Assembly (NCBI GenBank): GCA_963835575.1
Contig: CAWIGG010000002.1
Location: 1 to 64,000, forward strand
Reading direction: 5' to 3'
From: an uncultured Spirochaetota bacterium
GTDB taxonomy: Bacteria > Spirochaetota > Brevinematia > Brevinematales > JAOACQ01
DNA length: 64,000 nt
Positions within the stretch are counted from its first letter, which is position 1. Each line of letters starts with the position of its first letter. The notes under the pieces were generated by a model. The model had not been told where the DNA came from. It was given only the letters and a program-made list of their open reading frames with translations, and searched no databases. This document shows, piece after piece, positions 1 through 64,000 of this stretch. The position numbers and the translations under genes are program-made.

Positions 1-470
1 GGTTCAAGCCGAAACCGATGAAATACCGGGAACACGATTTTGAAAAAAATGAAGCTGATAATACTTATATATGACCGAATGGAAAAATATTAAGCTATAA
101 GGGATACCAGAGGCAATTGAGTAATTTCGGCCATAAATATCAGGCCAGGCAGGCGGATTGTTCAAAATGCGGAAAAAGGGGACAATGCTTAAAACATCCC
201 GATAAGACAAGGCAAAGAACATTATATCTGGTAGTCAAAAGAGGGGATAAAAACTATTCAAAAGAAATGGTAAATAAAATTGATCTGCCGGAAATCAGGG
301 ATTTGTACAGCCGGAGGATGGGAATAATTGAGCCGGTATTCGGTAACATCCGTTCTTGTAAAGGTATGGACCGTTTTACGCTCAGGGGTAAGAGTAAGGT
401 TAATATCCAGTGGCTTTTGTTCTGTATAGTGCATAATATTGGTAAAATCCAGATATTTGGTAAGATTTAA
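1..470 (+). pseudogene. IS1182 transposase C-terminal part with in-frame stop
   Basis: Same C-terminus as 42361-43860, but TGA at 72-74 where the other copy has TGC. Could be an error near a contig end. Confidence 0.6.
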
Positions 471-604
471 GGGGGTGTTCATAGCCATAATACCGGCTTG
501 AAATTGGAAAAATGGCAAATCCGGATAGAGAAATGAAAAATGATACTCTATCCGGCTTTCAGAAGACAGTTTTTATTCTCGTTTTTGGCTTTTTCGACAG
601 GGTC
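1..604 (+). mobile_element. IS1182-family element, 3' part (runs off window start)
   Basis: Near-identical to 43391-43994. Ends CTTTTTCGACAGGGTC immediately before GTTGTAC (605-611). Confidence 0.9.
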
Positions 605-626
605 GTTGTACGAAGTTCGGCGGCAA

Positions 627-1229
627 TTATTTTTTCCAAGCTACTATTTTATTCAATGGATGCGTATGTTTAATACCACCTGGGTGTTCATCATCAAAAA
701 TGTAATTTTCATATAATTCAATTTTCCAATCATTATACAAAGTTTTTAATTCATCATCATTAAATAATCCTTTCATAAATTCAGCTAAATCTGGAGTAGG
801 CGCAATCTTGTTAGTAAAAACTACAACAACATTGACTCCATTATTGTTTGTATGTTGTTTCATTTCTTTAATTGATCTTTCCCATTCTTTTCTGTTTAAT
901 AAATGTAAAACACCATGAGAAATTATAAAATCATAATTTTGTTTAAATTCATAAGTTGATATATCTTGAACCCAAGCATTAATTTTAATTTTTTTATTCT
1001 TTGATATACTCTTTAATTTTTCAATTCCAGATTCAGAAATATCGAAAGCATCAACTGAAAATCCTTTTTCCGCTAAAAATAATGCATTCCTTCCTTCACC
1101 ACAGCCCATATCTAAAACCTTTATTTCTTTTGACAAAGTATTAGATAAATAAATAATTTCTTCACTTGGTTTGCCAAAAACGTTCGAATTTTTAACTTTG
1201 TAAGCTTCTTCCCAAAAAGGTTTATCCAT
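627..1229 (-). CDS. Class I SAM-dependent methyltransferase (TehB-like), cassette gene
   Basis: VLDMGCGEGRNALFLA motif I, DAFDIS. RBS GAGGT precedes the ATG at 1229. Confidence 0.85.
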   Translation of the reverse strand: MDKPFWEEAYKVKNSNVFGKPSEEIIYLSNTLSKEIKVLDMGCGEGRNALFLAEKGFSVDAFDISESGIEKLKSISKNKKIKINAWVQDISTYEFKQNYDFIISHGVLHLLNRKEWERSIKEMKQHTNNNGVNVVVVFTNKIAPTPDLAEFMKGLFNDDELKTLYNDWKIELYENYIFDDEHPGGIKHTHPLNKIVAWKK

Positions 1230-1270
1230 ATTTACCTCATTCTTCAATGAAAAGCCTGCCGCCGAATTTC

Positions 1271-1490
1271 GTACAACGGTCGGCGTTTGCGAAGTCGCTG
1301 AGGCTTAGAAAATGTTCACATTTTCAAGCCGAAGCGATTTGTCGAACCTTTTGTCCTTCTTCTCCGTCCTACCCGACAAAAGGTGAGACCGAGGAGCGCG
1401 CGCATCCAGCACCATTTTGTTCTGCTTCCTGTTTTTGCCCACAAAATGGTGCTGGAGAGCACGCACCGCAGCGCAAAAGCCGTGTTGGGC
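1271..1490 (-). repeat. attC-like site (220 bp, with extra internal hairpin)
   Basis: GTACAAC...GTTGGGC ends, complementary terminal arms, motifs shared with the other sites. Confidence 0.8.
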
Positions 1491-1510
1491 GAAGGTTTTG
1501 CCCATTATAA

Positions 1511-2254
1511 TTATTCGCCTTCTAAATGCCATTTTATAAATACAGAATTGTCATATTCATAAATTACTGTTTTACAATAAGTAATCGGACTGTTTTCATG
1601 ATATTCAATGAAATTATTTCCCGCTTTGTTGTATATGTTTAGGGAATAATCAATTTTAGTATTATCAGAAAAATATGTTCCTGATGAATTATTTGATGGA
1701 TATTCTTTTAATTGTCCGTCTCCATAAAATATATTAAAAATAATTAAATATGCTTGCTCAATTCTAATATCTTTTAATTGAATAAAATCTTCATCGTATG
1801 ATGATTCATTATCATGATGTGAATAAATAATTAAATTGCTATAATTAAAAGCATTAGTTTCAAAACCAGTGAATATTTGATCTTTATTTAATGAAAGATT
1901 ATTTTTGGCCCATTCAGGAAAAATTGAGATAAATTTATTTGTATTTGGATATTTGAGAAGATATCCATCAAATAAATATCCTATAATATTACTTATTTTT
2001 GTTGAAATCCAATAACCTTTCATTCCATCTATTTTATCAATTTTATCGATGCTATCTATTTTTATCTGTGTTGAAAATAAGACTTTTGATAGTATTTTTG
2101 AATTAATTGAAGGCTTTTCTCTTAGGAATAAGCCATTTTTGGCCCAAACATATAAATAATCATTAATTTTATAAAATAATTTTGGACTTCCTTTTGAAAA
2201 TAAAAAAGGAAAGGTGATAATTAGTAATAAAAATATTATTATAGATATTTTCAT
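1511..2254 (-). CDS. Exported SH3b-domain protein, cassette gene
   Basis: Signal peptide; YVWAKNGLFLREKPS...GYW...GYLFDGYL SH3b pattern. Confidence 0.7.
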   Translation of the reverse strand: MKISIIIFLLLIITFPFLFSKGSPKLFYKINDYLYVWAKNGLFLREKPSINSKILSKVLFSTQIKIDSIDKIDKIDGMKGYWISTKISNIIGYLFDGYLLKYPNTNKFISIFPEWAKNNLSLNKDQIFTGFETNAFNYSNLIIYSHHDNESSYDEDFIQLKDIRIEQAYLIIFNIFYGDGQLKEYPSNNSSGTYFSDNTKIDYSLNIYNKAGNNFIEYHENSPITYCKTVIYEYDNSVFIKWHLEGE

Positions 2255-2272
2255 CTTTTACCTCCAAGATGG

Positions 2273-3611
2273 CGGTCCGACTTCAAGACATAGGTTACAC
2301 TTTAGCTTCAGGACATCGGTAACCCTTTTTGAGTACAAAATGCCCTTGAATTACTATTTCAGTATAGACCTAAATATAAAAGTATTCAAGTCCATACTAC
2401 CTATCAGATTATTTTCAAACCACACATCCATAAAAGCTTTGCTTTTACTTTTTAAACCAATATGATAACCATCCAACGCATTTGTAATAAATACACGCCG
2501 ACCTTTATAATAAATGTAACCTCTGTTATTAACCTTTCTGCTGATGTATCCCTTGGGATATACAACCCAATCGGCTATCCCATCATAACTCCTAACCGAT
2601 TTTATATAGACCATTGCTGGTGTTTTCATTCCAAGGCTTTCATGCGGTCTTTCCTCGTTGAACTCTTTTCTCCATTCGTTGAATACTGCCTGGTGCAGCT
2701 TCAGGCTACCGCTGATTTTGTTTTCCAGTTCCTTTTTCATATCCAGGTGCATCCTTTCATGTGCTCCGTTCTGATAGGGAGAGCCGGGATCAATTCTGTC
2801 CAGCTTTATGCCCAGAGACAACCACCATGCTGATAGTCTGGTTAAACCAAGTAAACCCTGTGTACTGGCAAACGGCGGCCCATTATCGGATTTTATCATA
2901 CTCGGTAATCCATATTGCTTGAAGAGTCTGTCAAATTCAAATTTGACGGAACTAATATCACCTTTTTGCAGTATGGCTATGGATAAAATATATTTGGAAT
3001 AATCATCACGTACTGTAAGTGGTTCGCATCTTTCCTGCTCGGAGGTATACCACCAGCCTTTGAAATCCACTGTCCAGATATCATTTGGTTTTTTCGGTGC
3101 TACCCTGTTCTGTATTCTTTCCGGATGTATGTGTCGTCTTCTTTTCCTTAATTCTACAAATCCGGCCTTTTTCAATATCCTTTCGACAGTGCTTAATGAA
3201 GGAATTTTATTATCCGGGTGGTTCCTGACATAAACCGACCTGATTTTCTTAGGTCCCCAATTCTGCTTCGTTTGCTTGATACGGATGATCTCGCAGATTA
3301 TTTCTTCAGAAAGTTGATTAGGGCTTGAAAGCGGTTTCCTAGATTTTTCTTGAAGACCGGACAACCCTTCTTCATAAAACCTTTCTTTCCACTTATAACC
3401 GGTTTTTGTGCTGATCCCATATTCAGTACAAAGCTCGGTAAAGTTCACACCTTTTTGGAATGACTTTTCAATAAAAGCTAATTTCAGCTTCATGATATTA
3501 ACCTCCTTCCAGGGCATTGTCAGCCTCCTTAATGAGATCTGACCTAATTATACCTGGAAAGTGTTACCTATGTCCTGAAGCTTTTCCGTTACCTATGTCC
3601 TGATTTCACCA
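2273..3611 (-). mobile_element. IS481-family element
   Basis: Repeated subterminal TCA(A/G)GACATAGGT(T/A)AC motifs inverted at both ends. Exact ends are approximate; removing 2273-3611 restores the cassette-end inverted repeat. Confidence 0.8.
2354..3517 (-). CDS. IS481-family transposase
   Basis: MPWKE start, HTH, WTVDFKG, SDNGPPF, NGAHERMH (rve DDE core). Confidence 0.9.
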   Translation of the reverse strand: MPWKEVNIMKLKLAFIEKSFQKGVNFTELCTEYGISTKTGYKWKERFYEEGLSGLQEKSRKPLSSPNQLSEEIICEIIRIKQTKQNWGPKKIRSVYVRNHPDNKIPSLSTVERILKKAGFVELRKRRRHIHPERIQNRVAPKKPNDIWTVDFKGWWYTSEQERCEPLTVRDDYSKYILSIAILQKGDISSVKFEFDRLFKQYGLPSMIKSDNGPPFASTQGLLGLTRLSAWWLSLGIKLDRIDPGSPYQNGAHERMHLDMKKELENKISGSLKLHQAVFNEWRKEFNEERPHESLGMKTPAMVYIKSVRSYDGIADWVVYPKGYISRKVNNRGYIYYKGRRVFITNALDGYHIGLKSKSKAFMDVWFENNLIGSMDLNTFIFRSILK

Positions 3612-3621
3612 GCAAAATGGC

Positions 3622-3781
3622 GCCTAACGGTGCGGCTATACGACGTTTTGCGTCCCGTAGGGTTGGCGCGGCTTTTGCATCCCACGCAGCAAAAGACGTG
3701 ACAAAGCAAAATGTGTCCGCAGGACCGAGGAGCGCCCGGAGCCGCGCGAGGACGGAGCGGAACGTGTACGCCTTGTTGTAC
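3622..3781 (-). repeat. attC-like site (160 bp)
   Basis: GCCTAAC...GTTGTAC; very similar to 17730-17888. Confidence 0.85.
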
Positions 3782-3838
3782 GAAGTTTTCCGGGCCGAAT
3801 GTTTTACCAAAAAGCCGTAGCCAGGACGGCGGAGGCTT

Positions 3839-4129
3839 TTATCTGTTTTTTCTTTTTGGGTTCATAGGATACCATCCTTTTTCAACCCTCTTTCTCTGTT
3901 CGAAAATTTCTAATATACTCCATAAAGAGGAAAAGCCCGCCACGCTCAGGACGGCCCTAATGATATTATTAGGAATAAAAACAGAAGCTCCGCAAAGAAT
4001 TAAACCAAGACCTAATAATAAAGGCCAGATGGACACACTGAAATAGTATTCACCCCAAATTACTAATGGATGAAATAATCCGATGATTAAAAAAGCTGCT
4101 ATTCCAATTATTAATCCATCAAAAAACAT
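3839..4129 (-). CDS. Small membrane protein (DUF4491-like)
   Basis: GLIIG...IGLFHPLVI.GEYYF...KRVEKGWYP.NPKR pattern; three hydrophobic segments. Confidence 0.7.
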   Translation of the reverse strand: MFFDGLIIGIAAFLIIGLFHPLVIWGEYYFSVSIWPLLLGLGLILCGASVFIPNNIIRAVLSVAGFSSLWSILEIFEQRKRVEKGWYPMNPKRKNR

Positions 4130-4160
4130 AAAATCCTCATTTTTAATAATATTTGAATAA

Positions 4161-4195
4161 AACAACTGCGGCAGAATTACCTACCGCAGTTTGTT
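4161..4195 (-). terminator. Hairpin after katG
   Basis: AACTGCGG...CCGCAGTT stem just past the katG stop. Confidence 0.5.
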
Positions 4196-4216
4196 CTTAA
4201 TAAAATGTCCTTAATG

Positions 4217-6920
<2,704 letters not shown>

Positions 6921-6924
6921 AATG

Positions 6925-7326
6925 CTACTCCTTATCCTTTATATTTTTGCATTTTTCACAAAAACCATAAAAATTAATGGTGTGTCCGGTTATTATATTA
7001 TTTGTGTTTTCTTTTGCAATTATTTCAATATTATTTTGTAGCGGAATGTTAAAATCTTGAATAATTCCGCATTTTTCACAAACAAAATGATAATGCAAAT
7101 CGGTAATAGCATCATAATGTTCCACTCCATCACCAAATTCCCTGCATTTAACGAGCTTTTCTTCAATTAAAATCCTAATATTTCTGTAAACATTACCCAT
7201 ACTGACAGTAGGATTCTCTTTTCTTAAAACATCATAAATCCTTAATGCCGTTGGGTGATCAGAACTGCTTTTAATAATTTTTAAGATTTGATCTCTTTGC
7301 AAGCTTTTTCGTCTTTTTATCTCCAT
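6925..7326 (-). CDS. perR: Fur-family regulator, probably PerR
   Basis: HPTA, VYRN, HYHFVCEKCG and C-terminal CEKC; directly upstream of bfr-katG. Confidence 0.8.
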   Translation of the reverse strand: MEIKRRKSLQRDQILKIIKSSSDHPTALRIYDVLRKENPTVSMGNVYRNIRILIEEKLVKCREFGDGVEHYDAITDLHYHFVCEKCGIIQDFNIPLQNNIEIIAKENTNNIITGHTINFYGFCEKCKNIKDKE

Positions 7327-7335
7327 AAACTTCCT

Positions 7336-7382
7336 TATTAATAATCGTTACTAATATTAATACAATTAGTTTTTCCTGTCAA
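7336..7382 (-). promoter_or_regulatory. Sigma70 promoter with adjacent Per/Fur-type box
   Basis: Minus strand reads TTGACA-17-TAATAT, then imperfect palindrome TAGTAAC-G-ATTATTA, then RBS. Confidence 0.65.
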
Positions 7383-7455
7383 TATTATTTGAATATTTTT
7401 AGCCAGCCAAGGAAGGCTGGCGAATTTAATCACCAGCTTCGGCCCGGAAAATTTC

Positions 7456-7619
7456 GTACAACGGTACAGACAGACGACGTTTTGCGGCCCGTCAGGGTTG
7501 GCGCATTTTTTGCTTCCCCGTGCAAAAAATGTGACAAAGCAAAATGTGGCGCAGCCTGAGCACCGCAGCCCGTAGCTTCAGCGGAGGGCGAGGAGCGCAA
7601 CGTCTGTCTGTTGTTGGGC
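7456..7619 (-). repeat. attC-like site (164 bp)
   Basis: GTACAAC-GGT-ACAGACAGACG ... CGTCTGTCTGT-T-GTTGGGC. Confidence 0.85.
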
Positions 7620-7672
7620 GATGGACAGTCCGAATTTATAACAAAAGATAGGAGCCAAGGATGGCGATGATT

Positions 7673-7831
7673 TTAAATATCTTTTTTAGATACAAATTTC
7701 CATCCTTGTTTTTCTAATTCTTTTTCTTTTAATCTAAGCATATCCGCGAATTTTTTTATATCATTATCACATTCTTCAGATATTTTTTTTCCTGCTTCTC
7801 TTACTTCTTCAACAATTGGATCTGTATTCAT
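7673..7831 (-). CDS. Small 52-aa protein, probable antitoxin partner of PIN protein
   Basis: Read by hand: MNTDPIVEEVREAGKKISEECDNDIKK..., RBS GGAGG; below the ORF-track cutoff. Confidence 0.65.
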   Translation of the reverse strand: MNTDPIVEEVREAGKKISEECDNDIKKFADMLRLKEKELEKQGWKFVSKKDI

Positions 7832-7846
7832 ATTTTTCCTCCATTA

Positions 7847-8314
7847 TTATTTCAATTCTTCTGGAGTACAAATTTCAGGAGTTTTATACCCTTTTTGATT
7901 ATTCAATTTTAATAGTTGCTTTTTAAAATGTGCATTTGCCAAATGAGAACAATTCCAAGATAATAAATAATCCATTTCGTAATAAACACTATATGATACA
8001 TGATAAATATCTCTCACTATTTTTTCTGGAAAATTAAACTGTTTCATATAAAATTCAGCTATTATATCAATATTTTCGTCTTCTCTTAATACCTTCAAAT
8101 TTTTAATTTCATTTTGCCTTTTAACAGCATAATGCTTATCACCATTCGCTATTTCCTCTATTACAATAGGTGATACAAATAGTTCATATTTTTTGCGTTC
8201 AATATTCCACCAATCTTTAGTTATTATCTGCCTACTTAAAATGATTATATTTTCACTCTGTTCAGATACAAGATAGCTTGGAATTGTTGTTTCAATATAA
8301 ACCTTTTCTATCAT
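7847..8314 (-). CDS. PIN-domain (VapC-like) protein
   Basis: VYIETTIPSYL, VIEEI, DIYH, LLSWNCSHLAN, CTPEEL. Confidence 0.85.
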   Translation of the reverse strand: MIEKVYIETTIPSYLVSEQSENIIILSRQIITKDWWNIERKKYELFVSPIVIEEIANGDKHYAVKRQNEIKNLKVLREDENIDIIAEFYMKQFNFPEKIVRDIYHVSYSVYYEMDYLLSWNCSHLANAHFKKQLLKLNNQKGYKTPEICTPEELK

Positions 8315-8347
8315 TAATAAAACCCCAATACTGTTTAATTATATATT

Positions 8348-8376
8348 ATTATAATCTTTTTATTATTTTCCGGCAA
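8348..8376 (-). promoter_or_regulatory. Cassette-borne sigma70 promoter
   Basis: TTGCCG-17-TATAAT; same layout at 17656-17684 and 26431-26459. Confidence 0.7.
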
Positions 8377-8420
8377 GGATGCCGGATTATCTTTAAAAAA
8401 TAAGCTTCGGACTGTCTTTC

Positions 8421-8598
8421 GCCCAACGGTCGGCGTTTGCGAAGCCGGCGAGGCTTAGAGCTTTGCTCTTGCCGAGCCGGTTTGGTGAGCCCTGCGTTGC
8501 GCTACTTCCGGCCTACCCACGGGAGGGCGAACCCGAGCACCGCAGGCCGTAGCGACTGAGCGGAGGCCGAGGAGCGGAGCGCAAACGCCGAGTTGTAC
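8421..8598 (-). repeat. attC-like site (178 bp)
   Basis: GCCCAAC-GG-TCGGCGTTTGCG ... CGCAAACGCCGA-GTTGTAC. Confidence 0.85.
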
Positions 8599-8695
8599 GC
8601 AGTTGCACAAACTGTTTTATTATATTTCTTTCTTTTCTATAATTTCTTTGTATTTTAATTCTTCATTATCAGTTGTAATTTTAATATTTGCTTCA

Positions 8696-10091
8696 GAGTT
8701 ATAATAGAAAGTTGTGTATAGGAATAAATATTATAAAAAAGATGGCGTACCCTCTATAATTTATTTACGACAATAAACAAAAGGAGGAATACGCCATATG
8801 CCGAAGCACAACGAAGATTTTAAGCTCTTACAGGCTTTTAATCAAGATGAAACAGTAGAATTTTTATGTCTTGAAGAATTGGCAAGGATCGGGGCCAGGG
8901 AAATAATCAAGAAGGCTCTGGAAGATGAAATTAATGGGTTTCTTCAGGAGAGAGAGCATTTAACTATCGAAGACGGGAGAAAGGCAATAGTAAGAAATGG
9001 GTATCATAAAGCCCGTCAGATTCTCATTGGTGGAGGGGCTATTGATGTATGTATTCCGAGAACAAGGAACCGACTCGGAGGCGACAATTTTCAAAGCCTA
9101 ATAGTACCGCCGTATATGAGAAAAAGCCTGAGAATTGAGGAAGCCATTCCATTGTTGTATCTCTATGGAGTCTCAGAGATGGATATGGAGAATGCCTTGA
9201 GAGGATTGCTTGGTGAAGAAGCGAAAGGATTATCAGCCTCAAGTATAAGCAGAATGAAACAAGGATGGGGTAAAGAATATGATGAGTGGCGGACATCCGA
9301 TTTAAGCGATAAAAAGTATTGCTATATATGGGTTGACGGCATTTACTTCAATGTACAGGGCAGCGAAGACCGTTTATGCACTCTTGTAATGATCGGAGCC
9401 AATGAGAATGGTGAAAAGGAGATTATTCTTGTTGAAGAAGGTTACAGAGAGAATTCCGAGACTTGGTTAGGGATATTAAGAAACCTAAAAGAAAAAGGTT
9501 TGAAAGGTCCTATTCTTTTTATCGGAGACGGAAGCCTTGGATTCTGGAAAGCAGCCAAAGAAGTATATCCTGAATCCAGATGGCAGAGATGCTGGGTTCA
9601 TAAGATAAAGAACATTCTAAACAAGCTGCCCAAAGTATTACAGTCAAAGGCAAAAGAGATGCTTCATGAGATATGCAATGCTCCTGATAAGGATAATGCT
9701 ATCAAAGCTTTTGAATTATTCCAGGCGGTTTTTAATCCTAAATATCCAGCAGCTGTCGAATGTTTAGAAAAGGATTGGGAGCTTATGATCGAATTTTATA
9801 ACTGTCCGGCGGAACATTGGGTACATATCCGTACGACAAACGTAATAGAATCTACCTTCTCTACAGTTCGATTAAGAACTAAAAAGATGAGAGGCTGCGG
9901 AACCAGGGAAACGATTCTAATAATGGTCTATAAATTACTGGATAAGGCATCCAGGCGATGGAGAAAATTAAGAGGTTATGAAAAGATTTGCCTTGTATTG
10001 GAAGGCGCTGTTTTTGAGAACGGAGAGCTTGTAAAAAAGGCAGCATAAAAAAATGAGAGGGTATGTCATACACAACATTTGACAAAAACTC
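8696..10091 (+). mobile_element. IS256-family element
   Basis: IRs GAGTT...GTTGTGTAT; 9-bp TSD TTTGCTTCA at 8687-8695 and 10092-10100. Confidence 0.93.
8798..10048 (+). CDS. IS256-family transposase
   Basis: RNGY, WVDGIY, IGDGSLGFW, QRCWVHK, IRTTNVIES. Confidence 0.95.
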   Translation: MPKHNEDFKLLQAFNQDETVEFLCLEELARIGAREIIKKALEDEINGFLQEREHLTIEDGRKAIVRNGYHKARQILIGGGAIDVCIPRTRNRLGGDNFQSLIVPPYMRKSLRIEEAIPLLYLYGVSEMDMENALRGLLGEEAKGLSASSISRMKQGWGKEYDEWRTSDLSDKKYCYIWVDGIYFNVQGSEDRLCTLVMIGANENGEKEIILVEEGYRENSETWLGILRNLKEKGLKGPILFIGDGSLGFWKAAKEVYPESRWQRCWVHKIKNILNKLPKVLQSKAKEMLHEICNAPDKDNAIKAFELFQAVFNPKYPAAVECLEKDWELMIEFYNCPAEHWVHIRTTNVIESTFSTVRLRTKKMRGCGTRETILIMVYKLLDKASRRWRKLRGYEKICLVLEGAVFENGELVKKAA

Positions 10092-10724
10092 TTTGCTTCA
10101 ATTAAGTTTTCATTAACTATATTACCAATTAAATTAAATTGGAATAGTGATTCCTTTTTATAAATATTTATTTTTTTGTCTGTTATTAATATTTCATCAG
10201 AGTAATATTTTGTGTAATGAAGTTTATTTGAATTTATATCGATTATAAATGAAGATCTGTTACTAAGCATTGAATCTTTATTTGTTATTTTTGAAAGATC
10301 ATCTGAGATGTTTAAAAGTATAGAGTTACCTTTCCAGCCTATTCTTTTTACTTTGTTGGCTTCATTTGAAATTCTATCATCTATTTGTTTTTTCTCAACT
10401 CTTTTTAAGAATTTATTAAGTAAAATAGAACAACTTATGATAGCGATAACAATGCTGGCAAGTGATACAAGAATATTTATCAGATTAGACTTAAAATATT
10501 CAATTTCTACAAATTGTCTAATTATTAAAAAAATAATGAACTGTGATATAAAAACTGATAAAAAATAAGTTAATAAGAATTTTAATGCCCAACTCCACCC
10601 TTTCATGTTATTCTCTTTTGCTTTGTTGTAAAACCAAATAGAAATAACAGCTAATGCTACTACTACAATAATAATTCCCATAATTACCTCTTAAATTTAT
10701 TACAAAAATTGTTTGTGCAATTGC

Positions 10725-10899
10725 GTACAACGGTGCGGGCAAGCGACGTTTGCGAGCCTTAGAACTGCTCAGCAGTTCTAGGCGAGCAAATGTGGTGAGC
10801 CCTGCGTATTCTTCTGCGGCCTACCCCACGCAGGGCGAATCCTGAGCACCGCAGGCCGTCGCAACGGCCGAGGAGCGGAACGTTTGCCCGCTGTTGGGC
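10725..10899 (-). repeat. attC-like site (175 bp)
   Basis: GTACAAC-GGT-GCGGGCAAGCG ... CGTTTGCCCGC-T-GTTGGGC. Confidence 0.85.
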
Positions 10900-10922
10900 G
10901 ATGAAGCACCGCCAATTTAGTT

Positions 10923-11099
10923 TTAAGCTTCCATTAAATTACATATTTCTTTTATTAGTACATCCAATTTAATATTTGAAATATTTTTATTATAAGGATT
11001 ATTTTTACCATTTTTTGTCTCATTATATAATTTAATTATGTCTTTTTTTGTCCATTTTTTCATTAAAAAACCTGGAGCAATCATATTAGTACCATTATT
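10923..11099 (-). pseudogene. 3' remnant of a cassette gene truncated by IS21
   Basis: Open frame from the IS21 end to a stop just before the attC. Confidence 0.55.
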
Positions 11100-11281
11100 T
11101 GGAAAATCCGGACGAAACATGCCGGGGTTCCGGGTGAAACATGCCACCCAATCCGTGTGAAACATGCCGGGTAATCCGGATGAAATGTTACCACCTACCA
11201 TAAGAAAAAGCGAATCAAACACGAAGAATTCCTCCGAGAATGTTAAGCTAATCCTTCTTGAAAAAATAAGAAGGAGTTGGT

Positions 11282-12838
11282 ATGCCGAACAGGAGGAAGC
11301 CTATGAAGAAAATCCGGGAAGTGATCCGGATGATCAAAGAAAACGGCCTGAGCTGCCGTGTGACATCAAAGGCCCTGGATATTTCCAGGCCAACCGTGCA
11401 AAGATATATATCCAGGTTTGAAAAAAGCGGCCTAACCATCGCGGAAATTTATGAAATGAGCGATTCTGCTTTAATTGAAATTTTCGAATCGATGGCAGAA
11501 GGTGACAGTCAGGAAGAAACCGAAAAGGATAATCTGTACAATGAATTCCCCGAATACAGTAAGGAACTACTGCGTACAGGCGTCAATCTGAGATTGCTTT
11601 GGGAAGAATACCTGAGAAAATATCCAGGAGGCTATCGCTATTCTCAATTCTGCTATCACTACGGCATCTGGAAAGGTTCTCTTGAAATATCCATGCACCA
11701 GGAATACAAGGCCGGAGACAAGCTTTTTGTTGATTTTACCGGCGCGAAATTTCCGATTGTAGACCGTTCCACAGGAGAAGTTATAGAGAAAGAGGTATTC
11801 GTAGCCATTCTTGGAGCAAGCCAGTATACATATGTGGAAGCGACGGATAGCCAGAAGAAAGAAGACTTAATCAGGGCTATCGAGAACGCGTTGTATTACT
11901 TCGGAGGATCACCAAGAGCCATAATACCCGATTGTTTAAAAAGCGCTGTAACGTTGGGCAATAAATATGAACCTGCAATTAATTCTGAATTTCAGAATTT
12001 TTGCAGACATTATTCTATGTGTCCCCTCCCTGCAAGACCATATAAACCGCGAGATAAAGCACACGTTGAAAACGCCGTAAAAATCACCTACAGCTGGATA
12101 TTTGCCGTTCTCAGGAATAGAGTTTTTTATACTCTGGGAGAATTGAATATTGCTATACGGGAACAATTGGGAATCTATAATTCAAAGAAGATGCAGAAGC
12201 TCAAAGTCAGCAGGCGGGAATTTTTCGAGGAAACAGAACGGAAAGAGTTAAAACCGCTTCCGAAGGAAAGATACAGTTTTAAAAGCTTCTCAAAAGCTAA
12301 GATCCAATTCAACTATCATGTCTGTCTCAAAGAAGATTCTCATTACTACAGCGTTCCATATCGATATAGAGGCAAAATGGCAGATATTGTTACTTCCGAT
12401 CGGACAGTGGAAATATTTGTTGATAATATCCGCATTGCAGCCTATCCACGGGACCGTAGAAAGCAAGTTTATACAACCACACATGAACATATGCCGCCCC
12501 ATCACAGGTGGGTCGGAGACTGGAATCCGGAGAAGTTAACACATTGGGGTAAGTCGCTTGGTCCGGATGTTGAAGAAATGATAAAGAGAGTCCTGCAAAG
12601 CAGGGATTATCCAGAACAGGCATATAAGGTCTGTCTGGGCATCTTAAGCCTGGCCAAAAAACTCGGAAAAGAAAGGCTCGATAAAGCCTGTAAACGGGCG
12701 CTTGATTTTCAGTATTATTCATATCAGGGAATAAAGCGGATTCTGGAGAAAGGCCTGGATAATTTTGAGGAAGAATCGGTACTGTTTCCGGCCGTTAAGA
12801 TGCATGAAAATATCCGCGGAAGAGAATATTTTGAATAG
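11282..12838 (+). CDS. istA: IS21 transposase IstA
   Basis: LFVDFTG, IIPDCLKSAV, PRDKAHVE, YYSVPY. Confidence 0.93.
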   Translation: MPNRRKPMKKIREVIRMIKENGLSCRVTSKALDISRPTVQRYISRFEKSGLTIAEIYEMSDSALIEIFESMAEGDSQEETEKDNLYNEFPEYSKELLRTGVNLRLLWEEYLRKYPGGYRYSQFCYHYGIWKGSLEISMHQEYKAGDKLFVDFTGAKFPIVDRSTGEVIEKEVFVAILGASQYTYVEATDSQKKEDLIRAIENALYYFGGSPRAIIPDCLKSAVTLGNKYEPAINSEFQNFCRHYSMCPLPARPYKPRDKAHVENAVKITYSWIFAVLRNRVFYTLGELNIAIREQLGIYNSKKMQKLKVSRREFFEETERKELKPLPKERYSFKSFSKAKIQFNYHVCLKEDSHYYSVPYRYRGKMADIVTSDRTVEIFVDNIRIAAYPRDRRKQVYTTTHEHMPPHHRWVGDWNPEKLTHWGKSLGPDVEEMIKRVLQSRDYPEQAYKVCLGILSLAKKLGKERLDKACKRALDFQYYSYQGIKRILEKGLDNFEEESVLFPAVKMHENIRGREYFE

Positions 12839-12850
12839 GAGGAACTGAAT

Positions 12851-13594
12851 ATGACCAATGAAGCAACTATTGAAAAAATGCAGAAGATGAAACTGCATGG
12901 GATGTCCAGGGCGTTTGAGGATATCATTGCCGGTAAAACGCCTGACGGCCTGACTGCCGATGAAACAATTGCGCATCTTGTGGATTCGGAATGGGACGAA
13001 AGGTATAATCGGAAACTGTCATCTTTAATCAAAAGAGGGCGTTTCAGATATCAGGCTGGTCTGGAGAATCTTTCTTACCGTGCGGATAGAGAACTGGATA
13101 AAAATCTGATATTGAGGCTTTCGAATTGTGATTGGATACGAAAGAAAGAAAATATGATTATTACAGGCGCTACCGGCAGCGGGAAAAGCTATCTTGCATC
13201 AGCTTTCGGTAATCAGGCTTGCCGGCAGGGCTACAGGACCCTTTATTTCAACTGTTTGAAGATTTTTACCCGGTTAAAATTCGCAAAAGCGGAAGGTAGT
13301 TACTCAAAAGAAATGAATTTTATCCAGAAGCAGGATTTATTGATACTGGATGATTTTGGTCTTGAAATTCTTGATACACCCTCAAGATTGTCTCTTCTGG
13401 AAATGCTTGAGGACCGGCATGGTAAAAACTCTACTTTGATAACTTCTCAGCTGCCGGTAAAAGATTGGTTTGAAAAAATCGGTGATCCTACGATAGCTGA
13501 CGCAATCTGTGACAGGATAAATCATTCTGCTATTAAAATCGAATTGAAGGGGGTTGATTCTATGCGTAAAATTTATGCTAAAGATTCTGGATGA
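12851..13594 (+). CDS. istB: IS21 helper ATPase IstB
   Basis: GATGSGKS, LLILDDFG, TSQLP, ADAICDR. Confidence 0.95.
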   Translation: MTNEATIEKMQKMKLHGMSRAFEDIIAGKTPDGLTADETIAHLVDSEWDERYNRKLSSLIKRGRFRYQAGLENLSYRADRELDKNLILRLSNCDWIRKKENMIITGATGSGKSYLASAFGNQACRQGYRTLYFNCLKIFTRLKFAKAEGSYSKEMNFIQKQDLLILDDFGLEILDTPSRLSLLEMLEDRHGKNSTLITSQLPVKDWFEKIGDPTIADAICDRINHSAIKIELKGVDSMRKIYAKDSG

Positions 13595-13691
13595 AACATG
13601 CCACCTGCCTTAAAATGTTTTGGGAATTTTAGTGTTTTGAAAAGTGGTAACATTTCGCCCGGAACCCCGGCACATTTCACCGGAATACGCA

Positions 13692-14560
13692 AAACTGTTG
13701 TTATCTGAAATAACGGAAGAATATAATATATATAAAGGAGGACAATCATCATAAAGTTTTAACCAATTATTAAATAATTGTTTAATATTTTGTTCAATAG
13801 AATAAAAATAAACAAAATAAAAAGTTTCAAATTTATAATAAGAACTGGATTCATTTTGTTTATTTCTATTATGAAGAAATACAATTTCATGCGGATATTT
13901 TTCATTATTTATAAAACCTGATAAAATATTTCTATTAATTTCTTTCCTTATAAAAAACTGAAAAAAAATTGAAGTCATATTAATGTACGAATCAAGTTGA
14001 TTTAATGTAATTCCTTCTTTTGCTTTAAAAACTATAAATGCTTTTTCTGTAATTTTAAATTCATAATACATCTGGATAATTAAGGGATAATACAATTTAA
14101 AAAGAATAAATATATGCATTTTAACATTATCTAAAATATCAATATTCTGTCTTTTATTATATTTTATTGTTATGTCAGTTTCATTTTCATCTTGGCTAAA
14201 TTTATTATTTTGTAATGTTAACCAATGATATAAATTATCACTTCTTATATATAATTCATTAAATAGGATATTTTCATCTTCAAGATGAGCGCCTAAATAA
14301 CCTTGATAACATTGATAAGTAACTGTTTCATATCCACTGTTTGAAAAAGTATTTTTAATTCTATAGCAATTGAATAAAGTAATTTTATCCCCATTATTTA
14401 AAAGACCATGTATTATTTTGAAATTAAAATCTTTGATAAAAGGTTGAAATCTGCCATTTAAATGAAGATTTAGGTTATCTGAAACTTCTAACTCTCCAGA
14501 AATTGTATTTTCAATGTTTTCAATAATCCACCACTTACCTAAATAAATTTCTTCTTCCAA
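13692..14560 (-). pseudogene. ApeA-N-terminal-domain-like protein truncated by IS21 (HEPN part missing)
   Basis: GKWW...ISGEL...IIHG...G.KITLFNC N-terminal pattern; frame runs into the IS end. Confidence 0.55.
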
Positions 14561-14642
14561 TTATTATATCCTCTTATAATATTTTATTGTTCCCTAATAT
14601 ATTTCATTCCTTCCCCACCACAACCTTTATCTCTTCCACCGT

Positions 14643-17624
14643 TCAACCTAAATAAATCTTCTCAACCATCTCATCAATCTTCTTTTCAAGAAATTCAGCG
14701 TCCTTTAAATGTTTTTCATCTTTCTTGAATTCTATAATCTGTTTGACCATTTCCTCAATCTTCTGACATAGAGCGAATTTTTCTTTATTCTGGTGATCAG
14801 GCAGATAAATAGGTAATTGTTTGATATATTTGTTTTCATAAGAGTAAAAACCGCCACGTAAAGCTGTTGAAATAGTTTTTAGAAATTTATCTATTAAAGA
14901 TGAGTTTAATAAGCCAAGCAGATAAAAATAGTTAATTTTAATTTCTTCTTTAAGCAAAATACCATAAGCACCGGAAACTCCGGCACTGAATATAAAATCC
15001 CCTTCAGAATCATAAGCAAATGAACTATGAAAAGCATTAAATGGAGTTAATATTTTATATTTATTTAAAATCTGCATATTTTGCGGGCGGCTGTATGACC
15101 ACCAAATTTTTTTAAATCTCCCTTCTTCTCTTTCCAATAAAATACTTTTATTTTCTTTTTCTGAAAGGTAACTATAAGCTAAAGGATACATATCTTCTAA
15201 GGTCTTTTCAGAAATCAATTTCCCAAGATTATCATAAGGAAATATGATATATTCATTGTTTCTTTCGATTGAATATCTTTTTATGTTTTTTCCTTTTACA
15301 TAAGGTTTTATAATATCTTTTTCAATATCAAATTCTTTTGATAAAGAAGATGAATAACATTTACATTTTTTGCTGCCATTTTCAATAAGTTTTACAATAA
15401 AAACTGGGTCTGCTCCTGCTTTAGGACCTTGAAATATATTTGTAGTTATATCTTCAAGAATAGGTTTATTTTTTCTTATTTTATCTAAAAAAGCTTCGTT
15501 TTCCGTATTTACAAAAATCCAATTTTCAGAGTTAATTTTATTAGAATCAACTCGATAAAAGCTTAAGCCATTATTTATTTCTTGTTCTATATTATCAACT
15601 TCGTTCTTAAATTCGAAATATTCAAAACTGTCTTTGTATTGACCGCTTAAAAAAAGAAGACATGTATATGTAGTTGCATTTTCAAACACTTGATTTATGC
15701 CAAAGTGCAGAATTTTATTGATGTTCTTCTTTTCAGAAATCAACTCTCTAACATTGAGGCCGTAATTAGAATTAAAAAACTTATGCGGGCAAATATAACC
15801 AACTAAACCGTCTGTCTTTAGCAATTCTAATGCTTTTTCAATGAATATGATATAAATATCAAAATTACCCTGACTGCCTGATTTATATAATTTCTTATAA
15901 AGCTCTGTGGCTTGTGGTTGAAAACTTTGCAATTCCTGGGTTTTTATATACGGAGGATTCCCTATAATACAGTCAAAGCCGCCTTTATTAAAAATATCTG
16001 AAAATTCTGTTTTCCAATCGAAAGGTTTAATGTCCTCCGCTCCAAACATATCATTGGAAAACAATTGCTCCCGGTCAATCAGCGAATTTCCGCACTTCAC
16101 ATTCGCCGTCATATCTGGCAGAATATGTCCTTTCATAAATAGCATTGCCTGGCCCTTGTCAAAGCCTTCGTCCAGTAGTTTTAAATAGAGGCTCATAATC
16201 GCCACTTCGGTGGCTTCCCTGTCGATATCCACGCCGAATATGTTGTTTTTAAGGATTCTGGCTTTTTTCTGCAAAGTAAGATGGATTTCACCGTCCGGGG
16301 TTTCAAAAAAGTCGTTTTTATAATTCTTCCGGACGGTTTTAGAAAGTCGGGAATAATAATCTTGATGGTATTTTATCAGATAATCAAAAGCCCCAAGCAG
16401 GAAACTGCCCGAACCACAGGCGGGGTCTAATATTTTAAGTTGTTCAATTTCTTCAGAGGTTTTACCTTTGATTTTCTCTCCTACTGTATTTTCGACTATG
16501 TATTTGACGATATATTCAGGAGTATAAAAAACACCACCAGCATGATTTACTTCTGGCTTCATTTCAACCTTTGCATGGTGATCTTCTGTTAACCGAATTT
16601 TTGAACCGAGAAATCTTTCATAAATTCGGCCCAATATTTCGGGCTCTATTTTATCAAACCTGAAAGGAGAAACTTCTGAACTCATACTTTTTATAATATC
16701 CTTTATGATTTTATTATCAATTTCAAGTTCTTCACTAAAATGTTTTTTGAAAAGAAGACCGTTATAATCAATATCGAATTTGCGGAATAAGGGAATTATG
16801 CATTTATAAAAATGCGCGTCCTCATCATCTTGGCGGTCAACAAGATTCATAAGAAGATTCTCATCCTCAATGTTTCTATCCTCAAGGTTCCTGATAAAGA
16901 CAAGACGATCAAGAATTCTTTGAACAGCTTCATTGATTTCATCGACGGTTAAGTTTTTATTTCTGTTAGCAACATTCCGGGCGAGTATTTCTCTCCAGTC
17001 AATAATATCATTTAAAAATTCATCATCTAATGTTTTTGTATTTCTTGAAACTTTTCCTGCAAGATTTTCAATACTACCGTCATAAACTGCTTCTTTTGAA
17101 AAGTTAGTCCAAATTATATCCCATTTATCTAAATAATCGGTATATTTTAAATCCAGTTCTTTAATTAATCCTTGCAGAGGATTTTCAAAACGTGGTCTTT
17201 CTAGGCCATTAAAAACCCGGAATTCCTGAAAGTCGGTGAGAATGACTATAGGGGCTTTACCATGAGATGAAAAGGCATACCTTTTAGCCTGAAAGACAGG
17301 TTTTGCGTCGGTAAGAGAAACCCACGGGGCTTTTGCTTCCACAAAGAATTTTTCTTTAAATTTATTGTTATCTTTTACTCTGAAAGCATAATCTGGTTTT
17401 TTTGTAGAAGAATCATCCCTCTGCGAAAATTCACGGTGAACATCCCAGACTTGACGGTTTAAATTGGTTTGTTCCAGTTCCCAACCAAGAGCGGTAAAAA
17501 GCGGGTCAATAAAACGGTTTCTGGTTTCTGTTTCCTGAAAAGCTTTTGAAAGATAAATACTTTCGTTTTTGTTAAAATCATCAACTTTTTGTTCAACTAA
17601 CAAAAGCCCCTCTTGTTTTTTCAT
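14643..17624 (-). CDS. Type IIG-like fused restriction-modification enzyme (N6-adenine MTase)
   Basis: KPDY...VEAK nuclease, ILDPACGSGSFL, IGNPPY, C-terminal TRD. Confidence 0.9.
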   Translation of the reverse strand: MKKQEGLLLVEQKVDDFNKNESIYLSKAFQETETRNRFIDPLFTALGWELEQTNLNRQVWDVHREFSQRDDSSTKKPDYAFRVKDNNKFKEKFFVEAKAPWVSLTDAKPVFQAKRYAFSSHGKAPIVILTDFQEFRVFNGLERPRFENPLQGLIKELDLKYTDYLDKWDIIWTNFSKEAVYDGSIENLAGKVSRNTKTLDDEFLNDIIDWREILARNVANRNKNLTVDEINEAVQRILDRLVFIRNLEDRNIEDENLLMNLVDRQDDEDAHFYKCIIPLFRKFDIDYNGLLFKKHFSEELEIDNKIIKDIIKSMSSEVSPFRFDKIEPEILGRIYERFLGSKIRLTEDHHAKVEMKPEVNHAGGVFYTPEYIVKYIVENTVGEKIKGKTSEEIEQLKILDPACGSGSFLLGAFDYLIKYHQDYYSRLSKTVRKNYKNDFFETPDGEIHLTLQKKARILKNNIFGVDIDREATEVAIMSLYLKLLDEGFDKGQAMLFMKGHILPDMTANVKCGNSLIDREQLFSNDMFGAEDIKPFDWKTEFSDIFNKGGFDCIIGNPPYIKTQELQSFQPQATELYKKLYKSGSQGNFDIYIIFIEKALELLKTDGLVGYICPHKFFNSNYGLNVRELISEKKNINKILHFGINQVFENATTYTCLLFLSGQYKDSFEYFEFKNEVDNIEQEINNGLSFYRVDSNKINSENWIFVNTENEAFLDKIRKNKPILEDITTNIFQGPKAGADPVFIVKLIENGSKKCKCYSSSLSKEFDIEKDIIKPYVKGKNIKRYSIERNNEYIIFPYDNLGKLISEKTLEDMYPLAYSYLSEKENKSILLEREEGRFKKIWWSYSRPQNMQILNKYKILTPFNAFHSSFAYDSEGDFIFSAGVSGAYGILLKEEIKINYFYLLGLLNSSLIDKFLKTISTALRGGFYSYENKYIKQLPIYLPDHQNKEKFALCQKIEEMVKQIIEFKKDEKHLKDAEFLEKKIDEMVEKIYLG

Positions 17625-17655
17625 TCGTTATTTCCTTTGGTTTATTTAGAGATTG

Positions 17656-17684
17656 ATTATACACCCCACGCCGTTTTCCGGCAA
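17656..17684 (-). promoter_or_regulatory. Cassette-borne sigma70 promoter
   Basis: TTGCCG-17-TATAAT upstream of the R-M gene. Confidence 0.7.
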
Positions 17685-17729
17685 GGATGCCGGAAAAATT
17701 TAATTACCAGCTTCGGCCCGGAAAATTTC

Positions 17730-17888
17730 GTACAACGGTGCGGCTATACGACGTTTTGCGGCCCGTAGGGTTGGCGTCTTTTTTGCATCCCACGCGCAAA
17801 AAAGATGACAAAGCAAAATGTGGGCGAAGCCCTGAGCACCGCCCGGAGCCGCGCGAGGACGGAGCGGAACGTATAGCCGTTGTTGTGC
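17730..17888 (-). repeat. attC-like site (159 bp)
   Basis: GTACAAC-GGT-GCGGCTATACG ... CGTATAGCCGT-T-GTTGTGC. Confidence 0.85.
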
Positions 17889-17952
17889 GAAGTTTTCCGG
17901 GTCGAATGTCGTACCAGAAAGCCGTAGCCACGATGGCGAAGGCTTTCCGTCG

Positions 17953-18504
17953 TTATTTCCCATAAACTATAGAAATTATAAAAGACACTATTAATACAAG
18001 ATAAGCTATAAAAAATATTTGAAAATTAAATTTTATCTTGAATAATAGCGAGTATTTTTTATTCATTTTATCTAAGTTTTCTTTGATAATATATTTGTAA
18101 TCAGCGACAATCGTATCAACAGCTTGAGCCTTTTTATTCTCAAGGTATAAATCAATAGCTTCATAATCATATTCTGTCAATGTAATTGGTTCAAGACCGT
18201 TTAATATTTCTTTAAAAAGTAATATAAAAGATATTCCTATCATTAGAGTACAAATAGAAATAAATGAAGATAATATTATATGTATGGTTAATACGTCAGG
18301 ACTCAATTTATCAAAGATGAAAACGTGTTTAATATTATTAATTTGTTCCTTAAAAATTAGTATTAATGTCGATAATAATATTGAAATAATTGTCAGATAA
18401 AAACTTATTTTTTGATTAAAACTCTGGTATCTATCCAAAATTCCATCATTTTTATATTTTAAATAACTTATCGGGTCAAATTTTATTTCTTTATTTTTTG
18501 CCAT
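17953..18504 (-). CDS. 3-TM membrane protein, topology reminiscent of Pycsar/DUF5706-type effectors
   Basis: Helix, two TM segments, soluble loop, N...KK helix, C-terminal TM; start overlaps the ligase stop. Confidence 0.6.
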   Translation of the reverse strand: MAKNKEIKFDPISYLKYKNDGILDRYQSFNQKISFYLTIISILLSTLILIFKEQINNIKHVFIFDKLSPDVLTIHIILSSFISICTLMIGISFILLFKEILNGLEPITLTEYDYEAIDLYLENKKAQAVDTIVADYKYIIKENLDKMNKKYSLLFKIKFNFQIFFIAYLVLIVSFIISIVYGK

Positions 18505-19426
18505 AAAAAAATTCCCCTATACTTTTACTGATATTGAGATTTAAAATTTCATCAATCCAAGCCCATTGACCATTAGGATTCAAGTCTAAAAAATAATAAT
18601 CACCTGTTTTGCTATAAATAAGATCCATTGAAGAAAAATTTAAGTTAAATTGTTCGACTATTTTCTTACACCTGACTTTTATTTCTTCTGGAAGTTCTAT
18701 TAAAGAATAAGGCACTGACAAACAATTATTTACCCGCCAATCTTCCTGAGTGTCTATATTGTTCTGAGAATCTATTTTAATTGCAAATAAGTCATTACCG
18801 ACTACAATTATTCTTAGCTCATATTCTTTTTCAATATATTCTTGTATCAATGCAGGGAAATTATTTACTAAAGTCAAATCATCGCTTTTCTCTAATTTAC
18901 TATTGTATGGTATAAAATTATTTCCGTTTATTTCGTGAACACCCAAATATAGTGGTTTTATACAATATGGTTTATCATTCTGGATGAAACTGACCAGTTC
19001 ATTATGGCTATTAGTAATGATGGTATCCGGCACATTGAAGCCAATTGTTTTAGCGGTTTTTAATTGTAGAATTTTATCTTCAGCTATCCTTGTATTGTTC
19101 GGGTGACTCATCCATTTAACATTTAGATTATTAATACTATATTCATAAAATAGTCTGGCTTCAATTGCTAATTCATCACTTAATGTTTGATTGTTTTCTA
19201 TATTTACTTTGGGATTAACAGGTCTTCGATATAAAATACCGGATAATTCATTGTTATTAATTCGGCACTGGTTTACTTTATTCTTAATAGTGAAATTATC
19301 TAAAGTATATTTTATTTCATAATCAGTTATAAAATTATCAGTATCGAAACGAAAAGATGGAACATTTAACCGGGAATTAAGATAATCAACTGTTTTATCT
19401 TCGGAATTAGTAATTATTAAAATCAT
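18491..19426 (-). CDS. ATP-grasp RiPP maturase (MvdC/MvdD/RimK-like)
   Basis: YRRP, AEDKILQL..A..IGF.VPDT.ITN, IKPL, QEYIEKEYELRI, DWR, LDLNPNGQWAW. Confidence 0.9.
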   Translation of the reverse strand: MILIITNSEDKTVDYLNSRLNVPSFRFDTDNFITDYEIKYTLDNFTIKNKVNQCRINNNELSGILYRRPVNPKVNIENNQTLSDELAIEARLFYEYSINNLNVKWMSHPNNTRIAEDKILQLKTAKTIGFNVPDTIITNSHNELVSFIQNDKPYCIKPLYLGVHEINGNNFIPYNSKLEKSDDLTLVNNFPALIQEYIEKEYELRIIVVGNDLFAIKIDSQNNIDTQEDWRVNNCLSVPYSLIELPEEIKVRCKKIVEQFNLNFSSMDLIYSKTGDYYFLDLNPNGQWAWIDEILNLNISKSIGEFFYGKK

Positions 19427-19707
19427 ATATTATCGCTATCGGTTTCTTCAATTCTTGTTTTAGTTATTGTTTGAGTGCCAAGATTGCTTAAATTATATAA
19501 TGCTGAAGGGTCTCTATCTGTTACTTCTGATTTAACATCAGTACATGTTTGAGTCCCTAAATTATTATTATGAGAATCATGAATTACTCGGTCTTTGTCA
19601 GTAGTTTCAGATTTAACTTCTGTAAAAGTTTGAGTGCCAAGAAAAATTTTATTACTCTGCCGAATCATTTTTGATTTTCTTAAAACTAAAATATCATTTA
19701 CTTTCAT
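19423..19707 (-). CDS. Tri-core graspetide (omega-ester peptide) precursor, 94 aa
   Basis: RBS GGAGGT; three LGTQTxTxxxxExTDxD repeats; ATGA overlap with the ligase. Confidence 0.85.
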   Translation of the reverse strand: MKVNDILVLRKSKMIRQSNKIFLGTQTFTEVKSETTDKDRVIHDSHNNNLGTQTCTDVKSEVTDRDPSALYNLSNLGTQTITKTRIEETDSDNI

Positions 19708-19753
19708 AAGTTTACCTCCCATTATAAAAAACATTTTACAAGCATCCACTTCC

Positions 19754-19956
19754 TCTCTCAAAGTTCCGGCTCCGACTCTAAAAGAATCCAATTACTCTCT
19801 TTTAGACCCGGTTTGGATTCTCAAAGAGTCTAATTACTCTCTCAAAGAGTCCAATTGGTTTCTAAAAGACCCGGCTTCGACTCTAAAAGAGTCTAATTGC
19901 TCTCTCAAAGAATCTAATTTGTTTCTTTAAGAATCGGACTGGTTTCTAAAAGAATC
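19754..19956. repeat. Degenerate 21-bp tandem repeat, about 10 units
   Basis: Units such as TCTCTCAAAGAGTCCAATTGG and ACTCTAAAAGAGTCTAATTGC at 21-bp period. Confidence 0.85.
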
Positions 19957-19974
19957 AAAAAGCCATTTCGGATA

Positions 19975-20007
19975 AAAATAAACAGGGGGAACCGCTAAGG
20001 CTCCCCC
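19975..20007 (-). terminator. Rho-independent terminator
   Basis: GGGGGAGCC-ttagc-GGTTCCCCC followed by T-rich tail on the minus strand. Confidence 0.75.
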
Positions 20008-20018
20008 ATCCATAACAT

Positions 20019-20513
20019 TTACTTCGCTTGTGTTGCTGCCGCATTTGCGGGTGTTCCTTTTGGTCTGCCGGGAAAACGGGCGGAAAGATCGTCATAAACA
20101 TTCTTTGCCCCTGAAATATTCGACTTTGCGGCACTTTTGGCGGCGTTATAAAGAATCAATGCGCCTGCGTAAGCTTCGCTTCCTGAAAGCAGCATTGTGT
20201 CGTTCAATGCGTCCGTAATCTGAGAAAGCGGCTGAAAAATAGAACGGATGGAAACCACTGCGTTAACATCGGTTTTAAATGCGTCCACATCAAGAAACGG
20301 CGGAACGATGTCAGCGTTAGATTTACAGTACTCCAACGCCTTCTGTACAAAGGGAACCGTTTTGTCGCCCATTTTGGGCATTTCATGCCGTTCATCGGCG
20401 GAAAGGGTTTTGAGGTTAGGCAAAAGTTTAGCTTTCAGAGTCGCAATTGCTGCCGTTACCTCGGCCATGTCACTTTCGGGTAGCTGGAATGAAACGAGAT
20501 TCTGTTGAGCCAT
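20019..20513 (-). CDS. Conserved-looking helical hypothetical protein (164 aa), in frame with the end of the KAP ORF
   Basis: Own RBS AAAGGAGG-ATG; GC-richer codon usage; KMGDK..FVQKA, DTMLLSGSEAY motifs. Confidence 0.7.
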   Translation of the reverse strand: MAQQNLVSFQLPESDMAEVTAAIATLKAKLLPNLKTLSADERHEMPKMGDKTVPFVQKALEYCKSNADIVPPFLDVDAFKTDVNAVVSIRSIFQPLSQITDALNDTMLLSGSEAYAGALILYNAAKSAAKSNISGAKNVYDDLSARFPGRPKGTPANAAATQAK

Positions 20514-23500
20514 TTTTTCCTCCTTTATAATTGGTGTCATTTTAACCTCCGTTATTACTAAGTTATTTTCTAAATTTATTGTAACTGGTTTATATTTTTT
20601 TAAGTTATCAATTATCTGCTCTAATGTTATCTCTTTTTTATTTAAACTCTTTATCAAATCAGAAGGAATGACTTCAGTATAATTTTGTTTTCTTATTTCA
20701 TCCTCAAAGAGAAGTTTATGTATTTTGTTAAATTTAAGATAAATATTATCTATTAGGCGATAATATTCATCAAAAGAGCTGATTAATTGTTTGTGTTTTA
20801 AATTATAAACTGCATCAATTGATATAATTAAAAGATCGGTAAAATTTTGAGGGTATGTTTTATAATTTTCAGGAATTTCACTATAAATATTCACAAAATA
20901 TTCATAAGCACTATTCAAAGATTCAAAAAGATTTGTTTCATCAATACAATGTTCCACATCCTTTTTAAAATATCCATTTAAAAGCCTACATAAACTTAAA
21001 ATTACATCATGAGATAGGCGGAGGTAGCTACCTTGATATTCATTCCATGTACTGTATGTAAAAGAAAATTTATTGTTTAATATAAAATTAAGACAATAAT
21101 TTATTTTTTCTTGTTCTAATTTTCTTTTTTCATCATTTATTGTTATACCTATTAATTCATATAAAAATAAAAGTAAAATTGATTTTATTTCTCGATTTTC
21201 AGTTTCTTCAAAATATTTTATTGTAAGACTAATTACTTCGTCAATTTGAACTTTAGTAAATTTACTATCATAATAAAAAATCATTTTTATAATCTCATTT
21301 ACTTTATGTGAATCAGACTTATAATATTTCGGGTCAACCTGATAAACAGGGAATATTTCCTTAATGAAACTAGAATTGATATATATCGAAGCCCAATCAG
21401 TAGAATAAAAGGACCTTGGTTGCCAGAGAAGTTTGCTCATAAAATCATCTGAGTCTCTATCAAATTTAATCTTACCTTCTGAGATATAATGAAGAGTCCC
21501 AAGTATCACTTTTTTTATTAAATCAAAATCCTTAAAATCATGCTCATTGCCTCCAACAATAGTATTATAAATCTTTTCAAAATAATTCATAATCAACACT
21601 TTATGTTCACGAGAACCGGGTAAACTATTGAATAGAACGATTTTTAATTTAAATAAGCTCATTGTTGCGTCTATACAATCTGTTTCTTGCAATTCTTTTA
21701 TTTTATTGATATGTTCATTAATCATTTTGTTACTAAACTCATATTTACGCAATATGGGATTAATATAATAAAGAATAGAATTTTTATTAAGAATGGAAAG
21801 ATCATCAATGACAAGACGTTTATCTTTAATACCTACTTTATCATTTGGAACTAATTCAAAACCGATTAACTCAAATATTTTGAATATCCGGTTAGATTTT
21901 GCATTTTTTAACATAAATATTTCATTATCTCTGGGTTTTAATAACAAATCTTTTAGATATTTAATAATTTCATTTTTTGTTCCCGCATATTCAGCATTAT
22001 CTAACGGATGATCCAATTCTTTTTTCATATGGTATAAAAAGTCGAAGTAAAACTCAACATTAATATTTTTCAAAGCACTCATCAAGAAAATATCTCTAGG
22101 AATTATTAAATCTATGATATGTGCGTTTTCTGTCAATTTCGTCATTTTCAGGATAGTTTGAAAGAAATCATTGAAAGTGAGTTTAACTTCTCTATATGAA
22201 TGAAATAAATCATATAATTCTCCATTGTCGATAAGAGAATCAAGCATCTTTATGATTTCTTCTTTGTCTTTATCGGCAATTTCAAACATCGTATTTTTAT
22301 TATTCAAATATTCTTTGATTCTGTTCCATTCTTCTTTTAAAAATTTTACTATTTCGTTTTGATTACCTTCTGTATTGATTTCAATTACTGTATTAAATAT
22401 TTTATAAATAAATGAAGAATCCGCTTCATTCATTACAGAGGATATGACTTTATTTACGATGTTGACATCCATTCCGGAAATGGAAACCACATTTTGGAAT
22501 CCAGTAATATACCGGATTGTTTTCAATAACGAAATACATTCTTGACTATCAATGACTCTATCAATATCATCAAATATGACAACAAGTTTTTTTTTATTTT
22601 GGTGCCTTAAGGCTATGAAAATTAATTCATTTATAGATTCTCGATCTATTTCAATGTTATTTTTTTTAATAAAAATATTAAACGATTTAGAAATGTCTTT
22701 AATCAATGTATTATCAGTGGCATTTACCAGCCATTCGAAATAATTATAAAAATCATCGGGAATAGTAATTATTGATTTCTTTAAAAAATTCAAAATACCC
22801 ATTTCTAGTTCTTTAATTATCTTTGTATGATCTTTTAACTTCCAAGCATTAATCCATAATACCTCATATTCATTTTTGTTTTTCAGCCTTTTACCCAATG
22901 TGTTTAATATGCTCGTTTTCCCAGAACCCCATTTCCCGTTTAGTAAAACGGAAAAATAATTTCGGTTTTTGTCTATTAGTGAAATAGTAGTTTCAAGTTG
23001 TTTAACATAAAAAAATTCAGAACTTTCTTCTGTAATTTCTTCTAATGGTTCATCATCAAATAGAAATGTATGATCATTATTTTTTTTCTTTGAAAGCGAT
23101 TTGATAGTTAAAAATATAAAATTTATTGTTAAACAAATAACCAAGATTAATTCTGGCATTGTCGAATATTGTTTATAATTATTATGCAAATAGTTTATAG
23201 GAAGTATAAAAGAATTTACTATAATAAATAACAACACAATATTAACGAATATCTGCATGAATTTTTTATGTACAAAGAATGTTTGTATAATTTTTCCGAT
23301 TTGGTTCCATTGTCTGTTAAACAGATTGTTTAAAAGAATCGATAAGATGCCGAATTGAACAAATATAAATGCGAAGTAAATGATTTCTTTAAAAGAGTGG
23401 TATTTACCAATGGCATTTAATAAGTCAGAGGGAATAAAAGATTTTTCAATATCATAAATACTGATTAATATATTTCTAATTCCTAATATATCAACAGAGA

Positions 23501-23585
23501 TAAATGATAATATTGTTAACAATAATAACAGCAAGAACAAAACGATGTCAAAAAGAATGGGCATTGTTTTTTTAAAACAAATCAA
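20019..23585 (-). CDS. KAP-family P-loop NTPase with N-terminal TM helices (read-through fusion at C-terminus)
   Basis: GKWGSGKTS Walker A, INAW, VVIFDDIDR Walker B. Confidence 0.8.
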   Translation of the reverse strand: MICFKKTMPILFDIVLFLLLLLLTILSFISVDILGIRNILISIYDIEKSFIPSDLLNAIGKYHSFKEIIYFAFIFVQFGILSILLNNLFNRQWNQIGKIIQTFFVHKKFMQIFVNIVLLFIIVNSFILPINYLHNNYKQYSTMPELILVICLTINFIFLTIKSLSKKKNNDHTFLFDDEPLEEITEESSEFFYVKQLETTISLIDKNRNYFSVLLNGKWGSGKTSILNTLGKRLKNKNEYEVLWINAWKLKDHTKIIKELEMGILNFLKKSIITIPDDFYNYFEWLVNATDNTLIKDISKSFNIFIKKNNIEIDRESINELIFIALRHQNKKKLVVIFDDIDRVIDSQECISLLKTIRYITGFQNVVSISGMDVNIVNKVISSVMNEADSSFIYKIFNTVIEINTEGNQNEIVKFLKEEWNRIKEYLNNKNTMFEIADKDKEEIIKMLDSLIDNGELYDLFHSYREVKLTFNDFFQTILKMTKLTENAHIIDLIIPRDIFLMSALKNINVEFYFDFLYHMKKELDHPLDNAEYAGTKNEIIKYLKDLLLKPRDNEIFMLKNAKSNRIFKIFELIGFELVPNDKVGIKDKRLVIDDLSILNKNSILYYINPILRKYEFSNKMINEHINKIKELQETDCIDATMSLFKLKIVLFNSLPGSREHKVLIMNYFEKIYNTIVGGNEHDFKDFDLIKKVILGTLHYISEGKIKFDRDSDDFMSKLLWQPRSFYSTDWASIYINSSFIKEIFPVYQVDPKYYKSDSHKVNEIIKMIFYYDSKFTKVQIDEVISLTIKYFEETENREIKSILLLFLYELIGITINDEKRKLEQEKINYCLNFILNNKFSFTYSTWNEYQGSYLRLSHDVILSLCRLLNGYFKKDVEHCIDETNLFESLNSAYEYFVNIYSEIPENYKTYPQNFTDLLIISIDAVYNLKHKQLISSFDEYYRLIDNIYLKFNKIHKLLFEDEIRKQNYTEVIPSDLIKSLNKKEITLEQIIDNLKKYKPVTINLENNLVITEVKMTPIIKEEKMAQQNLVSFQLPESDMAEVTAAIATLKAKLLPNLKTLSADERHEMPKMGDKTVPFVQKALEYCKSNADIVPPFLDVDAFKTDVNAVVSIRSIFQPLSQITDALNDTMLLSGSEAYAGALILYNAAKSAAKSNISGAKNVYDDLSARFPGRPKGTPANAAATQAK

Positions 23586-26401
23586 ACCTTTGCCTCCACC
23601 ATGTTAATTTCTTCCTCTGTCAGTCCATATAACTCATAAACCAGTTTATCAATCTTTCTATCCAGAATTTCAATTTGCTGGTTTGATAATGCTATATCCT
23701 GTTCGGTTTTGGCGGCTTGAAGACCTTTTTTTGCGGTTATTATTTTATCAGTCAATTCGATCAATTTATCTTGACTTTGAATAGTATTTTCAAGAACAGG
23801 GAAAGGTAATGCTAAAACATCCTTGATAGTTACCTGGGGAAAATCATCTTTAGTGGCTTGTGTAACTTGTTTTAGATATAAAAATGATAAAAGTTTGCTG
23901 TTTAAAATAGCCAATAATACTTTAATATCCAATTTTGATTCACTTTTTAATATAACAGAGTATAAATTCTTATTAGTAATGAAAGACTCCATTACAATCA
24001 TGGACATTAGCCTTTGCTGGCGGTTAACAAGTCTACGCAATAATATTCTATTTGAAGTAAACCAGAAAATTTCTTTTGGTCTTTCTTTCATTTTATCATT
24101 AAATTCAACCCATTGATCTGCTTTTATATTAATTGCATATCTATAAACATCACCTTCAAAATATTTGTAAGAAATATCCGAAAGCTTTGTTTGGGTTAAT
24201 AATGTTTTGCTAAATAAAACACCTCTTTTTATTAATGTGATATCATTTAAAGTAAATTGGGTATTTCGTTTTATTGATTCAATAAGATTATTAGCACCAG
24301 ACTCGAAAATAAATTTTAAATCATTATTATTGCGCCAAACATTTTGATTAATCTTATTGTAATCTAATAATTCAATTTCTTTTATCTTTGATTTTTTTGG
24401 ATATTCAAATGTTCTTACATAATTAACTGATTGAAATATTTTGTTTCTAACTTTGAAAATTAGCGTATCAATATATGCATCAGAAAAGACATTAAAAGGA
24501 AGTAAAATTAAAACATCTATTTCATAATTTAATAGAAAATCTCTCAATTCTTTATATTTTGGGCCACCTGTCCATGCAGAGGGAACAATAAAAGAAATTA
24601 ATCCTTTTTGTTTTAACAAGCTAAAACTATTCTGGATAAAACTAATATAGACATCTTTTATTTTAGAAAATATTGAATATTTCTTAGATAAATATTTGTC
24701 CTCACTTTCTTTAAACCAAGCACCATACGGTGGGTTACCAATTAAACAATCAAAGCCACCACTTTTTATTATTTCCGAAAATTGCTTTTCCCAATCAAAA
24801 GCATTTATAGACCTTATTGTTTCTTTATCAAAAAGGTTATTTTCATTTTCAAAAAAGTCGCTTCCGATCAGAGAATTACCGCACTTAATATTATTAGAAA
24901 GGTTTGGAAGATATTTTAAATCGCTATGTTTAAAAAGTAAACCTGCGCTTTCAGTGCTTTCATTTTCCATCAGTTTCAGAAGTAATGACAATTTTGTTAC
25001 TTCAACAGCCTGCGGGTCTATATCCACACCGTAAATATTATTGAGAAGGATTTTTTGCTTTTCCTGAATGGTAAGATGGTAATGCTTTTCGTTCAATTGG
25101 TAAATACGCCCTTCTTTCAGGGCTTTTTTCAACTGCTTTTCTTCAATATAGAAACTCAAATGATAATTTAAAAGATAAGTATAAGCTCCAATTAGAAATG
25201 AACCGGAACCACAAGCGGGATCGAGAACTTTTATTTTTTCTATTTCAGATGGTAATAACCCTTTTATTTTTTCACCGACAGTATTTTCAACTATATAATT
25301 AACTATATATCGGGGTGTATAAAAAACACCACCAGCTTTCTGTACTTCCGGCTTTTTCTCTATTCTTACTTGATGGGTTGGAGTTAACCGGATAGTTTCA
25401 CCAAGAAATTGTTCATAAATATTGCCAAGAACTTCAATCGGCAAAACGGAAAATTCATAAGGACAATCGGGATAATACATTTCTGTAATAATTGTTTTTA
25501 AAATATTGTCATCAATATTTAGATTGATTAAGAAATCATCTATCTTAAAAAGGTCGCTGTTATATTTATCATTGCCTTTAATAAAAAGCTTGTTTAGTTC
25601 CTGATAAGCATTTTTTCTATGAACCGCTTCAAATAAAAGGGCGTATTCTTCTGTCCCTCTATCTTCAGCAATCCGCAGGAATATAATTCTGTCCATAATC
25701 TTCTGAACTGCATAATTAAGCTGGTAAACATCGTCAAGGTTTAAATTTCTGATTGATATATTATTAGCAAGAGTTTGACGCCACTCGGATATGAGTTTTA
25801 AAAATTCCTTATCTACTTCGGAAGAACCTTTTTTGCTCTTATTGTCTTCAATGTAACGGTCAAAGCTGCCTTTGAGTATGGCGTTTTTTGAAAATGTATT
25901 AGTGATAAATTCAAAATGTTTTTCATAATCTTCAAAAGTGCAATAGAATATTCTGGCTACACTTGCTTTATCTGTTTTGTCGGGTTTAATGCGTGTGTCA
26001 TAAACGGCGATTTCTTCAAAATCAGTCAAAATGGATAATGGTAACTTTGCTGTGTAAGCATAACGTCTGATTTGATAAGCCGGGTCAATGTCCTCTTTAA
26101 TGTTGACGGAAGGTTTTTTAGCTTCAACGAAAAATTTACGGGTTCCGCCAATCCTGAAAGAATAATCAGGGGCTTTTGGTTTTCCTTGAATAACAACTTT
26201 ATCTTCTCTTACTACTTCCCGGTAATCTTCTGAATATTCTTGGGTATTGCGTACATCCCAATCAAGAAGCTCGAAGAATTTATCAATAAAATCAACTCTA
26301 GTATTCGCTTCATCGTAAGAAAGGCTTTTATATTGTTTGATATTCGTTTTAAAATGTTCTACTAATTGCTTTAATTTCATAAGTTTTTCATTCATTTCCA
26401 T
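23582..26401 (-). CDS. Type IIG-like fused restriction-modification enzyme
   Basis: APDY...VEAKKP, VLDPACGSGSFL, IGNPPY, TaqI-C-like TRD. Confidence 0.9.
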   Translation of the reverse strand: MEMNEKLMKLKQLVEHFKTNIKQYKSLSYDEANTRVDFIDKFFELLDWDVRNTQEYSEDYREVVREDKVVIQGKPKAPDYSFRIGGTRKFFVEAKKPSVNIKEDIDPAYQIRRYAYTAKLPLSILTDFEEIAVYDTRIKPDKTDKASVARIFYCTFEDYEKHFEFITNTFSKNAILKGSFDRYIEDNKSKKGSSEVDKEFLKLISEWRQTLANNISIRNLNLDDVYQLNYAVQKIMDRIIFLRIAEDRGTEEYALLFEAVHRKNAYQELNKLFIKGNDKYNSDLFKIDDFLINLNIDDNILKTIITEMYYPDCPYEFSVLPIEVLGNIYEQFLGETIRLTPTHQVRIEKKPEVQKAGGVFYTPRYIVNYIVENTVGEKIKGLLPSEIEKIKVLDPACGSGSFLIGAYTYLLNYHLSFYIEEKQLKKALKEGRIYQLNEKHYHLTIQEKQKILLNNIYGVDIDPQAVEVTKLSLLLKLMENESTESAGLLFKHSDLKYLPNLSNNIKCGNSLIGSDFFENENNLFDKETIRSINAFDWEKQFSEIIKSGGFDCLIGNPPYGAWFKESEDKYLSKKYSIFSKIKDVYISFIQNSFSLLKQKGLISFIVPSAWTGGPKYKELRDFLLNYEIDVLILLPFNVFSDAYIDTLIFKVRNKIFQSVNYVRTFEYPKKSKIKEIELLDYNKINQNVWRNNNDLKFIFESGANNLIESIKRNTQFTLNDITLIKRGVLFSKTLLTQTKLSDISYKYFEGDVYRYAINIKADQWVEFNDKMKERPKEIFWFTSNRILLRRLVNRQQRLMSMIVMESFITNKNLYSVILKSESKLDIKVLLAILNSKLLSFLYLKQVTQATKDDFPQVTIKDVLALPFPVLENTIQSQDKLIELTDKIITAKKGLQAAKTEQDIALSNQQIEILDRKIDKLVYELYGLTEEEINMVEAKV

Positions 26402-26430
26402 CGTCGTATCCTTTGTTTATTTAAAAAGAG

Positions 26431-26459
26431 ATTATACACCTTACGCCGTTTTCCGGCAA
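26431..26459 (-). promoter_or_regulatory. Cassette-borne sigma70 promoter
   Basis: TTGCCG-17-TATAAT; leader nearly identical to 17656-17736. Confidence 0.7.
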
Positions 26460-26504
26460 GGATGCCGGAAAAATTTAAGAACCAGCTTCGGCCCGGAAAA
26501 TTTC

Positions 26505-26592
26505 GTACAACGTGGGGTGTAAACGACGTTTTGCGGTTGCGACCGAAGGGAGCAATTGGCGCAGTTTTTGCTTTCCTGGCAAAAACTGTGAC
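26505..26592 (-). repeat. Left part of split attC-like site (attL side)
   Basis: GTACAAC-GTG-GGGTGTAAACG arm pairs with CGTTTACACCG at about 41491-41501. Confidence 0.85.
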
Positions 26593-26769
26593 TTTTTACA
26601 TAGCATAAAACATAAGAAAATATAAGATAATAAAAGTAATATATCTTACATTGCATCAATGAATTAGTCAATATTATTATTTCCTATCTTTTCCTTTACT
26701 TTTCATAAATTTGTTACTATAATGTTACTACAAAATATGAGTAACAAAGTAACAAAAAGGGAGTATAAA

Positions 26770-27816
26770 ATGAGTGTAACATTAAGAGAAAAAAAACTCA
26801 ACGAAAACAGAATTTCTTTATACCTTGATATTTACTATAACGGTCAAAGGAAATATGAATTCCTGAATATCTATTTAGGTAAGGATAAAAATGTGAATAA
26901 AGAAAATATAAGAGTTGCAGAAAGCATAAGAGCTAACAGAGAAATTGAAATTAATAATAATCAGTATGGAATGGTTCCGGCCTTTAAAAGTAAAACCGAT
27001 TTTGTTACTTACTTCGAACAAAAAGCAGGTAATAAAGAATCCTGGCAACCACCGCTTTATCAATTGAAAAGTTTTACAAAAGGCATAATACTTTCAGCTA
27101 TCAACGAACAATGGCTTAAATCATTTCAGGATTATTTATTAACCAATGTATCAAATAACACGGCCCATAATTATTTTATCTATATAAACAATGTTTTAAA
27201 TCAGGCAGTAAAAGAAAAGCTCATTCCCGATAATCCTTGTAAATATATCGAGAAGATAAGGAAAACGGAAGTCGAAAAGAGTTATTTAACCTTTGAAGAA
27301 ATACAAAAACTGGCGAAAGCCGATTGTATAGACCAGGAAACAAAAAGAGCTTTTCTCTTTTCATGTTATACTGGATTAAGAATAAGCGATGTAAAAAAAT
27401 TAACTTACTCAGATATTCAAGGTGATAGATTGCAATTCAGGCAAAAGAAAACCGGCCAATTTGAATATATGCCTTTATCCGATATGGCGATGAGATTACT
27501 GGAAAATCCAGATTCAAAAATAATTCCATTAAAGAAAAGCTCTGTCTTTAATTTAAAACGTCATGAAACAATAAGGCAGCAATTAAAAAAATGGTGTAAA
27601 AATGCGGGTATTGATAAACCGGTTACTTTTCATACTTCAAGACACAGCTTTGCAACCGTTGCTTTAACTCAGGGAGTAGACATTTACACTGTATCAAAAC
27701 TTTTAGGACATAGAGACTTGGCGACCACTCAAATTTATGCAAAGATAGTAAATGAAAAAATGAGGGATGCGGTTAATAAACTTCCAAAGATAGAAATTGA
27801 AACAAAGCAGGCATAA
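26770..27816 (+). CDS. Tyrosine integrase with arm-binding and SAM-like domains
   Basis: SLYLDIY..G.RKYEFL N-terminus; YTGLRISD, FHTSRHSFA, LLGH, TQIYAK. Confidence 0.92.
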   Translation: MSVTLREKKLNENRISLYLDIYYNGQRKYEFLNIYLGKDKNVNKENIRVAESIRANREIEINNNQYGMVPAFKSKTDFVTYFEQKAGNKESWQPPLYQLKSFTKGIILSAINEQWLKSFQDYLLTNVSNNTAHNYFIYINNVLNQAVKEKLIPDNPCKYIEKIRKTEVEKSYLTFEEIQKLAKADCIDQETKRAFLFSCYTGLRISDVKKLTYSDIQGDRLQFRQKKTGQFEYMPLSDMAMRLLENPDSKIIPLKKSSVFNLKRHETIRQQLKKWCKNAGIDKPVTFHTSRHSFATVALTQGVDIYTVSKLLGHRDLATTQIYAKIVNEKMRDAVNKLPKIEIETKQA

Positions 27817-27974
27817 AAGGTTTTAAATAATGCCATTTTACCCTATTGTAGGGCTTTCAATTTGTAATTTATTATAAAAATATTATCTGAAAATAATAAA
27901 ACCCCTTATAATAAGCAAAACAAAAAAAGGAATATATAGTCAAAAGAATAGAAAGCATTTAAGGATTAATATTT

Positions 27975-29336
27975 ATGGCTATAATTGATGGGAGTGCTTT
28001 TTTTAGTAATAAAGCCTATTATAAGCGGAATGAGTTTGAACTTTCTAAAAATGGGATTCAATTATTTATTAATGAATTTTCCATAAAAGATAAAATTGAA
28101 TTTTTTGATTGGCTAATCCATATGTTTAAAAATAAAATTGAAGCTGAATTAAATCATAAAAAAGGGCGGCCTAACGATCCATTATATCTAAATTCTTATG
28201 ATAAACATACACAAAAAACAATAATTGAAAGCCTGTATCCAGAATACAAAGACTTAATAGAATGGATGGAAAATATATTTGAAGAAGTGAATAGAGAAAC
28301 CGTTTTATCAGATATGGATATTAAAAAAAATTTAAAACAATCAAATAGCAATGATATTGATATTATTAAAAAAGAATATGAATCGATTGAATCAATACCT
28401 GAAAGAATTGAATTTTTAATTAAAGCAAAAAGAGACTTTATAAATGCTAATGAAAAACATAGAATTGAACTTAAGATAAATGCTGAAAAAGAACATGAGG
28501 ATAATGTATTTGATAAATTTTATAATCAAATTTATTCTAAAGTGGAAGCAGAATTCAATTGGTTTGATAATGAATTGGAATATCTAAATAGGAGAAATGA
28601 ATTGCTAAAAGAAAATAAACAGATAATCCCGGATTTTAATTATCAAGAAACTAAAATTATTTGGAACTATAATGAAATTATGGCATATTCAGATAGTTTG
28701 CAGGATAATCAAGCAAAACATATCTTTTTATCTTATGTTCTTAAAGAACTAAAAGTTAATAAAAATAATATTATTGAAATTTATGTTACAGGACACCCGC
28801 GTTACTTAAACGCCCCTACTAATTATAAAATGGCTAATGAAATATACAATGATTTAAAAAGCAATTATAAAAATGTAATAGAAGATTTGATAAATCGTCT
28901 TGAATTGGAAAAAGAATTTTTAATTAATAATAATCTTAAACAGTTTAATGCTTTATCACCTGAAGAACAACAAAAACTTTATGATAATGCTTTGAAAGAA
29001 AAAATAAAAGGATTTTCTAAAGAAGAAAATACAGTCATTGCTAAACAATCAAAAAACAATAAAAAAATTCATTGGAAAGGAAATGAAGAATCGATAATAT
29101 ACCTCTTTATGAGTTTAAAAAATATGGGGCTTATTGAAGAAATAAGTTTTACTTATATTCAATCTATTATTCCCCAATTTTTCTATGATGGAAAAAACAA
29201 TAAGGAATATACTAATACTCAATTAAATAAGGTAAAGCAACGTTTACAAGATAAATTAGAAAAAAATCTTATCAAGTATCCAGACAATAAAAAAATCGCA
29301 GATTTAATAGAAGAACTAAAACTAATGACAGACTAA
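27975..29336 (+). CDS. Hypothetical protein with RteC-like C-terminal segment
   Basis: KIHWKGNEESIIYLFMSLKNMGLI resembles RteC-type wHTH; position between int and xis. Confidence 0.45.
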   Translation: MAIIDGSAFFSNKAYYKRNEFELSKNGIQLFINEFSIKDKIEFFDWLIHMFKNKIEAELNHKKGRPNDPLYLNSYDKHTQKTIIESLYPEYKDLIEWMENIFEEVNRETVLSDMDIKKNLKQSNSNDIDIIKKEYESIESIPERIEFLIKAKRDFINANEKHRIELKINAEKEHEDNVFDKFYNQIYSKVEAEFNWFDNELEYLNRRNELLKENKQIIPDFNYQETKIIWNYNEIMAYSDSLQDNQAKHIFLSYVLKELKVNKNNIIEIYVTGHPRYLNAPTNYKMANEIYNDLKSNYKNVIEDLINRLELEKEFLINNNLKQFNALSPEEQQKLYDNALKEKIKGFSKEENTVIAKQSKNNKKIHWKGNEESIIYLFMSLKNMGLIEEISFTYIQSIIPQFFYDGKNNKEYTNTQLNKVKQRLQDKLEKNLIKYPDNKKIADLIEELKLMTD

Positions 29337-29419
29337 GGACAATCTGGGAATAAACTATACTACTTTTTTTATCTATAATTTCCTTAGAATAGATTTTACT
29401 TTATTCTAAGGAGATAGAA

Positions 29420-29713
29420 ATGGACAAAGCAATTCAAGAACAACTGGACAGAATCGAAGCAATTCTCAAAGAACAGAAAGAAAAACCCCTGACCTTCGAA
29501 GATGCCTGTAAATATACAGGACTGAGTAAATCATATCTTTACAAATTAACCTTTCAAGGGTTAATTCCCCATTACAAGCCAAACGGCAAGATGCTTTATT
29601 TCACAAAACAAGACCTTGATACCTGGCTTTTAAGAAACCGTATAGAATCCAAAGAAAATATCGACCAGCAAGCAATTGATTATGTCACCAGGAAGGCGGT
29701 GTCTGGTTTATGA
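29420..29713 (+). CDS. Excisionase-like HTH protein
   Basis: LTFEDACKYTGLSKSYLYKLT...IPHYKP.GK.LYF...L..WL. Confidence 0.88.
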   Translation: MDKAIQEQLDRIEAILKEQKEKPLTFEDACKYTGLSKSYLYKLTFQGLIPHYKPNGKMLYFTKQDLDTWLLRNRIESKENIDQQAIDYVTRKAVSGL

Positions 29714-29796
29714 ATTTCATCTTATTAAATTCCAAAAGTATCATTATAGTAAATCTGTTACTTTATGATAAAACTTTTATCATTATAAATTAAAAA

Positions 29797-30840
29797 ATGG
29801 TCAGATTAGACAGTATAAAAATACAGGTTCGTGATGACTGTATTGATAGAATTGATAATAATTTTATAAAAGATGAGATTGACCGGCATAATATTAACGG
29901 TGAAATATTTGATCAGATAAAGGTTAAACGTATTATCCCTGAAAGTAAGATTTTAGGCTTAAAGGATATTAAATTCTTAAATACCGGCTTAATTAATATC
30001 GAGCTTTCAGCAAAAATTTTTAAAGAGAACTATCCCGGTTTGATCAACCAAAATAATATTGAATATATGGTGGATTGTCTGAATAAAAACAAAGCCGTTC
30101 AATTTAACAAGCGAAGATTAATTGAAACCGCCTCAGTGCTGTATTGTGACTGTACCCAAAATCTGGAAGTAAGCAGAAACAAACAGGAATATTTTAAGGC
30201 TTTATTCGAATTAAAAACAAACACGAAATATAACGTTATCCCTTACATAAAGAAAGGTATTTTTGAAACCATCATTTTTGAAAAAAATATAAGAAATAAA
30301 AGATCGAATTCATTTGAAAGATTGATAGTTTATGACAAGTATCAAGAGCTTGTAAATTCTATCAATAAAAATAAACAGGATGAAAATAAAGAGCTGGTAA
30401 ATAAATATTTAAAAATGAACGGTCTTGATTGGTTCGCAAATAAATTAAGATTTGAAAGGCGATTTAATCATTTTGAAAATATCAGAAAATCATTTTTAAT
30501 TAATGATAATTATTTAAATAGTGTATTAACCAGCCCGGAGAATGTTATTTTAAAATTATTTGAAGAAATCAATCGGGGTTCTAAAACTGGACTTTTCGAT
30601 ATATGGAAAAATGAAGATAAATTTTATTCTATTATAAAAACTGAAGGGTTTGATAACATTATTGAAAAATGTAATTATGATATAGAAATTATTAAACATT
30701 TTATTAAGCAAAAAGTTAAAGGAAACAGTTCTGCATATGTAAGAAAATTTAAGGATAGGATAAACTTTTTGATGAATAAAAGCGGCAATATTAGCAACAA
30801 CTATATTGATGAAATCATTGAATTAATTAAAGCGGCTTAA
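29797..30840 (+). CDS. Putative replication initiator (phage/plasmid gpII/X / Rep_trans-like)
   Basis: LDSIKI, D.TQN, LIVYDKYQE, LRFERR motifs; follows xis. Confidence 0.55.
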   Translation: MVRLDSIKIQVRDDCIDRIDNNFIKDEIDRHNINGEIFDQIKVKRIIPESKILGLKDIKFLNTGLINIELSAKIFKENYPGLINQNNIEYMVDCLNKNKAVQFNKRRLIETASVLYCDCTQNLEVSRNKQEYFKALFELKTNTKYNVIPYIKKGIFETIIFEKNIRNKRSNSFERLIVYDKYQELVNSINKNKQDENKELVNKYLKMNGLDWFANKLRFERRFNHFENIRKSFLINDNYLNSVLTSPENVILKLFEEINRGSKTGLFDIWKNEDKFYSIIKTEGFDNIIEKCNYDIEIIKHFIKQKVKGNSSAYVRKFKDRINFLMNKSGNISNNYIDEIIELIKAA

Positions 30841-30854
30841 CATAAATTCTTTTA

Positions 30855-31211
30855 TTGGACGGTTTTAGTTTTGTGAATAGTGAATTTGAAATTTTAAAAT
30901 ATGACAGAAACTTCAAAGAAATCCCTATGTCACCTTCTTCAATGGATGCCTTTTTTACAAGCGATAAAGCACTCTGGAAAGGGACTGATTCTTTCTTGGG
31001 GACAAGGCTCAAATTAAAAGAAAAAAAGATTGTAGAAGTAAAAACGTTTATGGCAGAATTCCTAACCCAAAGACAGCAAGAAGTCATCAGTCTGTATTAC
31101 TTCAATGGCAAGACTCAAACAGATATAGGTGTAATATTGGGCATACATCAAACAACTGTATCCCAGCATCTTAGATATGGTATTAAAAAATTGAGAATAG
31201 CCTTTAAATGA
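30855..31211 (+). CDS. Sigma70 region-4-type HTH protein
   Basis: LTQRQQEVISLYYFNGKTQTDIGVILGIHQTTVSQHL; start uncertain. Confidence 0.7.
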   Translation: MDGFSFVNSEFEILKYDRNFKEIPMSPSSMDAFFTSDKALWKGTDSFLGTRLKLKEKKIVEVKTFMAEFLTQRQQEVISLYYFNGKTQTDIGVILGIHQTTVSQHLRYGIKKLRIAFK

Positions 31212-31512
31212 AAAGGAAATCATTTTTATAATTGATTCTGATCTTTCATATATTTTCTTGTAAATAAAATATTATAGTAGATTATGGCATTTCCATATAT
31301 GTTATTATTTTTGATTTGACTTTATTGTAATTATGGAGATATAATATTTTTGTAATATGTAAATAATTGAATATTTTATAACTCTATAAATATAAAAGTC
31401 TAATATGTCAAAAAAATAGTTAGGCATAAGTAGGATAGTCAATCTTCTGCCGGAAAAATCGTTAGAATTATTTAGATGTATAATGATTAATTAAAAATAG
31501 AAGGAAACGGGG

Positions 31513-34467
31513 ATGACAAGAAAGGAAGGGCTTTTAATAGTTGAACAAAAAGTTGAGGATTTTCAAAAAGGTGAGGCTGGTTTTTTATTAAAGTCATTTC
31601 AAGAAACGGAAACCAGAGATCGCTTTATCGACCCATTTTTTGAAGCCCTTGGGTGGGAAATGAAGCAGACTGGTGTATCGCGTCAATACTGGGATGTTCA
31701 TCGTGAATTTTCACTGAAAGATGATTCCTCTACAAAAAAACCGGATTATGCTTTCAGAGTAAAAGATATAGGTGTGCCTCACGATAAATTTAAAGAAAAA
31801 TTCTTTGTGGAAGCAAAAGCCCCGTGGGTTTCTCTTACCGACGCAAAACCTGTCTTTCAGGCTAAAAGGTATGCCTTTTCATCTCATGGTAAAGCCCCTA
31901 TAGCCATTCTCACAGACTTTCAGGAATTCCGGGTTTTTAATGGTCTTGAAAGACCACGTTTTGAAAATCCTCTGCAAGGATTAATTAAAGAACTGGATTT
32001 AAAATATACCGATTATTTAGCCAAGTGGGAAATACTTTGGGCTAACTTTTCAAAAGAAGCCGTTTATGACGGAAGTATTGAAAACCTCGCTGGAAAAGTT
32101 TCCAGAAACACAAAAACATTAGACGATGAATTTTTAAATGATATTATTGAATGGCGAGAAACGCTCGCCCGGAATGTCGCTATCCGAAATAAAAACTTAT
32201 CCGTCGATGAAATAAATGAAGCTGTTCAAAGAATTCTTGACCGTCTTGTCTTTATCAGAAATCTTGAGGACAGAAACATTGAAGATGAGAATCTTCTTAT
32301 GAATCTTGTTGACCGCCAGGATTATGAGGACGCGCATTTTTATAAATGCATAATTCCCTTATTTCGCAAATTCGATATTGATTATAACGGCCTTCTTTTT
32401 AAAAAGCATTTCAGCGAAGAATTGGAGATTGATAATAAAATCATCAAGGATATTATTAAAAGTATGAGTTCAGAAGTTTCTCCTTTCCGGTTTGATATAA
32501 TTGAACCTGAAATATTAGGGCATATTTATGAGCGCTTTCTCGGTTCAAAAATCCGGTTGACTGAAGATCACCGGGCTAAAGTTGAAATGAAACCGGAAGT
32601 GAATCATGCCGGCGGTGTTTTTTATACTCCTGAATATATCGTCAAATACATTGTTGAAAATACTGTAGGTGAAAAAGTAAAAGATAAAACACCGGAAGAA
32701 ATCGAACAACTCAAAATATTAGACCCGGCTTGCGGTTCGGGTAGTTTCTTACTCGGAGCTTTTGATTATCTGATAAAATACCATCAGGATTATTACTCTA
32801 AACTTTCCAAGACCGCCCGGAAAAAATACAAAGATTACTTTTTTGAAACCCCTGACGGTGAAATCCGGCTGACTTTGCAGAAGAAAGGCCGAATCCTCAA
32901 AAATAATATTTTCGGCGTGGATATCGACCGTGAAGCTACTGAAGTATCTATTATGAGCCTATATTTAAAACTTCTAGACGAAGGCTTTGACAAAGGGCAA
33001 GCATTACTATTTATGCGAGGGCATATTTTGCCGGATATGACAGCCAATATTAAATGTGGAAATAGTTTGATTGACCGTGAGCAATTATTTTCTAATGACC
33101 TTTTCGGTGATGAAGATATTAAACCTTTTGATTGGGATACTGAATTTTGGATAGGTGGCTTTGACTGTATTATCGGCAATCCTCCGTATATCAGAATTCA
33201 GGAAATGCAAAAATGGGCGCCTAAAACAGTTTCTATTTACAAAAATATATATAAATCCGGCAGTTCAAATAATTTTGATATTTTCGTGTTATTCCTTGAA
33301 AAAGCCTTGATGCTTTTGAATCAAAAAGGGCTTTACGGTTTTATCGTACCAAACAAATTTATGCAGCAGGAATATGGTCAAAATATTCGAGAAATATTAA
33401 GCAGTGGAAAGCATATATTTCAGATCATTAATTTTAAAGATTTTCAGGTCTTTAAAAACGCTACTACTTATACTTCTCTAGTTTTTGCCTCAAAAAACCC
33501 AAACATTTCATTTAACTATGCTGAGGTCAAGAACGAATTGGTTAACTTTCATCTTACACAAAAAGACTTTTCTTCTATTACAGCAGATCCCTGGCTTCTA
33601 CATGATGAAAAAGATGAATTGTTAATTAAATCTCTGTCAAAATACCCTATCCTTGCCGATCTGTCCACCAATATCTTTGTCGGTGTTCAGACCAGTGCTG
33701 ATAAAATATTTATTCTTGATTTCATTGAAGAAAAGGAAAACTCCTATGTTCTTTATTCAAAATCTGTTGAACGTCAGATTGAATTGGAAAAGACTTATGT
33801 AAAACATGTTATCAGCGGTCTGGATGTAAAACGTTATTTAATTCCGCCAAAAAGACAATATATTATTTTTCCTTATAAGATTGAGAACGAAAAAGCAATT
33901 CTACTTTCTAAAGCCGATCTGGAAAACAACAGCCCGAAACTGTGGGAATATTTATTTGAAAACAAAAAAGTCCTTGAAGATAGGGAGAATGGACGTTTAA
34001 AAGGCAAAGGCTGGTATGGTTACATATACCTAAAAAATATGTCTTTACAAGATAAACCTAAATTATGTGTGCCTCGTTTAGTACAGAAAATTCAATGCAC
34101 TTTTGATGCTAATGGTTCTTATTGTCTTGATAATGTGGATGTCGGCGGAGTTATACTTAAAGAAGAATACAATCATTTATATTATTATATTATGGGGCTT
34201 TTGAATTCTTCCCTGCTCAGTTTTTATCTAACCAAAATAAGCACACCATTTCGGGGTGGCTTTTGGTCGTGTAATAAGCAATATCTTGAAAAACTGCCAA
34301 TTTATCTTCATTACCCGCAAGATAAAGATAAGTATGCTCTCTGTCAGAAGATTGAAGAAATGGTTAAACAGATTATAGAACTCAAGAAAGATGAAAAACG
34401 TTTGAAGGATGCTGAATTTCTTGAAAGAAAGATTGATGAGATGGTTGAGAAAATTTATTTGGAGTGA
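31513..34467 (+). CDS. Type IIG-like fused restriction-modification enzyme, paralog of 14643-17624
   Basis: Near-identical REase/MTase part and C-terminal helix, different TRD. Confidence 0.9.
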   Translation: MTRKEGLLIVEQKVEDFQKGEAGFLLKSFQETETRDRFIDPFFEALGWEMKQTGVSRQYWDVHREFSLKDDSSTKKPDYAFRVKDIGVPHDKFKEKFFVEAKAPWVSLTDAKPVFQAKRYAFSSHGKAPIAILTDFQEFRVFNGLERPRFENPLQGLIKELDLKYTDYLAKWEILWANFSKEAVYDGSIENLAGKVSRNTKTLDDEFLNDIIEWRETLARNVAIRNKNLSVDEINEAVQRILDRLVFIRNLEDRNIEDENLLMNLVDRQDYEDAHFYKCIIPLFRKFDIDYNGLLFKKHFSEELEIDNKIIKDIIKSMSSEVSPFRFDIIEPEILGHIYERFLGSKIRLTEDHRAKVEMKPEVNHAGGVFYTPEYIVKYIVENTVGEKVKDKTPEEIEQLKILDPACGSGSFLLGAFDYLIKYHQDYYSKLSKTARKKYKDYFFETPDGEIRLTLQKKGRILKNNIFGVDIDREATEVSIMSLYLKLLDEGFDKGQALLFMRGHILPDMTANIKCGNSLIDREQLFSNDLFGDEDIKPFDWDTEFWIGGFDCIIGNPPYIRIQEMQKWAPKTVSIYKNIYKSGSSNNFDIFVLFLEKALMLLNQKGLYGFIVPNKFMQQEYGQNIREILSSGKHIFQIINFKDFQVFKNATTYTSLVFASKNPNISFNYAEVKNELVNFHLTQKDFSSITADPWLLHDEKDELLIKSLSKYPILADLSTNIFVGVQTSADKIFILDFIEEKENSYVLYSKSVERQIELEKTYVKHVISGLDVKRYLIPPKRQYIIFPYKIENEKAILLSKADLENNSPKLWEYLFENKKVLEDRENGRLKGKGWYGYIYLKNMSLQDKPKLCVPRLVQKIQCTFDANGSYCLDNVDVGGVILKEEYNHLYYYIMGLLNSSLLSFYLTKISTPFRGGFWSCNKQYLEKLPIYLHYPQDKDKYALCQKIEEMVKQIIELKKDEKRLKDAEFLERKIDEMVEKIYLE

Positions 34468-34500
34468 TTGGATTAGAAAAAAGTTAATTGAGGTTATTAT

Positions 34501-35736
34501 ATGAATGGAAAAAAAAACGATCAAAACGATTTTATCTGTTATATAGGTAATAAGAAAGAAATATCCTTAGAGAAAATACGCTTAAGAATAAAAAATTATC
34601 TGGAACTGGATAATGTTAGTATTCTTGCCGGTGCAGGTACAAGTTTTCATATTGGCGCGCCTATAATAAGAGTAATTCCAAAAGAAATAAATGACTCATT
34701 ATTAAGCGATAAAGAAATAAAAGATTTTTACAAAATTAAAATAGATGAAATCAGTAAAGATAAAAATAACAACAAGGGTATATCTCTCGAAGATTTTCTC
34801 AATTATTTACAGGCAGATAGATTTTGTGCAATAACAAGATCAGAAGACATAACTAATTATGACATTTTAATTAAAAAAATTCAAAGTGAATTATTTTTAC
34901 GATGTAATACTCAGAATACAAACTTACATAATGATTACAAAGAAGATTCTAATTTAAAGGAAAATAGATATTTTTATCATGAGAAATTAATCAAAAAAAT
35001 ACTCCTAAGACCAATTAATCTGAGACGTGTCAATCTTTTTACTTCTAATTATGATTTGGCTTTTGAATATAGTTTTGATAATACAGGAATATATTATATA
35101 AATGGTTTTTCTGGTTTTCAGAGACGATTTTTTCATCCTGAATCCTATGATTATGACGTTTATTATCCTGGTCAAACTACAAGCGGAAAAGTGCATCGTG
35201 CTGAAAAAGTTTTACGTTATTATAAATTACATGGTTCTTTATCTTGGATTTTTACTGAACAAAATGCAAGAAATTTATATGGAATTGAAGAAATTTATAT
35301 TGATAAAAAACCAGAAAACGAATTAGTAATATATCCATGTGTAACAAAAAAAAGATTTACTCTCGATTTGCCTTATTCCGAATTATTCAGACATTTCTCA
35401 AATTCTATTAAACTAAACCAGTCAGTATTGTTTTGTATTGGTTATTCTTTTAATGACGAACATATAAATGATATAATCTATCAGGCTCTTTCAATTCCTT
35501 CTTTTACTCTTTTTGTAATTGATTATAAAGCTACGGATAATAAAGAAATTAATAAATTAAAATCTCTCAATGATCCACGTATTTTAATAATTGAAGGTAA
35601 ATATGCGAAATTCACTAAATTTGTTACTGATGTTTTACCTGATATATATGATGAAAAAGATGAAATCAAGATTACTGAAACAATGAATAAATTATATAAT
35701 ACTGATAATAATGATGAGGAAATTTCAGATGTCTGA
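34501..35736 (+). CDS. SIR2-like NADase of Sir2-HerA defence system
   Basis: LAGAGTS, FTSNYD, KLHGSLSW, IGYSFNDEHIN. Confidence 0.9.
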   Translation: MNGKKNDQNDFICYIGNKKEISLEKIRLRIKNYLELDNVSILAGAGTSFHIGAPIIRVIPKEINDSLLSDKEIKDFYKIKIDEISKDKNNNKGISLEDFLNYLQADRFCAITRSEDITNYDILIKKIQSELFLRCNTQNTNLHNDYKEDSNLKENRYFYHEKLIKKILLRPINLRRVNLFTSNYDLAFEYSFDNTGIYYINGFSGFQRRFFHPESYDYDVYYPGQTTSGKVHRAEKVLRYYKLHGSLSWIFTEQNARNLYGIEEIYIDKKPENELVIYPCVTKKRFTLDLPYSELFRHFSNSIKLNQSVLFCIGYSFNDEHINDIIYQALSIPSFTLFVIDYKATDNKEINKLKSLNDPRILIIEGKYAKFTKFVTDVLPDIYDEKDEIKITETMNKLYNTDNNDEEISDV

Positions 35737-37852
35737 TCGTCAAATAGGCCGTGTTGTATCTGTAGATAATTTTCGTGTTTTTGTAAAGCTTGATGATGAT
35801 CTAACAAGTACACATAAAAGCGGTTTTAATGACATTTACGAAGTTGCACGCATCAATTCTTATCTTATCATACCTGTGGGTTCAGATAGAATAGTAGCTT
35901 TAATTACAAGGGTCAAAATGCAGGAAGAACCCGAATTCGATAAAAATAAACAATCTATTTCACTGCCTTCTTCTTCCAGATATATTACCGCAACTATGCT
36001 AGGCACAATTGAAACAAGAAATAATAAAGAAATATTTATTCAAGGCGTATATAATTTTCCGGTTCTCGATAATGTAGTCTGGTTCATTACCGCGGATGAT
36101 TTAAATAAAATATTCGATTATAATGAATCTTCCGAGATAGATTATTCTAAAGACTTTTATCTTCCTATCGGTAATTCTCCAGCTTTTCCGGATTATGATG
36201 TGAAAATCTGCCCTGACCAACTTTTCGTAAAACATACGGCAATTTTAGGAAATACCGGGTCTGGTAAATCGTGTACGCTTACTTCCATATTGAAATCCAT
36301 TTTTAACTATAAATTTAAGACAAAAGTTGCTGGTCAAACGGAACAAAGTGAAGAATGTTATTTGAAGAATGCCCATTTTATTATATTTGATACTAATGGA
36401 GAATATAAAAATGCTTTTATTTCTGAAGGTGAACAATTCGAAAGAATAAATACCCTGGTTATTGATGATAAAGGTCTAAAAGTACCTTACTGGTTTATGA
36501 ATTGGGATGATTTTGATTATTTGTTTGAGCCGGGTTCTGGCACACAAGCTCCAATTTTGAAAAGAGCAATAGGATTGGCTAAAAATATTACAGAAGCTAA
36601 AACAAATAATTTGCTTAATAAAGTTTTGGAAGGATGCCTCGTAGAAATTATAAATTCTGCTTGCGGTTGTGAAGAATGGAAATTCAAAGCTAAAAGAGAA
36701 AAAGATAAAAATTTTGATTGTAATAATCAAATACTTCAATTATCAAAAGAACTGGAAAAGTATTCTGAACTGAATTTAAGAAATATTTCAGAGAAATTAA
36801 AAATTTTAGGTAAAAAAGATTTAACATTAACTGAAAAAACACAATCAATTAATGAAATTGAATTAAGTTATAAAAAATATAAAGAAAGTTTGATTGATCA
36901 ACAAATAATGACAGAAAAGAATATTGATCTTCCAGTATGGTTTAAGTATCAAGAATTAATTACAAAGTACATTGATTCCGCTATTGAAGAACATGAGGGT
37001 TCTTCTTCAAAAATTAGTGAATATGTCTCAACACTTAGATTGCGTTTGGAAGGCTTTTTTAATGACCGGCGTATTGCCGATCCTTTATTATTAAATATTG
37101 AAGCAGAATTTACAGAATCTTTAATAAAATTCATTTCATTTATCTTTGGCGATTTCTACCGATCCTTAAATAATAATGAAACCGATGTTTATTCAGAATA
37201 TTATAATCAATTAAAATATGATCAATTTGAAAATATACCAAATAAAGGAAAAGCAAACCAGATCACAATTCTTGATATGTCACTTATCCCTTTTGATGTA
37301 CTTGAAAATTTGACTGGACTTATAGGTAGACTGATAATTGAATTTGTGGAGCATTTTAAACCTGAGGAAAGAGGTCGGTATCCAATAGTAATTGTATTAG
37401 AGGAAGCTCAAAATTATATACCGGAAAAGAACAGGAAGGACCGGGAATCCATAGCAAAGAAAGTTTTTGAAAGAATAGCCCGTGAAGGACGTAAATATGG
37501 TATTTCATTAATAGTATCCAGCCAAAGACCTTCGGAATTATCAAAAACTGTGTTGTCTCAATGCAATTCATTTATCATTCATCGGCTACAAAACCCTGAC
37601 GACCAAAAATATATAAAAGGACTTGTTTCCAGCGCCAATAGTGATATTTTAGATCAGCTACCGATACTCCCGCAACAGCATGCAATAATCATGGGTGATT
37701 GCGTCCGTACCCCTGTACAAATGAGAATAAATGATATATCACCCAAACCAAATAGTGACAACCCAAGATTTATTGAAAAATGGCTTGAAAGTAATAATGA
37801 TTTTCCTGATTACAAAGAAATTTGTGACAGATGGGAAGAAGGTAAAAAATAA
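35729..37852 (+). CDS. HerA/DUF87 ATPase of Sir2-HerA defence system
   Basis: N-terminal HAS-like barrel, GNTGSGKS, LEEAQNY, REGRKYG, SQRPSE; overlaps SIR2 stop. Confidence 0.9.
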   Translation: MSDRQIGRVVSVDNFRVFVKLDDDLTSTHKSGFNDIYEVARINSYLIIPVGSDRIVALITRVKMQEEPEFDKNKQSISLPSSSRYITATMLGTIETRNNKEIFIQGVYNFPVLDNVVWFITADDLNKIFDYNESSEIDYSKDFYLPIGNSPAFPDYDVKICPDQLFVKHTAILGNTGSGKSCTLTSILKSIFNYKFKTKVAGQTEQSEECYLKNAHFIIFDTNGEYKNAFISEGEQFERINTLVIDDKGLKVPYWFMNWDDFDYLFEPGSGTQAPILKRAIGLAKNITEAKTNNLLNKVLEGCLVEIINSACGCEEWKFKAKREKDKNFDCNNQILQLSKELEKYSELNLRNISEKLKILGKKDLTLTEKTQSINEIELSYKKYKESLIDQQIMTEKNIDLPVWFKYQELITKYIDSAIEEHEGSSSKISEYVSTLRLRLEGFFNDRRIADPLLLNIEAEFTESLIKFISFIFGDFYRSLNNNETDVYSEYYNQLKYDQFENIPNKGKANQITILDMSLIPFDVLENLTGLIGRLIIEFVEHFKPEERGRYPIVIVLEEAQNYIPEKNRKDRESIAKKVFERIAREGRKYGISLIVSSQRPSELSKTVLSQCNSFIIHRLQNPDDQKYIKGLVSSANSDILDQLPILPQQHAIIMGDCVRTPVQMRINDISPKPNSDNPRFIEKWLESNNDFPDYKEICDRWEEGKK

Positions 37853-37987
37853 ATATAAATTTAAAACATAAAAAGCCACTTTTTTAAAATATTTTAAGGA
37901 AGTATTAAAAATGGCAGCGCTAACTCTAATCTCCGCAGTTATTCCGGCGGAGACAAAGATGGGATTCTTTTTCCAAGCCATATATTA

Positions 37988-38762
37988 AGCTTTCCTCGGG
38001 CACTCCCGAAAACTCCGGCGCGGTCGCCGTCCTTCCACTGCCTGCGTTTTCGGGAGTGCCCTCGTCAAGCTTCCTGTTTTCAACCCTTTGAGCACTGCCT
38101 CACTCTTAACATAATTTTTCTTATGGTCAAGCAAGCGAATTAATCGCACTTTTTTATACTGATATTCCTCTATTTTTTTATAAAGTTATTTTATAATTTA
38201 TTCTTTTTTCTACCGATGGCTCAATGGAGTAAACGCCTGCCCATAAGAAGAAATTATGTTAAGTAGCAAAGGATTTAATAATTTTTATATCCTGCATCTT
38301 TCTTATTCTCTAAAATCTTTTCTTTATTGTTGCTTTCTCAACCTTTGCTAACGTTCGGCGCGCTCAAAGGGTTGAAAACAGGGCTGGCGCATTTCGTTAT
38401 TATTTTCCACCCTGCCCGCCCGTATAGAATGAAGCAAAAAGCATAGCTTTTTTTATGAGCTGTCCCGTCCGTCCCGTAGATATTCTTTTTCTCTTTCAGG
38501 TTCCAATTTCGGGACTCCCCTTTGTCCTTTTTCACTTGTCAGTACCGTTTTAAAACCGTGCTCTTTAAATATTTTCACCCTGCCTTTTTTATTATACCGT
38601 GAGAAAAATAAAATAGTCCACTTCGCCAAGGGTAAAGTCGCAAGCTCCCGATTTAAAAATATTTTATTGTCTTAAAAACAGAAATGCTTTTTTTAAAAAC
38701 CAAGGGTCTTTATTACAGGTTAAAATATTTTTAAATCGCCCTTGCTATTTTATTTTTCTCGC
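37988..38762. other. Non-coding region with several long nested inverted repeats
   Basis: GGGCACTCCCGAAAAC/GTTTTCGGGAGTGCCC; GTTTTCAACCCTTTGAGC/GCTCAAAGGGTTGAAAAC; GAGAAAAATAAAATAG/CTATTTTATTTTTCTC. Confidence 0.75.
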
Positions 38763-38822
38763 TGGTGTTGTATTTAGTCAGGGTTAGAAATTTTATTATA
38801 ACTCAAATTTTAGGAGGTATTT

Positions 38823-39203
38823 ATGTCAGCTTATATTGTCAGCAAAGATCACATTTCTGCGTTAGTCAGTTTTTGTAATGCGAAAAATGTTTATGTGTAT
38901 TATGATGGGAAAAAGTTTGATGTCACGAATCTTGACGCTATTGGTCAGATTCTCGTGAATGAAAACTACCGTTCAGTTAATACCCGGTATAGTTCAAACG
39001 ATGCCCCATTTGTTTACGAGTTTCAATATCTGCAACGGCATTTTACGCTTATTCAGATTATTAAACTATGTCATTGCTATAATTATCAGTCATGTGAAAC
39101 GGAAGATTATTATGAATCTCTTGCCTATGCGATTGTGAGAGGTATCGAATCTCATGCTGTCCGGTTATTACCTGGCTATGAAGAAGCGGAATGGGGTTTA
39201 TAG
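38823..39203 (+). CDS. Hypothetical protein of phage/plasmid type
   Basis: Strong RBS AGGAGGT; EN.RSVN.RY, YQSCE, LPGYE.A.W motifs. Confidence 0.7.
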   Translation: MSAYIVSKDHISALVSFCNAKNVYVYYDGKKFDVTNLDAIGQILVNENYRSVNTRYSSNDAPFVYEFQYLQRHFTLIQIIKLCHCYNYQSCETEDYYESLAYAIVRGIESHAVRLLPGYEEAEWGL

Positions 39204-39256
39204 TTTTGAAGCGTTATTGAAACGGAATTGAAGCGGAGAAGGTCTCCTTAAGAAAT

Positions 39257-39298
39257 AAAAAAGCCCCTGCATTTTATAGATTTATGCAGGGGTTTTAG
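39257..39298. terminator. Bidirectional terminator between convergent genes
   Basis: AAAAAAGCCCCTGCAT...ATGCAGGGGTTTT. Confidence 0.7.
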
Positions 39299-39321
39299 TT
39301 TGCGATATCCGGCCGGGATTA

Positions 39322-39651
39322 TCAGCTCGGCATAAACGGAGTTGTAGGAGCTGTCCCATTGTTTGCGTTTTTGTAGTTTATATATCCGCTCACATACAGG
39401 TTAAAACCGCTCATCTGCTGACCACTTGCAGCACTATTCCAGGCGTCTTTTGTCGCCTGTGTTTCCGCCTGCCAGGCCGCTACCGCCGCCGTAAAATAGT
39501 CCCTGACTTTAAGCTGATTTTCAGTCTGGGGATTTGAAGGTACAGTATACTGCCTGCTATAGTTGATCCCCTTCCATTTTGCGAAAACCATCGTATCGGC
39601 AAATGTGCCGCTTGCGTCAAGGGACATCAAAGGCCCTGTTACTTTTGCCAT
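39322..39651 (-). CDS. Hypothetical protein (SG...WKG..Y.R...NP.T..Q..R..F family)
   Basis: RBS AAGGAGGT; coherent GC-richer ORF. Confidence 0.7.
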   Translation of the reverse strand: MAKVTGPLMSLDASGTFADTMVFAKWKGINYSRQYTVPSNPQTENQLKVRDYFTAAVAAWQAETQATKDAWNSAASGQQMSGFNLYVSGYINYKNANNGTAPTTPFMPS

Positions 39652-40159
39652 AGTATTTCCACCTCCTTAAAGGATATAATTTTAAACAAATATTTTTTAC
39701 CCTTTATTAATAGTCATTTTTAAGGGTATCGAAATGAAATAAATGGTTGAATTTAATCGGCAGGGAAGAATGACTGAATAAAACAAACAGGTTACATACG
39801 GAAAGTTAATAAATATTATCGGAAAGCAAGATATTATGGAGATCAATGCTGGGGAATAATAGGTTAAAAAACCTATTACGAACTATTTAAAACCCTTAAA
39901 AACTATTTGTAAAGCTCATTGGAAGTTTTTAAAACCATAAAAATATTTATGGTATTATTTATGATTATATTTATATTCTCTGTTTTCCTTGACAGTACCT
40001 TAAATTTGTCTTAATATTTAGGCATACTGTTAACAATACTATTCAAATACTTGACGGAGAGAATTTTCCGTGAAATCGATTTTGAAATAGAAATATCTGT
40101 TCTATTTATCATATTCTTAATTAGAATTCCGAATATTAAATATGAAGGGGGCGTAGCTT

Positions 40160-40708
40160 ATGATTAGTTATAAATTTAATGAAACAAAAGCAATTCAGTT
40201 AATCGCTTTTCTTCTTAAGCAAGATAATACAAAAGATTATAATAATTATACAAAAATTATCAAACTTTTATACTTGGCAGATAGAGAAGCATTAAATAGG
40301 TGGGGAAGATCAATAACAAAAGATATTTATGCAAATCTTCCAGCGGGGCCGATTGTAAGTGAAACTTATGATTTAATTAAGGAAATGAAAAAAGGGGCTA
40401 ATGAATTTATTTGTTCTAAAAATGAATATGATTTGGCATTAGTAAGTGATCCTGGTGATGATGAATTAAGTAATGCAGAAATTAAGCTACTTAGAGAAAT
40501 ATCTGAAAAATATAAGGATAAAACATATCAAAAAATGGTTGATGAGGTTCATCGTCTTCCTGAATGGGTTGATCCAAGACCTAGAGGGAAAAAATCATTA
40601 TCAGTTGAAAATATTTTAGAAGTGTTAAATAAAACAGATGATGAAATTAAAGAAATTGAAGTATCAAACAAAGAAGAAAACTATATAATTAATGTCTTAG
40701 GTTTATAA
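40160..40708 (+). CDS. Panacea (DUF4065/SocA-like) antitoxin
   Basis: KIIKLLYLADRE.L..WGRSIT.D.Y..LP.GP, H.LPEW.DP. Confidence 0.8.
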   Translation: MISYKFNETKAIQLIAFLLKQDNTKDYNNYTKIIKLLYLADREALNRWGRSITKDIYANLPAGPIVSETYDLIKEMKKGANEFICSKNEYDLALVSDPGDDELSNAEIKLLREISEKYKDKTYQKMVDEVHRLPEWVDPRPRGKKSLSVENILEVLNKTDDEIKEIEVSNKEENYIINVLGL

Positions 40709-40709
40709 G

Positions 40710-41087
40710 ATGAAAAAAGGGGGGACATTCTACGGCAACCCAGAAGGAGCCTCTCAACCCCATCTACACTGTATAATTACAGACTCATCCGAGCATAAAG
40801 AAAAAGGTAAATGTCTTTTTGTTCATATGATTTCATATAATGAAGGTAATCCGTATTCAGACCGTTCTTGTATTTTAAATAAAGGTGATCACCCATTTAT
40901 TACACGTCCAACTTGCATAAATTATGCTGCTGCAACGGAAATAGATTTAGAGAATCTTGAATTTGCTGTTAGTCGATGTTTGTGTGAAGAAAATGCCCCT
41001 CTATCCTTAGAAATCTTAGAGAGAATACGTGAAGGGGCAAGACTTTCTGATCATTTACCTAGAAAATATAAATACTTATTCGAATAA
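40710..41087 (+). CDS. Probable toxin paired with Panacea antitoxin (PemK/MazF-like fold suspected)
   Basis: Starts 1 bp after the antitoxin stop; HL..II, D.SC.L.KGDHPFI motif. Confidence 0.55.
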   Translation: MKKGGTFYGNPEGASQPHLHCIITDSSEHKEKGKCLFVHMISYNEGNPYSDRSCILNKGDHPFITRPTCINYAAATEIDLENLEFAVSRCLCEENAPLSLEILERIREGARLSDHLPRKYKYLFE

Positions 41088-41431
41088 AATAAAGAAATTT
41101 AATCATTCAAAGAAAGAATTATGAATTTTCATCATAATAAAATAAGCAATAATTATTATTTCTAAATATTGTGTTAATTTTTCGACACTATAAAAAGGAT
41201 TAAACAGAGTTTTTAGAGTCCGTAAAAAAGGCATTGAATATATTAAAATTAATAGTAAAACAATAAAATAACTATAAGGTTCCATTGTAAAACAAAAAAA
41301 TAACAAAAAAGTAAACGATATTAGAAATCTTATAATAATTACTTTTCCCTAAAAATGTTATTGTTTTGTTACCAAATAGGTTTTATAATTCACTTATCTT
41401 ATTGCTATTATATATATTAACAACTCTATAA

Positions 41432-41509
41432 GCAAAAACTGTGACAAAGCAAAATGTGGGCGCATCCCCGCAGGGCCGATAGGCCCGTAGCGTTTACACC
41501 GGGTTGTAC
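41432..41509 (-). repeat. Right part of split attC-like site (attR side)
   Basis: GCAAAAACTGTGACAAAGCAAAATGTGG...GTTGTAC continues the 26505-26592 half. Confidence 0.85.
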
Positions 41510-41530
41510 GAAGTTTGCCGGGCCGAATTT

Positions 41531-42058
41531 CTATTTAAATATTTCATTAGCATCAATTTCAGCTGGCAGATTATCTTTTGTTAAATATCCTGGTAATCCC
41601 CACCATTGATTATAGTTATCATCATAATAATTAATAATTATTCTAATCTGTTCGTTATACAATTTTAATGAATCTAATAAATTCTGATAAATATATTTCT
41701 TTTCTTCAATTGATTTAACTTGAGCAAATCCAGCATCTTCTGGTGCAGGTTGAGGCATAACTATGGATTTTTGGGAAATATTCTCTTTAATATTATTATA
41801 ATAATTTTTTTCTATTGTTGATCTTTCATTTACAAATTTGTCTAATTCTTTAATATAAAGTGTATAAAATACAAATGAATGCTTCAGATTTTCCTCCCTT
41901 TTAACCAATTCCCTATAGAATTTAATACACATTTCATAGTTATATCTATAATTATTGAATGAAAATATAGTTGGTTTCTTTAAAGATTTAAAACATTTAT
42001 TATTTAGGTTGAGAATATCATAAAATTTTGGAATTAAATTACTATTTTCTTTTTCCAT
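41531..42058 (-). CDS. Hypothetical cassette protein
   Basis: Single ORF filling the cassette; ATG at 42058 after GGGGA. Confidence 0.7.
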   Translation of the reverse strand: MEKENSNLIPKFYDILNLNNKCFKSLKKPTIFSFNNYRYNYEMCIKFYRELVKREENLKHSFVFYTLYIKELDKFVNERSTIEKNYYNNIKENISQKSIVMPQPAPEDAGFAQVKSIEEKKYIYQNLLDSLKLYNEQIRIIINYYDDNYNQWWGLPGYLTKDNLPAEIDANEIFK

Positions 42059-42118
42059 AAATGTTCCCCTTATATAACAATTTAAAATCGAATAACCAGC
42101 TTCGGCCCGGCAAATTTC

Positions 42119-42276
42119 GTACAACGGTGCGCGTAGAAGAAGTTTGGCGGCCCGTCAGGGTTGGCGTCTTTTTTGCATCCCACGCGCAAAAAAGATGACA
42201 AAGCCAAATTTGCCGCAGGCCGAGCACCGCCCGGAGCCGCGCGAGGACGGAGCGGAGCTTCTACGCGTTGTTGAGT
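42119..42276 (-). repeat. attC-like site with IS1182 inserted at its GTT end
   Basis: GTACAAC-GGT-GCGCGTAGAAG ... CTTCTACGCGT-T-GTT|GAGT. Confidence 0.85.
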
Positions 42277-43994
42277 CTGTCGAAAAAGTGATATTTAATG
42301 TAAATTATTATCGATATAGCTTAAAATAATGAATGAAATAAATCAATAGCGGAAGGTTATATGGCAAGATACAAGACAGTTAATTATGAGCAGATGGAAA
42401 TGATACCGCTCAATTTTTCAGATCAGCTGATCGAAGGAACATATGAACACACACTCAATTTCCTAATCGAGGAAAAGGCTGACCTTTCCTGTTTTGATAT
42501 AAATTATAAAAATGATAAAACAGGCTCGAAAGCGATTTCTCCGGCAATTCTTCTGAAAATAATCCTTTTTGCCTATTCGAAAGGTATTACTACATCACGC
42601 AGGATTGAGGAAGCTTGCCGGGTGAATGTCATCTTCAAAGCCCTGTCCGGGAATACCGTTCCAGACCATTCCACTATAGCCGCTTTTGTTACCGGTATGA
42701 AAGACCGGATTAAAATAGTATTTCAGTTTGTGCTGATGGTCTGTTCTTCTGCGGGATTGATCGGCGGGGACATGTTCGCCGTTGACGGCTGTAAATTGCC
42801 TTCAAACGCTTCTAAAGAATGGAGCGGTACATTCAAAGACCTGAAAAAGAAACAGGAAAAGTTTGAAAAGCTGGCGGCATTTCTACTGGAAAAACACGCG
42901 CAAGCTGACTGCTCCGGCGAAAATGAAAAGTCTAAAGCGCTTCAAAAAAGATCGGAAAAAATACGGAAGAAAGCGGAGAAAATCGATGCCTTTCTCAAAT
43001 CCCAGAATCCCAAATACGGCAAGCGGGGACGTGAAAACCAATCGAATATTACCGATAACGAAAGCGCGAAAATCAAGAGTTCCCACGGTGTGATACAAGG
43101 TTATAATGGACTTGCGGTAGTGGATTCAAAGCATCAGGTGATTACCGCGGCGGAAGCTTTTGGTTTAGGCCAGGAAGGGGAAGTATTGAAGCCGATGGTT
43201 GAAATAACGGAGGAAAATTTAAGCGTGATAAAAGGAGAAACAAATCCGCTGGAAGGAAAAACAATACTGGGGGACACGAATTATTTCAGCGAAGAAAATC
43301 TAAAATATCTGGCGGAAGAAAAGAAGATGGAAGCTGTGATACCGGACAATCAATTTCGAGGGAGGGATGAACGGTTTACCGATCGGGGAAGGTTCAAGCC
43401 GAAACCGATGAAATACCGGGAACACGATTTTGAAAAAAATGAAGCTGATAATACTTATATATGCCCGAATGGAAAAATATTAAGCTATAAGGGATACCAG
43501 AGGCAATTGAGTAATTTCGGCCATAAATATCAGGCCAGGCAGGCGGATTGTTCAAAATGCGGGAAAAGGGGACAATGCTTAAAACATCCCGATAAGACAA
43601 GGCAAAGAACATTATATCTGGTGGACAAAAGAGGGGATAAAAACTATTCAAAAGAAATGGTAAATAAAATTGATCTGCCGGAAATCAGGGATTTGTACAG
43701 CCGGAGGATGGGAATAATTGAGCCGGTATTCGGTAACATCCGTTCTTGTAAAGGTATGGACCGTTTTACGCTCAGGGGTAAGAGTAAGGTTAATATCCAG
43801 TGGCTTTTGTTCTGTATAGTGCATAATATTGGTAAAATCCAGATATTTGGTAAGATTTAAGGGGGTGTTCATAGCCATAATACCGGCTTGAAATTGGAAA
43901 AATGGAAAATCCGGATAGAGAAATGAAAAATGATACTCTATCCGGCTTTCAGAAGACAGTTTTTATTCTCGTTTTTGGCTTTTTCGACAGGGTC
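42273..43994 (+). mobile_element. IS1182-family element, complete
   Basis: IRs GAGTCTGTCGAAAAAG / CTTTTTCGACAGGGTC; GTT on both flanks. Confidence 0.9.
42361..43860 (+). CDS. IS1182-family transposase
   Basis: LLKIILFAYSKGI.TSR.IE, PDHSTIA, AVDGCK, QGYN, YICP.GK, IEPVFG.I. Confidence 0.92.
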   Translation: MARYKTVNYEQMEMIPLNFSDQLIEGTYEHTLNFLIEEKADLSCFDINYKNDKTGSKAISPAILLKIILFAYSKGITTSRRIEEACRVNVIFKALSGNTVPDHSTIAAFVTGMKDRIKIVFQFVLMVCSSAGLIGGDMFAVDGCKLPSNASKEWSGTFKDLKKKQEKFEKLAAFLLEKHAQADCSGENEKSKALQKRSEKIRKKAEKIDAFLKSQNPKYGKRGRENQSNITDNESAKIKSSHGVIQGYNGLAVVDSKHQVITAAEAFGLGQEGEVLKPMVEITEENLSVIKGETNPLEGKTILGDTNYFSEENLKYLAEEKKMEAVIPDNQFRGRDERFTDRGRFKPKPMKYREHDFEKNEADNTYICPNGKILSYKGYQRQLSNFGHKYQARQADCSKCGKRGQCLKHPDKTRQRTLYLVDKRGDKNYSKEMVNKIDLPEIRDLYSRRMGIIEPVFGNIRSCKGMDRFTLRGKSKVNIQWLLFCIVHNIGKIQIFGKI

Positions 43995-44013
43995 GTTATA
44001 TGCCGTTGCCCAA

Positions 44014-45054
44014 TCATTCTTTTAACCCGCTTTCTGTAATTTTTAATATTACCGATTTAACAATGTCCAAGAATACAGATATTTCTTTTTCAGAATATGA
44101 CTTACTAATTACCCACTTTAGATTTGATTGAGCATTAACAAAATAACCTGTCTTTACAAGATTCTCTTTATAGTAATCTATAATAATTTCAGGATTATTG
44201 ATTTTCTTTTGAATTTCTTCAAAACCGGAATAAATACTTTGTTTAAAAACTGATTTTGGAGGATAACCAAATAATAATGCGATTTTTTTATCACTTATAT
44301 TTAGATTTAAAGAATATCCTTTTGAACCCCAAATAAACATTAAGGTATTGACTTTTGCAAACTCGATAATTTTATTGAAAACCAATTTTCCATTTTCATC
44401 TAAAGATTCTAAAAAGTCTTTCTGATTTACTTTTGGTAATGAAGCAGATTGAACATTTTGTTTTTTATATTCTTCATCGCCTATTATCATATCTGAAGAA
44501 ACGACTTTTTCTCCATTTTTTGATTCAAAATATTTAAATTCTAAACAATTAATATCAATTCCTTTTTGTCTTAAGAAAACAGCAGTTTGTTTAATTTCTT
44601 TGCTAATTTCCTGAGCGATAATTAGTAAACGCATATTTTTATTAAATGATACTTGTTGATCCGGTTCTTGAATAAAATATTGATTGTGATAATCTTCTAA
44701 ATTTGATTCTTCTCCATAATATTCTTTAAATATTTCATTTAATTGCTCATAATTCAAATTTTCAATAAATGATGCATATTCAAGTATTTGTGCGATGGTT
44801 TCTCTGGGTGTTTTATCTCTTTTTAGTTCAATGACAACAACATTGCCAATTTTATCTATTCCCAATAAGTCAATATAAGCATTGAAATTAGTTGATACCT
44901 GTCTTCCAATAATTAATATTTTTGTATTTTCAAAGAAATAATCCGGATTCTTTTCCAGTAAAATTTCTAAATCTTTTTCTATATTATTAATTTTGAAATT
45001 TTGTTCTTTGTAAGGAGTGAAATTTCCTTCATTGTTTATTGTAAATAATTTCAT
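44014..45054 (-). CDS. NucS/DUF91-like PD-(D/E)xK endonuclease, cassette gene
   Basis: EKDLE, IGRQ, IDLLGID..G.VVVIELKR, AQILEYA. Confidence 0.75.
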   Translation of the reverse strand: MKLFTINNEGNFTPYKEQNFKINNIEKDLEILLEKNPDYFFENTKILIIGRQVSTNFNAYIDLLGIDKIGNVVVIELKRDKTPRETIAQILEYASFIENLNYEQLNEIFKEYYGEESNLEDYHNQYFIQEPDQQVSFNKNMRLLIIAQEISKEIKQTAVFLRQKGIDINCLEFKYFESKNGEKVVSSDMIIGDEEYKKQNVQSASLPKVNQKDFLESLDENGKLVFNKIIEFAKVNTLMFIWGSKGYSLNLNISDKKIALLFGYPPKSVFKQSIYSGFEEIQKKINNPEIIIDYYKENLVKTGYFVNAQSNLKWVISKSYSEKEISVFLDIVKSVILKITESGLKE

Positions 45055-45086
45055 TTGTTTCCTCCAAAAGCTGATTGGGCAATGGC

Positions 45087-45272
45087 ATATAACGGCACAG
45101 ACAAGCCGACGTTTTTTCGGCTTAGAGCCAGGCTTGCCGCTCTTAGCCGAAAAAATGTGGTGAACTTTTTGTCCTTCTCCTCCGGCCTACTTCTCAAAAA
45201 GTGAACCTGAGGAACGGAACCCGGAGCGACTGAGCGTAGGGTGAGTACCGGAACGTTTGTCTGTTGTTAGCT
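45087..45272 (-). repeat. attC-like site (186 bp)
   Basis: ATATAAC-GGC-ACAGACAA ... TTGTCTGT-T-GTTAGCT. Confidence 0.85.
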
Positions 45273-45447
45273 GCTGTGCCGGTTGCCGTGTATCATGAGC
45301 ATATTTTATTTTTATTCCAAGTTTTTTTGATAGTTTTTCAACATAATTATGAGTTTCTTTAACAATTTTTAATAAGTCATAATCATTTTCAGCAGACATT
45401 TTTCTTTGAACAATTTCTTTATTTTTGATAATTTCATCTAAAATCAT
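45187..45447 (-). CDS. Small partner of PIN protein (stop lies inside attC)
   Basis: Same position as 7673-7831 relative to a PIN gene; RBS GGAGG. Confidence 0.6.
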   Translation of the reverse strand: MILDEIIKNKEIVQRKMSAENDYDLLKIVKETHNYVEKLSKKLGIKIKYAHDTRQPAQQLTTDKRSGTHPTLSRSGFRSSGSLFEK

Positions 45448-45451
45448 AAAT

Positions 45452-45931
45452 TTATTCCTCCTTATTTAGTAATTCTAAAGGTGTGATAATTTCAGGTATA
45501 TACAATCCCAATCTAGTATTAATAATTCTGATGTGTTGTTTTTTATTTCCATTTGCCAAATGAGTACAATTCCAGGTCAATAAAAAATCGATTTTATAAT
45601 AAGACGCATAAGATAAATGAAGTGCATCTCCACCTAATTCTTTAGGCATTAAATAATTGTCAATATAAATCTGTGCGATATCAAGAACATCTTTATTTGG
45701 AGGTAAAACGGTAAGTTTCAAAGCGTTTTGAAGAACTTGTTCTTTTCTTGGATAATTACTTTCTCCAAGCTCTTTTAATGTTTCTTCTGATAAGGATACT
45801 TTATAAAATTTCTTTTCTTCTTTCCACCATTTTTTTGTGATATCAATAAGAAATTGAATCTCTTCCCTTTCATCATAAAGAAAACTCAGAACTGTAGAAT
45901 CTAAATAAACAGATTTCATAAAATATCCCAC
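45452..45931 (-). CDS. PIN-domain (VapC-like) protein
   Basis: VYLDSTVLS, DALHL, LLTWNCTHLAN, ITPLEL. Confidence 0.85.
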   Translation of the reverse strand: MGYFMKSVYLDSTVLSFLYDEREEIQFLIDITKKWWKEEKKFYKVSLSEETLKELGESNYPRKEQVLQNALKLTVLPPNKDVLDIAQIYIDNYLMPKELGGDALHLSYASYYKIDFLLTWNCTHLANGNKKQHIRIINTRLGLYIPEIITPLELLNKEE

Positions 45932-46024
45932 TTATTTTTTATTAATTATAATACTAAAATGAAATTATCACACTTTTTTTATTGCGTTTTTTGTTTTATA
46001 ACAAAGCCAGGCAACCGGCATTTC

Positions 46025-46200
46025 AGCTAACGGTGGCGGACAAACGACGTTTGCAAGCCTTAGAGCCAGGCTTGCCGCTCTTAGGCTTGCAAATGTGGTG
46101 AACCTTTTGTCTTTCTCCTCCGTCCTACCCAACAAAAGGTGAACCCGAGGAGCGCAGGCGTCGCAACGCCGAGCACCGCAGCGTTTGTCCGCTGTTGGGC
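46025..46200 (-). repeat. attC-like site (176 bp)
   Basis: AGCTAAC-GGTG-GCGGACAAACG ... CGTTTGTCCGC-T-GTTGGGC. Confidence 0.85.
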
Positions 46201-46588
46201 GATGGCGGCCAATTCTCTGAATGAATAAGATTTTCCGCAGGCAATTATTTCGCTGAATTTCTCAGTCTTTCTATAAATATCATTACTTGACAACGGCACT
46301 TATTTTCTTACATATGCCTGCGACCATAACCCTTCTCTTTATTCATTATAATCAAAAATGCCCATAATAATTTTATCAAACAGCCTTTATTTTTTCAAAT
46401 AAGAATTCTTAAAAAATAATATTTTCAAGTAAAAAAAACAACATAAAAATAATTTTATTTCTATTATAACTAATTTATAAGCCAAATATCTAAATTATCT
46501 CTTACAACCTGAACTACGCAGAGAAATATCCGTCCTTCCCGGGCATTTTTGAATGTTTATTATACAGCATTGGCCGCTTTCGCCCAAC
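46194..46588 (-). other. First cassette, ORF-less, with candidate promoter
   Basis: Bounded by GTTGGGCGAnnGCGGCCAAT inverted repeats; no credible ORF; TTGGGC-17-TATAAT at 46587-46559. Confidence 0.7.
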
Positions 46589-46655
46589 TCTATATAAAAG
46601 AATTTCGTTTTTTATGAAAATAATTACTACGATTTATTGTATAAAATACGAAATT
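46582..46655 (-). promoter_or_regulatory. attI-like site
   Basis: Cassette end GCCCAAC is followed by AT-rich non-attC sequence 95 bp from the integrase stop. Confidence 0.7.
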
Positions 46656-46683
46656 GAATCAGATTATTTTAATAAGCTAATAT

Positions 46684-47745
46684 TTAAGTGTCAAGATTAG
46701 TTTTTTTTAAGCTTAGAGTTACATCAAGGGGGCTGATAATATTTTTAACTATGTTTTTTGAAATATGGGTATAGATCTCTGTCGTTTTTAGACTTTTGTG
46801 CCCCAGAAAGGTCTGGATATACCGGATATCTGTTCCATTTTCCAGAAGGTGTGTCGCGAATGAATGCCTCAGACAGTGAATACTGCATTTTTTATTGATC
46901 CCGGTTTTTATAACGGCATTTTCAAATACTTTTTCCGCTGTTCTTATCGTTATGTGGCTGTTTATGTCATAACTTGGAAAAAGCCAGATGAGAGTATTGT
47001 AATGTTTGGTATAATCATCCATCAATGAAAGGATGATATCCGAAAGTATGGTGATCCTGTCTTTATTCCCTTTGGCCTTCCTGATAAATATCTGCTTTCT
47101 TTCACGGTCAAGGTCTTCAATTTTTAGTTTGACAGCTTCGCTGACCCTTAATCCGGCCGAATATATAATGGAGATTAAAAGTTTGTGTTTTAAATTATCG
47201 ATACCGGATAGTAATTTTATGATTTCCCCTGTATTTAAAATCACAGGAAGCTTTTTGTCTTTTTTTGCCCTGGGTATGTATACCGTAAAATCCTTCTTCA
47301 ATATTTTACCATAGAAATATTTAATCGCGTTAACGGCGCAATTAATAGTTGACGAGGACAGGTTTTCTTCATCCGCGAGATAATAAAGGTATTCCATAAT
47401 TTCAGGCCTGGTTATTAATTCCGGTTTTTTCCCATGATATTCAAGCATATTTTTATTGTAATAAAGATATGAGGCTATTGTCTGAGAACTGTATTTTCTG
47501 ATCTTAAGCTCTTTCTCCAATACGGTCAGATAATGATCGTAAGAGAATAATTCGTGATAACTTTCCGGGAATAATTCCTTTAGCCGGATAATATTTTCTT
47601 TTTTCGGGTTTATTAACCAGCATTTATTCTGCTTGTCCCATTTGCTTCCGGAAATTGTATGCATTTTCTCAATTAAATCTATGTCATAAAGGAAACACAC
47701 CTCAATTTCCCCGCTATTATTATATCGCATCTTCACATCTTTCAT
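46684..47745 (-). CDS. Integron-associated tyrosine recombinase (Xer/IntI-like, no IntI-specific insertion visible)
   Basis: SAM-like YS.QT..SY domain, SAGLRVSE, KAKGNKDR, HCLRHSFATHLLE.GTDIR.IQ..LGH....TEIYTH; extra N-terminal domain. Confidence 0.85.
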   Translation of the reverse strand: MKDVKMRYNNSGEIEVCFLYDIDLIEKMHTISGSKWDKQNKCWLINPKKENIIRLKELFPESYHELFSYDHYLTVLEKELKIRKYSSQTIASYLYYNKNMLEYHGKKPELITRPEIMEYLYYLADEENLSSSTINCAVNAIKYFYGKILKKDFTVYIPRAKKDKKLPVILNTGEIIKLLSGIDNLKHKLLISIIYSAGLRVSEAVKLKIEDLDRERKQIFIRKAKGNKDRITILSDIILSLMDDYTKHYNTLIWLFPSYDINSHITIRTAEKVFENAVIKTGINKKCSIHCLRHSFATHLLENGTDIRYIQTFLGHKSLKTTEIYTHISKNIVKNIISPLDVTLSLKKTNLDT

Positions 47746-48086
47746 ATTTTTCTCCTCTTTTACCTTAATACCTGAAACTTGTTAAATGGTATGTAGATTA
47801 TGTTTTATTGTTGTAAATAAATATTAACATTTAGCTCAATATTAAGAATATAAATCGAATTTCGTTAATTAATTACGAAATATGGATTGCTGTCTTCCCG
47901 GGTTGAAGGCGGCTGATTACGGCTTTAATATGGAAGGAGTGTATTTGCCGCATGGGAAGGAGTATAATACTGTCAGCGCAAAAAAAGTTTTTTTATTAAA
48001 ATGTATTATTATCGCCTGAAATTTATTACTCTTTGATAAATAACCTGTCTTCTATTATAATACTATAGTGTAAATTTGGAGTGAAT

Positions 48087-49895
48087 ATGTCTTACAGGGA
48101 TCAGATCAGGAATTTTTCCATCATCGCTCATATCGACCATGGCAAGTCGACGCTGGCCGACAGGATCCTGGAAAAGACCGGCATCATTGATAAAGCGAAA
48201 GGCGGGGAGCAGGTCCTCGATTCCATGACGGTTAAGAAGGATCATGGCATTACCGTCAAGGCGCATACGGTTTCCGTGCCGTACAAAGCGAAAGACGGGA
48301 TTGATTACACGCTGAACCTGATCGATACGCCGGGCCATGTCGATTTTTCCTACGAAGTTTCCCGGAGCCTCGGCGCGTGCGAGGGCGTTCTTCTTTTGAT
48401 CGACGCCTCGCAGGGCGTTCAGGCGCAGACGCTCTCCAATTTTTATCTTGCCTTCGAGCAGAACCTGGAGATCATTCCTGTGATCAATAAAATCGACCTG
48501 CCCAGCGCCCATATCGATATGGTAAACGAACAGATCGAAAAAGACCTCGGCCTTTCTCCGGAAAGCGCGCTCAAGATCAGCGCCAAGGCGGGCATCGGCA
48601 TCGAGGAAGTTCTGGAAGCGCTTGTCACTAAAATCCCGCCGCCGAAGGGCGACGAAAACGCCCCGCTCAAGGCCCTTGTTTTCGATTCTTATTACGACAT
48701 CTACCGCGGTGTGATCGTCAAGGTGCGGGTTTATGAAGGGAGCGTCAGGCATGGCGACCAGATTTCCTTTATGCTTTCCAACCGCGAGTACCAGGTGGAG
48801 GAAGTCGGGCTCATGCGGATGAGCCTGCTGAAAAGGGACGAGCTCCGTGCCGGCGAGGTTGGTTACATCATCGCCGGGATCAAGTCCATCTCGGAATTCG
48901 GCGTCGGCGATACGATCACAACGAAGATTCATCCCTGTGATAAGCCGCTGGCCGGCTACAAGCCGCCCAAGCAGTATGTTTTCGCCGGGCTTTTTCCCAT
49001 CGAGGGCGAGCAGTTTGATGAGCTTCATGAAGCGCTTTATAAGCTCAAGCTGAACGACGCCTCTCTCTCATTCATAAAGTGGAATTCCGGCGCCCTGGGC
49101 ATGGGCTTCAAGTGCGGCTTCCTGGGCCTTCTGCATCTTCAGATCATCCAGGAGCGGCTGGAAAGCGAGTTCAACCTTAGTATCATCTCCACAGTACCGT
49201 CTGTTGAATACCGGATCAAGCTGACGAACGGTAACACTATTTTTATAGAGAACGCCACGGAACTTCCTGAGAACAGCAGCGTCTCCCAGATTGAGGAGCC
49301 GTGGGTGACAGCTCGGATCATACTGCCGAACGATTTTCTCGGCACGGTCCTCGACCTGATCCAGAAAAGGCGCGGCATCCAGAAGAACATGCTCTATATC
49401 GATTCCACACGTGTCGAGGTCAAGTGCGAGCTGCCGCTGGCGGAGATCATCTACGATTTTTACGACAAGCTGAAATCCTTCTCGAAAGGCTACGCCTCCT
49501 TCGATTACGAATTCCTCGAGTTCCGCCGCGGCAAAGTTGTCAGGATGGACATCCTTGTGAACGGCAAGCCCGTGGACGCGCTGGCCCAAATGGTCCATGA
49601 GGACAATGCCTACGCCCGCGCGCGTTCCGTCTGCGAAAAGCTCCGCGAGCTCATTCCCCAGCATCTCTTTCAGATCCCGGTCCAGGCTGCGATGGGAGGC
49701 AAGATCATCGCGCGCGAGACGATCAAGGCACTGCGCAAGGACGTGACGGCCAAATGCTACGGCGGCGACATCACCCGGAAGCGCAAGCTCCTCGAGAAGC
49801 AGAAGGAAGGCAAAAAGCGGATGAAGACCATCGGCAATGTGGACATTCCGCAGGAAGCCTTTATCGAAGTCCTCAAACGGGGCGACGATGAATAG
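48087..49895 (+). CDS. lepA: Elongation factor 4
   Basis: IRNFSIIAHIDHGKSTLADR; KCYGGDITRKRKLLEKQKEGKKRMK. Confidence 0.98.
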   Translation: MSYRDQIRNFSIIAHIDHGKSTLADRILEKTGIIDKAKGGEQVLDSMTVKKDHGITVKAHTVSVPYKAKDGIDYTLNLIDTPGHVDFSYEVSRSLGACEGVLLLIDASQGVQAQTLSNFYLAFEQNLEIIPVINKIDLPSAHIDMVNEQIEKDLGLSPESALKISAKAGIGIEEVLEALVTKIPPPKGDENAPLKALVFDSYYDIYRGVIVKVRVYEGSVRHGDQISFMLSNREYQVEEVGLMRMSLLKRDELRAGEVGYIIAGIKSISEFGVGDTITTKIHPCDKPLAGYKPPKQYVFAGLFPIEGEQFDELHEALYKLKLNDASLSFIKWNSGALGMGFKCGFLGLLHLQIIQERLESEFNLSIISTVPSVEYRIKLTNGNTIFIENATELPENSSVSQIEEPWVTARIILPNDFLGTVLDLIQKRRGIQKNMLYIDSTRVEVKCELPLAEIIYDFYDKLKSFSKGYASFDYEFLEFRRGKVVRMDILVNGKPVDALAQMVHEDNAYARARSVCEKLRELIPQHLFQIPVQAAMGGKIIARETIKALRKDVTAKCYGGDITRKRKLLEKQKEGKKRMKTIGNVDIPQEAFIEVLKRGDDE

Positions 49896-50541
49896 GATCA
49901 TCCTGGCCAGCGCCTCTATCGGCCGGAAAAGGCTCTTTGAAAAATATTTTACGGAATTTACAGTCTGCGTGTCAGACTTTGATGAAAGCTCGGTTCAAAA
50001 CAGCAGTCCTTCCGAACTGACGCGGCTTCTGGCGCTTTACAAATCAGGAAGTGTTGCCGAAAAGTTTCCCTCCGATTTTGTTGTCGGCTTTGATACAGTT
50101 GTCGTGTGCGAAGGTAAAATTCTGGGGAAGCCGGCTGATTTGAATGAAGCCCGAAAAATCCTGCGTTTTCTCAGCGGAAAAAAGCAGTCCGTCCTCAGCG
50201 GCTACGCGGTGATCCTCCGCGGCAAAGGCATTGAGATTTCAGGGGTAGGGGAAACGGTGCTTCTCTTTAAAAAATTGACTGATGAATTTATAGAAAACTA
50301 TATCAGGGAGCATCCTGTCACAAAATACGCCGGCGCGTACGGCGTTCAGGACAAGGACGAGTTGATCCAGATCATAAAGGGCGGTTTTGATAATGTCATC
50401 GGCGCGCCGATGGATGAAATAATCGCGCATCTCAAAAAAGCGGGCGCTCCGGAAGGGCTTTTTAAAAAGATATATACCGGATTTTCCGCGAATGCACATA
50501 AGGATTTCATTTCACAGGAAGACACGAAGACGGGAAGATAA
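49888..50541 (+). CDS. maf: Maf-family nucleotide pyrophosphatase
   Basis: IILASAS, FDE, DTVV...ILGKP, AGAYG.Q, NVIG.P. Confidence 0.85.
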   Translation: MNRIILASASIGRKRLFEKYFTEFTVCVSDFDESSVQNSSPSELTRLLALYKSGSVAEKFPSDFVVGFDTVVVCEGKILGKPADLNEARKILRFLSGKKQSVLSGYAVILRGKGIEISGVGETVLLFKKLTDEFIENYIREHPVTKYAGAYGVQDKDELIQIIKGGFDNVIGAPMDEIIAHLKKAGAPEGLFKKIYTGFSANAHKDFISQEDTKTGR

Positions 50542-50795
50542 TATTGTCTTTCAATCCCTTATCATGCTGTTAAACATTATTAATCAAATAAATAACCTCA
50601 GGGATTGGTAAATAATATGATAATGTTTCTTCCAAATATATTTCCTATTTCTTTCAAATAATGAAATGGATGTTTATTTATATATAAACGACATAATTCA
50701 ATCAGCTTTCGCCTTATACTCTTCCCGGCTTCGTGCCTTCCTGTTAAAATTCCCAAATTCGCGTCCATTCGCGTGAATTAGCGGATTATCCGTTC

Positions 50796-52202
50796 TCAAA
50801 TCCTGAATCCCGCGCCGATACCGTAGGAAACGCCGATATTCCCCTGATCCCAGTACAGGTAAAGCGTCGGTTTCAGAATGATGAATTTCCATTCGAGCTG
50901 TCCGAATATTCCGAGGTTCGGCATATAATTTTGAATGGAAGGATCTATCTGGCGCACGGGATTTTCTGGGAAATACATATTGACCCTGCCCTGAATTCCA
51001 GCTCCGATCCGGAAATCATAGTTTATATCTCCCAGGAAGTAATAGCCGGCTTCAACGTATGGGGAAATGAAATAGACAGTGCCTGTGCTCAGGGTCGAAT
51101 AGGAAGCTCCTGCTCCGACGCCGAACCAGAAATATCTTCCCCAGAATAAATCGGCCCCTAAAGTCGCGAAGCTTCTGTCCAGCGCTATCGCCTTTATATG
51201 GAAAATCCCTGAACTTTTTTCAGAAGGCGTGACATCCCTGTTCTCGCCGTCCTTGACATAAAAAGTCTGGTTTTCAACGACGCCTTCATTGGTTTCCGTA
51301 AGCTTCAGGACATGGTTCCTTCCGGCAGGCATGTTGGTAATGATATCGTTTTCATTAACGGGTTTATTATCCAGGAATAGCTGGTAATTCTTATTCCTGT
51401 CTTTATAGGCTATGCCGTTCACCTTGACCGTGGCCAGCCCGGCATAGCTGATAGTGATCGATTTATAGCTTTTTAAATTCGCCAGGGCTTCCAGAACAAA
51501 CTTCTGGTCCCAGAGACGCTTGATCTGGACTTTGTAATCATTGTCCGGAAGGATTTTCAGGTTATAATTGAAGCCGTCATTGGTTATCGGGGAGATAAGT
51601 TTTCCATTGACATAAAGCTCGTATTGGTCCCTGCCGGTTTTGAATTTTTCAAAGAATATGTTGGCGATATTCACTTCGATGTTCAGTGCGGACTTAACGC
51701 TGTCGGAGATCATTTCGTCAATTGTATCGAAGATTTCCGCTCCGGTTGAGGCGACAAGGTATTCTTTTTTCAGGATATTGGTATTGCCGTTCCTCGAATA
51801 AATTCTTAATTCCGTTTTAATGCTGGGGTTCGCGCGTGTGCCTTTGAACTGATAATCGCCGTAGATGATGATATCCGCGTTTTCTTCTTCAGCCAGCTTT
51901 GAAACATTCTTTTCATCGGCGGTTAAATTTAACATATTTGTATCATCGGGGACGTTAACGCTGGGAATGATGCCGATGAATGTATAAAACGAATGGAAAA
52001 TGATGGCGCGGACAAGGCCTGAACTCACAAACACTCTTTCATTAGACTTGTTTTTTAAAGGCAGGATCAGGACCTTCGCTTTTTTATTTGTCTCGCTTCC
52101 GCCGGTGCTGACGCTGACCTCCTGCGCAAAGGTAAATGACGCGGCTGTAATAAGTATGAAAAATACCAGAAGTCCTTTCATAAACGCCTCCGATAAAAAC
52201 AA
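50796..52202 (-). CDS. Exported hypothetical protein with beta-rich, OM-barrel-like C-terminus
   Basis: Signal peptide (start probably 52181); ends GIGAGFRI. Confidence 0.65.
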   Translation of the reverse strand: MFLSEAFMKGLLVFFILITAASFTFAQEVSVSTGGSETNKKAKVLILPLKNKSNERVFVSSGLVRAIIFHSFYTFIGIIPSVNVPDDTNMLNLTADEKNVSKLAEEENADIIIYGDYQFKGTRANPSIKTELRIYSRNGNTNILKKEYLVASTGAEIFDTIDEMISDSVKSALNIEVNIANIFFEKFKTGRDQYELYVNGKLISPITNDGFNYNLKILPDNDYKVQIKRLWDQKFVLEALANLKSYKSITISYAGLATVKVNGIAYKDRNKNYQLFLDNKPVNENDIITNMPAGRNHVLKLTETNEGVVENQTFYVKDGENRDVTPSEKSSGIFHIKAIALDRSFATLGADLFWGRYFWFGVGAGASYSTLSTGTVYFISPYVEAGYYFLGDINYDFRIGAGIQGRVNMYFPENPVRQIDPSIQNYMPNLGIFGQLEWKFIILKPTLYLYWDQGNIGVSYGIGAGFRI

Positions 52203-52332
52203 AACAATTTTATACGGGGATCAGCGAATAAAATTCTTAATTTTTATTGACCGGAGATATCTAATTATTTATATTTTAATGTGCAGTCCTGAAAATCCAG
52301 GTTTTTGGAATTATGACTTTGTTCTGTATTTT

Positions 52333-52393
52333 GCTGTCCCTCACCATTTTGTAAGCTCCACCGGCGCAGCCTGACAAAATGGTGAGGGACAGC
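52333..52393. repeat. 20-bp perfect inverted repeat hairpin
   Basis: GCTGTCCCTCACCATTTTGT / ACAAAATGGTGAGGGACAGC. Confidence 0.8.
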
Positions 52394-52621
52394 GGCATTT
52401 TTTTAAAAAAAAAGTTTATTAAACCCGGGCACTTCCAAAAACTATAAGTTTTTTAAAGCGCCTTAAATCAATTATAAACCCTGAGAATAAAAGTTTCAAG
52501 AGTAATTTGTAATTTTCACCAAAAAAAAGTATAGTATATGAAACTTGGGAAAGAGGCTTTAATTGACCGGATTTATGGGAAAAAGTCTTATTTGCCGGAC
52601 GGAAAATTATTGGAGGAATGG

Positions 52622-53602
52622 ATGTTGACGCTTGATATAGATAAAGGAGTTCAGAAAGGGCCTGAGAAAAATCTTAATTTTGACGTGATAATTATCGGCG
52701 CCGGTCCCGCCGGACTGACCGCCGCGATTTACGCTTCGCGCGCGCTTTTGAAAACACTCGTGATTGAAAAGCTCGGTTCGGGCGGCCAGGCGGCCGTTTC
52801 CGACCTGATAGAGAATTATCCCGGCTTTCCGGACGGCATCAACGGCTTTGAGCTTTCACAGAGGATGGAACAGCAGGCCAAAAAATTCGGCGCTCTCTTT
52901 GAGAACGATGAGATAAAGTCTGTAGAAAAACCCGAGGGTTCGGATTATTTTATCATAAAGGGCGAATCGGCAGTGTACCAGGCCGGCGCCGTTCTGATTT
53001 CGACGGGGTCCAATCCGCGCCTCTTGAATGTGAAGGGCGAATCGGCCTATATGGGCAGGGGGATTTCGACCTGCGCGACATGCGACGCGGCCCTTTACAG
53101 GGAGAAGATCGTCGCAGTTGTCGGCGGCGGGGACTCGGCGATGGACGAAGGCATGTTCCTCACGCGGTTCGCGAAAAAGGTGATCATCATACACAGGCGC
53201 AACGAGCTCCGCGCGGAGAAAATACTCCGGCAGAAAGCCTTGGCAAACCCGAAAATGGAGTTTGTCTGGGACAGTGTTGTGGAAGAAGTGATGGGAGACG
53301 AGAAGATCCGCCGTGTCCTTATCAGGAATGTTAAAACAAATGAGACAAAAGAGATTGAGATCGACGGGCTTTTTATATACATCGGCCATATACCTAATAC
53401 GGCCTGGATTAAAGTGGAAAAAGACCCGGAAGGCTATATCATCACCGATGAAATGATGAAGACAAACATACCGGGAATTTTCGCGGCCGGCGACTGCCGT
53501 AAAACGCCCCTCAGGCAGATTTCAACCGCAATCAGGGACGGGGCCATAGCGGGCTGTATGGCGGAAAAGTACCTTGAAGATATAAAGTGCAAAGAAAAAT
53601 AA
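52622..53602 (+). CDS. trxB: Thioredoxin reductase
   Basis: IIGAGPAGLTAAIY, CATCD, GGGDSA, FAAGD; RBS GGAGG before 52622. Confidence 0.95.
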   Translation: MLTLDIDKGVQKGPEKNLNFDVIIIGAGPAGLTAAIYASRALLKTLVIEKLGSGGQAAVSDLIENYPGFPDGINGFELSQRMEQQAKKFGALFENDEIKSVEKPEGSDYFIIKGESAVYQAGAVLISTGSNPRLLNVKGESAYMGRGISTCATCDAALYREKIVAVVGGGDSAMDEGMFLTRFAKKVIIIHRRNELRAEKILRQKALANPKMEFVWDSVVEEVMGDEKIRRVLIRNVKTNETKEIEIDGLFIYIGHIPNTAWIKVEKDPEGYIITDEMMKTNIPGIFAAGDCRKTPLRQISTAIRDGAIAGCMAEKYLEDIKCKEK

Positions 53603-53616
53603 TACAATTCCGGGTA

Positions 53617-53853
53617 ATCCGCTAATGCACGCGAATGAAGTGGATTTTTTTTAGAAAAAGCCGTCATTGCGAGGGAAGGGATATCTGCTGTGCCGGAAGG
53701 CATTGCCCGAACCCCCGATTAGATCGGGGGCTGTCGGGACAAGAAGATTACTTTATGTACAGACAGATTGCTTCGCGCTAAAGTCAGTGGCGAAGGACAA
53801 AGCATAGTGCTCGCAAAGACGCTTTTCTGCGCATATTTGCGTGGCTTAGCGGA
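53617..53853. repeat. Cluster of REP-like palindromic elements
   Basis: TCCGCTAATGCACGCGAAT arm (also near 50770, 61497 and 61630) enclosing GTCATTGCGAG...CTCGCAAAGAC. Confidence 0.6.
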
Positions 53854-53899
53854 AGACCTGCTGATCCTGTGTAATTGGATTCAACAAATCAAGAGAATT

Positions 53900-54487
53900 T
53901 TATTTCACAATTCCGAGAAAGCCGTACATAGCCAGGGCCATCAGCGCCGCGGAGATGAAGGCGATCGGCAGGTCCTGAAAGGCCTTCGGAACTTTGGCGC
54001 GCGCGAGCCTTTCGCGCACGCCGGCCATCATCACAAGGGCCAGCGTAAAGCCCACGCCCGCGGCGAATGAAAACACGACGCTCTGGATAAAATCATATCT
54101 TTCGCGGATGACGATAAACGCGGCGCCGAGGATGGCGCAATTGGTCGTGATCAGCGGCAGGTATATCCCCAGCGAATGATAAAGGGCCGGAGTCAGTTTT
54201 TTCATAACGCTTTCCACAAGCTGGACGAACGCGGCGATCACAAAAATGAAAACGATGATCTGCAGGAATTTATCCAGTTTCCATGGGACAAGGAGATAAT
54301 AATTGACCGGGTAGATAGCGATAGTGGACATCGTCATGACAAAGATCACGGCAAAACCCATGCCGAGGGCGGAATCGAGCTTTTTCGAAACGCCGAAAAA
54401 CGGGCATAAACCCAGGAAGCGTGAAAAAATGAAGTTATTGATAAAAATGGCGCTGAACATGATCACCATCAGTTTTCCTAAGTCCAT
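53900..54487 (-). CDS. rnfA: Rnf complex subunit A
   Basis: NN....FLGLCPF.GVSKK, LPLITTNCAILG. Confidence 0.93.
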   Translation of the reverse strand: MDLGKLMVIMFSAIFINNFIFSRFLGLCPFFGVSKKLDSALGMGFAVIFVMTMSTIAIYPVNYYLLVPWKLDKFLQIIVFIFVIAAFVQLVESVMKKLTPALYHSLGIYLPLITTNCAILGAAFIVIRERYDFIQSVVFSFAAGVGFTLALVMMAGVRERLARAKVPKAFQDLPIAFISAALMALAMYGFLGIVK

Positions 54488-54519
54488 ATCTGCCTCCGGT
54501 AATTTTTAATTATGAATGA

Positions 54520-55986
54520 TCAAGCCTTTTTTCTACGGATAAAATACACACCAGTCAAAGCGATAAAGCCTGCCGCGCAGAGCCATGCGAAAAGATCGCC
54601 TGTATAAGAGTAGATTGTCCTGACGCCTTTTGTGGGCAGGTCGGCGATCATGATACTATATCCGTTTTTATAATCGCTTTTTGCCGCCTGAACCCGGCCC
54701 AGGTAGTCAGCCGCGATGGATAATCCGCTTCCAGCCGCCCGGAACATGGAAAAGCCGTTCTCCACAGCCCTGAAGACCGACATATACGAGTGAAAAGGGG
54801 TAATCTCATCCCAGTCTAAGGAAGGAATGAGGAAGATATCAGTCCGGTTTCTGCCGGCCTGCTGAATATATTGCGGAAAATCGTTATCATAACAGATGGC
54901 GGAGGAAAGCTTTCCATACGGCGTTTGAAGGTAAGGAATAACGGCGGCTCCCGGAGTAAACCTGAATGATTCGACCCCCACGAGAAGATAATGCTTGATG
55001 TATTCCCATCGCATAACACCCTCAGGGTCGAAGAGGTAAGTTTTATTCTGCGCCCTGCCGCTTAAATCTTTCTGATAGACGGAAGCCGTGACGGAAAGAT
55101 AGACTTTATTTTTGAGCGCGGCTTGACTGCAGTCTTTCAATAAAGCCGCTTCTTCATCATGGGAAATGAGAAATCCGTATTCCTGCCATACAATGATTTT
55201 AGCTCCGCTGGATGCCGCGATGGATGTCAGATCATTCAATTTCTTCATGGCCTCTTCAGGGGAGATGAAATTTTTATACTTGTAAACGTTTTTAAATTCC
55301 TCATTTCTGCTTATTTCTGTAACGGAGGCAAGCCGGATGGTTTCTGACTTCGGCTGTGAAAATACGATCCTTGTTCCGCCGTAAAGAAGGACGAGAATTA
55401 ATATTGTGGAAAAAAGCACGGCAGTCTTTTTTATTTTCTGCATGGAAAAACCGTTTTCCCAGGCCAGGTTGACAACCGGGGCGAACCAGGCTATCAGGAA
55501 AGAGAGGCCCCATATTCCTGTTACGGAAACAATCTGGATGAGAGCCATGCTGCCGTATTGGGAGTAGGCCAGGGATCCGATACTGGCCGAACCGGGAATG
55601 AAAGATTGAATGAACTCCTTGGTTGTCCAAAACAATGGAAATGCAAGCGTGGAGAGAAGTCCTTTCAAGCGCTTTGAGAAAATCCAGTCGATATAATATA
55701 CCAGAAAATTGGCCAGGCTTAGAGAGACTATCATGAAAATACTGATAAAGAGAGGGATCATTTTCAACATGGGACTAAGCATGATATAATCCGCCGCCAG
55801 AATAGCGATACCGCCGGCAAGTATACCGGGGAATGATTTCTCTGACCGCATAAAGCGCAGGATAAAAACAGGGGCAAGCCATGCCGCCGCGGGTATTGCA
55901 AGGTTAAAGTTAGAAAAGATCATCAGCACAATACCGGCCAGGAGATAAAGATAATTCTTTAATAAATCCGCGGTTTTTGCAGTCAT
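54520..55986 (-). CDS. Nitrilase-fold membrane protein (Lnt-like)
   Basis: Multiple TM helices; IVWQE, Y.KH.L, ICYD triad motifs; RAVENG. Confidence 0.75.
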   Translation of the reverse strand: MTAKTADLLKNYLYLLAGIVLMIFSNFNLAIPAAAWLAPVFILRFMRSEKSFPGILAGGIAILAADYIMLSPMLKMIPLFISIFMIVSLSLANFLVYYIDWIFSKRLKGLLSTLAFPLFWTTKEFIQSFIPGSASIGSLAYSQYGSMALIQIVSVTGIWGLSFLIAWFAPVVNLAWENGFSMQKIKKTAVLFSTILILVLLYGGTRIVFSQPKSETIRLASVTEISRNEEFKNVYKYKNFISPEEAMKKLNDLTSIAASSGAKIIVWQEYGFLISHDEEAALLKDCSQAALKNKVYLSVTASVYQKDLSGRAQNKTYLFDPEGVMRWEYIKHYLLVGVESFRFTPGAAVIPYLQTPYGKLSSAICYDNDFPQYIQQAGRNRTDIFLIPSLDWDEITPFHSYMSVFRAVENGFSMFRAAGSGLSIAADYLGRVQAAKSDYKNGYSIMIADLPTKGVRTIYSYTGDLFAWLCAAGFIALTGVYFIRRKKA

Positions 55987-56041
55987 TTTATAATCCTCAT
56001 TTACAATTTATTCTTTTATCTGATCAATAATGCCGGGGCTT

Positions 56042-56755
56042 TTATTCCGCTGTTTTTTTCTCCTCAAGGGCCCGCATTTTGATTTTACTTTCCTTTTCCC
56101 GGCGCTTGATTTTCAAGCGCTGTAAGAAAGCGAGCAGAAGCCCCATAACGATAAAACCGCCGGGCGGCATCATCATGACGACTGCCGATTTCGGCAGAAT
56201 GTTCTGCCGGCTTAAATCGGGCAGTGCCTGCCGGATATACGCGCCTATGTCGAATACAGGGCCTACGCCCGCCAGCCGCAGGGTGATTGTTCCATTCCCG
56301 GCCACTTCACGGATCGCTCCGATAAGCGTGAGGGCCAGCGTAAAGCCGATCCCCATCCCGATACCGTCCAGTACGGAGTCCATAATGGTGTTTTTTGCGG
56401 CGAACGCCTCGGCGCGTCCGAGGATGATGCAGTTAACGACGATCAGGGGAATGAAGATACCGAGCGCCCTGTTCAGATCCGGTGTGAACGCCTCCATAAA
56501 AATCTGAACGATTGTGACGAATGAGGCTATCACGATTATATAGCAGGGTATCCGCACTTCATTCGGGATAAAATTTCTTAAAAGCGATATAAAGAGATTT
56601 GAAAAAGTCAGGACGAAAATAACGGCCAGGCCCATGCCCAGGCCGTTGATCGTCAGGTTTGTTACCGCAAGGGTGGGGCAGAGCCCGAGCACGATCACGA
56701 ATATGGGATTTTCCTTGAAAATGCCTTTTGTCAATTCTTTCCAATTTATTTTCAT
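56042..56755 (-). CDS. rnfE: Rnf complex subunit E
   Basis: ENP....LGLCPTLAVT, IPLIVVNCIILGRAEAFA. Confidence 0.93.
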   Translation of the reverse strand: MKINWKELTKGIFKENPIFVIVLGLCPTLAVTNLTINGLGMGLAVIFVLTFSNLFISLLRNFIPNEVRIPCYIIVIASFVTIVQIFMEAFTPDLNRALGIFIPLIVVNCIILGRAEAFAAKNTIMDSVLDGIGMGIGFTLALTLIGAIREVAGNGTITLRLAGVGPVFDIGAYIRQALPDLSRQNILPKSAVVMMMPPGGFIVMGLLLAFLQRLKIKRREKESKIKMRALEEKKTAE

Positions 56756-57351
56756 CGCGGCTTCTCCTCTACTGAGGCTGATGTATCCGCGTCCGTATTC
56801 GAGAGTTCCGTATGATTGATGATGCTGTTGTACAGCGCGAAGGATTTGCGGATGTCATTCGCCACGGCCATGGATGTGAGCGTCGCGCCGGTTATAGCGT
56901 CCAGGCCTTTATTTTTAAAATCCTCTTTTGACGCCGGGATCCCGCCTGCCGTCAGGCCTTTGAATTGCTTGAGCCATGAATCTTCTTTTGTCTTTGTTCC
57001 CAGTCCCGGTGTTTCGGCCGGCATGCTGAGAATAAAAACGGAGTCGACCGCGCCGTTGGTGATGCCGGTGAGGGTTTCGATCATCCCGCCGTAACCCAAA
57101 CTTCTTTCCTTAAAAATATAGCCGGCCATATTGCGCGACGCGTCATACGCCACGTAGTATTCTCTGCCGGAATTTGTCAGGAGGACAAAACTGGTGGCCG
57201 GTCCGATCGCGTTGGTAAGGGCGTTCTTTTCATCCTTCATCCGGACTTCCGCCAGCTTATTTTCAAGCAGCTGGTAGGTAAGCCCCATGGCCAGGCCGGC
57301 GCAGGTCGCGATAACGACCAGAGGATATATGATTTTAAAAAAATATTTCAT
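56752..57351 (-). CDS. rnfG: Rnf complex subunit G
   Basis: GYGG, ETPGLG, DAITGATLTS FMN-attachment motif. Confidence 0.9.
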   Translation of the reverse strand: MKYFFKIIYPLVVIATCAGLAMGLTYQLLENKLAEVRMKDEKNALTNAIGPATSFVLLTNSGREYYVAYDASRNMAGYIFKERSLGYGGMIETLTGITNGAVDSVFILSMPAETPGLGTKTKEDSWLKQFKGLTAGGIPASKEDFKNKGLDAITGATLTSMAVANDIRKSFALYNSIINHTELSNTDADTSASVEEKPR

Positions 57352-58407
57352 GCCCCGGCCCCCGGATTTCTCGTTTTACTATACCCGTAAATCCTGTCTT
57401 TGACATAACGGTCGATCAGCGGGACAAATATATTCATAAAGACAATGGCGTAACTGACGCCCTCGGGATAACCGCCCCATAAGCGGATGATGACGGTCAA
57501 TACTCCCAGGCAGACGGCGAAAATGATCTTGCCCTTAAGCCCGATGGGAGATGTGACATAGTCTGTTGCCATAAAGCAGGCGCCCAGAAAAAGCCCGCCG
57601 GATAGTATATGATAAAGCGCGTTGCCTGTAAAAAGCCCGGTGCCCAGCGGAAGACCGCCGAATACCCATGCGAGGAGGGCGGCCGTCCCGATATAAATGA
57701 CCGGTATGACAGGAACGATGACGCCTCTCACAACCAGATAAATTAATCCGATCAGGATGGCCAGTTTTGATGTTTCGCCGATGCATCCGGGAATATCGCC
57801 TATAAAGAGGTTCCAGTAATTATCGAATTTCATGGAATGGACAGCCTGCCATCCGCCGGTCTTTAATGTATTCAGCGGCGAAGCTGTGCTGACGGCGTCC
57901 AGGATTTTCTGTGAAGCTGTTGCGAAGTTAAACCATGGATTCACGATCCCGCGTATGGTGGGCGACCAGTTCCCGACCATCACATTGGTCCACGCGGCCA
58001 GGACGAAAATACGCCCGCCAAGGGCGGGGTTCATAAAGTTATAGCCCAGACCTCCGAAGGCCCATTTCACTATCGCGATGGAAAAAGCGCTGCCGGCGGC
58101 TACGACATACCAGGGGCAGGACGGCGGCATATTATAGGCGAATAAAAGCGATGTGATGACGGCGCTGCCGTTCAGGATCGTGATACCGCTTCTGGTGAAT
58201 AAGTTCATCAGGAGCTCGGTTAAAACTCCCGTAATGAGGCTTATAGCCATGATATTAATAGCGTTCATGCCCGAAGAAATAAACCGCGGCAAGACCCGAT
58301 GGAATAAGCGCTATGACCACGTCCCACATGATCTTTTCGATACTCTTCGGGCCATGAATATGCGGTGAAAAAAGAACTGAGCCGGCCTTGCCTTGCGCCC
58401 TGGCCAT
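57348..58407 (-). pseudogene. rnfD: Rnf subunit D with a +1 frameshift (possible sequencing error)
   Basis: SPHIH...IMWDVVIALIP in one frame; FGGLG.N..NPA, DAVSTASPL, GETS in another; extra C in CCC at 58270-58272. Confidence 0.8.
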
Positions 58408-58421
58408 CAAACACCTCCAAG

Positions 58422-58540
58422 ACACCGTTGCAATCAATATAGAGCAACTTTTTTGTGCGGAACCCGGCTGTGACTCCCGAAAGTCTATCTTTGCCGGGGG
58501 AAGAGCACAAAAATTAGTTGCTCTTTGATTGCAACGGTGT
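58422..58540. repeat. MITE-like inverted repeat between rnfC and rnfD
   Basis: ACACCGTTGCAATCAA..AGAGCAACT / AGTTGCTCT-TTGATTGCAACGGTGT. Confidence 0.65.
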
Positions 58541-58576
58541 TTCAATTAATTTATTACAATTCTATCCAAACTAGTG

Positions 58577-59917
58577 TTAAGTCAGATTCTTGCCTTGTTT
58601 CCTCTTCCAGAATTCCTTTCCGTAGCGGATCAGCCCGACGATCGGAATGGATGACGGACAGACATAAGCGCAGCAGCCGCATTCGATGCAGTCCAGAAGC
58701 CCCATTTCATTAACGGCCTCTTCCACCAGCAATTGGTCGCAGAGCTTGGCGAGTTCCGTCGGCTGAAGCTTTATCGGGCAGACAAAGAGGCAGTATGAAC
58801 AGCGGATGCATGTTTTATTTTTGACTTTATAATCCTTTGCTTTTGGAATGATAATCAAGCCGGTCGTCCCTTTGATGACAGGCATGTTCAAGTCAGCGAC
58901 TTCTGTGCCCATCATCAGGCCTCCGGCCGCCATTGCCCCGAATTTATCAGGAATTCCGAATTCCTCGATGATATGGGTAATAGGAGTACCGATCTTGACT
59001 TTATAATTACCGCGGTTTTTTAAATTATCGCCCGTATAGGTGATGCCGCGTTCGATCAACGGCTTATGATAGACAACGGCCTCGTAAACAGCGAAAACAG
59101 TCGAGACGTTTTCCACCAGGACGCCGATATCGATGGGAAGCCCTTTTGACGGCACTTCCTTTTCCAGCAGGGCTTCTATCAGCTGTTTCTCACCGCCCTG
59201 GGGATATTTTGACCGCACAACTTCCACGCGGACGGACGGATCGCCGGCAAGCTTTCCGGCGAATAATTCCGCGGCGTCCAGTTTATTGTCCTCAATAGCG
59301 ATAATGACTTCTTTGACCGGCAGTATTTTCATGACAATGCGGGCCCCTTCCAGGATTTCGTCGGTTTTATCCAGCATCATCCTGTGGTCGATTGTCAGGT
59401 ACGGCTCGCATTCGGCGCCGTTAATAATCAGGGTGTTTATTTTTTTATCCGGGGGAGGCGAAAGTTTGACATGGGTCGGGAAACAGGCCCCGCCGAGGCC
59501 CACGACGCCCGCCTTTTTAATTTCCTGAATCAGCTGTTCGGGAGATAAACCGGAATAGGGGAATTTTTTTTCATACCAGTTTTTGATGGTGCCGCCCGTT
59601 TCAATTGTGACGATGTCAACATTCCTGGCGGTAAAGGTGTTTCCCTTTTCCACGGAAACTACTTTTCCTGAAACGCTGGCATGGATATTGGCTGAAATAA
59701 ACCCGGAGGCCTCGCCGATCAGCTGGCCTTCTTCCACAACCTGGCCCGCCTTAACAAGCGTCTTTGCCGGGGCGCCGGTGTGCTGGGACATCGGAATCCT
59801 GACCAGCCTCGGCATATGGGATTTGATGATGGGCTCCGCCGCGGTCAGCTTGGCTTCGTCGGGACGGACCCCGCCGGAAGCGAAGGATTTTTTTTTAAAT
59901 TCCATTGAAAACCCCAT
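58577..59917 (-). CDS. rnfC: Rnf complex subunit C
   Basis: QHTGAPA, GLGGACFPTHVK, NGAECEPYLT.D, two CxxCxxCxxxCP motifs. Confidence 0.95.
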   Translation of the reverse strand: MGFSMEFKKKSFASGGVRPDEAKLTAAEPIIKSHMPRLVRIPMSQHTGAPAKTLVKAGQVVEEGQLIGEASGFISANIHASVSGKVVSVEKGNTFTARNVDIVTIETGGTIKNWYEKKFPYSGLSPEQLIQEIKKAGVVGLGGACFPTHVKLSPPPDKKINTLIINGAECEPYLTIDHRMMLDKTDEILEGARIVMKILPVKEVIIAIEDNKLDAAELFAGKLAGDPSVRVEVVRSKYPQGGEKQLIEALLEKEVPSKGLPIDIGVLVENVSTVFAVYEAVVYHKPLIERGITYTGDNLKNRGNYKVKIGTPITHIIEEFGIPDKFGAMAAGGLMMGTEVADLNMPVIKGTTGLIIIPKAKDYKVKNKTCIRCSYCLFVCPIKLQPTELAKLCDQLLVEEAVNEMGLLDCIECGCCAYVCPSSIPIVGLIRYGKEFWKRKQGKNLT

Positions 59918-60028
59918 AGGATGCGGATTGGATCATGTTGATTTTTTTATCCCTTATGTTAGTTTAAAAAAACCATTTAGTCAATTAATAGGAATGACAC
60001 ACATTCAAACAACATTCAAAGTAATAAA

Positions 60029-60057
60029 TTGACAAAAAGCGCTTCGCTCTTTAAAAT
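60029..60057 (+). promoter_or_regulatory. Sigma70 promoter for tRNA-Thr
   Basis: TTGACA-17-TAAAAT. Confidence 0.7.
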
Positions 60058-60154
60058 TTTTATCCTGTTTAATGCCAATACGAGTGTTTTTTAGCAACAG
60101 CTTATTAATAGGCAATTACTTATGCTTTAAATAAAAAAAAACGCTCATTTAAAT

Positions 60155-60227
60155 GCCACTTTAGCTCAATTGGTAGAGCAGCTGATTTGTAATCAGCAGG
60201 TTGTGGGTTCAAGTCCCACAGGTGGCT
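60155..60227 (+). tRNA. tRNA-Thr(UGU)
   Basis: Cloverleaf, anticodon arm GCTGA-TTTGTAA-TCAGC, TTCAA T-loop; no encoded CCA. Confidence 0.95.
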
Positions 60228-60232
60228 GATTT

Positions 60233-60261
60233 TTGACAGAGTATAGAAAATAAGATAGAAT
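60233..60261 (+). promoter_or_regulatory. Sigma70 promoter for tRNA-Phe
   Basis: TTGACA-17-TAGAAT. Confidence 0.7.
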
Positions 60262-60277
60262 ACTTTCACTTAAAATT

Positions 60278-60350
<73 letters not shown>

Positions 60351-60487
60351 TTTTAATTAAGAATATTTCCAAAAACCTTTGGTTTTTGGAAATATTCCGA
60401 TTATAATGATTTTTGTATATTTAAATGCGCTGCTGCGGGGAGTTCGCAACCTGTAGTGTTCCTCGACAGGCTTGGTTGGTGAGCTTG

Positions 60488-60586
60488 CAGACTGTGTGAA
60501 AACTATTTTTCGCCACGTATTTATTGAAGTTACGGAACGAAAAATATAGAATTACGATGCAAAACACCGATTTTTCACACAGTCTG
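60488..60586. mobile_element. 99-bp MITE inside a larger palindromic element
   Basis: 15-bp IR CAGACTGTGTGAAAA / TTTTCACACAGTCTG; TTG on both flanks. Confidence 0.6.
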
Positions 60587-60698
60587 TTGCCGAACCACGG
60601 GGACCAAGCCTGTCGAACCAAGCGAACTCAGCAGCTGCAAAATTCGGAACAATGGCGTCGGCATTAACCGGGCCAGAGCCGTAAGGAGAAAATAAACT

Positions 60699-60842
60699 AT
60701 GAAAAGGACTTATCAACCCAGTAATGTTAAAAGGGCGAGAACGCATGGATTCCGGAGCAGAATGAAAACTAAAGACGGAAGACAAATTTTAAGCCGCCGG
60801 AGAGCAAAAGGCAGGAAGAAACTGACCGTTTCTGATGAATAA
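60699..60842 (+). CDS. rpmH: 50S ribosomal protein L34
   Basis: Read by hand: [47 protein letters not shown]. Confidence 0.97.
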
Positions 60843-61191
60843 ACCCTTCTCATTCACAAAAGAGAACCATCTCAGGAAAAGGTCTGACTTTCAGGCTGTA
60901 TATGAAAAGGGAAAGCAATTCAAGTCTTCTTTTTATGCCTCCTACTATCTGCCTTCGGCGGAATTGAGGCTGGGCATAGCCGTCCCGAAAAGGTTCGGCA
61001 ATGCCGTTTTCAGGAACAGGGAAAAAAGGATCATCCGCGAATTTTTCAGGAAAGAAAAAGCCGAGATACTTATGCCTCTTGATATTGTTCTTGTCTTGAT
61101 TAAAAAGCCGCCCGACAGGGCTTCCCGGCAGGGCGACTTGAAGAGGATCATTCAATGCCTTTCTCAATTAAAACCGCCTTCAGGAAAGTAG
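60835..61191 (+). CDS. rnpA: RNase P protein component
   Basis: [21 protein letters not shown]; follows rpmH. Confidence 0.92.
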
Positions 61192-61442
61192 CCGCTTTTC
61201 CATTTATACTTTATAAAAAAATAATTTCCCCTCTGCTTCCAAAGGCATGCCTCTATGAGCCGAGCTGTTCGGTATACTTCAAGGAATCGATATTGCGGTT
61301 CGGTATTTTCAAGGGATTTGTTCTTGGGACAGCCAGACTTATCCGCTGCAACGGCTGGTTTTTTGAAGGCGGTGATGATCCCGTGCCGGAACAATTCAGC
61401 TGGAAGTATATAAAGGAATCTTACAAAAAATTCAGGAAATAA
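61155..61442 (+). CDS. yidD: Membrane protein insertion efficiency factor
   Basis: YKKIISP...CLYEPSCS.Y...RLIRCN...GG.DPVP. Confidence 0.9.
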   Translation: MPFSIKTAFRKVAAFPFILYKKIISPLLPKACLYEPSCSVYFKESILRFGIFKGFVLGTARLIRCNGWFFEGGDDPVPEQFSWKYIKESYKKFRK

Positions 61443-61661
61443 TTCGTGGATATTCCAAAAACCGGAATTTTATTATTGGTACTGCACATCGGAAAATCCG
61501 CTAATGCACGCGAATAGACGCGAAAGGAATCGGGAATTAATAAAGCAAATAAAAATAAATAGGAAAAAAGAATCAGTGAACCTATCAGAATTCGAGAAAA
61601 TCATGAAACAAGTTTAAATTAGCGTGTCTTCGCGTGGCTTAGCGGAAGATTTTTTGAATTT

Positions 61662-62291
61662 TTATATCCCGTAAGCGAAAGAGATATAAAACCTCACGCC
61701 GAATGTGTAATTAGGGTCGGCGGTTATAATGCCGTAGATGGCCTTGATCCCGACCCGAGTATAGAGGTCGGAAGATATCTGCGCCGTTAATTCTGGTCCT
61801 AAAAAAACCGAAAAGAAATTGATTTCCTGATCGGACATCGGGACATAAGTGTTGACCGTTTTATCAATAATATAACCTGATATGAAATCATTATAGGAAA
61901 TCCCCAGGGCGACGGAAAATCCTTTGATATAAAACTTGAGGGCGCCGCTCATTTCGATATAATCCCTTTTACCCTGCCCGTAATAATTAACAGTTGTTCC
62001 GAGTATCTGCTGTGAATAATTTGTAACCGGTATAGAGGACTTCGCCATTTCAATTTCCAGGCCGAACCATGGCGCGATGACATTCTCAAAGAAAACACCG
62101 GTGGACCAGTCGCTCAGAAAATTATTGACAAAAAACTCTCCGCCGGCTTTGAAGCCGATCAGTTGTGTATAGGGATTGGCCGGGGAATCCTCCGCGTATG
62201 CCGAAAATAAAATTAAAAATAAAAAAACAGATATGATCCCTGTTCTTTTCATACAGCCTCCTCTCTCAATTGCCTGATAACAAGATACCAT
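61662..62291 (-). CDS. Exported beta-barrel-like hypothetical protein
   Basis: Signal peptide from MKRTG (about 62252); alternating beta pattern, aromatic C-terminus. Confidence 0.6.
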   Translation of the reverse strand: MVSCYQAIERGGCMKRTGIISVFLFLILFSAYAEDSPANPYTQLIGFKAGGEFFVNNFLSDWSTGVFFENVIAPWFGLEIEMAKSSIPVTNYSQQILGTTVNYYGQGKRDYIEMSGALKFYIKGFSVALGISYNDFISGYIIDKTVNTYVPMSDQEINFFSVFLGPELTAQISSDLYTRVGIKAIYGIITADPNYTFGVRFYISFAYGI

Positions 62292-62313
62292 TAGTATTCT
62301 CGGATTTCAATTT

Positions 62314-64000
62314 CTATAACTTAATGACTATCAATGTCATATCATCGAAAGGCTCAGCCGAATCTGAGAAATTTTCAACGGCCGAGATGATTTCATCCGC
62401 TATTTCGCGGCTTGTCTTCAATTCATACTGACGGATGAGCGCCTGGAGCTTTTCAACGCCGAATTCCTCCTCTTTTGAGTTAATGGTTTCGGTGATGCCG
62501 TCTGAGTAGAGCACAAATATTTTGCCTTTTTTGTAATGAAAGATCCTGGAAAGATATGACTCTTCCTGGAAAATCCCGACAGGTTTGGCGTTTGCCTTGA
62601 TGAACTCAAAGTCTCCGGAGGCTGTGTCATACACGATAATCGGATGATGTCCGGCATTGGTATAAAACAAAGTCCTCAGCGCGTTGTCAAAAAATCCGCA
62701 GAAGACGGTGGCAAAGCTCATGGTCTTCGTCAGGCGGCTGTAATTCTGGCTGGATGTCATAACCTCGTTTATCTTGGATACAATGGCATTGGTTGAAGTG
62801 GAAGAAAACTCCTGGCTTTTTGTGATGGTATGGATCACCATGGAAACCAGCGCCGCTGAAAATCCTTTTCCCGAAACATCCGCTATCAATACGCCCAGCG
62901 ATTCATTTGATACTTTCTCTATAAGAAAGTAGTCCCCGCTGACGCCTTTGGCCGGTTTCTGATAGGCATAAATATCAATATGGGAAAAAGTCGGAATTGT
63001 GCTCTGGAAAATGGACTCCTGGATATTGGAAGCGAGCAGCAGGTCCCTTTTTGTTAATTTCGCTTCTTCTTCTTTGTCGAATAAAATTATATTATGAAGA
63101 ATAATCTGCGAAATTTTTTTTAATTTTGTTATGAGAGCTAATTCCCGTGATATATAAGAGGTATTATCCAGCTTGCCGGATATGGGAAGCAGGGCGATCA
63201 ATTCGTTTTCATAAAAGAAAGGGACAAACAGGGCCGCCTCATGTTTTTTAAAATACCGCTCGGCGCTGTCTTTAATGCCGGAAAAGCGAGGGTCAAAATT
63301 AATCAATTCCCTGTCGTAAACATCAATCTTGCCGGAAATATGCCTGAAAAAAGGCTCTATGGCGGAAATGTTGTAATCCCTGCCGTTCGAGGAGTACAGG
63401 ACCTTGAAAATCTCTTTTCCGCCGTCGAAGATCAGGAAGTCGGCATTCCTGCAGTTAATATGGTCTGTCAGGGCCTCAACCGTATTTCTGGCCAGCTCGG
63501 ATATGGTGTAAGACTTGCCGATTTTATCAAGAAAGATTTCGGTCATATCCTTATTTAAATAATCAATCTGAAGGATCTTTCTGATGAGATTTCCTGCCAG
63601 CTGGTAAATCCAGAAAAAGAAAACGATGCCGGGGACCATAATGACAAAGAACAGAAGCATGGGGGTCCGGTCAAGCCAGCTCCTGAATATAAATATTAAA
63701 AAAATAATCGGCAGGGCCACAATTATGCCTATGATAAAATCCCGTATTAGAGAAACAAGGTTTCTTCTGAGATTTACAAAACGGTAGGTGATAACAGAGT
63801 ACATGAGCATGCCGCCCGCGGCTACAAAAGAAAGGGAACTGAGGAAATAACTGATAAACGGCAGTAATGAATCCCTGATCAAGAAAAGTAAAGTCTGGAC
63901 CAGGACTAAAAAAGCGAGGCCGCTCAGAAAATAGCGGATCTGCTTTTTCTGGTAAATTAAATGAGTATTGTGGTACTTGATCACAATGAGCAGGATGGAA
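62314..64000 (-). CDS. Membrane-anchored SpoIIE/RsbU-type PP2C phosphatase (5' end outside window)
   Basis: VSGDYF, IADVSGKG, NAGH, YSDGITE, DDMTL. Confidence 0.88.
   Translation of the reverse strand, partial: SILLIVIKYHNTHLIYQKKQIRYFLSGLAFLVLVQTLLFLIRDSLLPFISYFLSSLSFVAAGGMLMYSVITYRFVNLRRNLVSLIRDFIIGIIVALPIIFLIFIFRSWLDRTPMLLFFVIMVPGIVFFFWIYQLAGNLIRKILQIDYLNKDMTEIFLDKIGKSYTISELARNTVEALTDHINCRNADFLIFDGGKEIFKVLYSSNGRDYNISAIEPFFRHISGKIDVYDRELINFDPRFSGIKDSAERYFKKHEAALFVPFFYENELIALLPISGKLDNTSYISRELALITKLKKISQIILHNIILFDKEEEAKLTKRDLLLASNIQESIFQSTIPTFSHIDIYAYQKPAKGVSGDYFLIEKVSNESLGVLIADVSGKGFSAALVSMVIHTITKSQEFSSTSTNAIVSKINEVMTSSQNYSRLTKTMSFATVFCGFFDNALRTLFYTNAGHHPIIVYDTASGDFEFIKANAKPVGIFQEESYLSRIFHYKKGKIFVLYSDGITETINSKEEEFGVEKLQALIRQYELKTSREIADEIISAVENFSDSAEPFDDMTLIVIKL

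Follow-up and report, generated by a model that had tools for sequence, protein, structure and literature searches.

We analysed a window of 64,000 nt and found that, on sequence grounds, it very probably carries a sedentary chromosomal integron-like gene-capture platform of a Brevinematales-type spirochaete, with an integrase that lacks the additional domain and possesses an extra N-terminal domain. The recombinase heading this real array, P0001, is without the insertion regarded as the hallmark of integron integrases. It appears to be a member of a large family of integron-integrase relatives in which the I2-helix insertion is missing and the extra N-terminal domain is present. No description of such a system was found in the literature searched.

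The cassette array and its sites

Ten attC-type sites and an R'' remnant (positions 605–611), all on the minus strand, delimit eleven cassettes in one orientation (Table 1), matching the sequence-only reading both in the site count and in the start at 605. That reading had also taken the cassettes as co-oriented on the minus strand, which stood for the cassettes themselves, but plus-strand genes occur within the range as well, and these belong to three insertion sequences and a 15-kb inserted element. Each site comprises an R'' (..AAC) and an R' (GTT..) box with an 8–12-bp L''/L' stem bracketing a branched variable region, 150–216 nt in all, and shows the RYYYAAC (R'') and GTTRRRY (R') cores, the paired L''/L' and the variable centre of attC sites.

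The first five bases after GTT were a perfect complement of the cassette's own R'' in eight of the eleven cassettes and had one mismatch in two, cassette 6 being the sole one with a discordant start. For example, the R'' box CGCCCAAC of cassette 1 is complementary to the cassette start GTTGGGCG, as are CAGCTAAC to GTTAGCTG in cassette 2 and GGCATATAAC to GTTATATGCC in cassette 3. Some cassettes are very large and multi-gene, reaching 8.8 kb. The two halves of attC 4 pair as inverted repeat I3, and attC 11 is cut at the contig start, where the attC-targeting IS has inserted again (window positions 1–604).

A profile built from nine of the window sites, searched against the whole genome, gave 41 further matches elsewhere, grouped in arrays, and also matched downstream of P0001 homologues in related genomes. 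Folded as DNA, the two strands of one site had z values of −3.9 and −5.25. At the level of sequence, the attC sites were confirmed as real, beyond chance.

Table 1. Positions of the array features within the window
Feature	Position	Strand	Content or basis
Extra N-terminal domain of P0001 (about residues 1–66)	47548..47745	-	Predicted structure
Tyrosine recombinase P0001, putative integrase of the array, 353 aa	46684..47745	-	ORF
Candidate cassette promoter, TTGACA-17-TAAAAT (11/12)	46666..46694	-	Consensus scan
attI region	46586..46683	-	Crossover GTT, its G at 46588
Cassette 1	46588-46031		Convincing ORF absent
attC 1, 172 nt	46029..46200	-	
Cassette 2	46031-45093		ORFs of 159 aa and 86 aa
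attC 2, 182 nt	45091..45272	-	
Cassette 3 cargo	44014-45054		NucS-like PDC-S11 gene (PADLOC)
attC 3, IS-split	42123..44004	-	R'' 43995-44004, remainder 42123-42272
IS body	42273-43994		Inserted at AAC of attC 3 R'' (IS ends determined)
Cassette 4 cargo	41531-42124		197-aa ORF
attC 4, left half (R'' + L'')	41432..41509	-	
attC 4, right half (L' + R' GTT)	26509..26536	-	
Insertion splitting attC 4, about 15 kb	26537..41431 (ends approximate)	+	Tyrosine integrase with arm-binding domain, HTH_17, Rep-like gene, type IIG R-M, SIR2+HerA, SocA/Panacea (Pfam, PADLOC, repeat I3)
Cassette 5 (8.8 kb)	26511-17736		Type IIG R-M, KAP NTPase, ATP-grasp, two small ORFs
attC 5, 155 nt	17734..17888	-	
Cassette 6	17736-10731		Type IIG R-M, ApeA/PDC-S58, 99-aa ORF
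IS21 insertion inside cassette 6	11282-13594	+	
attC 6, 171 nt	10729..10899	-	
Cassette 7	10731-8427		237-aa ORF
IS256-family transposase in cassette 7	8798-10048	+	
attC 7, 174 nt	8425..8598	-	
Cassette 8	8427-7462		155-aa ORF
attC 8, 160 nt	7460..7619	-	
Cassette 9	7462-3628		Fur, ferritin, catalase-peroxidase, DUF4491
attC 9, 156 nt	3626..3781	-	L''/L' match poor; hybrid-looking
Cassette 10	3628-1277		IS481-family transposase (2354-3517), SH3-domain ORF
attC 10, 216 nt	1275..1490	-	
Cassette 11	1277-605		TehB-like methyltransferase
attC 11 remnant	605..611	-	R'' box only

The recombinase and the folded sites

P0001 matched Pfam Phage_integrase (4e-37) and Phage_int_SAM_4 (3e-17), and its candidate catalytic residues R200, K225, H290, R293, H316 and Y325 were invariant or nearly so among 103 homologues. 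VchIntIA (PDB 2a3v) was its top PDB match by sequence and by fold, with XerA ranking second by fold. The alignment with 2a3v fell into two pieces, 27 residues of P0001 lying opposite 69, and the KDR-to-HxLRH interval was 71 residues in P0001 compared with 112 in 12/12 aligned IntIs. A full I2/additional-domain insertion, sought in the alignments with 2a3v and the twelve IntIs and with hhalign, was absent. Thus the protein is Xer-length between KDR and HxLRH and lacks the IntI-specific additional domain (I2 helix region), as had been claimed from the sequence.

Against TIGR02249, the NCBIfam integron integrase model, P0001 scored 213.7 bits, below the cut-off of 265, and matched in two stretches at the two ends of the profile only. 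Scores against the Xer models were 172.6 for XerD (cut-off 329.6), 157.1 for XerC (cut-off 335) and, just below the cut-off of 220, 215.8 bits for NF040815 (XerA). In a tree with IntI and Xer proteins P0001 was placed outside the IntI clade, and the host genome's own XerC/D-like genes, located elsewhere, formed a separate clade without it (SH-aLRT 99). P0001 is nearest to the integron integrases, with VchIntIA as its top PDB match. The expectation that standard tools would miss the system was borne out for the NCBIfam model; the IntegronFinder intI_Cterm profile would be expected to fail on P0001 too, since the protein has no counterpart of the region that this profile covers.

The extra N-terminal domain, put at about 60 aa in the earlier reading, extends over about residues 1–66 in confident models (pLDDT mostly 80–96) with the order beta-beta-alpha-beta-beta-alpha, and on these models the domain is real. 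In a Pfam scan of six sequences, HARP (PF07443) was above its gathering cut-off of 25 in two (P0012, 27.0; P0036, 27.4), below it in the homologues P0029 and P0043, and undetected in P0001 and P0050. By family membership, the domain of P0001 would be HARP-like. Its fold matches were weak, with Z values of 3.6–4.8 to MotA, UvsW-N, XPB and the HARP domain of SMARCAL1, the last (4o66) having a Z of 3.6, an rmsd of 2.3 over 47 residues and a Foldseek probability of 0.60.

The L''/L' stems were perfect over 8–12 bp in 26 of the 35 evaluable sites of the genome, with stem sequences that differed among sites. Two to four surplus unpaired bases stood between L' and R' in 32 of the 35 (A opposite (C)ACC), and an ungapped stem search found no bulged bases within the L stems. 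Since base pairing in the stems is kept across differing sequences, P0001 probably binds the folded single strand of the attC sites; it would then cleave at the AAC/GTT core and exchange with attI, with cassettes entering in one direction and being read from the integrase side. Removal of the additional-domain region from IntI reportedly shifts the enzyme toward double-strand activity, and P0001 is without the insertion that in VchIntIA reads the flipped-out bases of the folded site, both of which would suit an Xer-like double-strand recombinase running the array on GTT cores rather than through the IntI single-strand hairpin pathway. We consider this unlikely, as the perfect pairing of variable stems and an R''–R' distance of 150–216 nt fit an enzyme that reads a folded structure and not one that reads a pair of fixed double-strand arms, and the strand-marking asymmetry of the unpaired bases is conserved in those 32 sites. 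For use of the folded strand without an I2 helix, we speculate that recognition may rest on the conserved unpaired bases before R', and that the junction-binding HARP-like N-terminal domain may contribute.

The attI junction and homologous loci

The array terminates exactly at a conserved motif, an attI-like junction (TTTTATATAGAGTT followed by GGGCG) with its G at position 46588, 95 nt past the stop codon of the recombinase gene, which agrees with the array end previously placed at about 46588, 95 bp from a co-oriented recombinase. The gene points the same way as the cassettes, and the divergent intI/cassette arrangement was not found here. A possible cassette promoter overlaps the recombinase stop and is directed into attI, but is a mere candidate, as the consensus scan of the region gave 15 sites compared with 9.6 ± 2.8 in shuffles. 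Upstream of the recombinase gene lies lepA.

Similar arrays adjoin homologues within this genome, among related genera and also beyond the phylum. A paralogue, P0050 (47% identical to P0001), heads a second array with the same stop–attI–array layout. Both copies of its platform, C6 and C7, are adjoined by attC sites and have in common with the P0001 attI the junction ...TATA(A/T)AGAGTT, with ACG...CGTAT-like repeats ahead of it in C6/C7. The two copies are identical at 1399 of 1400 positions upstream but at 112 of 300 after the attI GTT, and therefore have different first cassettes, suggesting that attI is used as the insertion point, although the difference could also arise, without there being two loci, if repeats were left unresolved or the population was mixed. 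In a third, broken copy of the platform the contig ends exactly at the junction.

Homologues from related genera keep the attI motif, two of them with arrays of the same attC type, and the gene–attI–array layout was also present in homologues from Bacteroidota, Bacillota and Thermodesulfobacteriota. Integrons are reported to be all but absent from phyla in which these relatives stand at the head of such arrays. Cassette chains of at least three steps, starting 30–300 nt after the stop, were counted in loci that had 1.5 kb or more of downstream sequence: they occurred in 11 of 46 usable cross-phylum loci but in 0 of 96 control windows, and 1 of 1191 random GTT starts yielded such a chain. Such chains ran to 10 steps in Flavobacterium enshiense and in an Aquimarina, to 5 in a Bacillota MAG and to 3 in Saccharibacillus kuerlensis. 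Chains were shorter than two in 29 of the 46 loci, which may represent family members without an array or arrays missed by the strict walker.

No canonical IntI above the TIGR02249 cut-off was found in the host genome (94% complete, seven contigs) or in any of 43 genomes of the class, whereas in a sample of 401 genomes from the phylum 42 had a match above the cut-off. These data bear on whether the sites are an orphan attC cluster (CALIN) derived from, or served in trans by, a canonical IntI that was lost or unassembled, with P0001 an unrelated Xer-like bystander. A genome of this completeness whose contigs break at array repeats, and a recombinase below the integron-integrase cut-off, would be compatible with such a cluster. 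We nevertheless regard it as very improbable, given the absence of canonical IntI, the end of the array exactly at the motif 95 nt past the P0001 gene, the presence of separate XerC/D-like genes elsewhere in the genome, and the repetition of the gene–attI–array geometry at a paralogue as diverged as P0050 as well as across genera and phyla. The proposal of a distinct integron-like class is supported: neither a canonical integrase elsewhere servicing the sites nor any other of the opposing observations tested for came to light. P0001 homologues at E 1e-40 or better were found in 0 of 4 same-genus genomes, so the element is patchy.

On Clostridium estertheticum plasmids, the annotation places equally similar relatives without the N-terminal domain (about 42% identity over P0001 residues 76–352) immediately upstream of IS91 transposases, and therefore the recombinase family is not solely integron-like. 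The available part of a preprint on 'integron-like' simple tyrosine recombinases (Smyshlyaev, Barabas and Bateman, 10.1101/542381) groups IS91/IS3-associated recombinases with IntI as close, insertion-less relatives, as P0001 is, but describes them as transposon-associated, not as array-heading. Both points would agree with an origin of P0001 in a mobile element (e.g. of IS91 type with an upstream integrase) that landed at the array and is unrelated to cassette capture. To this origin we give hardly any credence: unlike the plasmid locus L137, the P0001 gene has no IS91-type transposase beside it, attI and cassettes being downstream and lepA upstream; it sits at the end of the array, not within a site; and orthologues as well as the diverged paralogue keep the layout.

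Relation to known integrons and Xer systems

Co-oriented chromosomal integrons of Treponema are said to have been described by Coleman et al. in 2004. A co-oriented ('reverse') integrase, transcribed toward attI and cassettes, is likewise given for Treponema chromosomal integrons by Wu et al. 2013 (PMC3607928). Like the platform proposed here, these integrons belong to the same phylum, have the integrase directed toward attI and the cassettes with attI shortly after the stop, and form a chromosomal array bearing IS insertions. The comparison, already drawn in the sequence-only reading, is closer than stated there, as Treponema-type IntIs also have a homologous N-terminal extension (hhalign columns 5–345 against 2–418). 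However, they keep the full additional domain, with a 112-residue interval rather than the 71 of P0001, and score 358–508 bits against the TIGR02249 cut-off, whereas P0001 falls below it and outside the IntI clade.

The shared N-terminal domain and the co-orientation with Treponema-type IntIs would place the class near the origin of classical IntI. In the widest form of the proposal, for which we judge the case to be evenly balanced, P0001 would represent a second, widespread integron class, near the ancestral form of classical IntI, in which a HARP-like domain and an asymmetric site loop, not an I2 insertion, enable an Xer-length recombinase to use folded single-stranded attC sites; the class would be present in Spirochaetota, Bacteroidota, Bacillota, Thermodesulfobacteriota and probably archaea and candidate phyla. 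If this is true, it occupies groups from which integrons have been reported rarely or not at all.

With classical integrons (IntI1; VchIntIA) the platform shares a tyrosine recombinase nearest to VchIntIA with an SPLD-type C-terminal tail, a G/TT attI crossover, imperfect-palindrome attC sites with AAC/GTT cores, cassette starts complementing their own R'', and a defence-rich cargo. It differs from them in the missing additional domain, the extra N-terminal domain and the co-orientation of P0001 with the cassettes; in long, branched attC sites of 150–216 nt, whose internal loop beside R' is asymmetric and in whose L stems the ungapped search found no bulges; and in the cassettes of up to 8.8 kb. 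P0001 resembles the Xer recombinases (XerC/D, archaeal XerA) in the Xer-like length of its catalytic domain, but its scores against the XerC and XerD models are far under the cut-offs, and its link is to an array rather than to a single dif site.

The recombinase P0001 and its relationship to integron integrases

P0001, the 353-aa tyrosine recombinase encoded at the head of the array, has a tyrosine-recombinase SAM-like and a catalytic domain, and its candidate catalytic residues (R200, K225, H290, R293, H316 and Y325) showed no or almost no variation across 103 homologues. Its top solved relative was the Vibrio integron integrase 2a3v (sequence E 3.6e-43; fold E 1.6e-16), with XerA behind, and the alignment with 2a3v fell into two pieces, in which 27 residues of P0001 face 69 of VchIntIA. 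The interval between KDR and HxLRH, measured in a 51-row alignment, was 70-73 residues in P0001 and every other insertion-less row (34 in total), and 64-77 in this genome's Xer-like and other recombinases, far short of the 112 residues found in 12 of 12 integron integrases. The AlphaFold model of P0001 (pLDDT 89) had no additional helices between the beta-hairpin and the pre-HxLRH helix. The sequence-only reading had claimed that the IntI-specific insertion is absent from P0001, and the two-piece alignment, the short interval and the model all bear this out. The additional domain serves as the criterion for defining integron integrases and for detecting integrons; IntegronFinder requires it, and the cut-off of the NCBI model depends on it. 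P0001 scored 213.7 bits with the NCBIfam integron-integrase model (cut-off 265) and 215.8 bits with the XerA model (cut-off 220), and was far under the cut-offs of the XerC and XerD models.

The extra N-terminal domain claimed in the same reading appeared in the AlphaFold model as a separate beta-beta-alpha-beta-beta-alpha unit. Pfam analysis of the N-terminal 82 residues returned DUF5710 alone (E 0.0063), and among six sequences scanned Pfam HARP was over the cut-off in two, sub-threshold in two and undetected in P0001 and its paralogue. Searches with the domain model gave nothing at E <= 0.001 with Foldseek or at Z >= 5 with VIA-align. Weak fold matches of the isolated domain were the T4 MotA C-terminal domain (Z 4.8), the T4 UvsW N-terminal domain (4.7), XPB (4.0) and SMARCAL1 HARP (3.6, rmsd 2.3 over 47 residues). 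The MotA C-terminal, UvsW N-terminal, XPB and HARP domains are structure-specific DNA binders considered to be mutually related, and a HARP-like nature of the P0001 domain is plausible.

A tree with IntI and Xer proteins, which the sequence-only reading had proposed, was obtained by a quick maximum-likelihood analysis of 51 sequences. All 12 IntIs grouped in one clade (SH-aLRT 100), this genome's Xer-like proteins formed their own (SH-aLRT 99), and P0001 clustered outside the IntI clade with its 47%-identical paralogue P0050, a Spirochaetota MAG and a related genus. A recent loss of the insertion from an IntI therefore does not account for P0001. In the quick tree the IntI clade fell within the insertion-less rows, a placement that we do not take as settled: a single insertion-less clade was not rejected by the AU test (p 0.727), and the constraint improved the log-likelihood by 10.66 units. 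Our claim is therefore limited to the monophyly of IntI and the position of P0001 outside it, and no direction of descent is inferred. The Treponema-type IntIs of the phylum are co-oriented, with open frames of 395-475 aa; for Treponema integrons, co-orientation is described in the available text of Wu et al. 2013 (PMC3607928). These IntIs carry an N-terminal extension. A profile-profile alignment covering both proteins end to end matches it to the extension of the insertion-less family and shows the additional domain as the sole large insertion. The absence of the insertion in the closest relatives of IntI was noted already in a classification preprint (10.1101/542381), which, in the part available, assigns these relatives to IS91 and IS3 transposons. 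In full-text literature outside subscription journals and bioRxiv supplements we found no account of arrays headed by insertion-less integrases; PMC13616975, considered as a prior description, proved unrelated in its accessible portion.

attI, attC-type sites and cassettes

Downstream of the P0001 gene (47745-46684, minus), the stop codon is followed by 95 nt and then the motif TTTTATATAGAGTT|GGGCG, with its G at 46588. A promoter-like site (11/12 consensus match) overlaps the stop codon and is directed into the array, making it a candidate cassette promoter. A query for public sequencing runs covering 44900-47800 listed none. Beyond 46588 on the minus strand lies one site family in a single orientation, and the count of ten attC-like sites plus one remnant made in the sequence-only reading holds: eight are whole, two are split and one is an R'' remnant.

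Coordinates of the attC-type sites, inserted elements and P0050-type platforms
Feature	Position	Strand	Remark
Whole attC-type site	46200-46029	minus	
Whole attC-type site	45272-45091	minus	
Whole attC-type site	17888-17734	minus	
Whole attC-type site	10899-10729	minus	
Whole attC-type site	8598-8425	minus	
Whole attC-type site	7619-7460	minus	
Whole attC-type site	3781-3626	minus	
Whole attC-type site	1490-1275	minus	
attC 3	44004-43995 + 42272-42123	minus	Split by IS
attC 4	41509-41432 + 26536-26509	minus	Split by ~15 kb of foreign DNA
attC 11 remnant	611-605	minus	R'' only; cut by second copy of the IS in attC 3, at contig start
attC-core IS (DDE_Tnp_1_6/DUF772 transposase)	42273-43994		Exactly at AAC/GTT of attC R''
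attC-core IS, second copy	1-604		Exactly at AAC/GTT of attC R''
Integrative element, ~15 kb	26537-41431		Splits attC 4; own arm-type tyrosine integrase at 26722-27816
P0050-type platform	C6:425.6-428.2 kb		Differs from C7 copy only past attI GTT
P0050-type platform	C7:1.9-5.8 kb		Differs from C6 copy only past attI GTT
P0050-type platform	C1:10.0-11.16 kb		

Each site consists of a RYYYAAC-like box, a short spacer, L'', a branched variable centre, a complementary L', a longer spacer and GTT. Real cassettes were distinguished from mere repeats by the rule that the bases after the starting GTT must reverse-complement the same cassette's own R''. Over 5 nt this match was perfect in 8/11 cassettes and had one mismatch in 2/11; the sole discordant one, cassette 6, contains an inserted IS21 and may have arisen by fusion. 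An ACTCAAC at 42276 had been taken as the R'' of cassette 3, making that cassette discordant, and was rejected when analysis of the IS put the true R'' at 43995-44004.

A profile built from nine sites of the window gave 50 matches in the genome, 41 of them in addition to the input sites, in arrays on contigs C6, C7 and C3 and at the far end of C2, and as scattered singles. Among 35 evaluable near-full-length sites, L stems were perfect over 8-12 bp in 26 while the stem sequences differed widely, and the pre-R' spacer was 2-4 nt longer than the post-R'' spacer in 32, typically A opposite ACC or CACC. Since pairing is kept while sequence changes, we argue for a folded substrate, as in attC. Folding of one site as single-stranded DNA gave z values of -3.9 for the cassette-sense strand and -5.25 for the other. 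Rfam assigned no family to the attC-type sites, its sole matches being two tRNAs (60155-60351). Lone attC-type sites away from arrays were also seen (C2:1248079-1248259, C2:249169-249325, C5:159858-160021, C5:367272-367430, C6:142481-142645 and others), and a XerC/D-like gene (C2:1244996-1245784) lies ~2.3 kb from one of them.

P0001 as the putative integrase of the array

Four lines of evidence, all drawn from sequence comparison, point to P0001 as the putative integrase of the array. First, it has no rival. A canonical intI elsewhere in the genome had been named in the sequence-only reading as evidence that would count against it; no integron-integrase match over the cut-off was found in this 94%-complete genome or in any of 43 genomes of the class, and a phylum-wide sample of 401 genomes had such matches in 42. 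Secondly, the diverged paralogue P0050 on C6 heads a second platform of the same geometry, its gene being followed by ~95 nt, ...TATATAAAGAGTT and an array of the same site family. Thirdly, the C6 and C7 platforms were identical at 1399 of 1400 positions over the 1.4 kb that ends with the GTT, and beyond it they were unrelated (112/300), the footprint expected from different cassettes inserted at attI. The C1 copy is a pseudogene (a stop codon and R-to-K in HxLRH), and its contig ends exactly at the junction; the three copies are either separate loci or population variants. Fourthly, homologues in related genomes keep the gene-attI geometry. A P0001 homologue was found in 7 of 40 other genomes of the class searched and in none of four of the same genus, and an attI-like motif was visible in four relatives' loci (L023, L025, L026 and L027). 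The site profile matched downstream of the gene in 3/8 relatives' loci, strongly in L025 and L026; four of the five loci lacking matches have <=400 nt downstream, and the fifth, L024, has 18 kb downstream free of matches and a broken recombinase gene.

More than 7,800 proteins matched P0001 at E <= 1e-10, the best being 45-51% identical, ~340-380 aa long and named at source as 'site-specific tyrosine recombinase/integron integrase' or XerD. We took 80 of 589 homologue loci from a scan with one genome per species, and in the twelve inspected a ...GTTA junction lay 57-157 nt past the stop codon. Cassettes were then walked automatically: from a starting GTTxxxxxx each step finds the complement xxxxxxAAC, then the L stem, then GTT. 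Because the walker is strict, its counts are lower bounds. Among 46 loci with >=1.5 kb downstream, chains of at least two steps were obtained in 17 and of at least three in 11, compared with 8 and 0 of 96 control windows; three steps were reached from 1 of 1191 random GTT starts, and single-step walks are uninformative, as 161 of these starts yield one. Array-bearing loci belonged to Flavobacteriia and other Bacteroidota, to Saccharibacillus kuerlensis and to one MAG each of Ignavibacteriota and Bacillota. Whether homologues flank similar arrays, a question left by the sequence-only reading, is thus answered positively by the second platform, the related genera and these cross-phylum loci. Bacteroidetes and Firmicutes have almost no integrons according to the available text of the IntegronFinder 2.0 paper (PMC9024848). 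On a Chryseobacterium sp. plasmid (NZ_CP041688.1, locus coordinates 8974-18960), an insertion-less recombinase gene is followed by co-oriented small genes. An IS110-family transposase and a group II intron, each lying on the other strand, interrupt these genes, and the locus resembles a mobile form of the platform. Relatives on Clostridium plasmids, without the N-terminal domain, lie upstream of IS91 transposases, and some members of the insertion-less family clearly serve another role.

At the level of sequence, both the anatomy (gene, attI, G|TT junctions, structured sites and cassette complementarity) and its recurrence are established. It is very likely that the insertion-less family catalyses insertion and excision of cassettes, which would enter at the attI G|TT through its recombinase, and the substrate is probably a folded single strand. 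More speculatively, the role of the I2 helix in recognition of the folded site might be taken over by the N-terminal domain and the unpaired bases that precede R'. If insertion-less relatives run arrays, integron surveys undercount whole phyla, many 'CALIN' arrays actually adjoin an integrase, and the need of an I2 helix for folded attC could be tested with a natural I2-less enzyme. Insertion-less enzymes with the N-terminal domain, insertion-bearing ones with it and classical IntI without it would form a comparison set for the evolution of IntI from Xer-like enzymes.

Host setting, insertions and cargo

The genome comprises 4.39 Mb in seven contigs, and the window covers the first 64 kb of one that is 2.05 Mb long. 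LepA (48081-49895) has 86% identity with a protein whose name assigns it to a Brevinematales MAG and 77-78% with proteins of Brevinematia, so the host is a Brevinematales-type spirochaete. Housekeeping genes (lepA, maf and rnf genes) run from 48 kb onward at GC 0.41-0.53, and the composition over 1-47.7 kb is AT-rich and patchy (GC 0.26-0.50).

Four IS families interrupt the array. The IS found in attC 3 occurs in the genome in six full and four partial copies, with GTT at every evaluable end (GTT|GAGTCTG...GGGTC|GTT) and flanks that are mostly attC arms. This IS seems to target attC cores, and we know of no such habit in its family. The ~15-kb integrative element encodes an HTH_17 protein, a Rep-like protein, a sigma-70 region-4 protein, a type IIG restriction-modification enzyme (the third of the array region), SIR2+HerA defence, and a SocA/Panacea antitoxin together with its 125-aa partner; a search for direct (att) repeats marking its ends gave none that was convincing.

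The cargo of the array is mostly anti-phage defence, plus an oxidative-stress operon. Cassette defence genes comprise two type IIG restriction-modification genes, ApeA-like (PDC-S58) and NucS-like (PDC-S11) genes, and a KAP NTPase with an ATP-grasp; the remainder is the Fur-ferritin-catalase/peroxidase-DUF4491 block, a methyltransferase and small ORFs of no known kind. The cargo agrees with the idea that chromosomal integrons act as defence banks, as presented in the accessible part of preprint 10.1101/2024.07.02.601686. The oxidative-stress set (3839-7326, GC ~0.50) is complete, with Fur, a ferritin-like protein, catalase-peroxidase and DUF4491, and its 3.8-kb 'cassette' greatly exceeds the usual size of integron cassettes and is much closer to an operon. 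Seven copies of a 21-nt tandem repeat, in register (19734-19964), span the 5' end of a 122-aa ORF (19423-19791) and the stretch just upstream. This ORF adjoins the ATP-grasp gene, and the pair may represent a repeat-peptide precursor and its ligase.

Follow-up and report, generated by a model that had tools for sequence, protein, structure and literature searches.

Organization of the cassette array

The window (the whole stretch of DNA that was analysed, 64,000 nucleotides long) contains an integron-like array of 11 units, with AAC/GTT cores, branched GC-rich sites of 124-209 nt, and mobility of whole units. The cassettes are arranged head to tail and mostly co-oriented; the recombinase gene is not divergent from them but shares the - strand with all cassette genes. 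The recombinase gene (46684-47745, - strand) encodes a tyrosine recombinase of 353 aa and is transcribed towards the array. Between its stop codon and the first cassette there is a junction region (46589-46683, - strand), which reads AAC|TCTATATA on the + strand. A junction of the form AAC|TCTWTATA adjoins three recombinase paralogues (at this locus and on contigs C6 and C7), and the region is a putative attI.

Going from the recombinase towards the contig end, all cassettes are on the - strand and all attC-like sites (identified by nhmmer and predicted folding) on the + strand. The first cassette (46194-46588, 395 bp) has no ORF of at least 80 aa, and a second copy, 99.3% identical, is found at the far end of contig C2. 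Its neighbouring site (46025-46200; 162 nt between AAC and GTT, nhmmer E = 1.4e-26, branched fold) leads to a two-gene cassette (45266-46031), whose 159-aa product shares 36% identity with the product of another two-gene cassette, at 7613-8427; tracing the arms by descent through these two homologous cassettes was ruled out, since their divergence is too great. Then follow a site at 45087-45272 (172 nt), a cassette with a 346-aa ORF (43995-45093), and an IS1182-family element (42270-43994, + strand; NF033551, 277 bits; ends at 42277-42288 and 43979-43990), which is inserted at the GTT of the right-hand core of the next site (42119-42272, 144 nt), so that GTT flanks it on both sides. Beyond the cassette at 41503-42125, an attC-like site (26505-41509) is divided by a 14.85-kb insertion, with 14-bp direct repeats at 26579-26592 and 41432-41445. 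The remaining units are an 8.6-kb multigene cassette (17882-26511); a site at 17730-17888 (145 nt); a unit carrying an IS21-like insertion (10893-17736); a site at 10725-10899 (161 nt); a cassette broken by an IS256-family element (8592-10731; transposase at 8798-10048, + strand); a site at 8421-8598 (164 nt); the two-gene cassette at 7613-8427; a site at 7456-7619 (150 nt); a cassette of four genes (3775-7462; Fur-like, ferritin-like, catalase-peroxidase, and DUF4491); a site at 3622-3781 (146 nt); a cassette broken by an IS481-family element (1484-3628); a site at 1271-1490 (206 nt); and a cassette encoding a TehB-like methyltransferase (605-1277). The right-hand part of a second IS1182-family copy (1-604, + strand) abuts the GTT at 605, and the contig end cuts the array there.

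The mobile unit is a cassette body together with its downstream site: in a 428-bp cassette, a 156-nt site (at least 99% identity) is kept on one side in all eight copies, next to five different neighbours, and the site on the other side differs in four of the seven copies where one was found.

The recombinase

The recombinase matched Pfam PF00589 (E = 4e-37, a contiguous match) and PF13495, and scored below the cut-offs of TIGR02249 (213.7 bits vs 265) and NF040815 (215.8 vs 220); positions 173-234 of the TIGR02249 profile are unmatched. A whole-protein fold search gave IntI4 and XerA as the nearest solved folds, with no separate match for the N-terminal domain. Residues 236-262 of the recombinase (27 aa) are opposite residues 171-239 of IntI4 (69 aa), XerA aligns in one piece, and against IntI1, 270 query residues are aligned over 313 codons. 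Residues R200, K225, R293, H316, and Y325 are invariant among 53 homologues. Judged by these alignments, the recombinase is related to integron integrases and to XerA, and is without the IntI-specific additional domain (around patch III, the I2 helix).

Pairing of cassette ends

The preliminary description proposed that every intact cassette has its own terminal inverted repeat of 20-28 bp, and listed eight start/end pairs. All eight were recovered letter for letter at the same positions, and we identified a ninth, in the multigene cassette at 17882-26511, so that the proposal holds for nine of the 11 units; it fails for 1484/3628, a partial exception whose own ends pair over 8 bp only, and for 10893/17736, whose arms are unrelated. 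Three pairs have a single mismatch, G.T at position 11: 605-625/1257-1277 (21 bp), 3775-3799/7438-7462 (25 bp), and 41503-41527/42101-42125 (25 bp). Two have T.T at position 10 in addition to G.T at position 11: 7613-7634/8406-8427 (22 bp) and 46194-46213/46569-46588 (20 bp). The other four are 45266-45287/46010-46031 (22 bp, three mismatches at positions 9-11), 8592-8618/10705-10731 (27 bp, three mismatches with G.T at position 11, 21 solid pairs), 43995-44022/45066-45093 (28 bp, four mismatches with G.T at position 11, 22 solid pairs), and 17882-17906/26487-26511 (25 bp, three mismatches: G.T at positions 6 and 11, T.G at position 21). The two misfitting units each carry an insertion sequence, as does the matched unit 8592-10731. 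The unit at 10893-17736 may be two cassettes fused; for its start arm, no cognate partner adjoining a core was seen among the matches listed in a search allowing two mismatches, which returned many chance matches.

The arms co-vary between cassettes, in agreement with the earlier claim that their sequence varies and the pairing is kept. In the window, own ends match at 12-16 of 17 positions (positions 8-24) in the nine pairs, compared with an off-diagonal mean of 6.6, and the high off-diagonal matches all fall inside one shared arm family. We then aligned own ends genome-wide, using 29 unique cassettes in 26 arm families from this genome (G000) and from a genome of a related genus (G006). At positions 13-22, own ends match at 7.92 of 10 positions vs 2.74 of 10 for other ends (26 arm families), and the observed sum of 206 was reached in none of 100000 permutations (maximum 124). 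Individual changes can be followed as well: between the arms of 3775/7462 and 41503/42125, position 14 is changed on both sides (from T to G), and the one-sided arm changes in 17882/26511 leave + strand pairs of the G.T or T.G kind.

Units that carry genes and end in inverted repeats of 20-28 bp could also be small non-autonomous transposons with terminal repeats, but we regard this as extremely unlikely: the start of every arm coincides with the AAC/GTT core of a folded site, target-site duplications are absent from the flanks of the cassette units, the arm sequences vary between units (26 families), and the units follow one another head to tail next to a tyrosine recombinase.

At least four different cargos lie between arms of one family, TTT[T/G]CCGGGCCGAA, and the common flanks run 35-65 bp further inward, including a promoter-like and a terminator-like module. 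Since unrelated cargos share both an arm family and the adjoining flank, part of the pairing is due to inheritance of a common end module. These shared ends, together with the existence of an ORF-less 395-bp cassette with full arms in duplicate, would suit the idea that the arms are a footprint of cassette origin without present function, left as remnants when genes entered a pre-existing empty unit consisting of a long palindromic site whose outer loop is short. We consider this reading unlikely, because 26 distinct arm families all still pair and because two related arm pairs differ at position 14 in both arms; the conserved mismatch described below is a further point against it.

A fixed, strand-asymmetric mismatch at position 11

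A mismatch near positions 9-11 had been noticed before, and it can now be placed more exactly: it is at position 11 in all nine stems of the window, always with G (start) opposite T (end) on the + strand, with extra mismatches at position 10 (T.T) in three stems and at position 9 in one. When this genome and G006 are taken together, 24 of 24 stems have a mismatch at position 11, nearly always a wobble, with G.T on the strand opposite the genes, and G at the start versus A in the reverse complement of the end is the commonest mismatch type overall in the two genomes (28 cells). An exception is the first cassette on contig C6, in which positions 10-11 are without mismatch. When the arms alone are folded, the + strand is predicted to be more stable in 16 of 21 cases and less stable in 5 of 21; the mean difference is real but small (0.7 kcal/mol), so the strand argument rests on base identity and not on energy. 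The mismatch at position 11 is fixed and strand-asymmetric.

The strand also bears on whether the arms act in RNA. They are found on either side of each gene or group of genes, beyond the ORFs, as would be expected if they paired in a read-through transcript and bracketed the genes for processing or stability; but the G.T is on the strand opposite the genes, so that sense RNA would have an A.C mismatch instead, and a promoter-like box seems to lie inside the 5′ arm of some cassettes, whose 5′ arm would then not be co-transcribed. We therefore think a role at the RNA level very unlikely.

Controls and distribution in other genomes

Canonical cassettes had been said to pair over only about 7 bp, which is an understatement. 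Six class 1 cassettes (chosen by eye from the listed pairs, by their fit to annotated genes) pair over 12, 8, 6, 9, 13, and 7 nt and no further, and 9-11 nt is the figure for classical cassette ends in an excerpt of PMC2727003; in the literature searched, we found only general statements of 9-11 nt and of “pairing beyond the boxes.” As a second control we used IntI genes above the TIGR02249 cut-off, at nine loci in eight spirochaete genomes: the own ends of candidate cassettes beside these genes pair over 7-10 nt, and none of the 166 candidates reaches at least eight of 11 matches at positions 12-22. The same filtered count in the arrays of the present genome is 36 of 89, both candidate sets containing chance pairs. 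Chaining of cassettes from 7-nt seeds was abandoned in favour of this filtered count, because it gave many chance chains in AT-rich DNA.

Related arrays conserve the long paired ends; they were found in G006, G007, and G008 (other genera of the family), in G050 (another family of the same phylum), and at loci in many phyla. A profile of the G000 sites, searched with nhmmer against 14 stretches, detected arrays only in G006, G008, G050, and, weakly, G007, and nothing in G005, G011, G013, G017, G052, G053, G059, and G060, several of which are at contig ends. Wobble-marked arms recur beside relatives of the recombinase in many phyla, including archaea: for 80 such loci, we counted 22/45 GTT-anchored inverted pairs that share their first nine bases and have A/G at position 11 in the recombinase sense, and 0 in the reverse sense, compared with 16 and 14 of 1231 pairs in the two directions when the other 63 three-letter anchors were used. 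A fixed, strand-asymmetric G.T that is kept across phyla, 22 vs 0 in direction, speaks for ongoing selection on the bottom strand in its folded form, and against arms that are only a remnant of cassette origin.

Predicted folding of the sites and of the reconstituted stem

Genome-wide, there are 48 nhmmer hits to attC-like sites, with the model ends falling on AAC and GTT. A RYYYAAC core and a GTTRRRY core delimit the sites; 124-209 nt separate the two cores, which themselves add 14 nt. The predicted folds of nine sites are branched, with an inner stem of ∼10-13 bp that is continuous in most and a 2-nt bulge beside AAC; no extrahelical base was predicted in the inner stem or L box in these nine. 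An inner stem with 3-nt bulges on the “wrong” arm was considered and dropped after folding, as the bases pair in a local hairpin of the multiloop.

In the array, the sites pair poorly at the core (4-7 of 7 positions). The suggestion that the stem is extended in the excised circle agrees with the modelled geometry, in which joining a cassette end to its own site restores the long stem; the reconstituted site is predicted to be 13.8-17.4 kcal/mol more stable than the in-array site in five of six units, and the sixth shows no gain because its neighbour has the same arms. For the site at 17730-17888, both flanks are of one arm family, so that the full stem can form in place. In the folding of reconstituted sites, the + strand is more stable than the gene-sense strand in all six units.

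Poor core pairing within the array, a predicted energy of about -20 kcal/mol for cognate arms, and the shortness of many cassettes (395-1100 bp) are also what would be expected if, in single-stranded DNA, the start of a cassette paired with its own end across the gene while still in the array, giving each site a fully paired right-hand arm and guiding the excision of exactly one unit, the single-unit excision suggested in the preliminary description. Such long-range pairing seems improbable to us, since units of 3.7 and 8.6 kb keep their arms equally well and pairing across loops of this size is unlikely; it is in any case compatible with, and not exclusive of, the recombination hairpin that we favour.

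A model for the paired ends

In our judgement, the sequences make it reasonably probable that the paired ends are the outer part of a recombination hairpin in an integron-like cassette system, with the crossover within the stem. The crossover, G|TT in the gene-sense strand and AA|C in its complement, would sit ∼20-28 bp inside the stem and split it, leaving one half at the cassette start and the other directly before its site, so that the full stem would form only when own ends join, in the excised circle, or when neighbours share arms. Positions 1-9, up to the mismatch at 10-11, appear semi-conserved (GTT-RRRY-G-M-W-G), and on the folded bottom strand this part may serve as a duplex binding arm of ∼10-11 bp for a Xer-like recombinase. 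The G.T wobble at the outer edge of this arm would pair on the bottom strand and leave a mismatched A.C on the top one. It would help to mark the strand that is used, in place of the extrahelical bases read by classical integrases. Beyond the wobble, the variable GC-rich clamp would make the folded site more stable in the free circle, thereby favouring capture at the attI-like site over re-excision. Against this hairpin model we count the two units of the window without the stem, the first cassette on C6 with its matched positions 10-11, the small energy difference between the strands for the arms alone, the share of the pairing that comes from a common end module, and the fact that excision must act on hybrid in-array sites with non-cognate arms.

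Integron biology rests on an IntI-specific domain that reads unpaired bases in a short hairpin. Here, a relative that has no such domain adjoins arrays of sites with no predicted unpaired bases, and in their place there is a long stem, split by the putative crossover, with one fixed G.T. A wider reading, possible but on balance doubtful, is that bacteria and archaea contain a second, widespread integron-like lineage, which uses the wobble-marked outer stem for strand choice and capture and which represents a Xer-like stage ancestral to classical integrons. This reading makes a joint claim: the recombinases of the lineage would never have acquired, or would have lost, the hairpin-reading domain of IntI; their folded site would imitate a complete duplex core site whose binding arm, ∼11 bp long, is closed by G.T; and classical integrons, which have the I2 helix and extrahelical bases, would have evolved from such a Xer-like stage. 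If the mark and the clamp are functional, they would constitute a second way of choosing the strand and of favouring circle capture; they would offer a concrete candidate for the Xer-like intermediate that is only imagined in an excerpt of PMC4792948; and they would provide a simple rule, own-end complementarity with G/A at position 11, for locating cassette boundaries and arrays. Software built around IntI and short sites would be likely to overlook such arrays.

Comparison with known systems

The array resembles classical integrons in its head-to-tail, mostly co-oriented cassettes, its RYYYAAC/GTTRRRY cores, a crossover that would fall at G|TT, a site that folds into a hairpin, and a cassette start that can pair with the left core of the site belonging to it. 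In classical integrons, the crossover is 7-11 bp from the stem base, and the integrase reads extrahelical bases of a short hairpin through its IntI-specific domain; here, the cognate stem is 20-28 bp long with a fixed G.T at position 11, the recombinase is without that domain, and no protruding base is predicted in the inner stem. The sites (branched, 124-209 nt between cores) differ from the classical range of 57-142 nt given in an excerpt of PMC2727003, and those of Treponema are 63-68 bp long with a protruding G, according to an excerpt of PMC3607928. The recombinase is co-oriented with the cassettes in our array, and excerpts of PMC3607928 and PMC9668308 describe the same layout for the “reverse” integrons of Treponema.

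The rAID-1 clusters of Bacteroidales (Ross et al., bioRxiv 10.1101/471110) have, in the excerpt of that preprint, a tyrosine recombinase of the XerD-like kind on the 5′ side and intergenic repeats reminiscent of integrons. The likeness is one of layout (a 5′ XerD-like recombinase, at least two co-directional low-GC downstream genes, and repeated intergenic sequences), and the excerpt does not mention folded sites, cores, or paired cassette ends. For CTX-phi, an excerpt of PMC4792948 describes XerCD, which is without an I2-like domain, acting at a folded single-stranded attP, whose stem has no extrahelical bases and mimics a duplex, with a single strand exchange. CTX-phi is a phage genome that uses host enzymes at dif, whereas here there is a cassette array with a dedicated recombinase; by analogy, the present system may work in the way that CTX-phi integrates.

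Arrays in the Genome

The 4.39-Mb genome (7 contigs) carries the array at the start of contig C2, where it spans 46588 down to base 1 and continues past the contig end. The array consists of AT-rich gene units (∼22-33% GC, with one exception at 50% GC), whose cassette genes in the window are all on the - strand, and of GC-rich elements between the units that, on the + strand, start with ...RYYYAAC and finish with GTTRRRY; a tyrosine recombinase of 353 aa (46684-47745, - strand) is transcribed towards the array. A site profile built from 21 of these GC-rich elements had 48 matches in the genome, and more arrays were identified at the far end of C2 and on C6, C7, C3, and C5; three arrays adjoin recombinase paralogues (C6:427162-428166, C7:4740-5744, and C1:10047-11015, where the gene contains a stop codon). 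The second array on C2 (2028742-2045372, at the far contig end) runs in inverted orientation, and at its end the site, the ORF-less first cassette and the AAC|TCTATATAAA junction are repeated as a 99.3% copy that is not followed by a recombinase gene. A lone cassette with paired arms (C2:1248084-1250440) lies apart from any array, ∼2.3 kb downstream of a separate Xer-like gene (C2:1244999-1245802).

The cassette at 3775-7462 (∼50% GC) encodes a Fur-like regulator, a ferritin-like protein, a catalase-peroxidase, and a DUF4491 protein; the array, elsewhere AT-rich, has captured this oxidative-stress module in one piece. In some cassettes, a promoter-like box (TTGCCG, 17 nt, TATAAT) is situated just inward of the 5′ arm (17655-17685 and 26430-26460, - strand), and a terminator-like hairpin just inward of the 3′ arm (3805-3840 and 17915-17950); having their own modules, such cassettes may not depend on a platform promoter. 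An IS1182-family element is flanked by GTT on either side and lies exactly at the GTT of the right-hand core of a site (42270-43994 and 1-604 in the window, and also on C2, C3, C5, and C6), and its end directly follows GTT at six sites genome-wide; it looks like an insertion sequence targeting the recombination core. A 14.85-kb insertion (26593-41445), flanked by 14-bp direct repeats (26579-26592 and 41432-41445), splits one site and encodes its own tyrosine recombinase (26722-27816) and large restriction-modification-like ORFs.

Paired Cassette Ends

The preliminary description listed eight cassettes whose own two ends form inverted repeats reaching beyond the 7-bp core, and all eight (start/end 605/1277, 3775/7462, 7613/8427, 8592/10731, 41503/42125, 43995/45093, 45266/46031, and 46194/46588) were correct as given. 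We found an additional pair, 17882/26511, enclosing an 8.6-kb unit with a 25-bp stem. Stems in the window are 20-28 bp long with 1-4 mismatches each; that such arms are transposon ends seems to us barely credible. Two of the 11 window units are exceptions: the ends of 1484/3628 pair for only 8 bp, and 10893/17736 (two large ORFs and an IS21-like element) combines a start arm of one family with an end arm of another; the loss of a site may have fused two cassettes here.

A mismatch had been placed near positions 9-11, and it can now be located more exactly: counting along the arm from GTT, all nine stems have, on the + strand, a G at position 11 of the start arm opposite a T in the end arm, and three of them have an extra T.T at position 10. 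Between two related arm pairs, position 14 is changed on both sides, and on the + strand the one-sided changes in 17882/26511 yield G.T or T.G. One exception is the cassette that comes first on C6, which has no mismatch at positions 10-11.

We then took the site-profile-delimited cassettes of the whole genome and eight consecutive cassettes of a related genus of the same family (G006), giving 29 unique cassettes in 26 arm families, after exact duplicates and four starts where an IS1182 element end follows GTT had been left out. At positions 13-22, own ends matched at 7.92 of 10 positions and ends of different families at 2.74; none of 100000 permutations of end assignment gave a sum as high as the observed 206 (maximum 124). 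Position 11 was mismatched in 24 of 24 stems with at least 7/10 matches further out in the two genomes, and G against A was the most frequent mismatch type (28 cells overall). The arms co-vary, and the wobble has a fixed position and is asymmetric between the strands. That the arms pair over long range within the array and so guide single-unit excision is a reading we consider improbable.

One arm family (3775/7462, 17882/26511, 41503/42125, the end arm 17712-17736, and the far end of C2) flanks four or more unrelated cargos and comes with 35-65 bp of further shared flank, which suggests that cargo is exchanged within an end module that stays constant, or that a single site family has been used repeatedly. 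This single family common to four cargos, and the existence of the ORF-less cassette, speak for arms that survive as a trace of cassette assembly, a reading that we nevertheless hold to be unlikely.

Mobile Unit and Site Structure

A 428-bp cassette is present in eight copies in the genome. Its left-hand 156-nt site (left in the + orientation of the profile) is at least 99% identical in all eight, despite five different preceding cassettes, and the right-hand site differs (51-71% identity) in four of the seven copies with a site found there; thus, the body moves together with the site that lies downstream of its genes, and the gene-sense strand of this unit is cut at G|TT. Classical integron cassettes have the same form and the same G|TT crossover, and the strand opposite the genes here is the counterpart of their "bottom" strand. 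It is this strand that bears the G.T wobble, and its predicted fold is more stable than that of the sense strand in six of six sites tested. Action of the arms in RNA is very doubtful, since the wobble is on the antisense strand.

Predicted folds of nine sites consist, from outside to inside, of the paired cores, a bulge of 2 nt immediately following AAC, an inner stem (∼10-13 bp, unbroken in most of the nine), and a multiloop bearing two or three hairpins; none has a protruding base in the inner stem. Circle-like joining of the end arm to the unit's own site and start arm added 13.8-17.4 kcal/mol of predicted stability in five of six units; in the sixth, the neighbor's arms are identical and the full stem is already present in place. 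The observation in the preliminary description is confirmed, and its interpretation, in which the stem is extended in the excised circle and could impose directionality or single-unit excision or record how cassettes are made, is partly supported.

Recombinase

Among solved structures, the recombinase is closest to the IntI4 integron integrase of Vibrio and to archaeal XerA. It has no counterpart of the segment by which integron integrases are defined: 27 recombinase residues stand opposite 69 of IntI4, profile positions 173-234 of TIGR02249 have no match (with a score under the cut-off), and the alignment with IntI1 places 270 residues over 313 codons. Unit and crossover are as in integrons, and the enzyme is without the IntI-specific domain. 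In the protein collection, the nearest relatives show only ∼50% identity; those that are named, from archaeal and bacterial metagenome genomes, are called "site-specific tyrosine recombinase/integron integrase." Plasmids of Clostridium estertheticum and C. tagluense encode relatives with 41-43% identity (matches H3-H14), most of which also overlap a gene whose annotation reads IS91-family transposase or transposase.

The N-terminal domain of ∼65 residues (1-65; 47550-47745) is conserved in 53 homologues, with W36 and W43 invariant, and was modeled as a strand-strand-helix-strand-strand-helix fold (pLDDT around 90); weak HARP-family matches were obtained in homologues only. Recognition of the outer stem or of a branch point is a possible role of this domain.

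Distribution and Integron Controls

Arms with G/A at position 11 also occur in other genera of the family (G006, G007, and G008) and in another family of the phylum (G050). Among 80 public loci encoding recombinase relatives, we found 45 GTT-anchored inverted pairs. In 22 of these, on the recombinase-sense strand, the first nine bases are identical and position 11 is A at the start and G in the reverse complement of the end; the reverse orientation was found in 0 of the 45. The other 63 three-letter anchors combined gave 16 and 14 of 1231 pairs in the two directions. By record title, loci with GTT pairs include Nitrospirae, Atribacteria, Bacillota, Ignavibacteriota, Bacteroidota, Gemmatimonadota, and Spirochaetes, and the archaeal Altarchaeum and Micrarchaeota.

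Six class 1 integron cassettes from two plasmids (chosen from listed pairs by fit to annotated genes) pair over 12, 8, 6, 9, 13, and 7 consecutive bases, where pairing stops, and the 9-11 nt given for classical cassettes in PMC2727003 agrees with this short baseline. IntI exceeded the curated cut-off in 42 of 401 sampled genomes of the phylum and in none of the 11 of the genome's own family. Nine of 16 fetched IntI stretches (eight genomes) had at least five linked candidates under a permissive pipeline, giving 166 candidate cassettes with pairing runs of 7-10 nt. At least 8/11 matches at positions 12-22 were seen in 0 of these 166 vs. 36 of 89 candidates in the arrays of our genome under the same pipeline, both sets including chance pairs.

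Proposed Mechanism and Comparison with Known Systems

Our account, a crossover in a long stem with an Xer-like duplex arm, a G.T strand mark, and a clamp favoring capture, is probably correct as a whole. The crossover would take place inside the long stem, and positions 1-9, up to the mismatch at 10-11, would form a duplex arm of the length bound by Xer-type enzymes (a length taken from dif sites). The G.T pair at the arm edge may mark the reactive strand in place of extrahelical bases, and the GC-rich clamp would make the free circle the best-folded substrate, so that capture is favored.

Neither long cassette-specific outer stems nor a fixed wobble turned up in the literature searched, with supplements and subscription papers outside the search. 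Arrays headed by an XerD-like recombinase are described for Bacteroidales (rAID-1) in bioRxiv 10.1101/471110. In PMC4792948, CTX-phi with XerCD is the only known hairpin substrate without extrahelical bases, and an Xer-like ancestor of integrons is raised as speculation. The system works like an integron but departs from that class in four of the membership tests applied: its recombinase has no IntI-specific domain, the predicted folds lack extrahelical bases, and site length and gene orientation depart from the integron criteria.

Follow-up and report, generated by a model that had tools for sequence, protein, structure and literature searches.

The window, by which we mean the whole stretch of 64,000 nucleotides that was analysed, contains on its minus strand (46684..47745) a gene for an IntI-like tyrosine recombinase of 353 aa, which is transcribed towards an array of cassettes. 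Between the two lies an attI-like region (46560..46683, + strand), in which an AAC at 46586-46588, 95 nt from the recombinase stop codon, forms a junction with TCTATATA; the 20 nt to the left of this junction pair with the right flank of the nearest site in the array, S10. In each of the genome's two loci, AAC joined to TCTWTATA is found 95-135 nt behind the stop codon of the recombinase, and the flank of the first cassette pairs across this junction. All 20 of the 20 ORFs kept for the array (those of insertion sequences and of an inserted island being set aside) are on the minus strand. The cassette genes encode type IIG restriction-modification enzymes, a KAP NTPase, ApeA and a katG-dps-fur unit, that is, functions in defence and stress, and the element therefore shapes the accessory genome of its host.

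By reading the sequence, we found ten AAC...GTT sites of 144-212 nt in the window, all on the + strand. Those of subtype B are S1 (1271..1490; AAC at 1275 to GTT at 1486, 212 nt, with an extra inner hairpin), S4 (8421..8598; AAC to GTT 8425-8594, 170 nt), S5 (10725..10899; 10729-10895, 167 nt), S9 (45087..45272; 45091-45268, 178 nt) and S10 (46025..46200; 46029-46196, 168 nt), the last of which is in the first cassette, nearest attI. Those of subtype A are S2 (3622..3781; 3626-3777, 152 nt), S3 (7456..7619; 7460-7615, 156 nt), S6 (17730..17888; 17734-17884, 151 nt), S8 (42119..42276; 42123-42272, 150 nt) and S7, which is split by a 14.8-kb integrative island (26593..41445, + strand) that lies outside the system. 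The left part of S7 (26505..26592) has its AAC at 26509, the GTT of the right part (41446..41509) ends at 41505, and a 14-bp duplication is present at 26579-26592 and 41432-41445. When rejoined, the halves 26509-26592 and 41446-41505 fold as a subtype A site of 144 nt, a length that excludes the insertion and one copy of the duplication. An IS481-like end is located 16 nt left of the AAC of S2, and an IS end adjoins the GTT of S8.

The pattern AACGGT-N11-AMG matches the window eight times (0.34 expected), a count reached in none of 100 shuffles, and seven of the eight matches are true sites. The eighth match, at 38954 on the minus strand, was rejected as a site. All 36 aligned sites keep the triplets AAC and GTT unchanged, and AAC is followed by GGT in eight of the ten window sites, by GGC in one and by GTG in one, so that the layout described in the earlier note (AAC, about three nucleotides, usually GGT, then an arm) is present. 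From AAC to GTT, sites elsewhere in the genome measure 130-215 nt, or 138-220 nt with four flanking nucleotides per side; the size of 152-220 bp given previously fits the lengths found once these four nucleotides are added.

The sites are not limited to this genome. Homologous sites occur downstream of homologous recombinases in three genomes of related genera (G006, G008 and G007), with eight sites of 160-253 nt in G006. In addition, the layout AAC-(4-5 nt)-stem...stem-(1 nt)-GTT is found downstream of recombinases of 33-50% identity in five metagenome loci (L036, L049, L050, L082 and L114), and also on a Chryseobacterium plasmid. A generic site finder, which is crude, gave a modest downstream enrichment in the metagenome loci, with 27 matches downstream vs 12 upstream, and 15 vs 4 when the expected asymmetry was included.

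We found strong signs of a conserved fold. The first subtype alignment has 52 pairs, with 95.8% of cells paired and 24 pairs changed on both sides, and the second has 44 pairs, with 94.3% of cells paired and 29 pairs changed on both sides. In both, the covariation score was reached by none of 500 shuffles, and shifting the partner by 1-3 columns lowers pairing to 33-43%. The 11-bp arms, which had been described as variable yet pairing, are present, pair and covary. The weak pairing reported for the site at 3622 was likewise found: the two arms of S2 pair weakly because they come from different arm families, and S2 is therefore a chimera, one of five sites of the genome with mismatched arms. 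The site interior holds 2-4 helices, which agrees with the sub-hairpins of the earlier note; two of its conserved linkers do not stand, in that GTTT(T)GC pairs with GCAAA(A)TGT to form a single helix of 8-9 bp, in which one G.T pair never varies (10/10 and 12/12 sequences).

The fold also has a preferred strand. Wobbles in the supported helices comprise 84 G.T cells vs 7 A.C cells, favouring the + strand, a count biased somewhat because the consensus structures were computed for the + strand with RNA parameters. By fold energy, the + strand is the more stable in ten of ten sites. Altogether, these patterns show that the sites are selected to fold, and to do so on the + strand. Covariation is proof of a folded single strand, and DNA and RNA alike would give it.

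To place the crossover, we turn to the flanks. The right flank of a site pairs with the left flank of the next site, not with its own left flank: pairing at 16 or more of 24 positions is seen in 16 of the 24 adjacent flank pairs of the genome, vs 6 of 35 own-flank pairs and 215 of 2000 random pairs. The adjacent pairs that fail are located at IS insertions or gaps; in the S5-S6 interval of the window, the flanks do not pair. To take one outer-stem half, the flank to the right of S3 (7616..7640, + strand) pairs with the left flank of S4 (8400-8424) at 20 of 24 positions, and compensatory changes are seen between S6/S7 and S7/S8. Once the cassette is circular, this outer stem, absent from the earlier note, runs about 20 bp beyond AAC/GTT. 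Since the pairing partner switches exactly at AAC/GTT, the sequences place the crossover at these triplets.

Sites designated "type C" have the same right flank in eight of eight copies, some of them assembly duplicates, but five different left flanks. Each site thus moves together with the gene to its right (in + coordinates), so that the exchange falls at the left-hand AAC of the + strand, between AA and C; this is the counterpart of the "bottom strand" of integrons. Folding of the bottom strand, the one complementary to the cassette coding strand, is found alike in the wobbles, the fold energies, the ORF strand and the linkage of site and gene. Copies of the sites are also scattered outside the arrays. 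For solitary sites, a complement of the right flank ending in AAC was found 0.9-2.2 kb further on, with matches at 20, 19 and 18 of 22 positions (best of 60 controls, 17), which indicates that the solitary copies are single cassettes with matching ends.

As such, the ten repeats are probably the attC-counterpart sites of an integron-like gene-capture platform, in which the neighbouring recombinase would recombine folded hairpins. From right to left in the window, the platform would comprise the recombinase gene, the attI-like site and at least ten cassettes, each with a gene followed by its site.

Much of this would also be expected of an ordinary integron, with a divergent IntI and canonical recognition of normal attC sites whose variable terminal structures happen to be unusually long. 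AAC/GTT triplets at both ends with the crossover there, co-oriented cassettes, attI beside the recombinase and bottom-strand folding all fit this explanation. The chimeric boxes do so too: the canonical R box is RYYYAAC/GTTRRRY, with its outer part from the neighbouring cassette, and the outer box here has the same chimeric origin. However, its pairing runs about 20 bp, not 7, and among the outer sequences GCCC, GCTT and GTTT fit the RYYY consensus, whereas GTAC, AGCT and ATAT do not. PMC5027507 describes for canonical attC a 5-6-nt unpaired central spacer per arm, between the R and L boxes, 2-3 extrahelical bases on the L'' side (the 3' arm of the bottom strand), the first and last of which are 6 bp apart, and a length of 57-141 bp; a terminal structure of 20-100 nt is given in PMC4889954. 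In the present sites, the central loop has 3 nt opposite 1 nt (5 opposite 1 in the "type C" sites), and an unpaired spacer of 5-6 nt is excluded because base pairs adjoining the triplets covary. Extrahelical bases are absent in 25 of the 32 distinct sites of the genome, while seven have one extra T (some G006 sites have one extra A); canonical controls of the same phylum have two such 3'-arm bases. Both in the window (144-212 nt) and in G006 (160-253 nt), the sites also exceed the published length. The claim of a non-canonical geometry is therefore upheld on all three counts. Its companion, that known attC sites are simple hairpins, fails, since chromosomal attC sites can bear complex branched terminal structures according to PMC5027507; branching, which the ordinary integron explains, is then alone no distinguishing feature. 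The 11-bp arm occupies the place of the L box and may be its functional counterpart.

The recombinase bears on the same question. Its catalytic residues (R, K, HxxR, H and Y) are preserved in all 36 aligned homologues, and its gene lies beside attI and a cassette array. Among solved structures, VchIntIA (2a3v, E 3.9e-17) comes nearest, as an ordinary integron would have it, and a quick tree joins the recombinase family and IntI vs six other tyrosine recombinases of the genome (SH-aLRT 93). Against this, it has 27 aa where VchIntIA has 69, i.e., about 42 residues are missing from the IntI-specific region; IntI1 exceeds it by about 43 aa across this stretch, and the alignment with XerA runs end to end. 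None of the 36 homologues has the IntI-specific additional domain (the I2 helix region around patch III), and array-side recombinases leave TIGR02249 positions ~181-234 unmatched. The recombinase scores 213.7 bits against a TIGR02249 cut-off of 265, which no protein of the genome passes (6% of the genome is unassembled). A true IntI is present in 29 of 301 genomes of the phylum, and in none of 11 in this family of genera. Given these differences, we regard an ordinary integron as improbable.

Messier and Roy (2001) reportedly tied the I2 insertion to the use of single-stranded sites by integron integrases. In PMC7790495, the insertion is held to permit such use, and an enzyme without I2 may therefore work differently; the IntI-specific insertion reads the extrahelical bases of canonical sites (PMC5027507). 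A recombinase that is Xer-like in length and without an element so linked to single-strand recombination could thus act in the classical, double-stranded Xer manner at the cassette borders, with two strand exchanges, leaving the hairpins to serve termination, cruciform extrusion or another role. The borders are poorly suited to this: partner sites share the triplet only, with no 6-8-bp overlap region, and the two sides of each border are not mutual inverted repeats. Moreover, pairing is kept by compensatory changes and one-strand-only wobbles, and the complementary flanks of neighbouring sites have no role in a duplex reaction, which makes double-stranded recombination unlikely. Finally, a very unlikely explanation is that the sites have nothing to do with cassette recombination and are structured RNAs or extragenic palindromes of the REP/MITE kind. 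Covariation alone fits RNA equally, and copies lie outside the arrays. However, an Rfam search of the window matched two tRNAs only and none of the sites, and the strand that folds runs antisense to each of the 20 cassette ORFs. The pairing partner of the flanks changes at AAC/GTT, an attI junction is present, sites recur beside homologous recombinases in other genomes, and the solitary copies appear to be single cassettes. Nor do the sites behave as self-contained repeats with terminal inverted repeats of their own and unrelated flanks, as REP/MITE elements would: neighbour flanks pair across whole genes, and solitary copies have a matching distal end.

We therefore return to recombination of folded hairpins. 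The earlier note had proposed a different recognition code in folded ssDNA or RNA. Of this, a different reading of a folded single strand is the best reading, drawn from the non-canonical geometry and a recombinase without the IntI-specific insertion; a role of RNA is unlikely, because the wobbles fit the strand antisense to all cassette genes and because the flank partner switches at AAC/GTT, which is a signature of DNA recombination. In our model, the bottom strand of the cassette would fold into one long imperfect hairpin of four parts: an outer stem of about 20 bp that the ends of the cassette form together, in which a T.T + T.G spot is conserved 7-8 nt out; the AAC/GTT box; a small asymmetric loop (GGT opposite T, or 5 nt opposite 1); and the 11-bp arm stacked on the 8-9-bp helix, with conserved hairpins branching on the 3' side. 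The stems flanking the loop would provide two full double-stranded half-sites for a Xer-like enzyme, one strand would be exchanged with double-stranded attI, and replication would resolve the junction, as in integrons. The strand could be chosen by the asymmetric loop, the strand-specific G.T pairs and the branched conserved interior, in place of extrahelical bases; this would suit a recombinase that has no I2 insertion. Its additional N-terminal domain, of about 66 aa and beta-beta-alpha-beta-beta-alpha in order, may be what reads the interior.

Known systems share parts of this model. In the "inverted" chromosomal integrons of the Treponema denticola type, from the same phylum, the recombinase gene also points into a co-oriented array, attI is just behind the gene, and cassettes are bounded by folding AAC/GTT sites with chimeric boxes, of which the bottom strand folds better. 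Unlike the recombinase here, which is without the IntI insertion, their integrase passes TIGR02249. Our control sites of this type, beside a true IntI, measure 55-83 nt (63-132 bp in PMC3607928) and have two single-base 3'-arm bulges 6 bp apart, with flank pairing only 4-6 nt past the triplet; the present sites have 144-253 nt, mostly no extrahelical bases and a stem of about 20 bp outside the crossover. The VCR sites of Vibrio cholerae resemble ours in a long, branch-capable terminal part and in sequence conserved within the array, but keep the R box, 5-6-nt spacers, the L box and the G and T extrahelical bases read by VchIntIA (PMC5027507); such spacers were looked for in our sites and not found, and extrahelical bases were mostly absent. 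With IntI itself (TIGR02249; VchIntIA 2a3v, IntI1), its closest family and closest solved structure, the recombinase differs in lacking the IntI-specific additional domain and in having an extra N-terminal one. The folded attP(+) of CTX phage is a single-stranded hairpin that mimics duplex dif for XerCD, with one strand exchange and resolution by replication. Our model resembles it in one respect, in that an I2-less Xer-type enzyme would act on a hairpin whose folding restores two duplex arms on either side of a small unpaired centre; in contrast, CTX is a phage genome integrating at dif, with no cassette array served by a dedicated recombinase and an attI.

Integrons are the standard example of recombination guided by the shape of DNA and not by its sequence, and the I2 insertion of IntI together with the attC extrahelical bases is held to enable it. 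Here, a platform with the genomic signatures of an integron (AAC/GTT crossover, strand-specific folding, attI, co-oriented cassettes and single cassettes at secondary sites) appears without I2 or, mostly, extrahelical bases, and with sites two to three times longer whose stem spans the crossover. Our literature search found no paper describing insertion-less integron-like systems. If the platform is active, single-strand cassette capture evolved, or can work, without I2, and surveys that demand both the IntI signature and a match to the standard attC model overlook an entire class of gene-capture elements across spirochaete relatives, Bacteroidota and metagenomes; a new structure-specific recombinase/site pair would then be open to study. 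More tentatively, and with somewhat less than even chances, the sites and the I2-less recombinase may represent a second, widespread and possibly older form of integron without the I2 helix or extrahelical bases, using two rebuilt duplex half-sites and an interior read by the N-terminal domain, in which case canonical IntI would be a derived branch of the I2-less family. Treponema-type IntIs weakly match the profile of that family's N-terminal domain (E 2e-6 to 1e-5, 36-sequence set), and in the quick tree IntI falls next to or inside the I2-less recombinases.

We find that the ten long AAC...GTT hairpin sites of the window (S1 to S10, from left to right) are best interpreted as the sites at which the cassettes of an integron-like but non-canonical system recombine. 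Reading the sequence and checking the boundaries by script, we placed all ten on the plus strand, with lengths of 144-212 nt from AAC to GTT and with starts at 1275, 3626, 7460, 8425 and 10729, followed by 17734, 26509, 42123, 45091 and 46029. The seventh, whose right part lies at 41446-41505, is interrupted by a 14.8-kb insertion with a 14-bp duplication at its borders. The existence of these repeats, first noticed from the sequence alone, is borne out far above chance: the motif AACGGT-N11-AMG has eight matches in the window where 0.34 would be expected, and eight or more matches were reached in 0 of 100 shuffles. The array region has a GC content of 25-45%, versus about 50% in the adjoining core genome, which begins with lepA at 48081. 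An Rfam search of the window at gathering thresholds returned two tRNAs only and nothing at any site; two tRNA genes (60155-60227 and 60278-60350) lie in the core-genome part.

To describe the fold, we ran RNAalifold on 10 sites of subtype A and 12 of subtype B, the subtypes being interior types, drawn from the window, other contigs of the host genome (G000) and, for one site, a related genus. The predicted folds have 52 pairs (A) and 44 pairs (B), with compensatory changes in 23 and 29 of them, respectively. In the pair count with controls, 95.8% (A) and 94.3% (B) of the cells are paired and the covariation scores are 0.399 and 0.565, values reached by 0 of 500 shuffles in either subtype, and sliding the partner by 1-3 columns lowers pairing to 33-43%. 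Specifically, both sides of the 11-bp arm have changed in 10 of 16 outer-helix pairs in subtype A and in 9 of 11 in subtype B. On the 5' strand the arm continues directly into another helix, formed by A(C/A)GTTT(T)GC and GCAAA(A)TGT and carrying an invariant G.T pair (10/10 and 12/12 sequences). GTTT(T)GC and GCAAA(A)TGT, which the earlier note had wrongly taken for linkers, are therefore the two strands of one helix. Further hairpins branch from the 3' side of the interior, one helix there being formed by the motifs GAGCACCGC and GAGGAGCGG and containing purine-purine mismatches that are conserved. Chimeric sites, with left and right arms from different arm families, occur at 3622-3781 in the window and at C3:3367, C3:385, C2:249171 and C2:1248079 in G000; homologous recombination between conserved interiors is their likely cause.

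The arms pair within their own site, and about 24 nt beyond the triplets pair instead from one site to the next, the right flank of a given site n matching the left flank of n+1. Over the whole genome, at least 16 of 24 positions are paired in 16 of the 24 adjacent flank pairs, compared with 6 of 35 when a site's own two flanks are combined and 215 of 2000 random combinations; the adjacent pairs that fail are located at IS insertions or gaps. A T.T plus T.G spot is conserved 7-8 nt outside the triplet. The switch of pairing partner exactly at AAC/GTT is the trace left by integron-type cassette exchange.

The same pairing extends to the recombinase side of the array. The gene for a 353-aa tyrosine recombinase (46684-47745, minus strand) points into the array, and an attI-like junction between gcccAAC and TCTATATA lies 95 nt behind its stop codon; the 20 nt to the left of this junction pair with the right flank of S10. 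A second host locus, at the end of contig C6, has the same layout, with a recombinase 47% identical to the first and a junction between AAC and TCTTTATA 135 nt behind the stop codon. The C6 end (C6:425780-428166), contig C7 (4200-5744) and contig C1 are assembly variants of this single second locus. C6 and C7 have the recombinase and attI in common and differ in the first cassette, so that either the locus exists in two copies or the sequenced population is polymorphic for its cassettes. The first cassette (S10 plus 390 bp), together with 25 nt of the attI side, recurs as a 99.3% copy at C2:2028328-2028912 in G000, where it is the leading member of another array, on the opposite end of C2, with no recombinase gene adjoining.

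The polarity of exchange can be read from the type C sites, a group with a 5-nt-opposite-1 loop. All eight copies, some of them assembly duplicates, have an identical right flank, and there are five different left flanks; therefore, the site travels with the gene on its right in plus-strand coordinates. This linkage places the exchange between AA and C at the left end of the site on the plus strand, with the site downstream of its minus-strand gene. Consistent with a plus-strand fold, the supported helices contain 84 G.T cells, which pair on the plus strand only, versus 7 A.C cells, which pair on the minus strand only, and the more stable fold is that of the plus strand in all ten sites. Recombination of the minus strand was considered, since in that case the surplus spacer bases would fall on the 3' arm, as in canonical sites; the site-gene linkage, attI polarity and wobble count together reject it. 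A crossover inside the conserved interior, an idea raised by the chimeric sites, is rejected because AAC/GTT is where the flanks change partner and where the attI junction lies. The RNA alternative of the earlier note needs correction and is unlikely: the wobble pairs suit the strand antisense to every cassette gene, and the flank switch at AAC/GTT is a mark of DNA recombination.

The cassette genes share one orientation: each of the 20 ORFs kept in the window, selected as the longest frames that neither overlap nor fall within IS elements or the island, is encoded by the minus strand. The cassette at 3628-7461 is a four-gene oxidative-stress unit on that strand (fur 6925-7326, dps/ferritin 6450-6920, katG 4217-6418 and DUF4491 3839-4165), with a GC content of up to 54%, far above the rest of the array. 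At least seven tandem 21-nt units (19734-19964) stand just upstream of an MvdD-type ATP-grasp gene (18491-19426), and may belong to a cassette-borne graspetide precursor that contains repeats. A profile built from the nine intact window sites and run with nhmmer has 49 matches in the genome, comprising arrays at several contig ends and solitary copies. For three of six solitary copies tested, the complement of the right flank, ending in AAC, follows 0.9-2.2 kb away, with 20, 19 and 18 of 22 positions matching and a best value of 17 among 60 controls; those three are single cassettes at secondary sites.

Canonical attC sites are described in PMC5027507 as 57-141 bp long, with a folding bottom strand, a 7-bp R box, 5-6 unpaired spacer bases per arm and an L box, and with two or three extrahelical bases on the L'' side, the first and last 6 bp apart. 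Terminal structures are given as 20-100 nt (PMC4889954), and Treponema attC sites as 63-132 bp (PMC3607928). The view of known attC sites as simple hairpins needs amending, since branched terminal structures are possible in chromosomal ones (PMC5027507). As a control, we used the array that follows a true IntI in this phylum, read on the strand opposite the integrase gene: its sites are 55-58 nt, the 3' arm has two bulges of one base each at a distance of 6 bp, and the flanks pair for just 4-6 nt beyond the triplet. In contrast, the sites of the window have a loop of 3 nt facing 1 by the triplet (5 facing 1 in type C), the longer side being on the 5' arm; of 32 distinct sites in the genome, 25 lack any extra 3'-arm base and 7 have one; the stem reaches about 20 bp outside the crossover; and the long interior comprises several helices, with a sequence that is conserved between genera. 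The different recognition code that had been proposed for these sites is thus supported in substance, as a code inferred from sequence rather than demonstrated. Full-text searches of the literature outside subscription journals yielded neither attC-type sites of this architecture nor cassette arrays operated by IntI-like recombinases that lack the additional domain, a domain that archaeal IntIs are described as possessing (PMC9668308).

The recombinase is not an IntI. It aligns with VchIntIA (2a3v) in two blocks, with 27 residues where VchIntIA has 69, and with XerA from end to end; in this span IntI1 has about 43 residues more. Its scores are 213.7 bits for TIGR02249 (cut-off 265) and 215.8 for the XerA model (cut-off 220), and no protein of the host genome, which is 94% complete, passes the TIGR02249 cut-off. 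The array-side recombinases leave TIGR02249 profile positions of about 181-234 unmatched, and the 36 aligned homologues all keep the catalytic residues and all lack the insertion. Absence of the enzyme part that holds extrahelical bases goes together with absence of such bases from the sites. In a quick tree with few, long-branched outgroups, the recombinase and its insertion-less homologues group with the canonical IntIs against six other host tyrosine recombinases (SH-aLRT 93); the IntIs form one clade (100), and the insertion-less homologues are not resolved as one. This tree included the IntI1 type and four phylum IntIs and left out FAM_G007; the diverse IntIs came from a phylum scan, the IntI1 homology search having given close relatives only (at least 74% identity). 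The whole-model structural match is best for VchIntIA, with XerA next.

Most of the 36 homologues also have in common an N-terminal domain of about 60 residues, modelled as beta-beta-alpha-beta-beta-alpha (pLDDT 79-93). Its profile, searched against a set of 36 sequences, matches the N-termini of Treponema-type IntIs (E 2e-6 to 1e-5) and gives no IntI1 match in that set. Pfam HARP matches it weakly, in one homologue only and below the cut-off (E 0.0013), and the protein atlas returns unnamed clusters only (0.81-0.83). PF22823 is listed for many homologues, yet is absent from the Pfam scan.

Several mobile elements are positioned at the sites. The insertion within S7 is an integrative island (26593-41445; duplication at 26579-26592 and 41432-41445) with a tyrosine integrase (26722-27816), an HTH_17 excisionase-like gene, a Phage_CRI-like replication gene, a type IIG restriction-modification gene (31513-34467), a SIR2 plus HerA pair (34501-37852) and SocA/Panacea (40160-40708). 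The same IS481-like end lies 16-18 nt left of AAC, in the outer stem, of four different sites (2300-3621 in the window; C2:1248079, C6:415761 and C2:2040250 in G000). Because the same end recurs at the same place in four sites, this element is suggested to target these hairpins site-specifically, by analogy with the IS1111-attC elements, which target attC site-specifically. The crossover point is likewise an IS target: ends of IS1182-like and related elements abut or replace GTT in at least seven site copies (42273-43900 in the window; C2:2043958, C3:385, C3:6751, C6:417065, C2:2045218 and C3:3367). Window positions 1-300 duplicate 43391-43690 at 99%, which places the start of the contig within this IS1182-like or related element.

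Beyond this genome, homologues at E ≤1e-60 occur in 7 of 40 related genomes (same genus, 0 of 4; family of genera, 5 of 11), and wherever the contig allows, homologous sites follow downstream in the same relative orientation (genomes G006, G008 and G007), G006 having eight sites of 160-253 nt. More widely, the recombinase family is large: 7773 of 8000 scored proteins reach E ≤1e-20, a number that surely includes other Xer-like proteins. A locus search with the single recombinase protein gave one distant locus, L001, in which nhmmer found no site and just 1.35 kb is present downstream of the gene. Across 80 metagenome loci with homologues 33-50% identical, no sequence relatives of the sites turned up with the nine-site window profile. 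A simple geometric finder gave 27 matches downstream versus 12 upstream in the expected orientation, and 15 versus 4 when the longer spacer is on the 5' arm. Repeated sites of 121-186 nt are present in loci L036, L049, L050, L082 and L114, with neighbour-flank pairing of about 19 nt also in L036. At these metagenome loci, the recurrence is in geometry only, not in sequence.

A complete Chryseobacterium plasmid (L115) encodes a homologue 36% identical, followed by non-mobile-element genes that are co-oriented in 10 of 10 cases and by sites 125 and 185 nt long that also show this asymmetry; integrons are described as very few in Bacteroidetes (PMC9024848). The plasmid also has three 140-nt AAC...GTT palindromes without spacer (13157-13296, 15252-15391 and 17633-17772), each followed by a 33-nt hairpin in which a right flank directly adjoins a left flank, resembling a cassette with no content. 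The same array also contains a group II intron and an IS110 element.

Follow-up and report, generated by a model that had tools for sequence, protein, structure and literature searches.

The window, the whole stretch of 64,000 nucleotides analysed here from an uncultured Spirochaetota bacterium (genome G000), carries a tandem array of cassettes behind a co-oriented recombinase gene. As shown in Table 1, two of the cassettes are very large. One of 3.7 kb carries perR, bfr, katG and a DUF4491 gene, and one of 8.6 kb carries a type IIG restriction-modification (R-M) gene, a KAP-family gene, a 164-aa gene and a graspetide-type triad. The names given to this cargo in the preliminary description were borne out by Pfam, NCBIfam and PADLOC. 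Rfam matches in the window were two tRNAs only.

Table 1. Position, strand and support of the array features in the window; "shell" denotes the cassette-end family described in the text.
Feature	Position	Strand	Remarks
attC of katG cassette, 146-nt body	3622..3781	-	
Shell tail: terminator-like hairpin, inverted-repeat extension, R'' box	3775..3841	-	
Shell cassette perR-bfr-katG-DUF4491, 3,688 bp	3775..7462	-	matched head/tail repeat, no internal attC
DUF4491 gene; stop codon overlaps shell tail start	3839..4165	-	Pfam
Internal terminator-like hairpin 3' of katG	4164..4191	-	
Catalase-peroxidase katG	4217..6418	-	79-85% identity to attC-free copies in four relatives
Bacterioferritin (bfr)	6450..6920	-	Pfam, NCBIfam
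FUR-family (PerR-like) regulator	6925..7326	-	Pfam, NCBIfam
perR promoter-like site (TTGACA, 17 nt, TAATAT)	7354..7382	-	conserved at relatives' attC-free loci
Shell head: R' box, inverted-repeat extension, hairpin (about 7403-7422)	7400..7462	-	
815-bp cassette, different end family	7613..8427	-	same paired hairpins
Element that we take, from its domains, to be IS21-type	11100..13692	+	no flanking duplication; joins two mismatched cassette halves
Shell head opening second type IIG R-M gene (14643-17624) and truncated ApeA-domain gene	17656..17736	-	
attC between two shell ends	17730..17888	-	outer stem fully extended when folded
Shell cassette, 8,630 bp, six co-oriented genes	17882..26511	-	matched ends, no internal attC
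Shell tail of 8.6-kb cassette	17882..17946	-	
Graspetide-type triad: putative precursor (19423-19707), ATP-grasp, MvdD-type (18491-19426), 183-aa gene (17953-18504)	17953..19707	-	Pfam, NCBIfam
21-nt tandem repeats	19734..19964	.	
Internal terminator-like hairpin	19985..20007	-	
164-aa gene, family unassigned, 48% GC	20019..20513	-	own ribosome-binding site
KAP-family NTPase	20514..23585	-	Pfam
Type IIG R-M gene	23582..26401	-	Pfam, PADLOC
Shell head with hairpin (26449-26472)	26431..26511	-	
Half of attC preceding 8.6-kb cassette	26504..26602	-	interrupted by integrase island
Other half of split attC	41432..41509	-	14-bp direct repeat in common with 26589-26602
One-gene cassette, 623 bp	41503..42125	-	shell terminal repeat, no hairpins
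First cassette, ORF-less, 395 bp	46194..46588	-	5' end is the putative attI junction
Array recombinase, IntI-like, transcribed toward cassettes	46684..47745	-	Pfam Phage_integrase and SAM_4

Cassette boundaries and recombinase

The units have the boundaries of integron cassettes within an array, each starting with GTT and ending in its own complementary R'' box, and the attC sites have R''/R' boxes and a folding bottom strand. The region 17665-17950 gave a bottom-strand fold of -88.3 kcal/mol (z -10.5), against -74.1 kcal/mol for the top strand. The IntI additional domain near patch III, which marks canonical integrons, is absent from the array recombinase. Its best PDB match was 2a3v, with 28 residues between the aligned blocks as against 70 in 2a3v, and its score of 213.7 bits was below the NCBIfam integron-integrase cut-off (265). 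The integrase of the island that splits an attC was ruled out as an attC specialist, attC being found at 0 of 5 homologous loci.

The preliminary description had held that decayed internal attC sites would reveal the large units as fused ordinary cassettes. No such site was found below E = 1 in the 3.7- and 8.6-kb units, while half-sites reached E values of 0.002-0.003, and nhmmer gave none in these units at E ≤ 10; a generic attC scan recovered 0 of 8 positive controls and was uninformative. Cassette fusion is well known, according to the available text of PMC8876359, and occurs in G000: in one C6 cassette and in the 17736 unit, head and tail come from different cassettes. In the 3.7- and 8.6-kb units, however, head and tail match, several genes overlap or abut, the operon order recurs at attC-free loci, and no internal attC matched although half-sites were detectable. 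Fusion as the origin of the large units is therefore highly improbable, and we regard it as largely refuted.

One family of ends around unrelated cargo

Both large cassettes have ends of one family, here called the shell, which consists of a 63-nt head (R' box, GC-rich inverted-repeat extension, hairpin) and a 65-nt tail (hairpin, extension, R'' box). All elements named in the preliminary description were recovered at their positions: the 31-nt head sequence at 7462, 17736 and 26511 without mismatch and at 42125 with one, and the inner tail at 3811 and 17918. Beyond the window lie two further head copies (C2:2028910 and C2:249319), a third inner tail (C2:2031145) and a weak inner-tail look-alike with 7 mismatches (C2:1615361). 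The only other head matches at up to 6 mismatches in the 4.39-Mb genome were three shell tails, the tail being the head's inverted repeat. Shell heads made up 6 of the 26 heads of G000, and when 56 heads were compared, every pair scoring at least 17/22 consisted of shell heads.

Head and tail searches in related genomes yielded a catalogue of 12 shell heads from three spirochaete genomes and two metagenome contigs, with 9 cargo classes mutually without tblastx similarity; the heads outside G000 were recovered by querying with this head, so that the apparent reuse is inflated. The earlier proposal of a reusable shell was upheld in that one end family surrounds all 9 classes. Both ends are intact in 7 cassettes of 0.6-8.6 kb, and single-gene cargo also occurs in shells (623 bp and 1.5 kb). 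The ends are nearly constant, in contrast to the unrelated DNA between them. Sequence conservation stops right after the head hairpin and resumes at or near the last stop codon, and these boundaries are sharp and alike across genomes. The R-M proteins are just 38% identical, yet their heads are 92% identical over 96 nt. A pattern search of the phylum matched 8 of 401 genomes, of which three were counted as real and five had 3-mismatch matches only; a reversed control pattern gave 0 matches across the 401 genomes. The plasmid search gave no match, viral contigs gave 0, and the phage search gave only two 28-nt chance matches.

Ten of the 12 heads follow an attC, one follows an attI-side junction and one has neither. 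Two shell heads lie away from any array, as expected from attG integration; in G270 a shell cassette stands directly behind the recombinase-side junction, and in G006 one shell cassette is duplicated and present in two arrays. The G270 shell ends in a different, host-type attC body of 78 nt (34-36% identity), which indicates that the tail is not always accompanied by its attC. The attC bodies at 3622 and 17730, earlier described as near-identical, share 86% identity, and because a similar body (83-88%) ends the non-shell cassette at 42118, the body is not shell-specific. A terminal inverted repeat common to the large cassettes had also been claimed. The same 25-bp repeat is indeed reused, but every cassette here ends in a repeat of its own, of about 18-22 bp; what distinguishes the shell is the reuse of one terminal repeat, not the possession of one. 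The search for an empty shell gave none, and a solo tail-attC-head module in the chromosome was absent from the matches listed (29 isolated or partial attC sites).

The features of a MITE or cargo-carrying inverted-repeat transposon are shared in part: terminal repeats are present, but on every cassette here, insertion is attC-linked, and no target duplication was seen by eye. Transposase gave no match in the 9 cargo classes, two cargos being cut by contig ends; Y1 matches lie elsewhere in G000, G006 and G270.

Hairpins and possible routes of cargo entry

Head and tail hairpins occur together. Among 50 cassettes 9 had both and 39 neither (p = 4e-8), a count that left out seven heads without a matching tail and a 2.3-kb shell cassette with the same end sequences as another, which would raise 9 to 10. 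The two discordant cases were both cut by IS elements. Hairpin covariation was 0.49 as against 0.17 for shuffled sequences, with compensatory changes in the stem and the loop kept; the hairpins stand at a fixed distance from the R boxes, and 6 of 6 large multi-gene cassettes examined have one near the head. These features led us to a doubtful reading, in which the hairpins might be loading signals of a dedicated cassette-making reaction and tail-attC-head an operon cloning vector: an enzyme would bind the conserved loops in single-stranded DNA, cut just inside and join new DNA.

It is also conceivable, although on balance unlikely, that there is no special loading and that an old cassette lineage with useful end signals was remodelled by accident, selection keeping the ends. 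The accidents would be IS- or intron-mediated deletions between neighbours and growth 3' of R-M genes. Two fusions are visible, the 17736 unit, whose matching tail was lost at the IS21-type element, and the C6 cassette with an intron, and varied genes lie 3' of R-M homologs. Candidate signals of this kind are present in R-M heads, where the right hairpin arm (26449-26472 in the 8.6-kb cassette) gives a -35-like TTGCCG 17 nt from TATAAT; promoter scan counts are close to chance in these AT-rich regions. A precedent is the reused 101-bp qacE head in the available text of PMC8876359. Accidents would, however, yield mismatched ends, whereas the ends of 7 cassettes match although their cargo is unrelated; operons of chromosomal type are not parts of cassettes, and the boundaries are sharp and alike across genomes.

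The cargo of the 3.7-kb cassette can be followed outside arrays. Its operon order is also present at attC-free sites of relatives, and the attC-free loci of G003 and G009 match its perR promoter region and a bfr remnant. The cargo includes DNA 5' of the predicted transcription start, with the -35 box kept, as at the relatives' attC-free loci; the scan count for this promoter site equals chance (6 vs 6.6), and its support is conservation. The -35 box and the shared operon order point to capture at the DNA level, which is probably how the perR-bfr-katG cargo was acquired. A second G000 cargo is 68% identical over 1.3 kb to an attC-free G008 operon, intergenic region included; Rfam at gathering level gave nothing for this second cassette. 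The fact that two cargos were traced to attC-free chromosomal loci with non-coding DNA argues against a purely mRNA-based origin of these cassettes. The closest donor is at most 85% identical, so junctions are placed to about 10-30 nt.

Capture of whole operons, as proposed earlier, fits perR-bfr-katG with its upstream DNA but not the single-gene shells or the 8.6-kb cargo, which by sequence comparison is a mosaic of modules that occur separately elsewhere, not one captured operon. The KAP frame continues in frame into the 164-aa gene, a separate gene of higher GC. Three ORFs of G138 have a size and order like those of the triad, homology having been compared for the ATP-grasp only. In G166, too, repeat-like sequence was seen by eye after a homolog of the 164-aa gene. 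The promoters and terminators attributed to captured operons fared similarly: the katG cargo has its own -35 box, but in R-M cassettes it is the shell that contributes the -35 element and the terminator at the end.

Copying of read-through transcripts into cargo between the shell ends by a reverse transcriptase would account for the sense orientation of all cargo genes and for tails that begin at or near the last stop codon, and G000 has 7 reverse-transcriptase matches. The -35 box retained 5' of the predicted start, the terminator-like hairpins inside cargo and the 8.6-kb length with several modules make this route improbable. The earlier preference for DNA-level capture over mRNA is supported by the katG cargo and weakened by the uniform orientation.

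A 2,025-bp group II intron lies exactly after the hairpin-loop motif in 4 of 4 copies, all in loops outside attC and, in the cassette case, on the sense strand. It carries a 6-nt candidate EBS1 complementary to this motif, and one copy is at the tail/head hybrid hairpin of the fused C6 cassette with mismatched ends. Introns in hairpin loops and at chromosomal sites could recombine, and subsequent intron loss would leave the shell with new cargo; this would be a variant of the IIC-attC model summarised in PMC7923331 (available text). This route too has little probability. Three of the 4 copies are inside a dispersed 270-bp repeat (no Rfam match at gathering level), the G006 ortholog (69%) has another target despite the shell cassettes of that genome, G270 gave no PF00078 match, and no loop-motif scar was found between cargo genes. 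Unrelated cargos have both hairpin arms in common, which places the junctions outside the loop.

We favour, with a probability of roughly 0.55, the explanation that the large units are genuine, very large cassettes of a non-canonical spirochaete integron and that their ends serve as a reusable shell. In the excised circle the head would pair with the tail to form an attC stem that exceeds the R box in length by about 25 bp, and the array recombinase would insert this circle at attI or secondary sites. A -35 element could come from the head hairpin and a terminator from the tail hairpin, which might make foreign DNA functional inside the shell. New cargo would enter as DNA in recurrent exchanges whose junctions lie just inside the hairpins, either as an intact chromosomal operon (perR-bfr-katG) or by module-by-module build-up (8.6 kb). 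This exchange would most likely be recombination of shell cassettes with chromosomal DNA after secondary-site integration. Against the shell explanation we counted the co-orientation of all cargo, which random DNA capture does not predict, the large cassettes of G007 (4.7 kb) and G017 (6.6 kb), whose ends are of other types, the lack of an empty shell, the tail/attC mismatch of G270 and the lack of a donor above 85%.

Relation to known integrons

Comparisons in this section refer to the available text of the cited papers. The cassettes resemble those of the Treponema-type sedentary chromosomal integron (PMC3607928) in their R''/R' boxes, bottom-strand hairpin, tandem array behind a co-oriented recombinase and attC bodies common to unrelated genes; intI of that integron is transcribed toward the array. 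They differ in their 18-25-bp terminal repeats, conserved flanks outside attC and recombinase without the IntI insertion. The 8.6 kb and six genes found here compare with about 2 kb (PMC4889954) and three genes (PMC3607928) in older statements. The qacE101 pseudo-cassette head (PMC8876359) is likewise a promoter-bearing 5' segment reused before unrelated genes, but it involves the 5' end only and single, cassette-derived resistance genes, whereas here both ends and chromosomal-type operons are involved.

Scattered chromosomal cassettes, as in G000, are also known from attG insertion and SALINs (bioRxiv 10.1101/2022.09.11.507474). Imprecise attG excision, in which the integrase removes adjoining DNA, is a DNA-level route described there; by our reasoning, one such excision would swap the head for chromosomal sequence and leave two conserved ends unexplained. 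As in the group IIC-attC model (PMC7923331), an intron targets a cassette-associated hairpin and one fusion is centred on an intron, but the target here is a sense-strand flanking hairpin loop rather than the attC bottom strand, and the G006 target differs. Defence cargo (type IIG R-M, DUF4297-HerA, KAP) is shared with anti-phage integron cassettes (bioRxiv 10.1101/2024.07.02.601686); that survey deals with small systems of at most 2 components, whereas the cassettes described here combine full-length genes of about 1,000 aa with additional genes. A literature search, mainly of freely accessible papers, gave none that describes these hairpins or the reuse of a shell with two ends.

The origin of new integron cassettes is still listed as unknown (PMC4889954, PMC5371416, PMC12901181). 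The shell ends, as two small defined sites, are a rare clue to cassette genesis, and if the hairpins are loading signals they would be a sequence-level trace of it. Cassettes of 3-9 kb recur in spirochaetes, a size beyond the default at which IntegronFinder clusters sites (4 kb), and surveys may therefore count too few defence cassettes and cassettes of operon size.

Reuse of the cassette ends with unrelated cargo

The heads, tails and cargos of the two large cassettes were located and annotated as in the preliminary description. The shell, a 63-nt head and a 65-nt tail each with a hairpin, was searched as an exact degenerate pattern in the genome collection, metagenome contigs and viral contigs. 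Two more genomes of the collection and two metagenome contigs carried it, and this exact pattern was not found in the viral contigs. In a phylum sample of 401 genomes, three were counted as real and five with 3-mismatch matches were left out. The total was 12 shell heads over nine cargo classes (tblastx, first 1.2 kb; two cargos were shortened by contig ends), and the proposed reuse of the shell was borne out. Four of the 12 heads opened type IIG restriction-modification (R-M) genes. The others opened perR-bfr-katG-DUF4491, a four-gene unit with DUF3842 first, a 623-bp gene, an HNH/zinc-finger gene, a unit of two ORFs, DUF4297-HerA, a CsoR/RcnR-type repressor with a second gene behind it, and a gene of unknown type. 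Within the source genome (G000), 6 of 26 heads were shell heads. When the cassette-specific stretch was compared among 56 heads, all pairs scoring at least 17 of 22 were shell-shell; the maximum for other pairs was 16 of 22, reached by five pairs, two of them with homologous cargo. Both shell ends were present in seven distinct cassettes (623, 909, 1,519, 2,300, 3,135, 3,688 and 8,630 bp), and no empty shell was seen among the genomes examined.

Other early observations were narrowed. The heads at 17736 and 42125 are both shell heads; the latter opens the 623-bp one-gene cassette and the former a tailless unit, its tail lost at an IS21-type element where a target duplication is absent. The attC bodies of the large cassettes, called near-identical, shared 86% identity and were not shell-specific, as the body of one non-shell cassette was equally close. 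Their common terminal inverted repeat is present, but every cassette whose two ends are intact carries a GC-rich head/tail inverted repeat of its own, ~18-22 bp long. Common attC bodies across unrelated genes are normal in chromosomal integrons, according to the available text of PMC8352920.

Hairpins of the shell and the group II intron

Head conservation reached the end of the hairpin at about nt 62-66 and was followed by divergence, except in the R-M heads, where similarity extended to the ribosome-binding site; two of these were 92% identical over 96 nt and preceded proteins only 38% identical. Tail conservation covered ~65 nt from the last stop codon or shortly past it. The head hairpin had a constant loop and a variable stem, with 93.5% of cells pairing and two-sided changes in six of eight stem pairs. 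Covariation was 0.49; shuffled controls gave 0.17 and slid controls no more than 0.13. Relatedness among the sequences may inflate the value. The hairpin arm of the R-M heads provides TTGCCG, with TATAAT 17 nt away, and the tail hairpin of the katG cassette had a positive terminator score. Remodelling by accident, with expression signals kept by selection, is an unlikely account of the shell.

The loop motif marks a wider cassette class than the shell. Among 50 unique matched-end cassettes it occurred at both ends in nine, at neither in 39 and at one end in two (Fisher p=4e-8, related cassettes not being independent), and both of the latter were cut by IS elements. Its spacing is 45-48 nt to the head and 47-55 nt to the tail. 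In one natural arrangement an attC stands between a shell tail and a shell head, which mimics the circle. The bottom strand folds there into hairpin, long stem and hairpin, the attC at -66 kcal/mol; sites whose neighbours do not match gave -45 and -52. The same hairpin modules make up a 270-bp repeat that is dispersed in G000 and has terminal inverted repeats (22 intron-free copies), for which an Rfam search gave no match; one copy breaks an attC.

A group II intron of 2,025 bp is present in G000 in four near-identical copies, each exactly after the loop motif. Three lie inside the 270-bp repeat. The fourth lies in a cassette with mismatched outer ends, in a hairpin whose left half has the tail position and right half the head position, which shows that cargo was exchanged at the loop motif at least once. 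This exchange speaks for cassettes built by the intron; however, an ortholog in another genome (G006) has a different target and both hairpin arms are common to unrelated cargos. The intron does not explain the shell, and an intron-built origin is quite improbable.

Locations of features (bare coordinates, window; C, contigs of G000; L, extracted loci; other genomes as G numbers)
Feature	Location	Remark
Cassette array	first 47 kb	minus strand, behind co-oriented tyrosine recombinase
Array tyrosine recombinase	46684-47745	same orientation as array
katG cassette	3775..7462	minus strand
8.6-kb cassette	17882..26511	minus strand
Group II intron	C2:94364-96388; C4:452775-454799; C5:88364-90388; C6:409283-411307
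Adjacent shell tail, attC, shell head	17665-17950
270-bp repeat, intron-free	C2:247690-247960	example
attC broken by 270-bp repeat	C4:208470
190-bp intergenic region	L026:2430-2610
Small gene, then 21-nt tandem repeats	19734-20513; L118	recurring module
Unrelated small gene with 21-nt repeats	L033:1345-2049	just upstream of array recombinase
Type IIG R-M homolog	C5:408849-412472	1,207 aa, Y1 transposase-domain match
6,640-bp cassette	L129 (G017:C24, reverse coordinates 4625-11264)	three genes, chromosomal site
attC with central AT-rich insert	L021, L022, L025 (G006 arrays); C6:411878-412098	insert 60-75 bp, total up to ~270 bp
IS1182-type elements	42270-44000; 1-600; G006 arrays	directly at attC R'' box
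IS481-type element	2290-3610; C2:1248084; C2:2040396; C6:415767; C6:168857	~17-19 bp inside cassette heads
ORF-less 428-bp cassette	C2:2031347-2031774; C6; C7	at least 7 copies, three arrays
Duplicate of first array cassette	C2:2028355
Island	26603-41431	14.8 kb, splits an attC, 14-bp direct repeat

Origin of the large cargos

Four relatives had katG copies of 79-85% identity, with no attC nearby. perR stands before katG in genomes G003 and G009. Because G003 retains the first ~70 bases of bfr between the two, perR-bfr-katG is an ancestral chromosomal operon, and these genes were probably captured as a whole operon, as suggested. Similarity to these loci starts ~10 nt past the head hairpin and covers TTGACA and the following AT-rich stretch; RNA templating of the cargo is quite improbable. 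DUF4491 is on a separate contig in G003. A second G000 cargo matched an attC-free operon of genome G008, presumably cbiMQO-type, at 68% over 1.3 kb including a 190-bp intergenic region; this search gave no match for the last two genes of the cargo. The intergenic region, conserved with G008, lies upstream of a metal-transport-type operon and is possibly a regulatory RNA, with no Rfam match.

Whole-operon capture did not hold for the 8.6-kb cargo, which is a mosaic. Its R-M homologs were present at attC-free sites. Of 200 other genomes, one had a homolog of its 164-aa gene, with repeat-like sequence behind it, and of 150, one had a homolog of its ATP-grasp gene, within a similar-sized triad. 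GC ranged from 22 to 48%. Cargo genes all point in the direction of the cassette, which speaks against simple random capture. Two types of small gene with 21-nt repeats, and a type IIG R-M homolog elsewhere in G000, are listed in the table.

The earlier proposal to look for degenerate attC sites inside the 8.6-kb unit was followed, with the 3.7-kb unit included. A covariance model with filters off gave no match below E=1 in the 3.7- or 8.6-kb unit, the halves of a split attC site scoring E 0.002-0.003, and a profile HMM gave nothing at E<=10. The models, built from local attC types, could miss a site of foreign type that has decayed completely, but several of the genes overlap or adjoin one another. 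Fusion of ordinary cassettes by loss of internal attC sites was largely ruled out and is extremely improbable.

Large cassettes with other ends measured 4.7 kb (G007) and 6.6 kb (G017), both with the hairpin near the head. The latter has its own end family and the hairpin motif, and its genes are an R-M homolog and two that appear SIR2-HerA-like by eye. The available portions of older papers give maxima near 2 kb (PMC4889954) and of three genes (PMC3607928), and those of a defence-cassette survey give systems of up to two components (bioRxiv 10.1101/2024.07.02.601686). A look-up by sequence gave no similar case.

The array, its attC sites and the proposed movement of the shell

The window, which begins contig C2 of G000, has nine attC sites that are intact and one that is split; an IS interrupts another near 600. 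G000 contains four intI-like genes, additional arrays and many isolated attC sites. The best match of the array recombinase among solved structures was VchIntIA (2a3v). Because a segment of 70 residues in 2a3v corresponds to 28 in the array enzyme, it was not assigned to IntI, yet the array system works like an integron. The shell of genome G270 terminates in a 78-nt host-type attC body, and in locus L036 a shell head comes after a different attC type, which we take to be Bacteroidetes-like. The shell therefore crosses attC families.

Insertions at attC sites and heads, and repeated cassettes, were also seen (table); IS family names are our assignments from Pfam domains. The island carries an Arm-DNA-bind_5 tyrosine integrase, type IIG R-M, SIR2-HerA and a Panacea-domain gene, and none of five loci with homologs of its integrase was at an attC site.

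In the literature text available, no description of a reused two-ended cassette shell was found. As far as the accessible text goes, qacE101 (PMC8876359) parallels one shell end only, secondary-site insertion (bioRxiv 10.1101/2022.09.11.507474) only insertion away from arrays, and introns at attC (as summarised in PMC7923331) only the intron-cassette association. The origin of new cassettes is still termed unknown in the consulted parts of PMC4889954, PMC5371416 and PMC12901181. From the sequence comparisons, we slightly favour (probability about 0.55) a reusable two-ended shell that moves via attC and is reloaded with DNA. The attC would mobilise the shell cassette, and the shell would be reloaded with new cargo at the DNA level.
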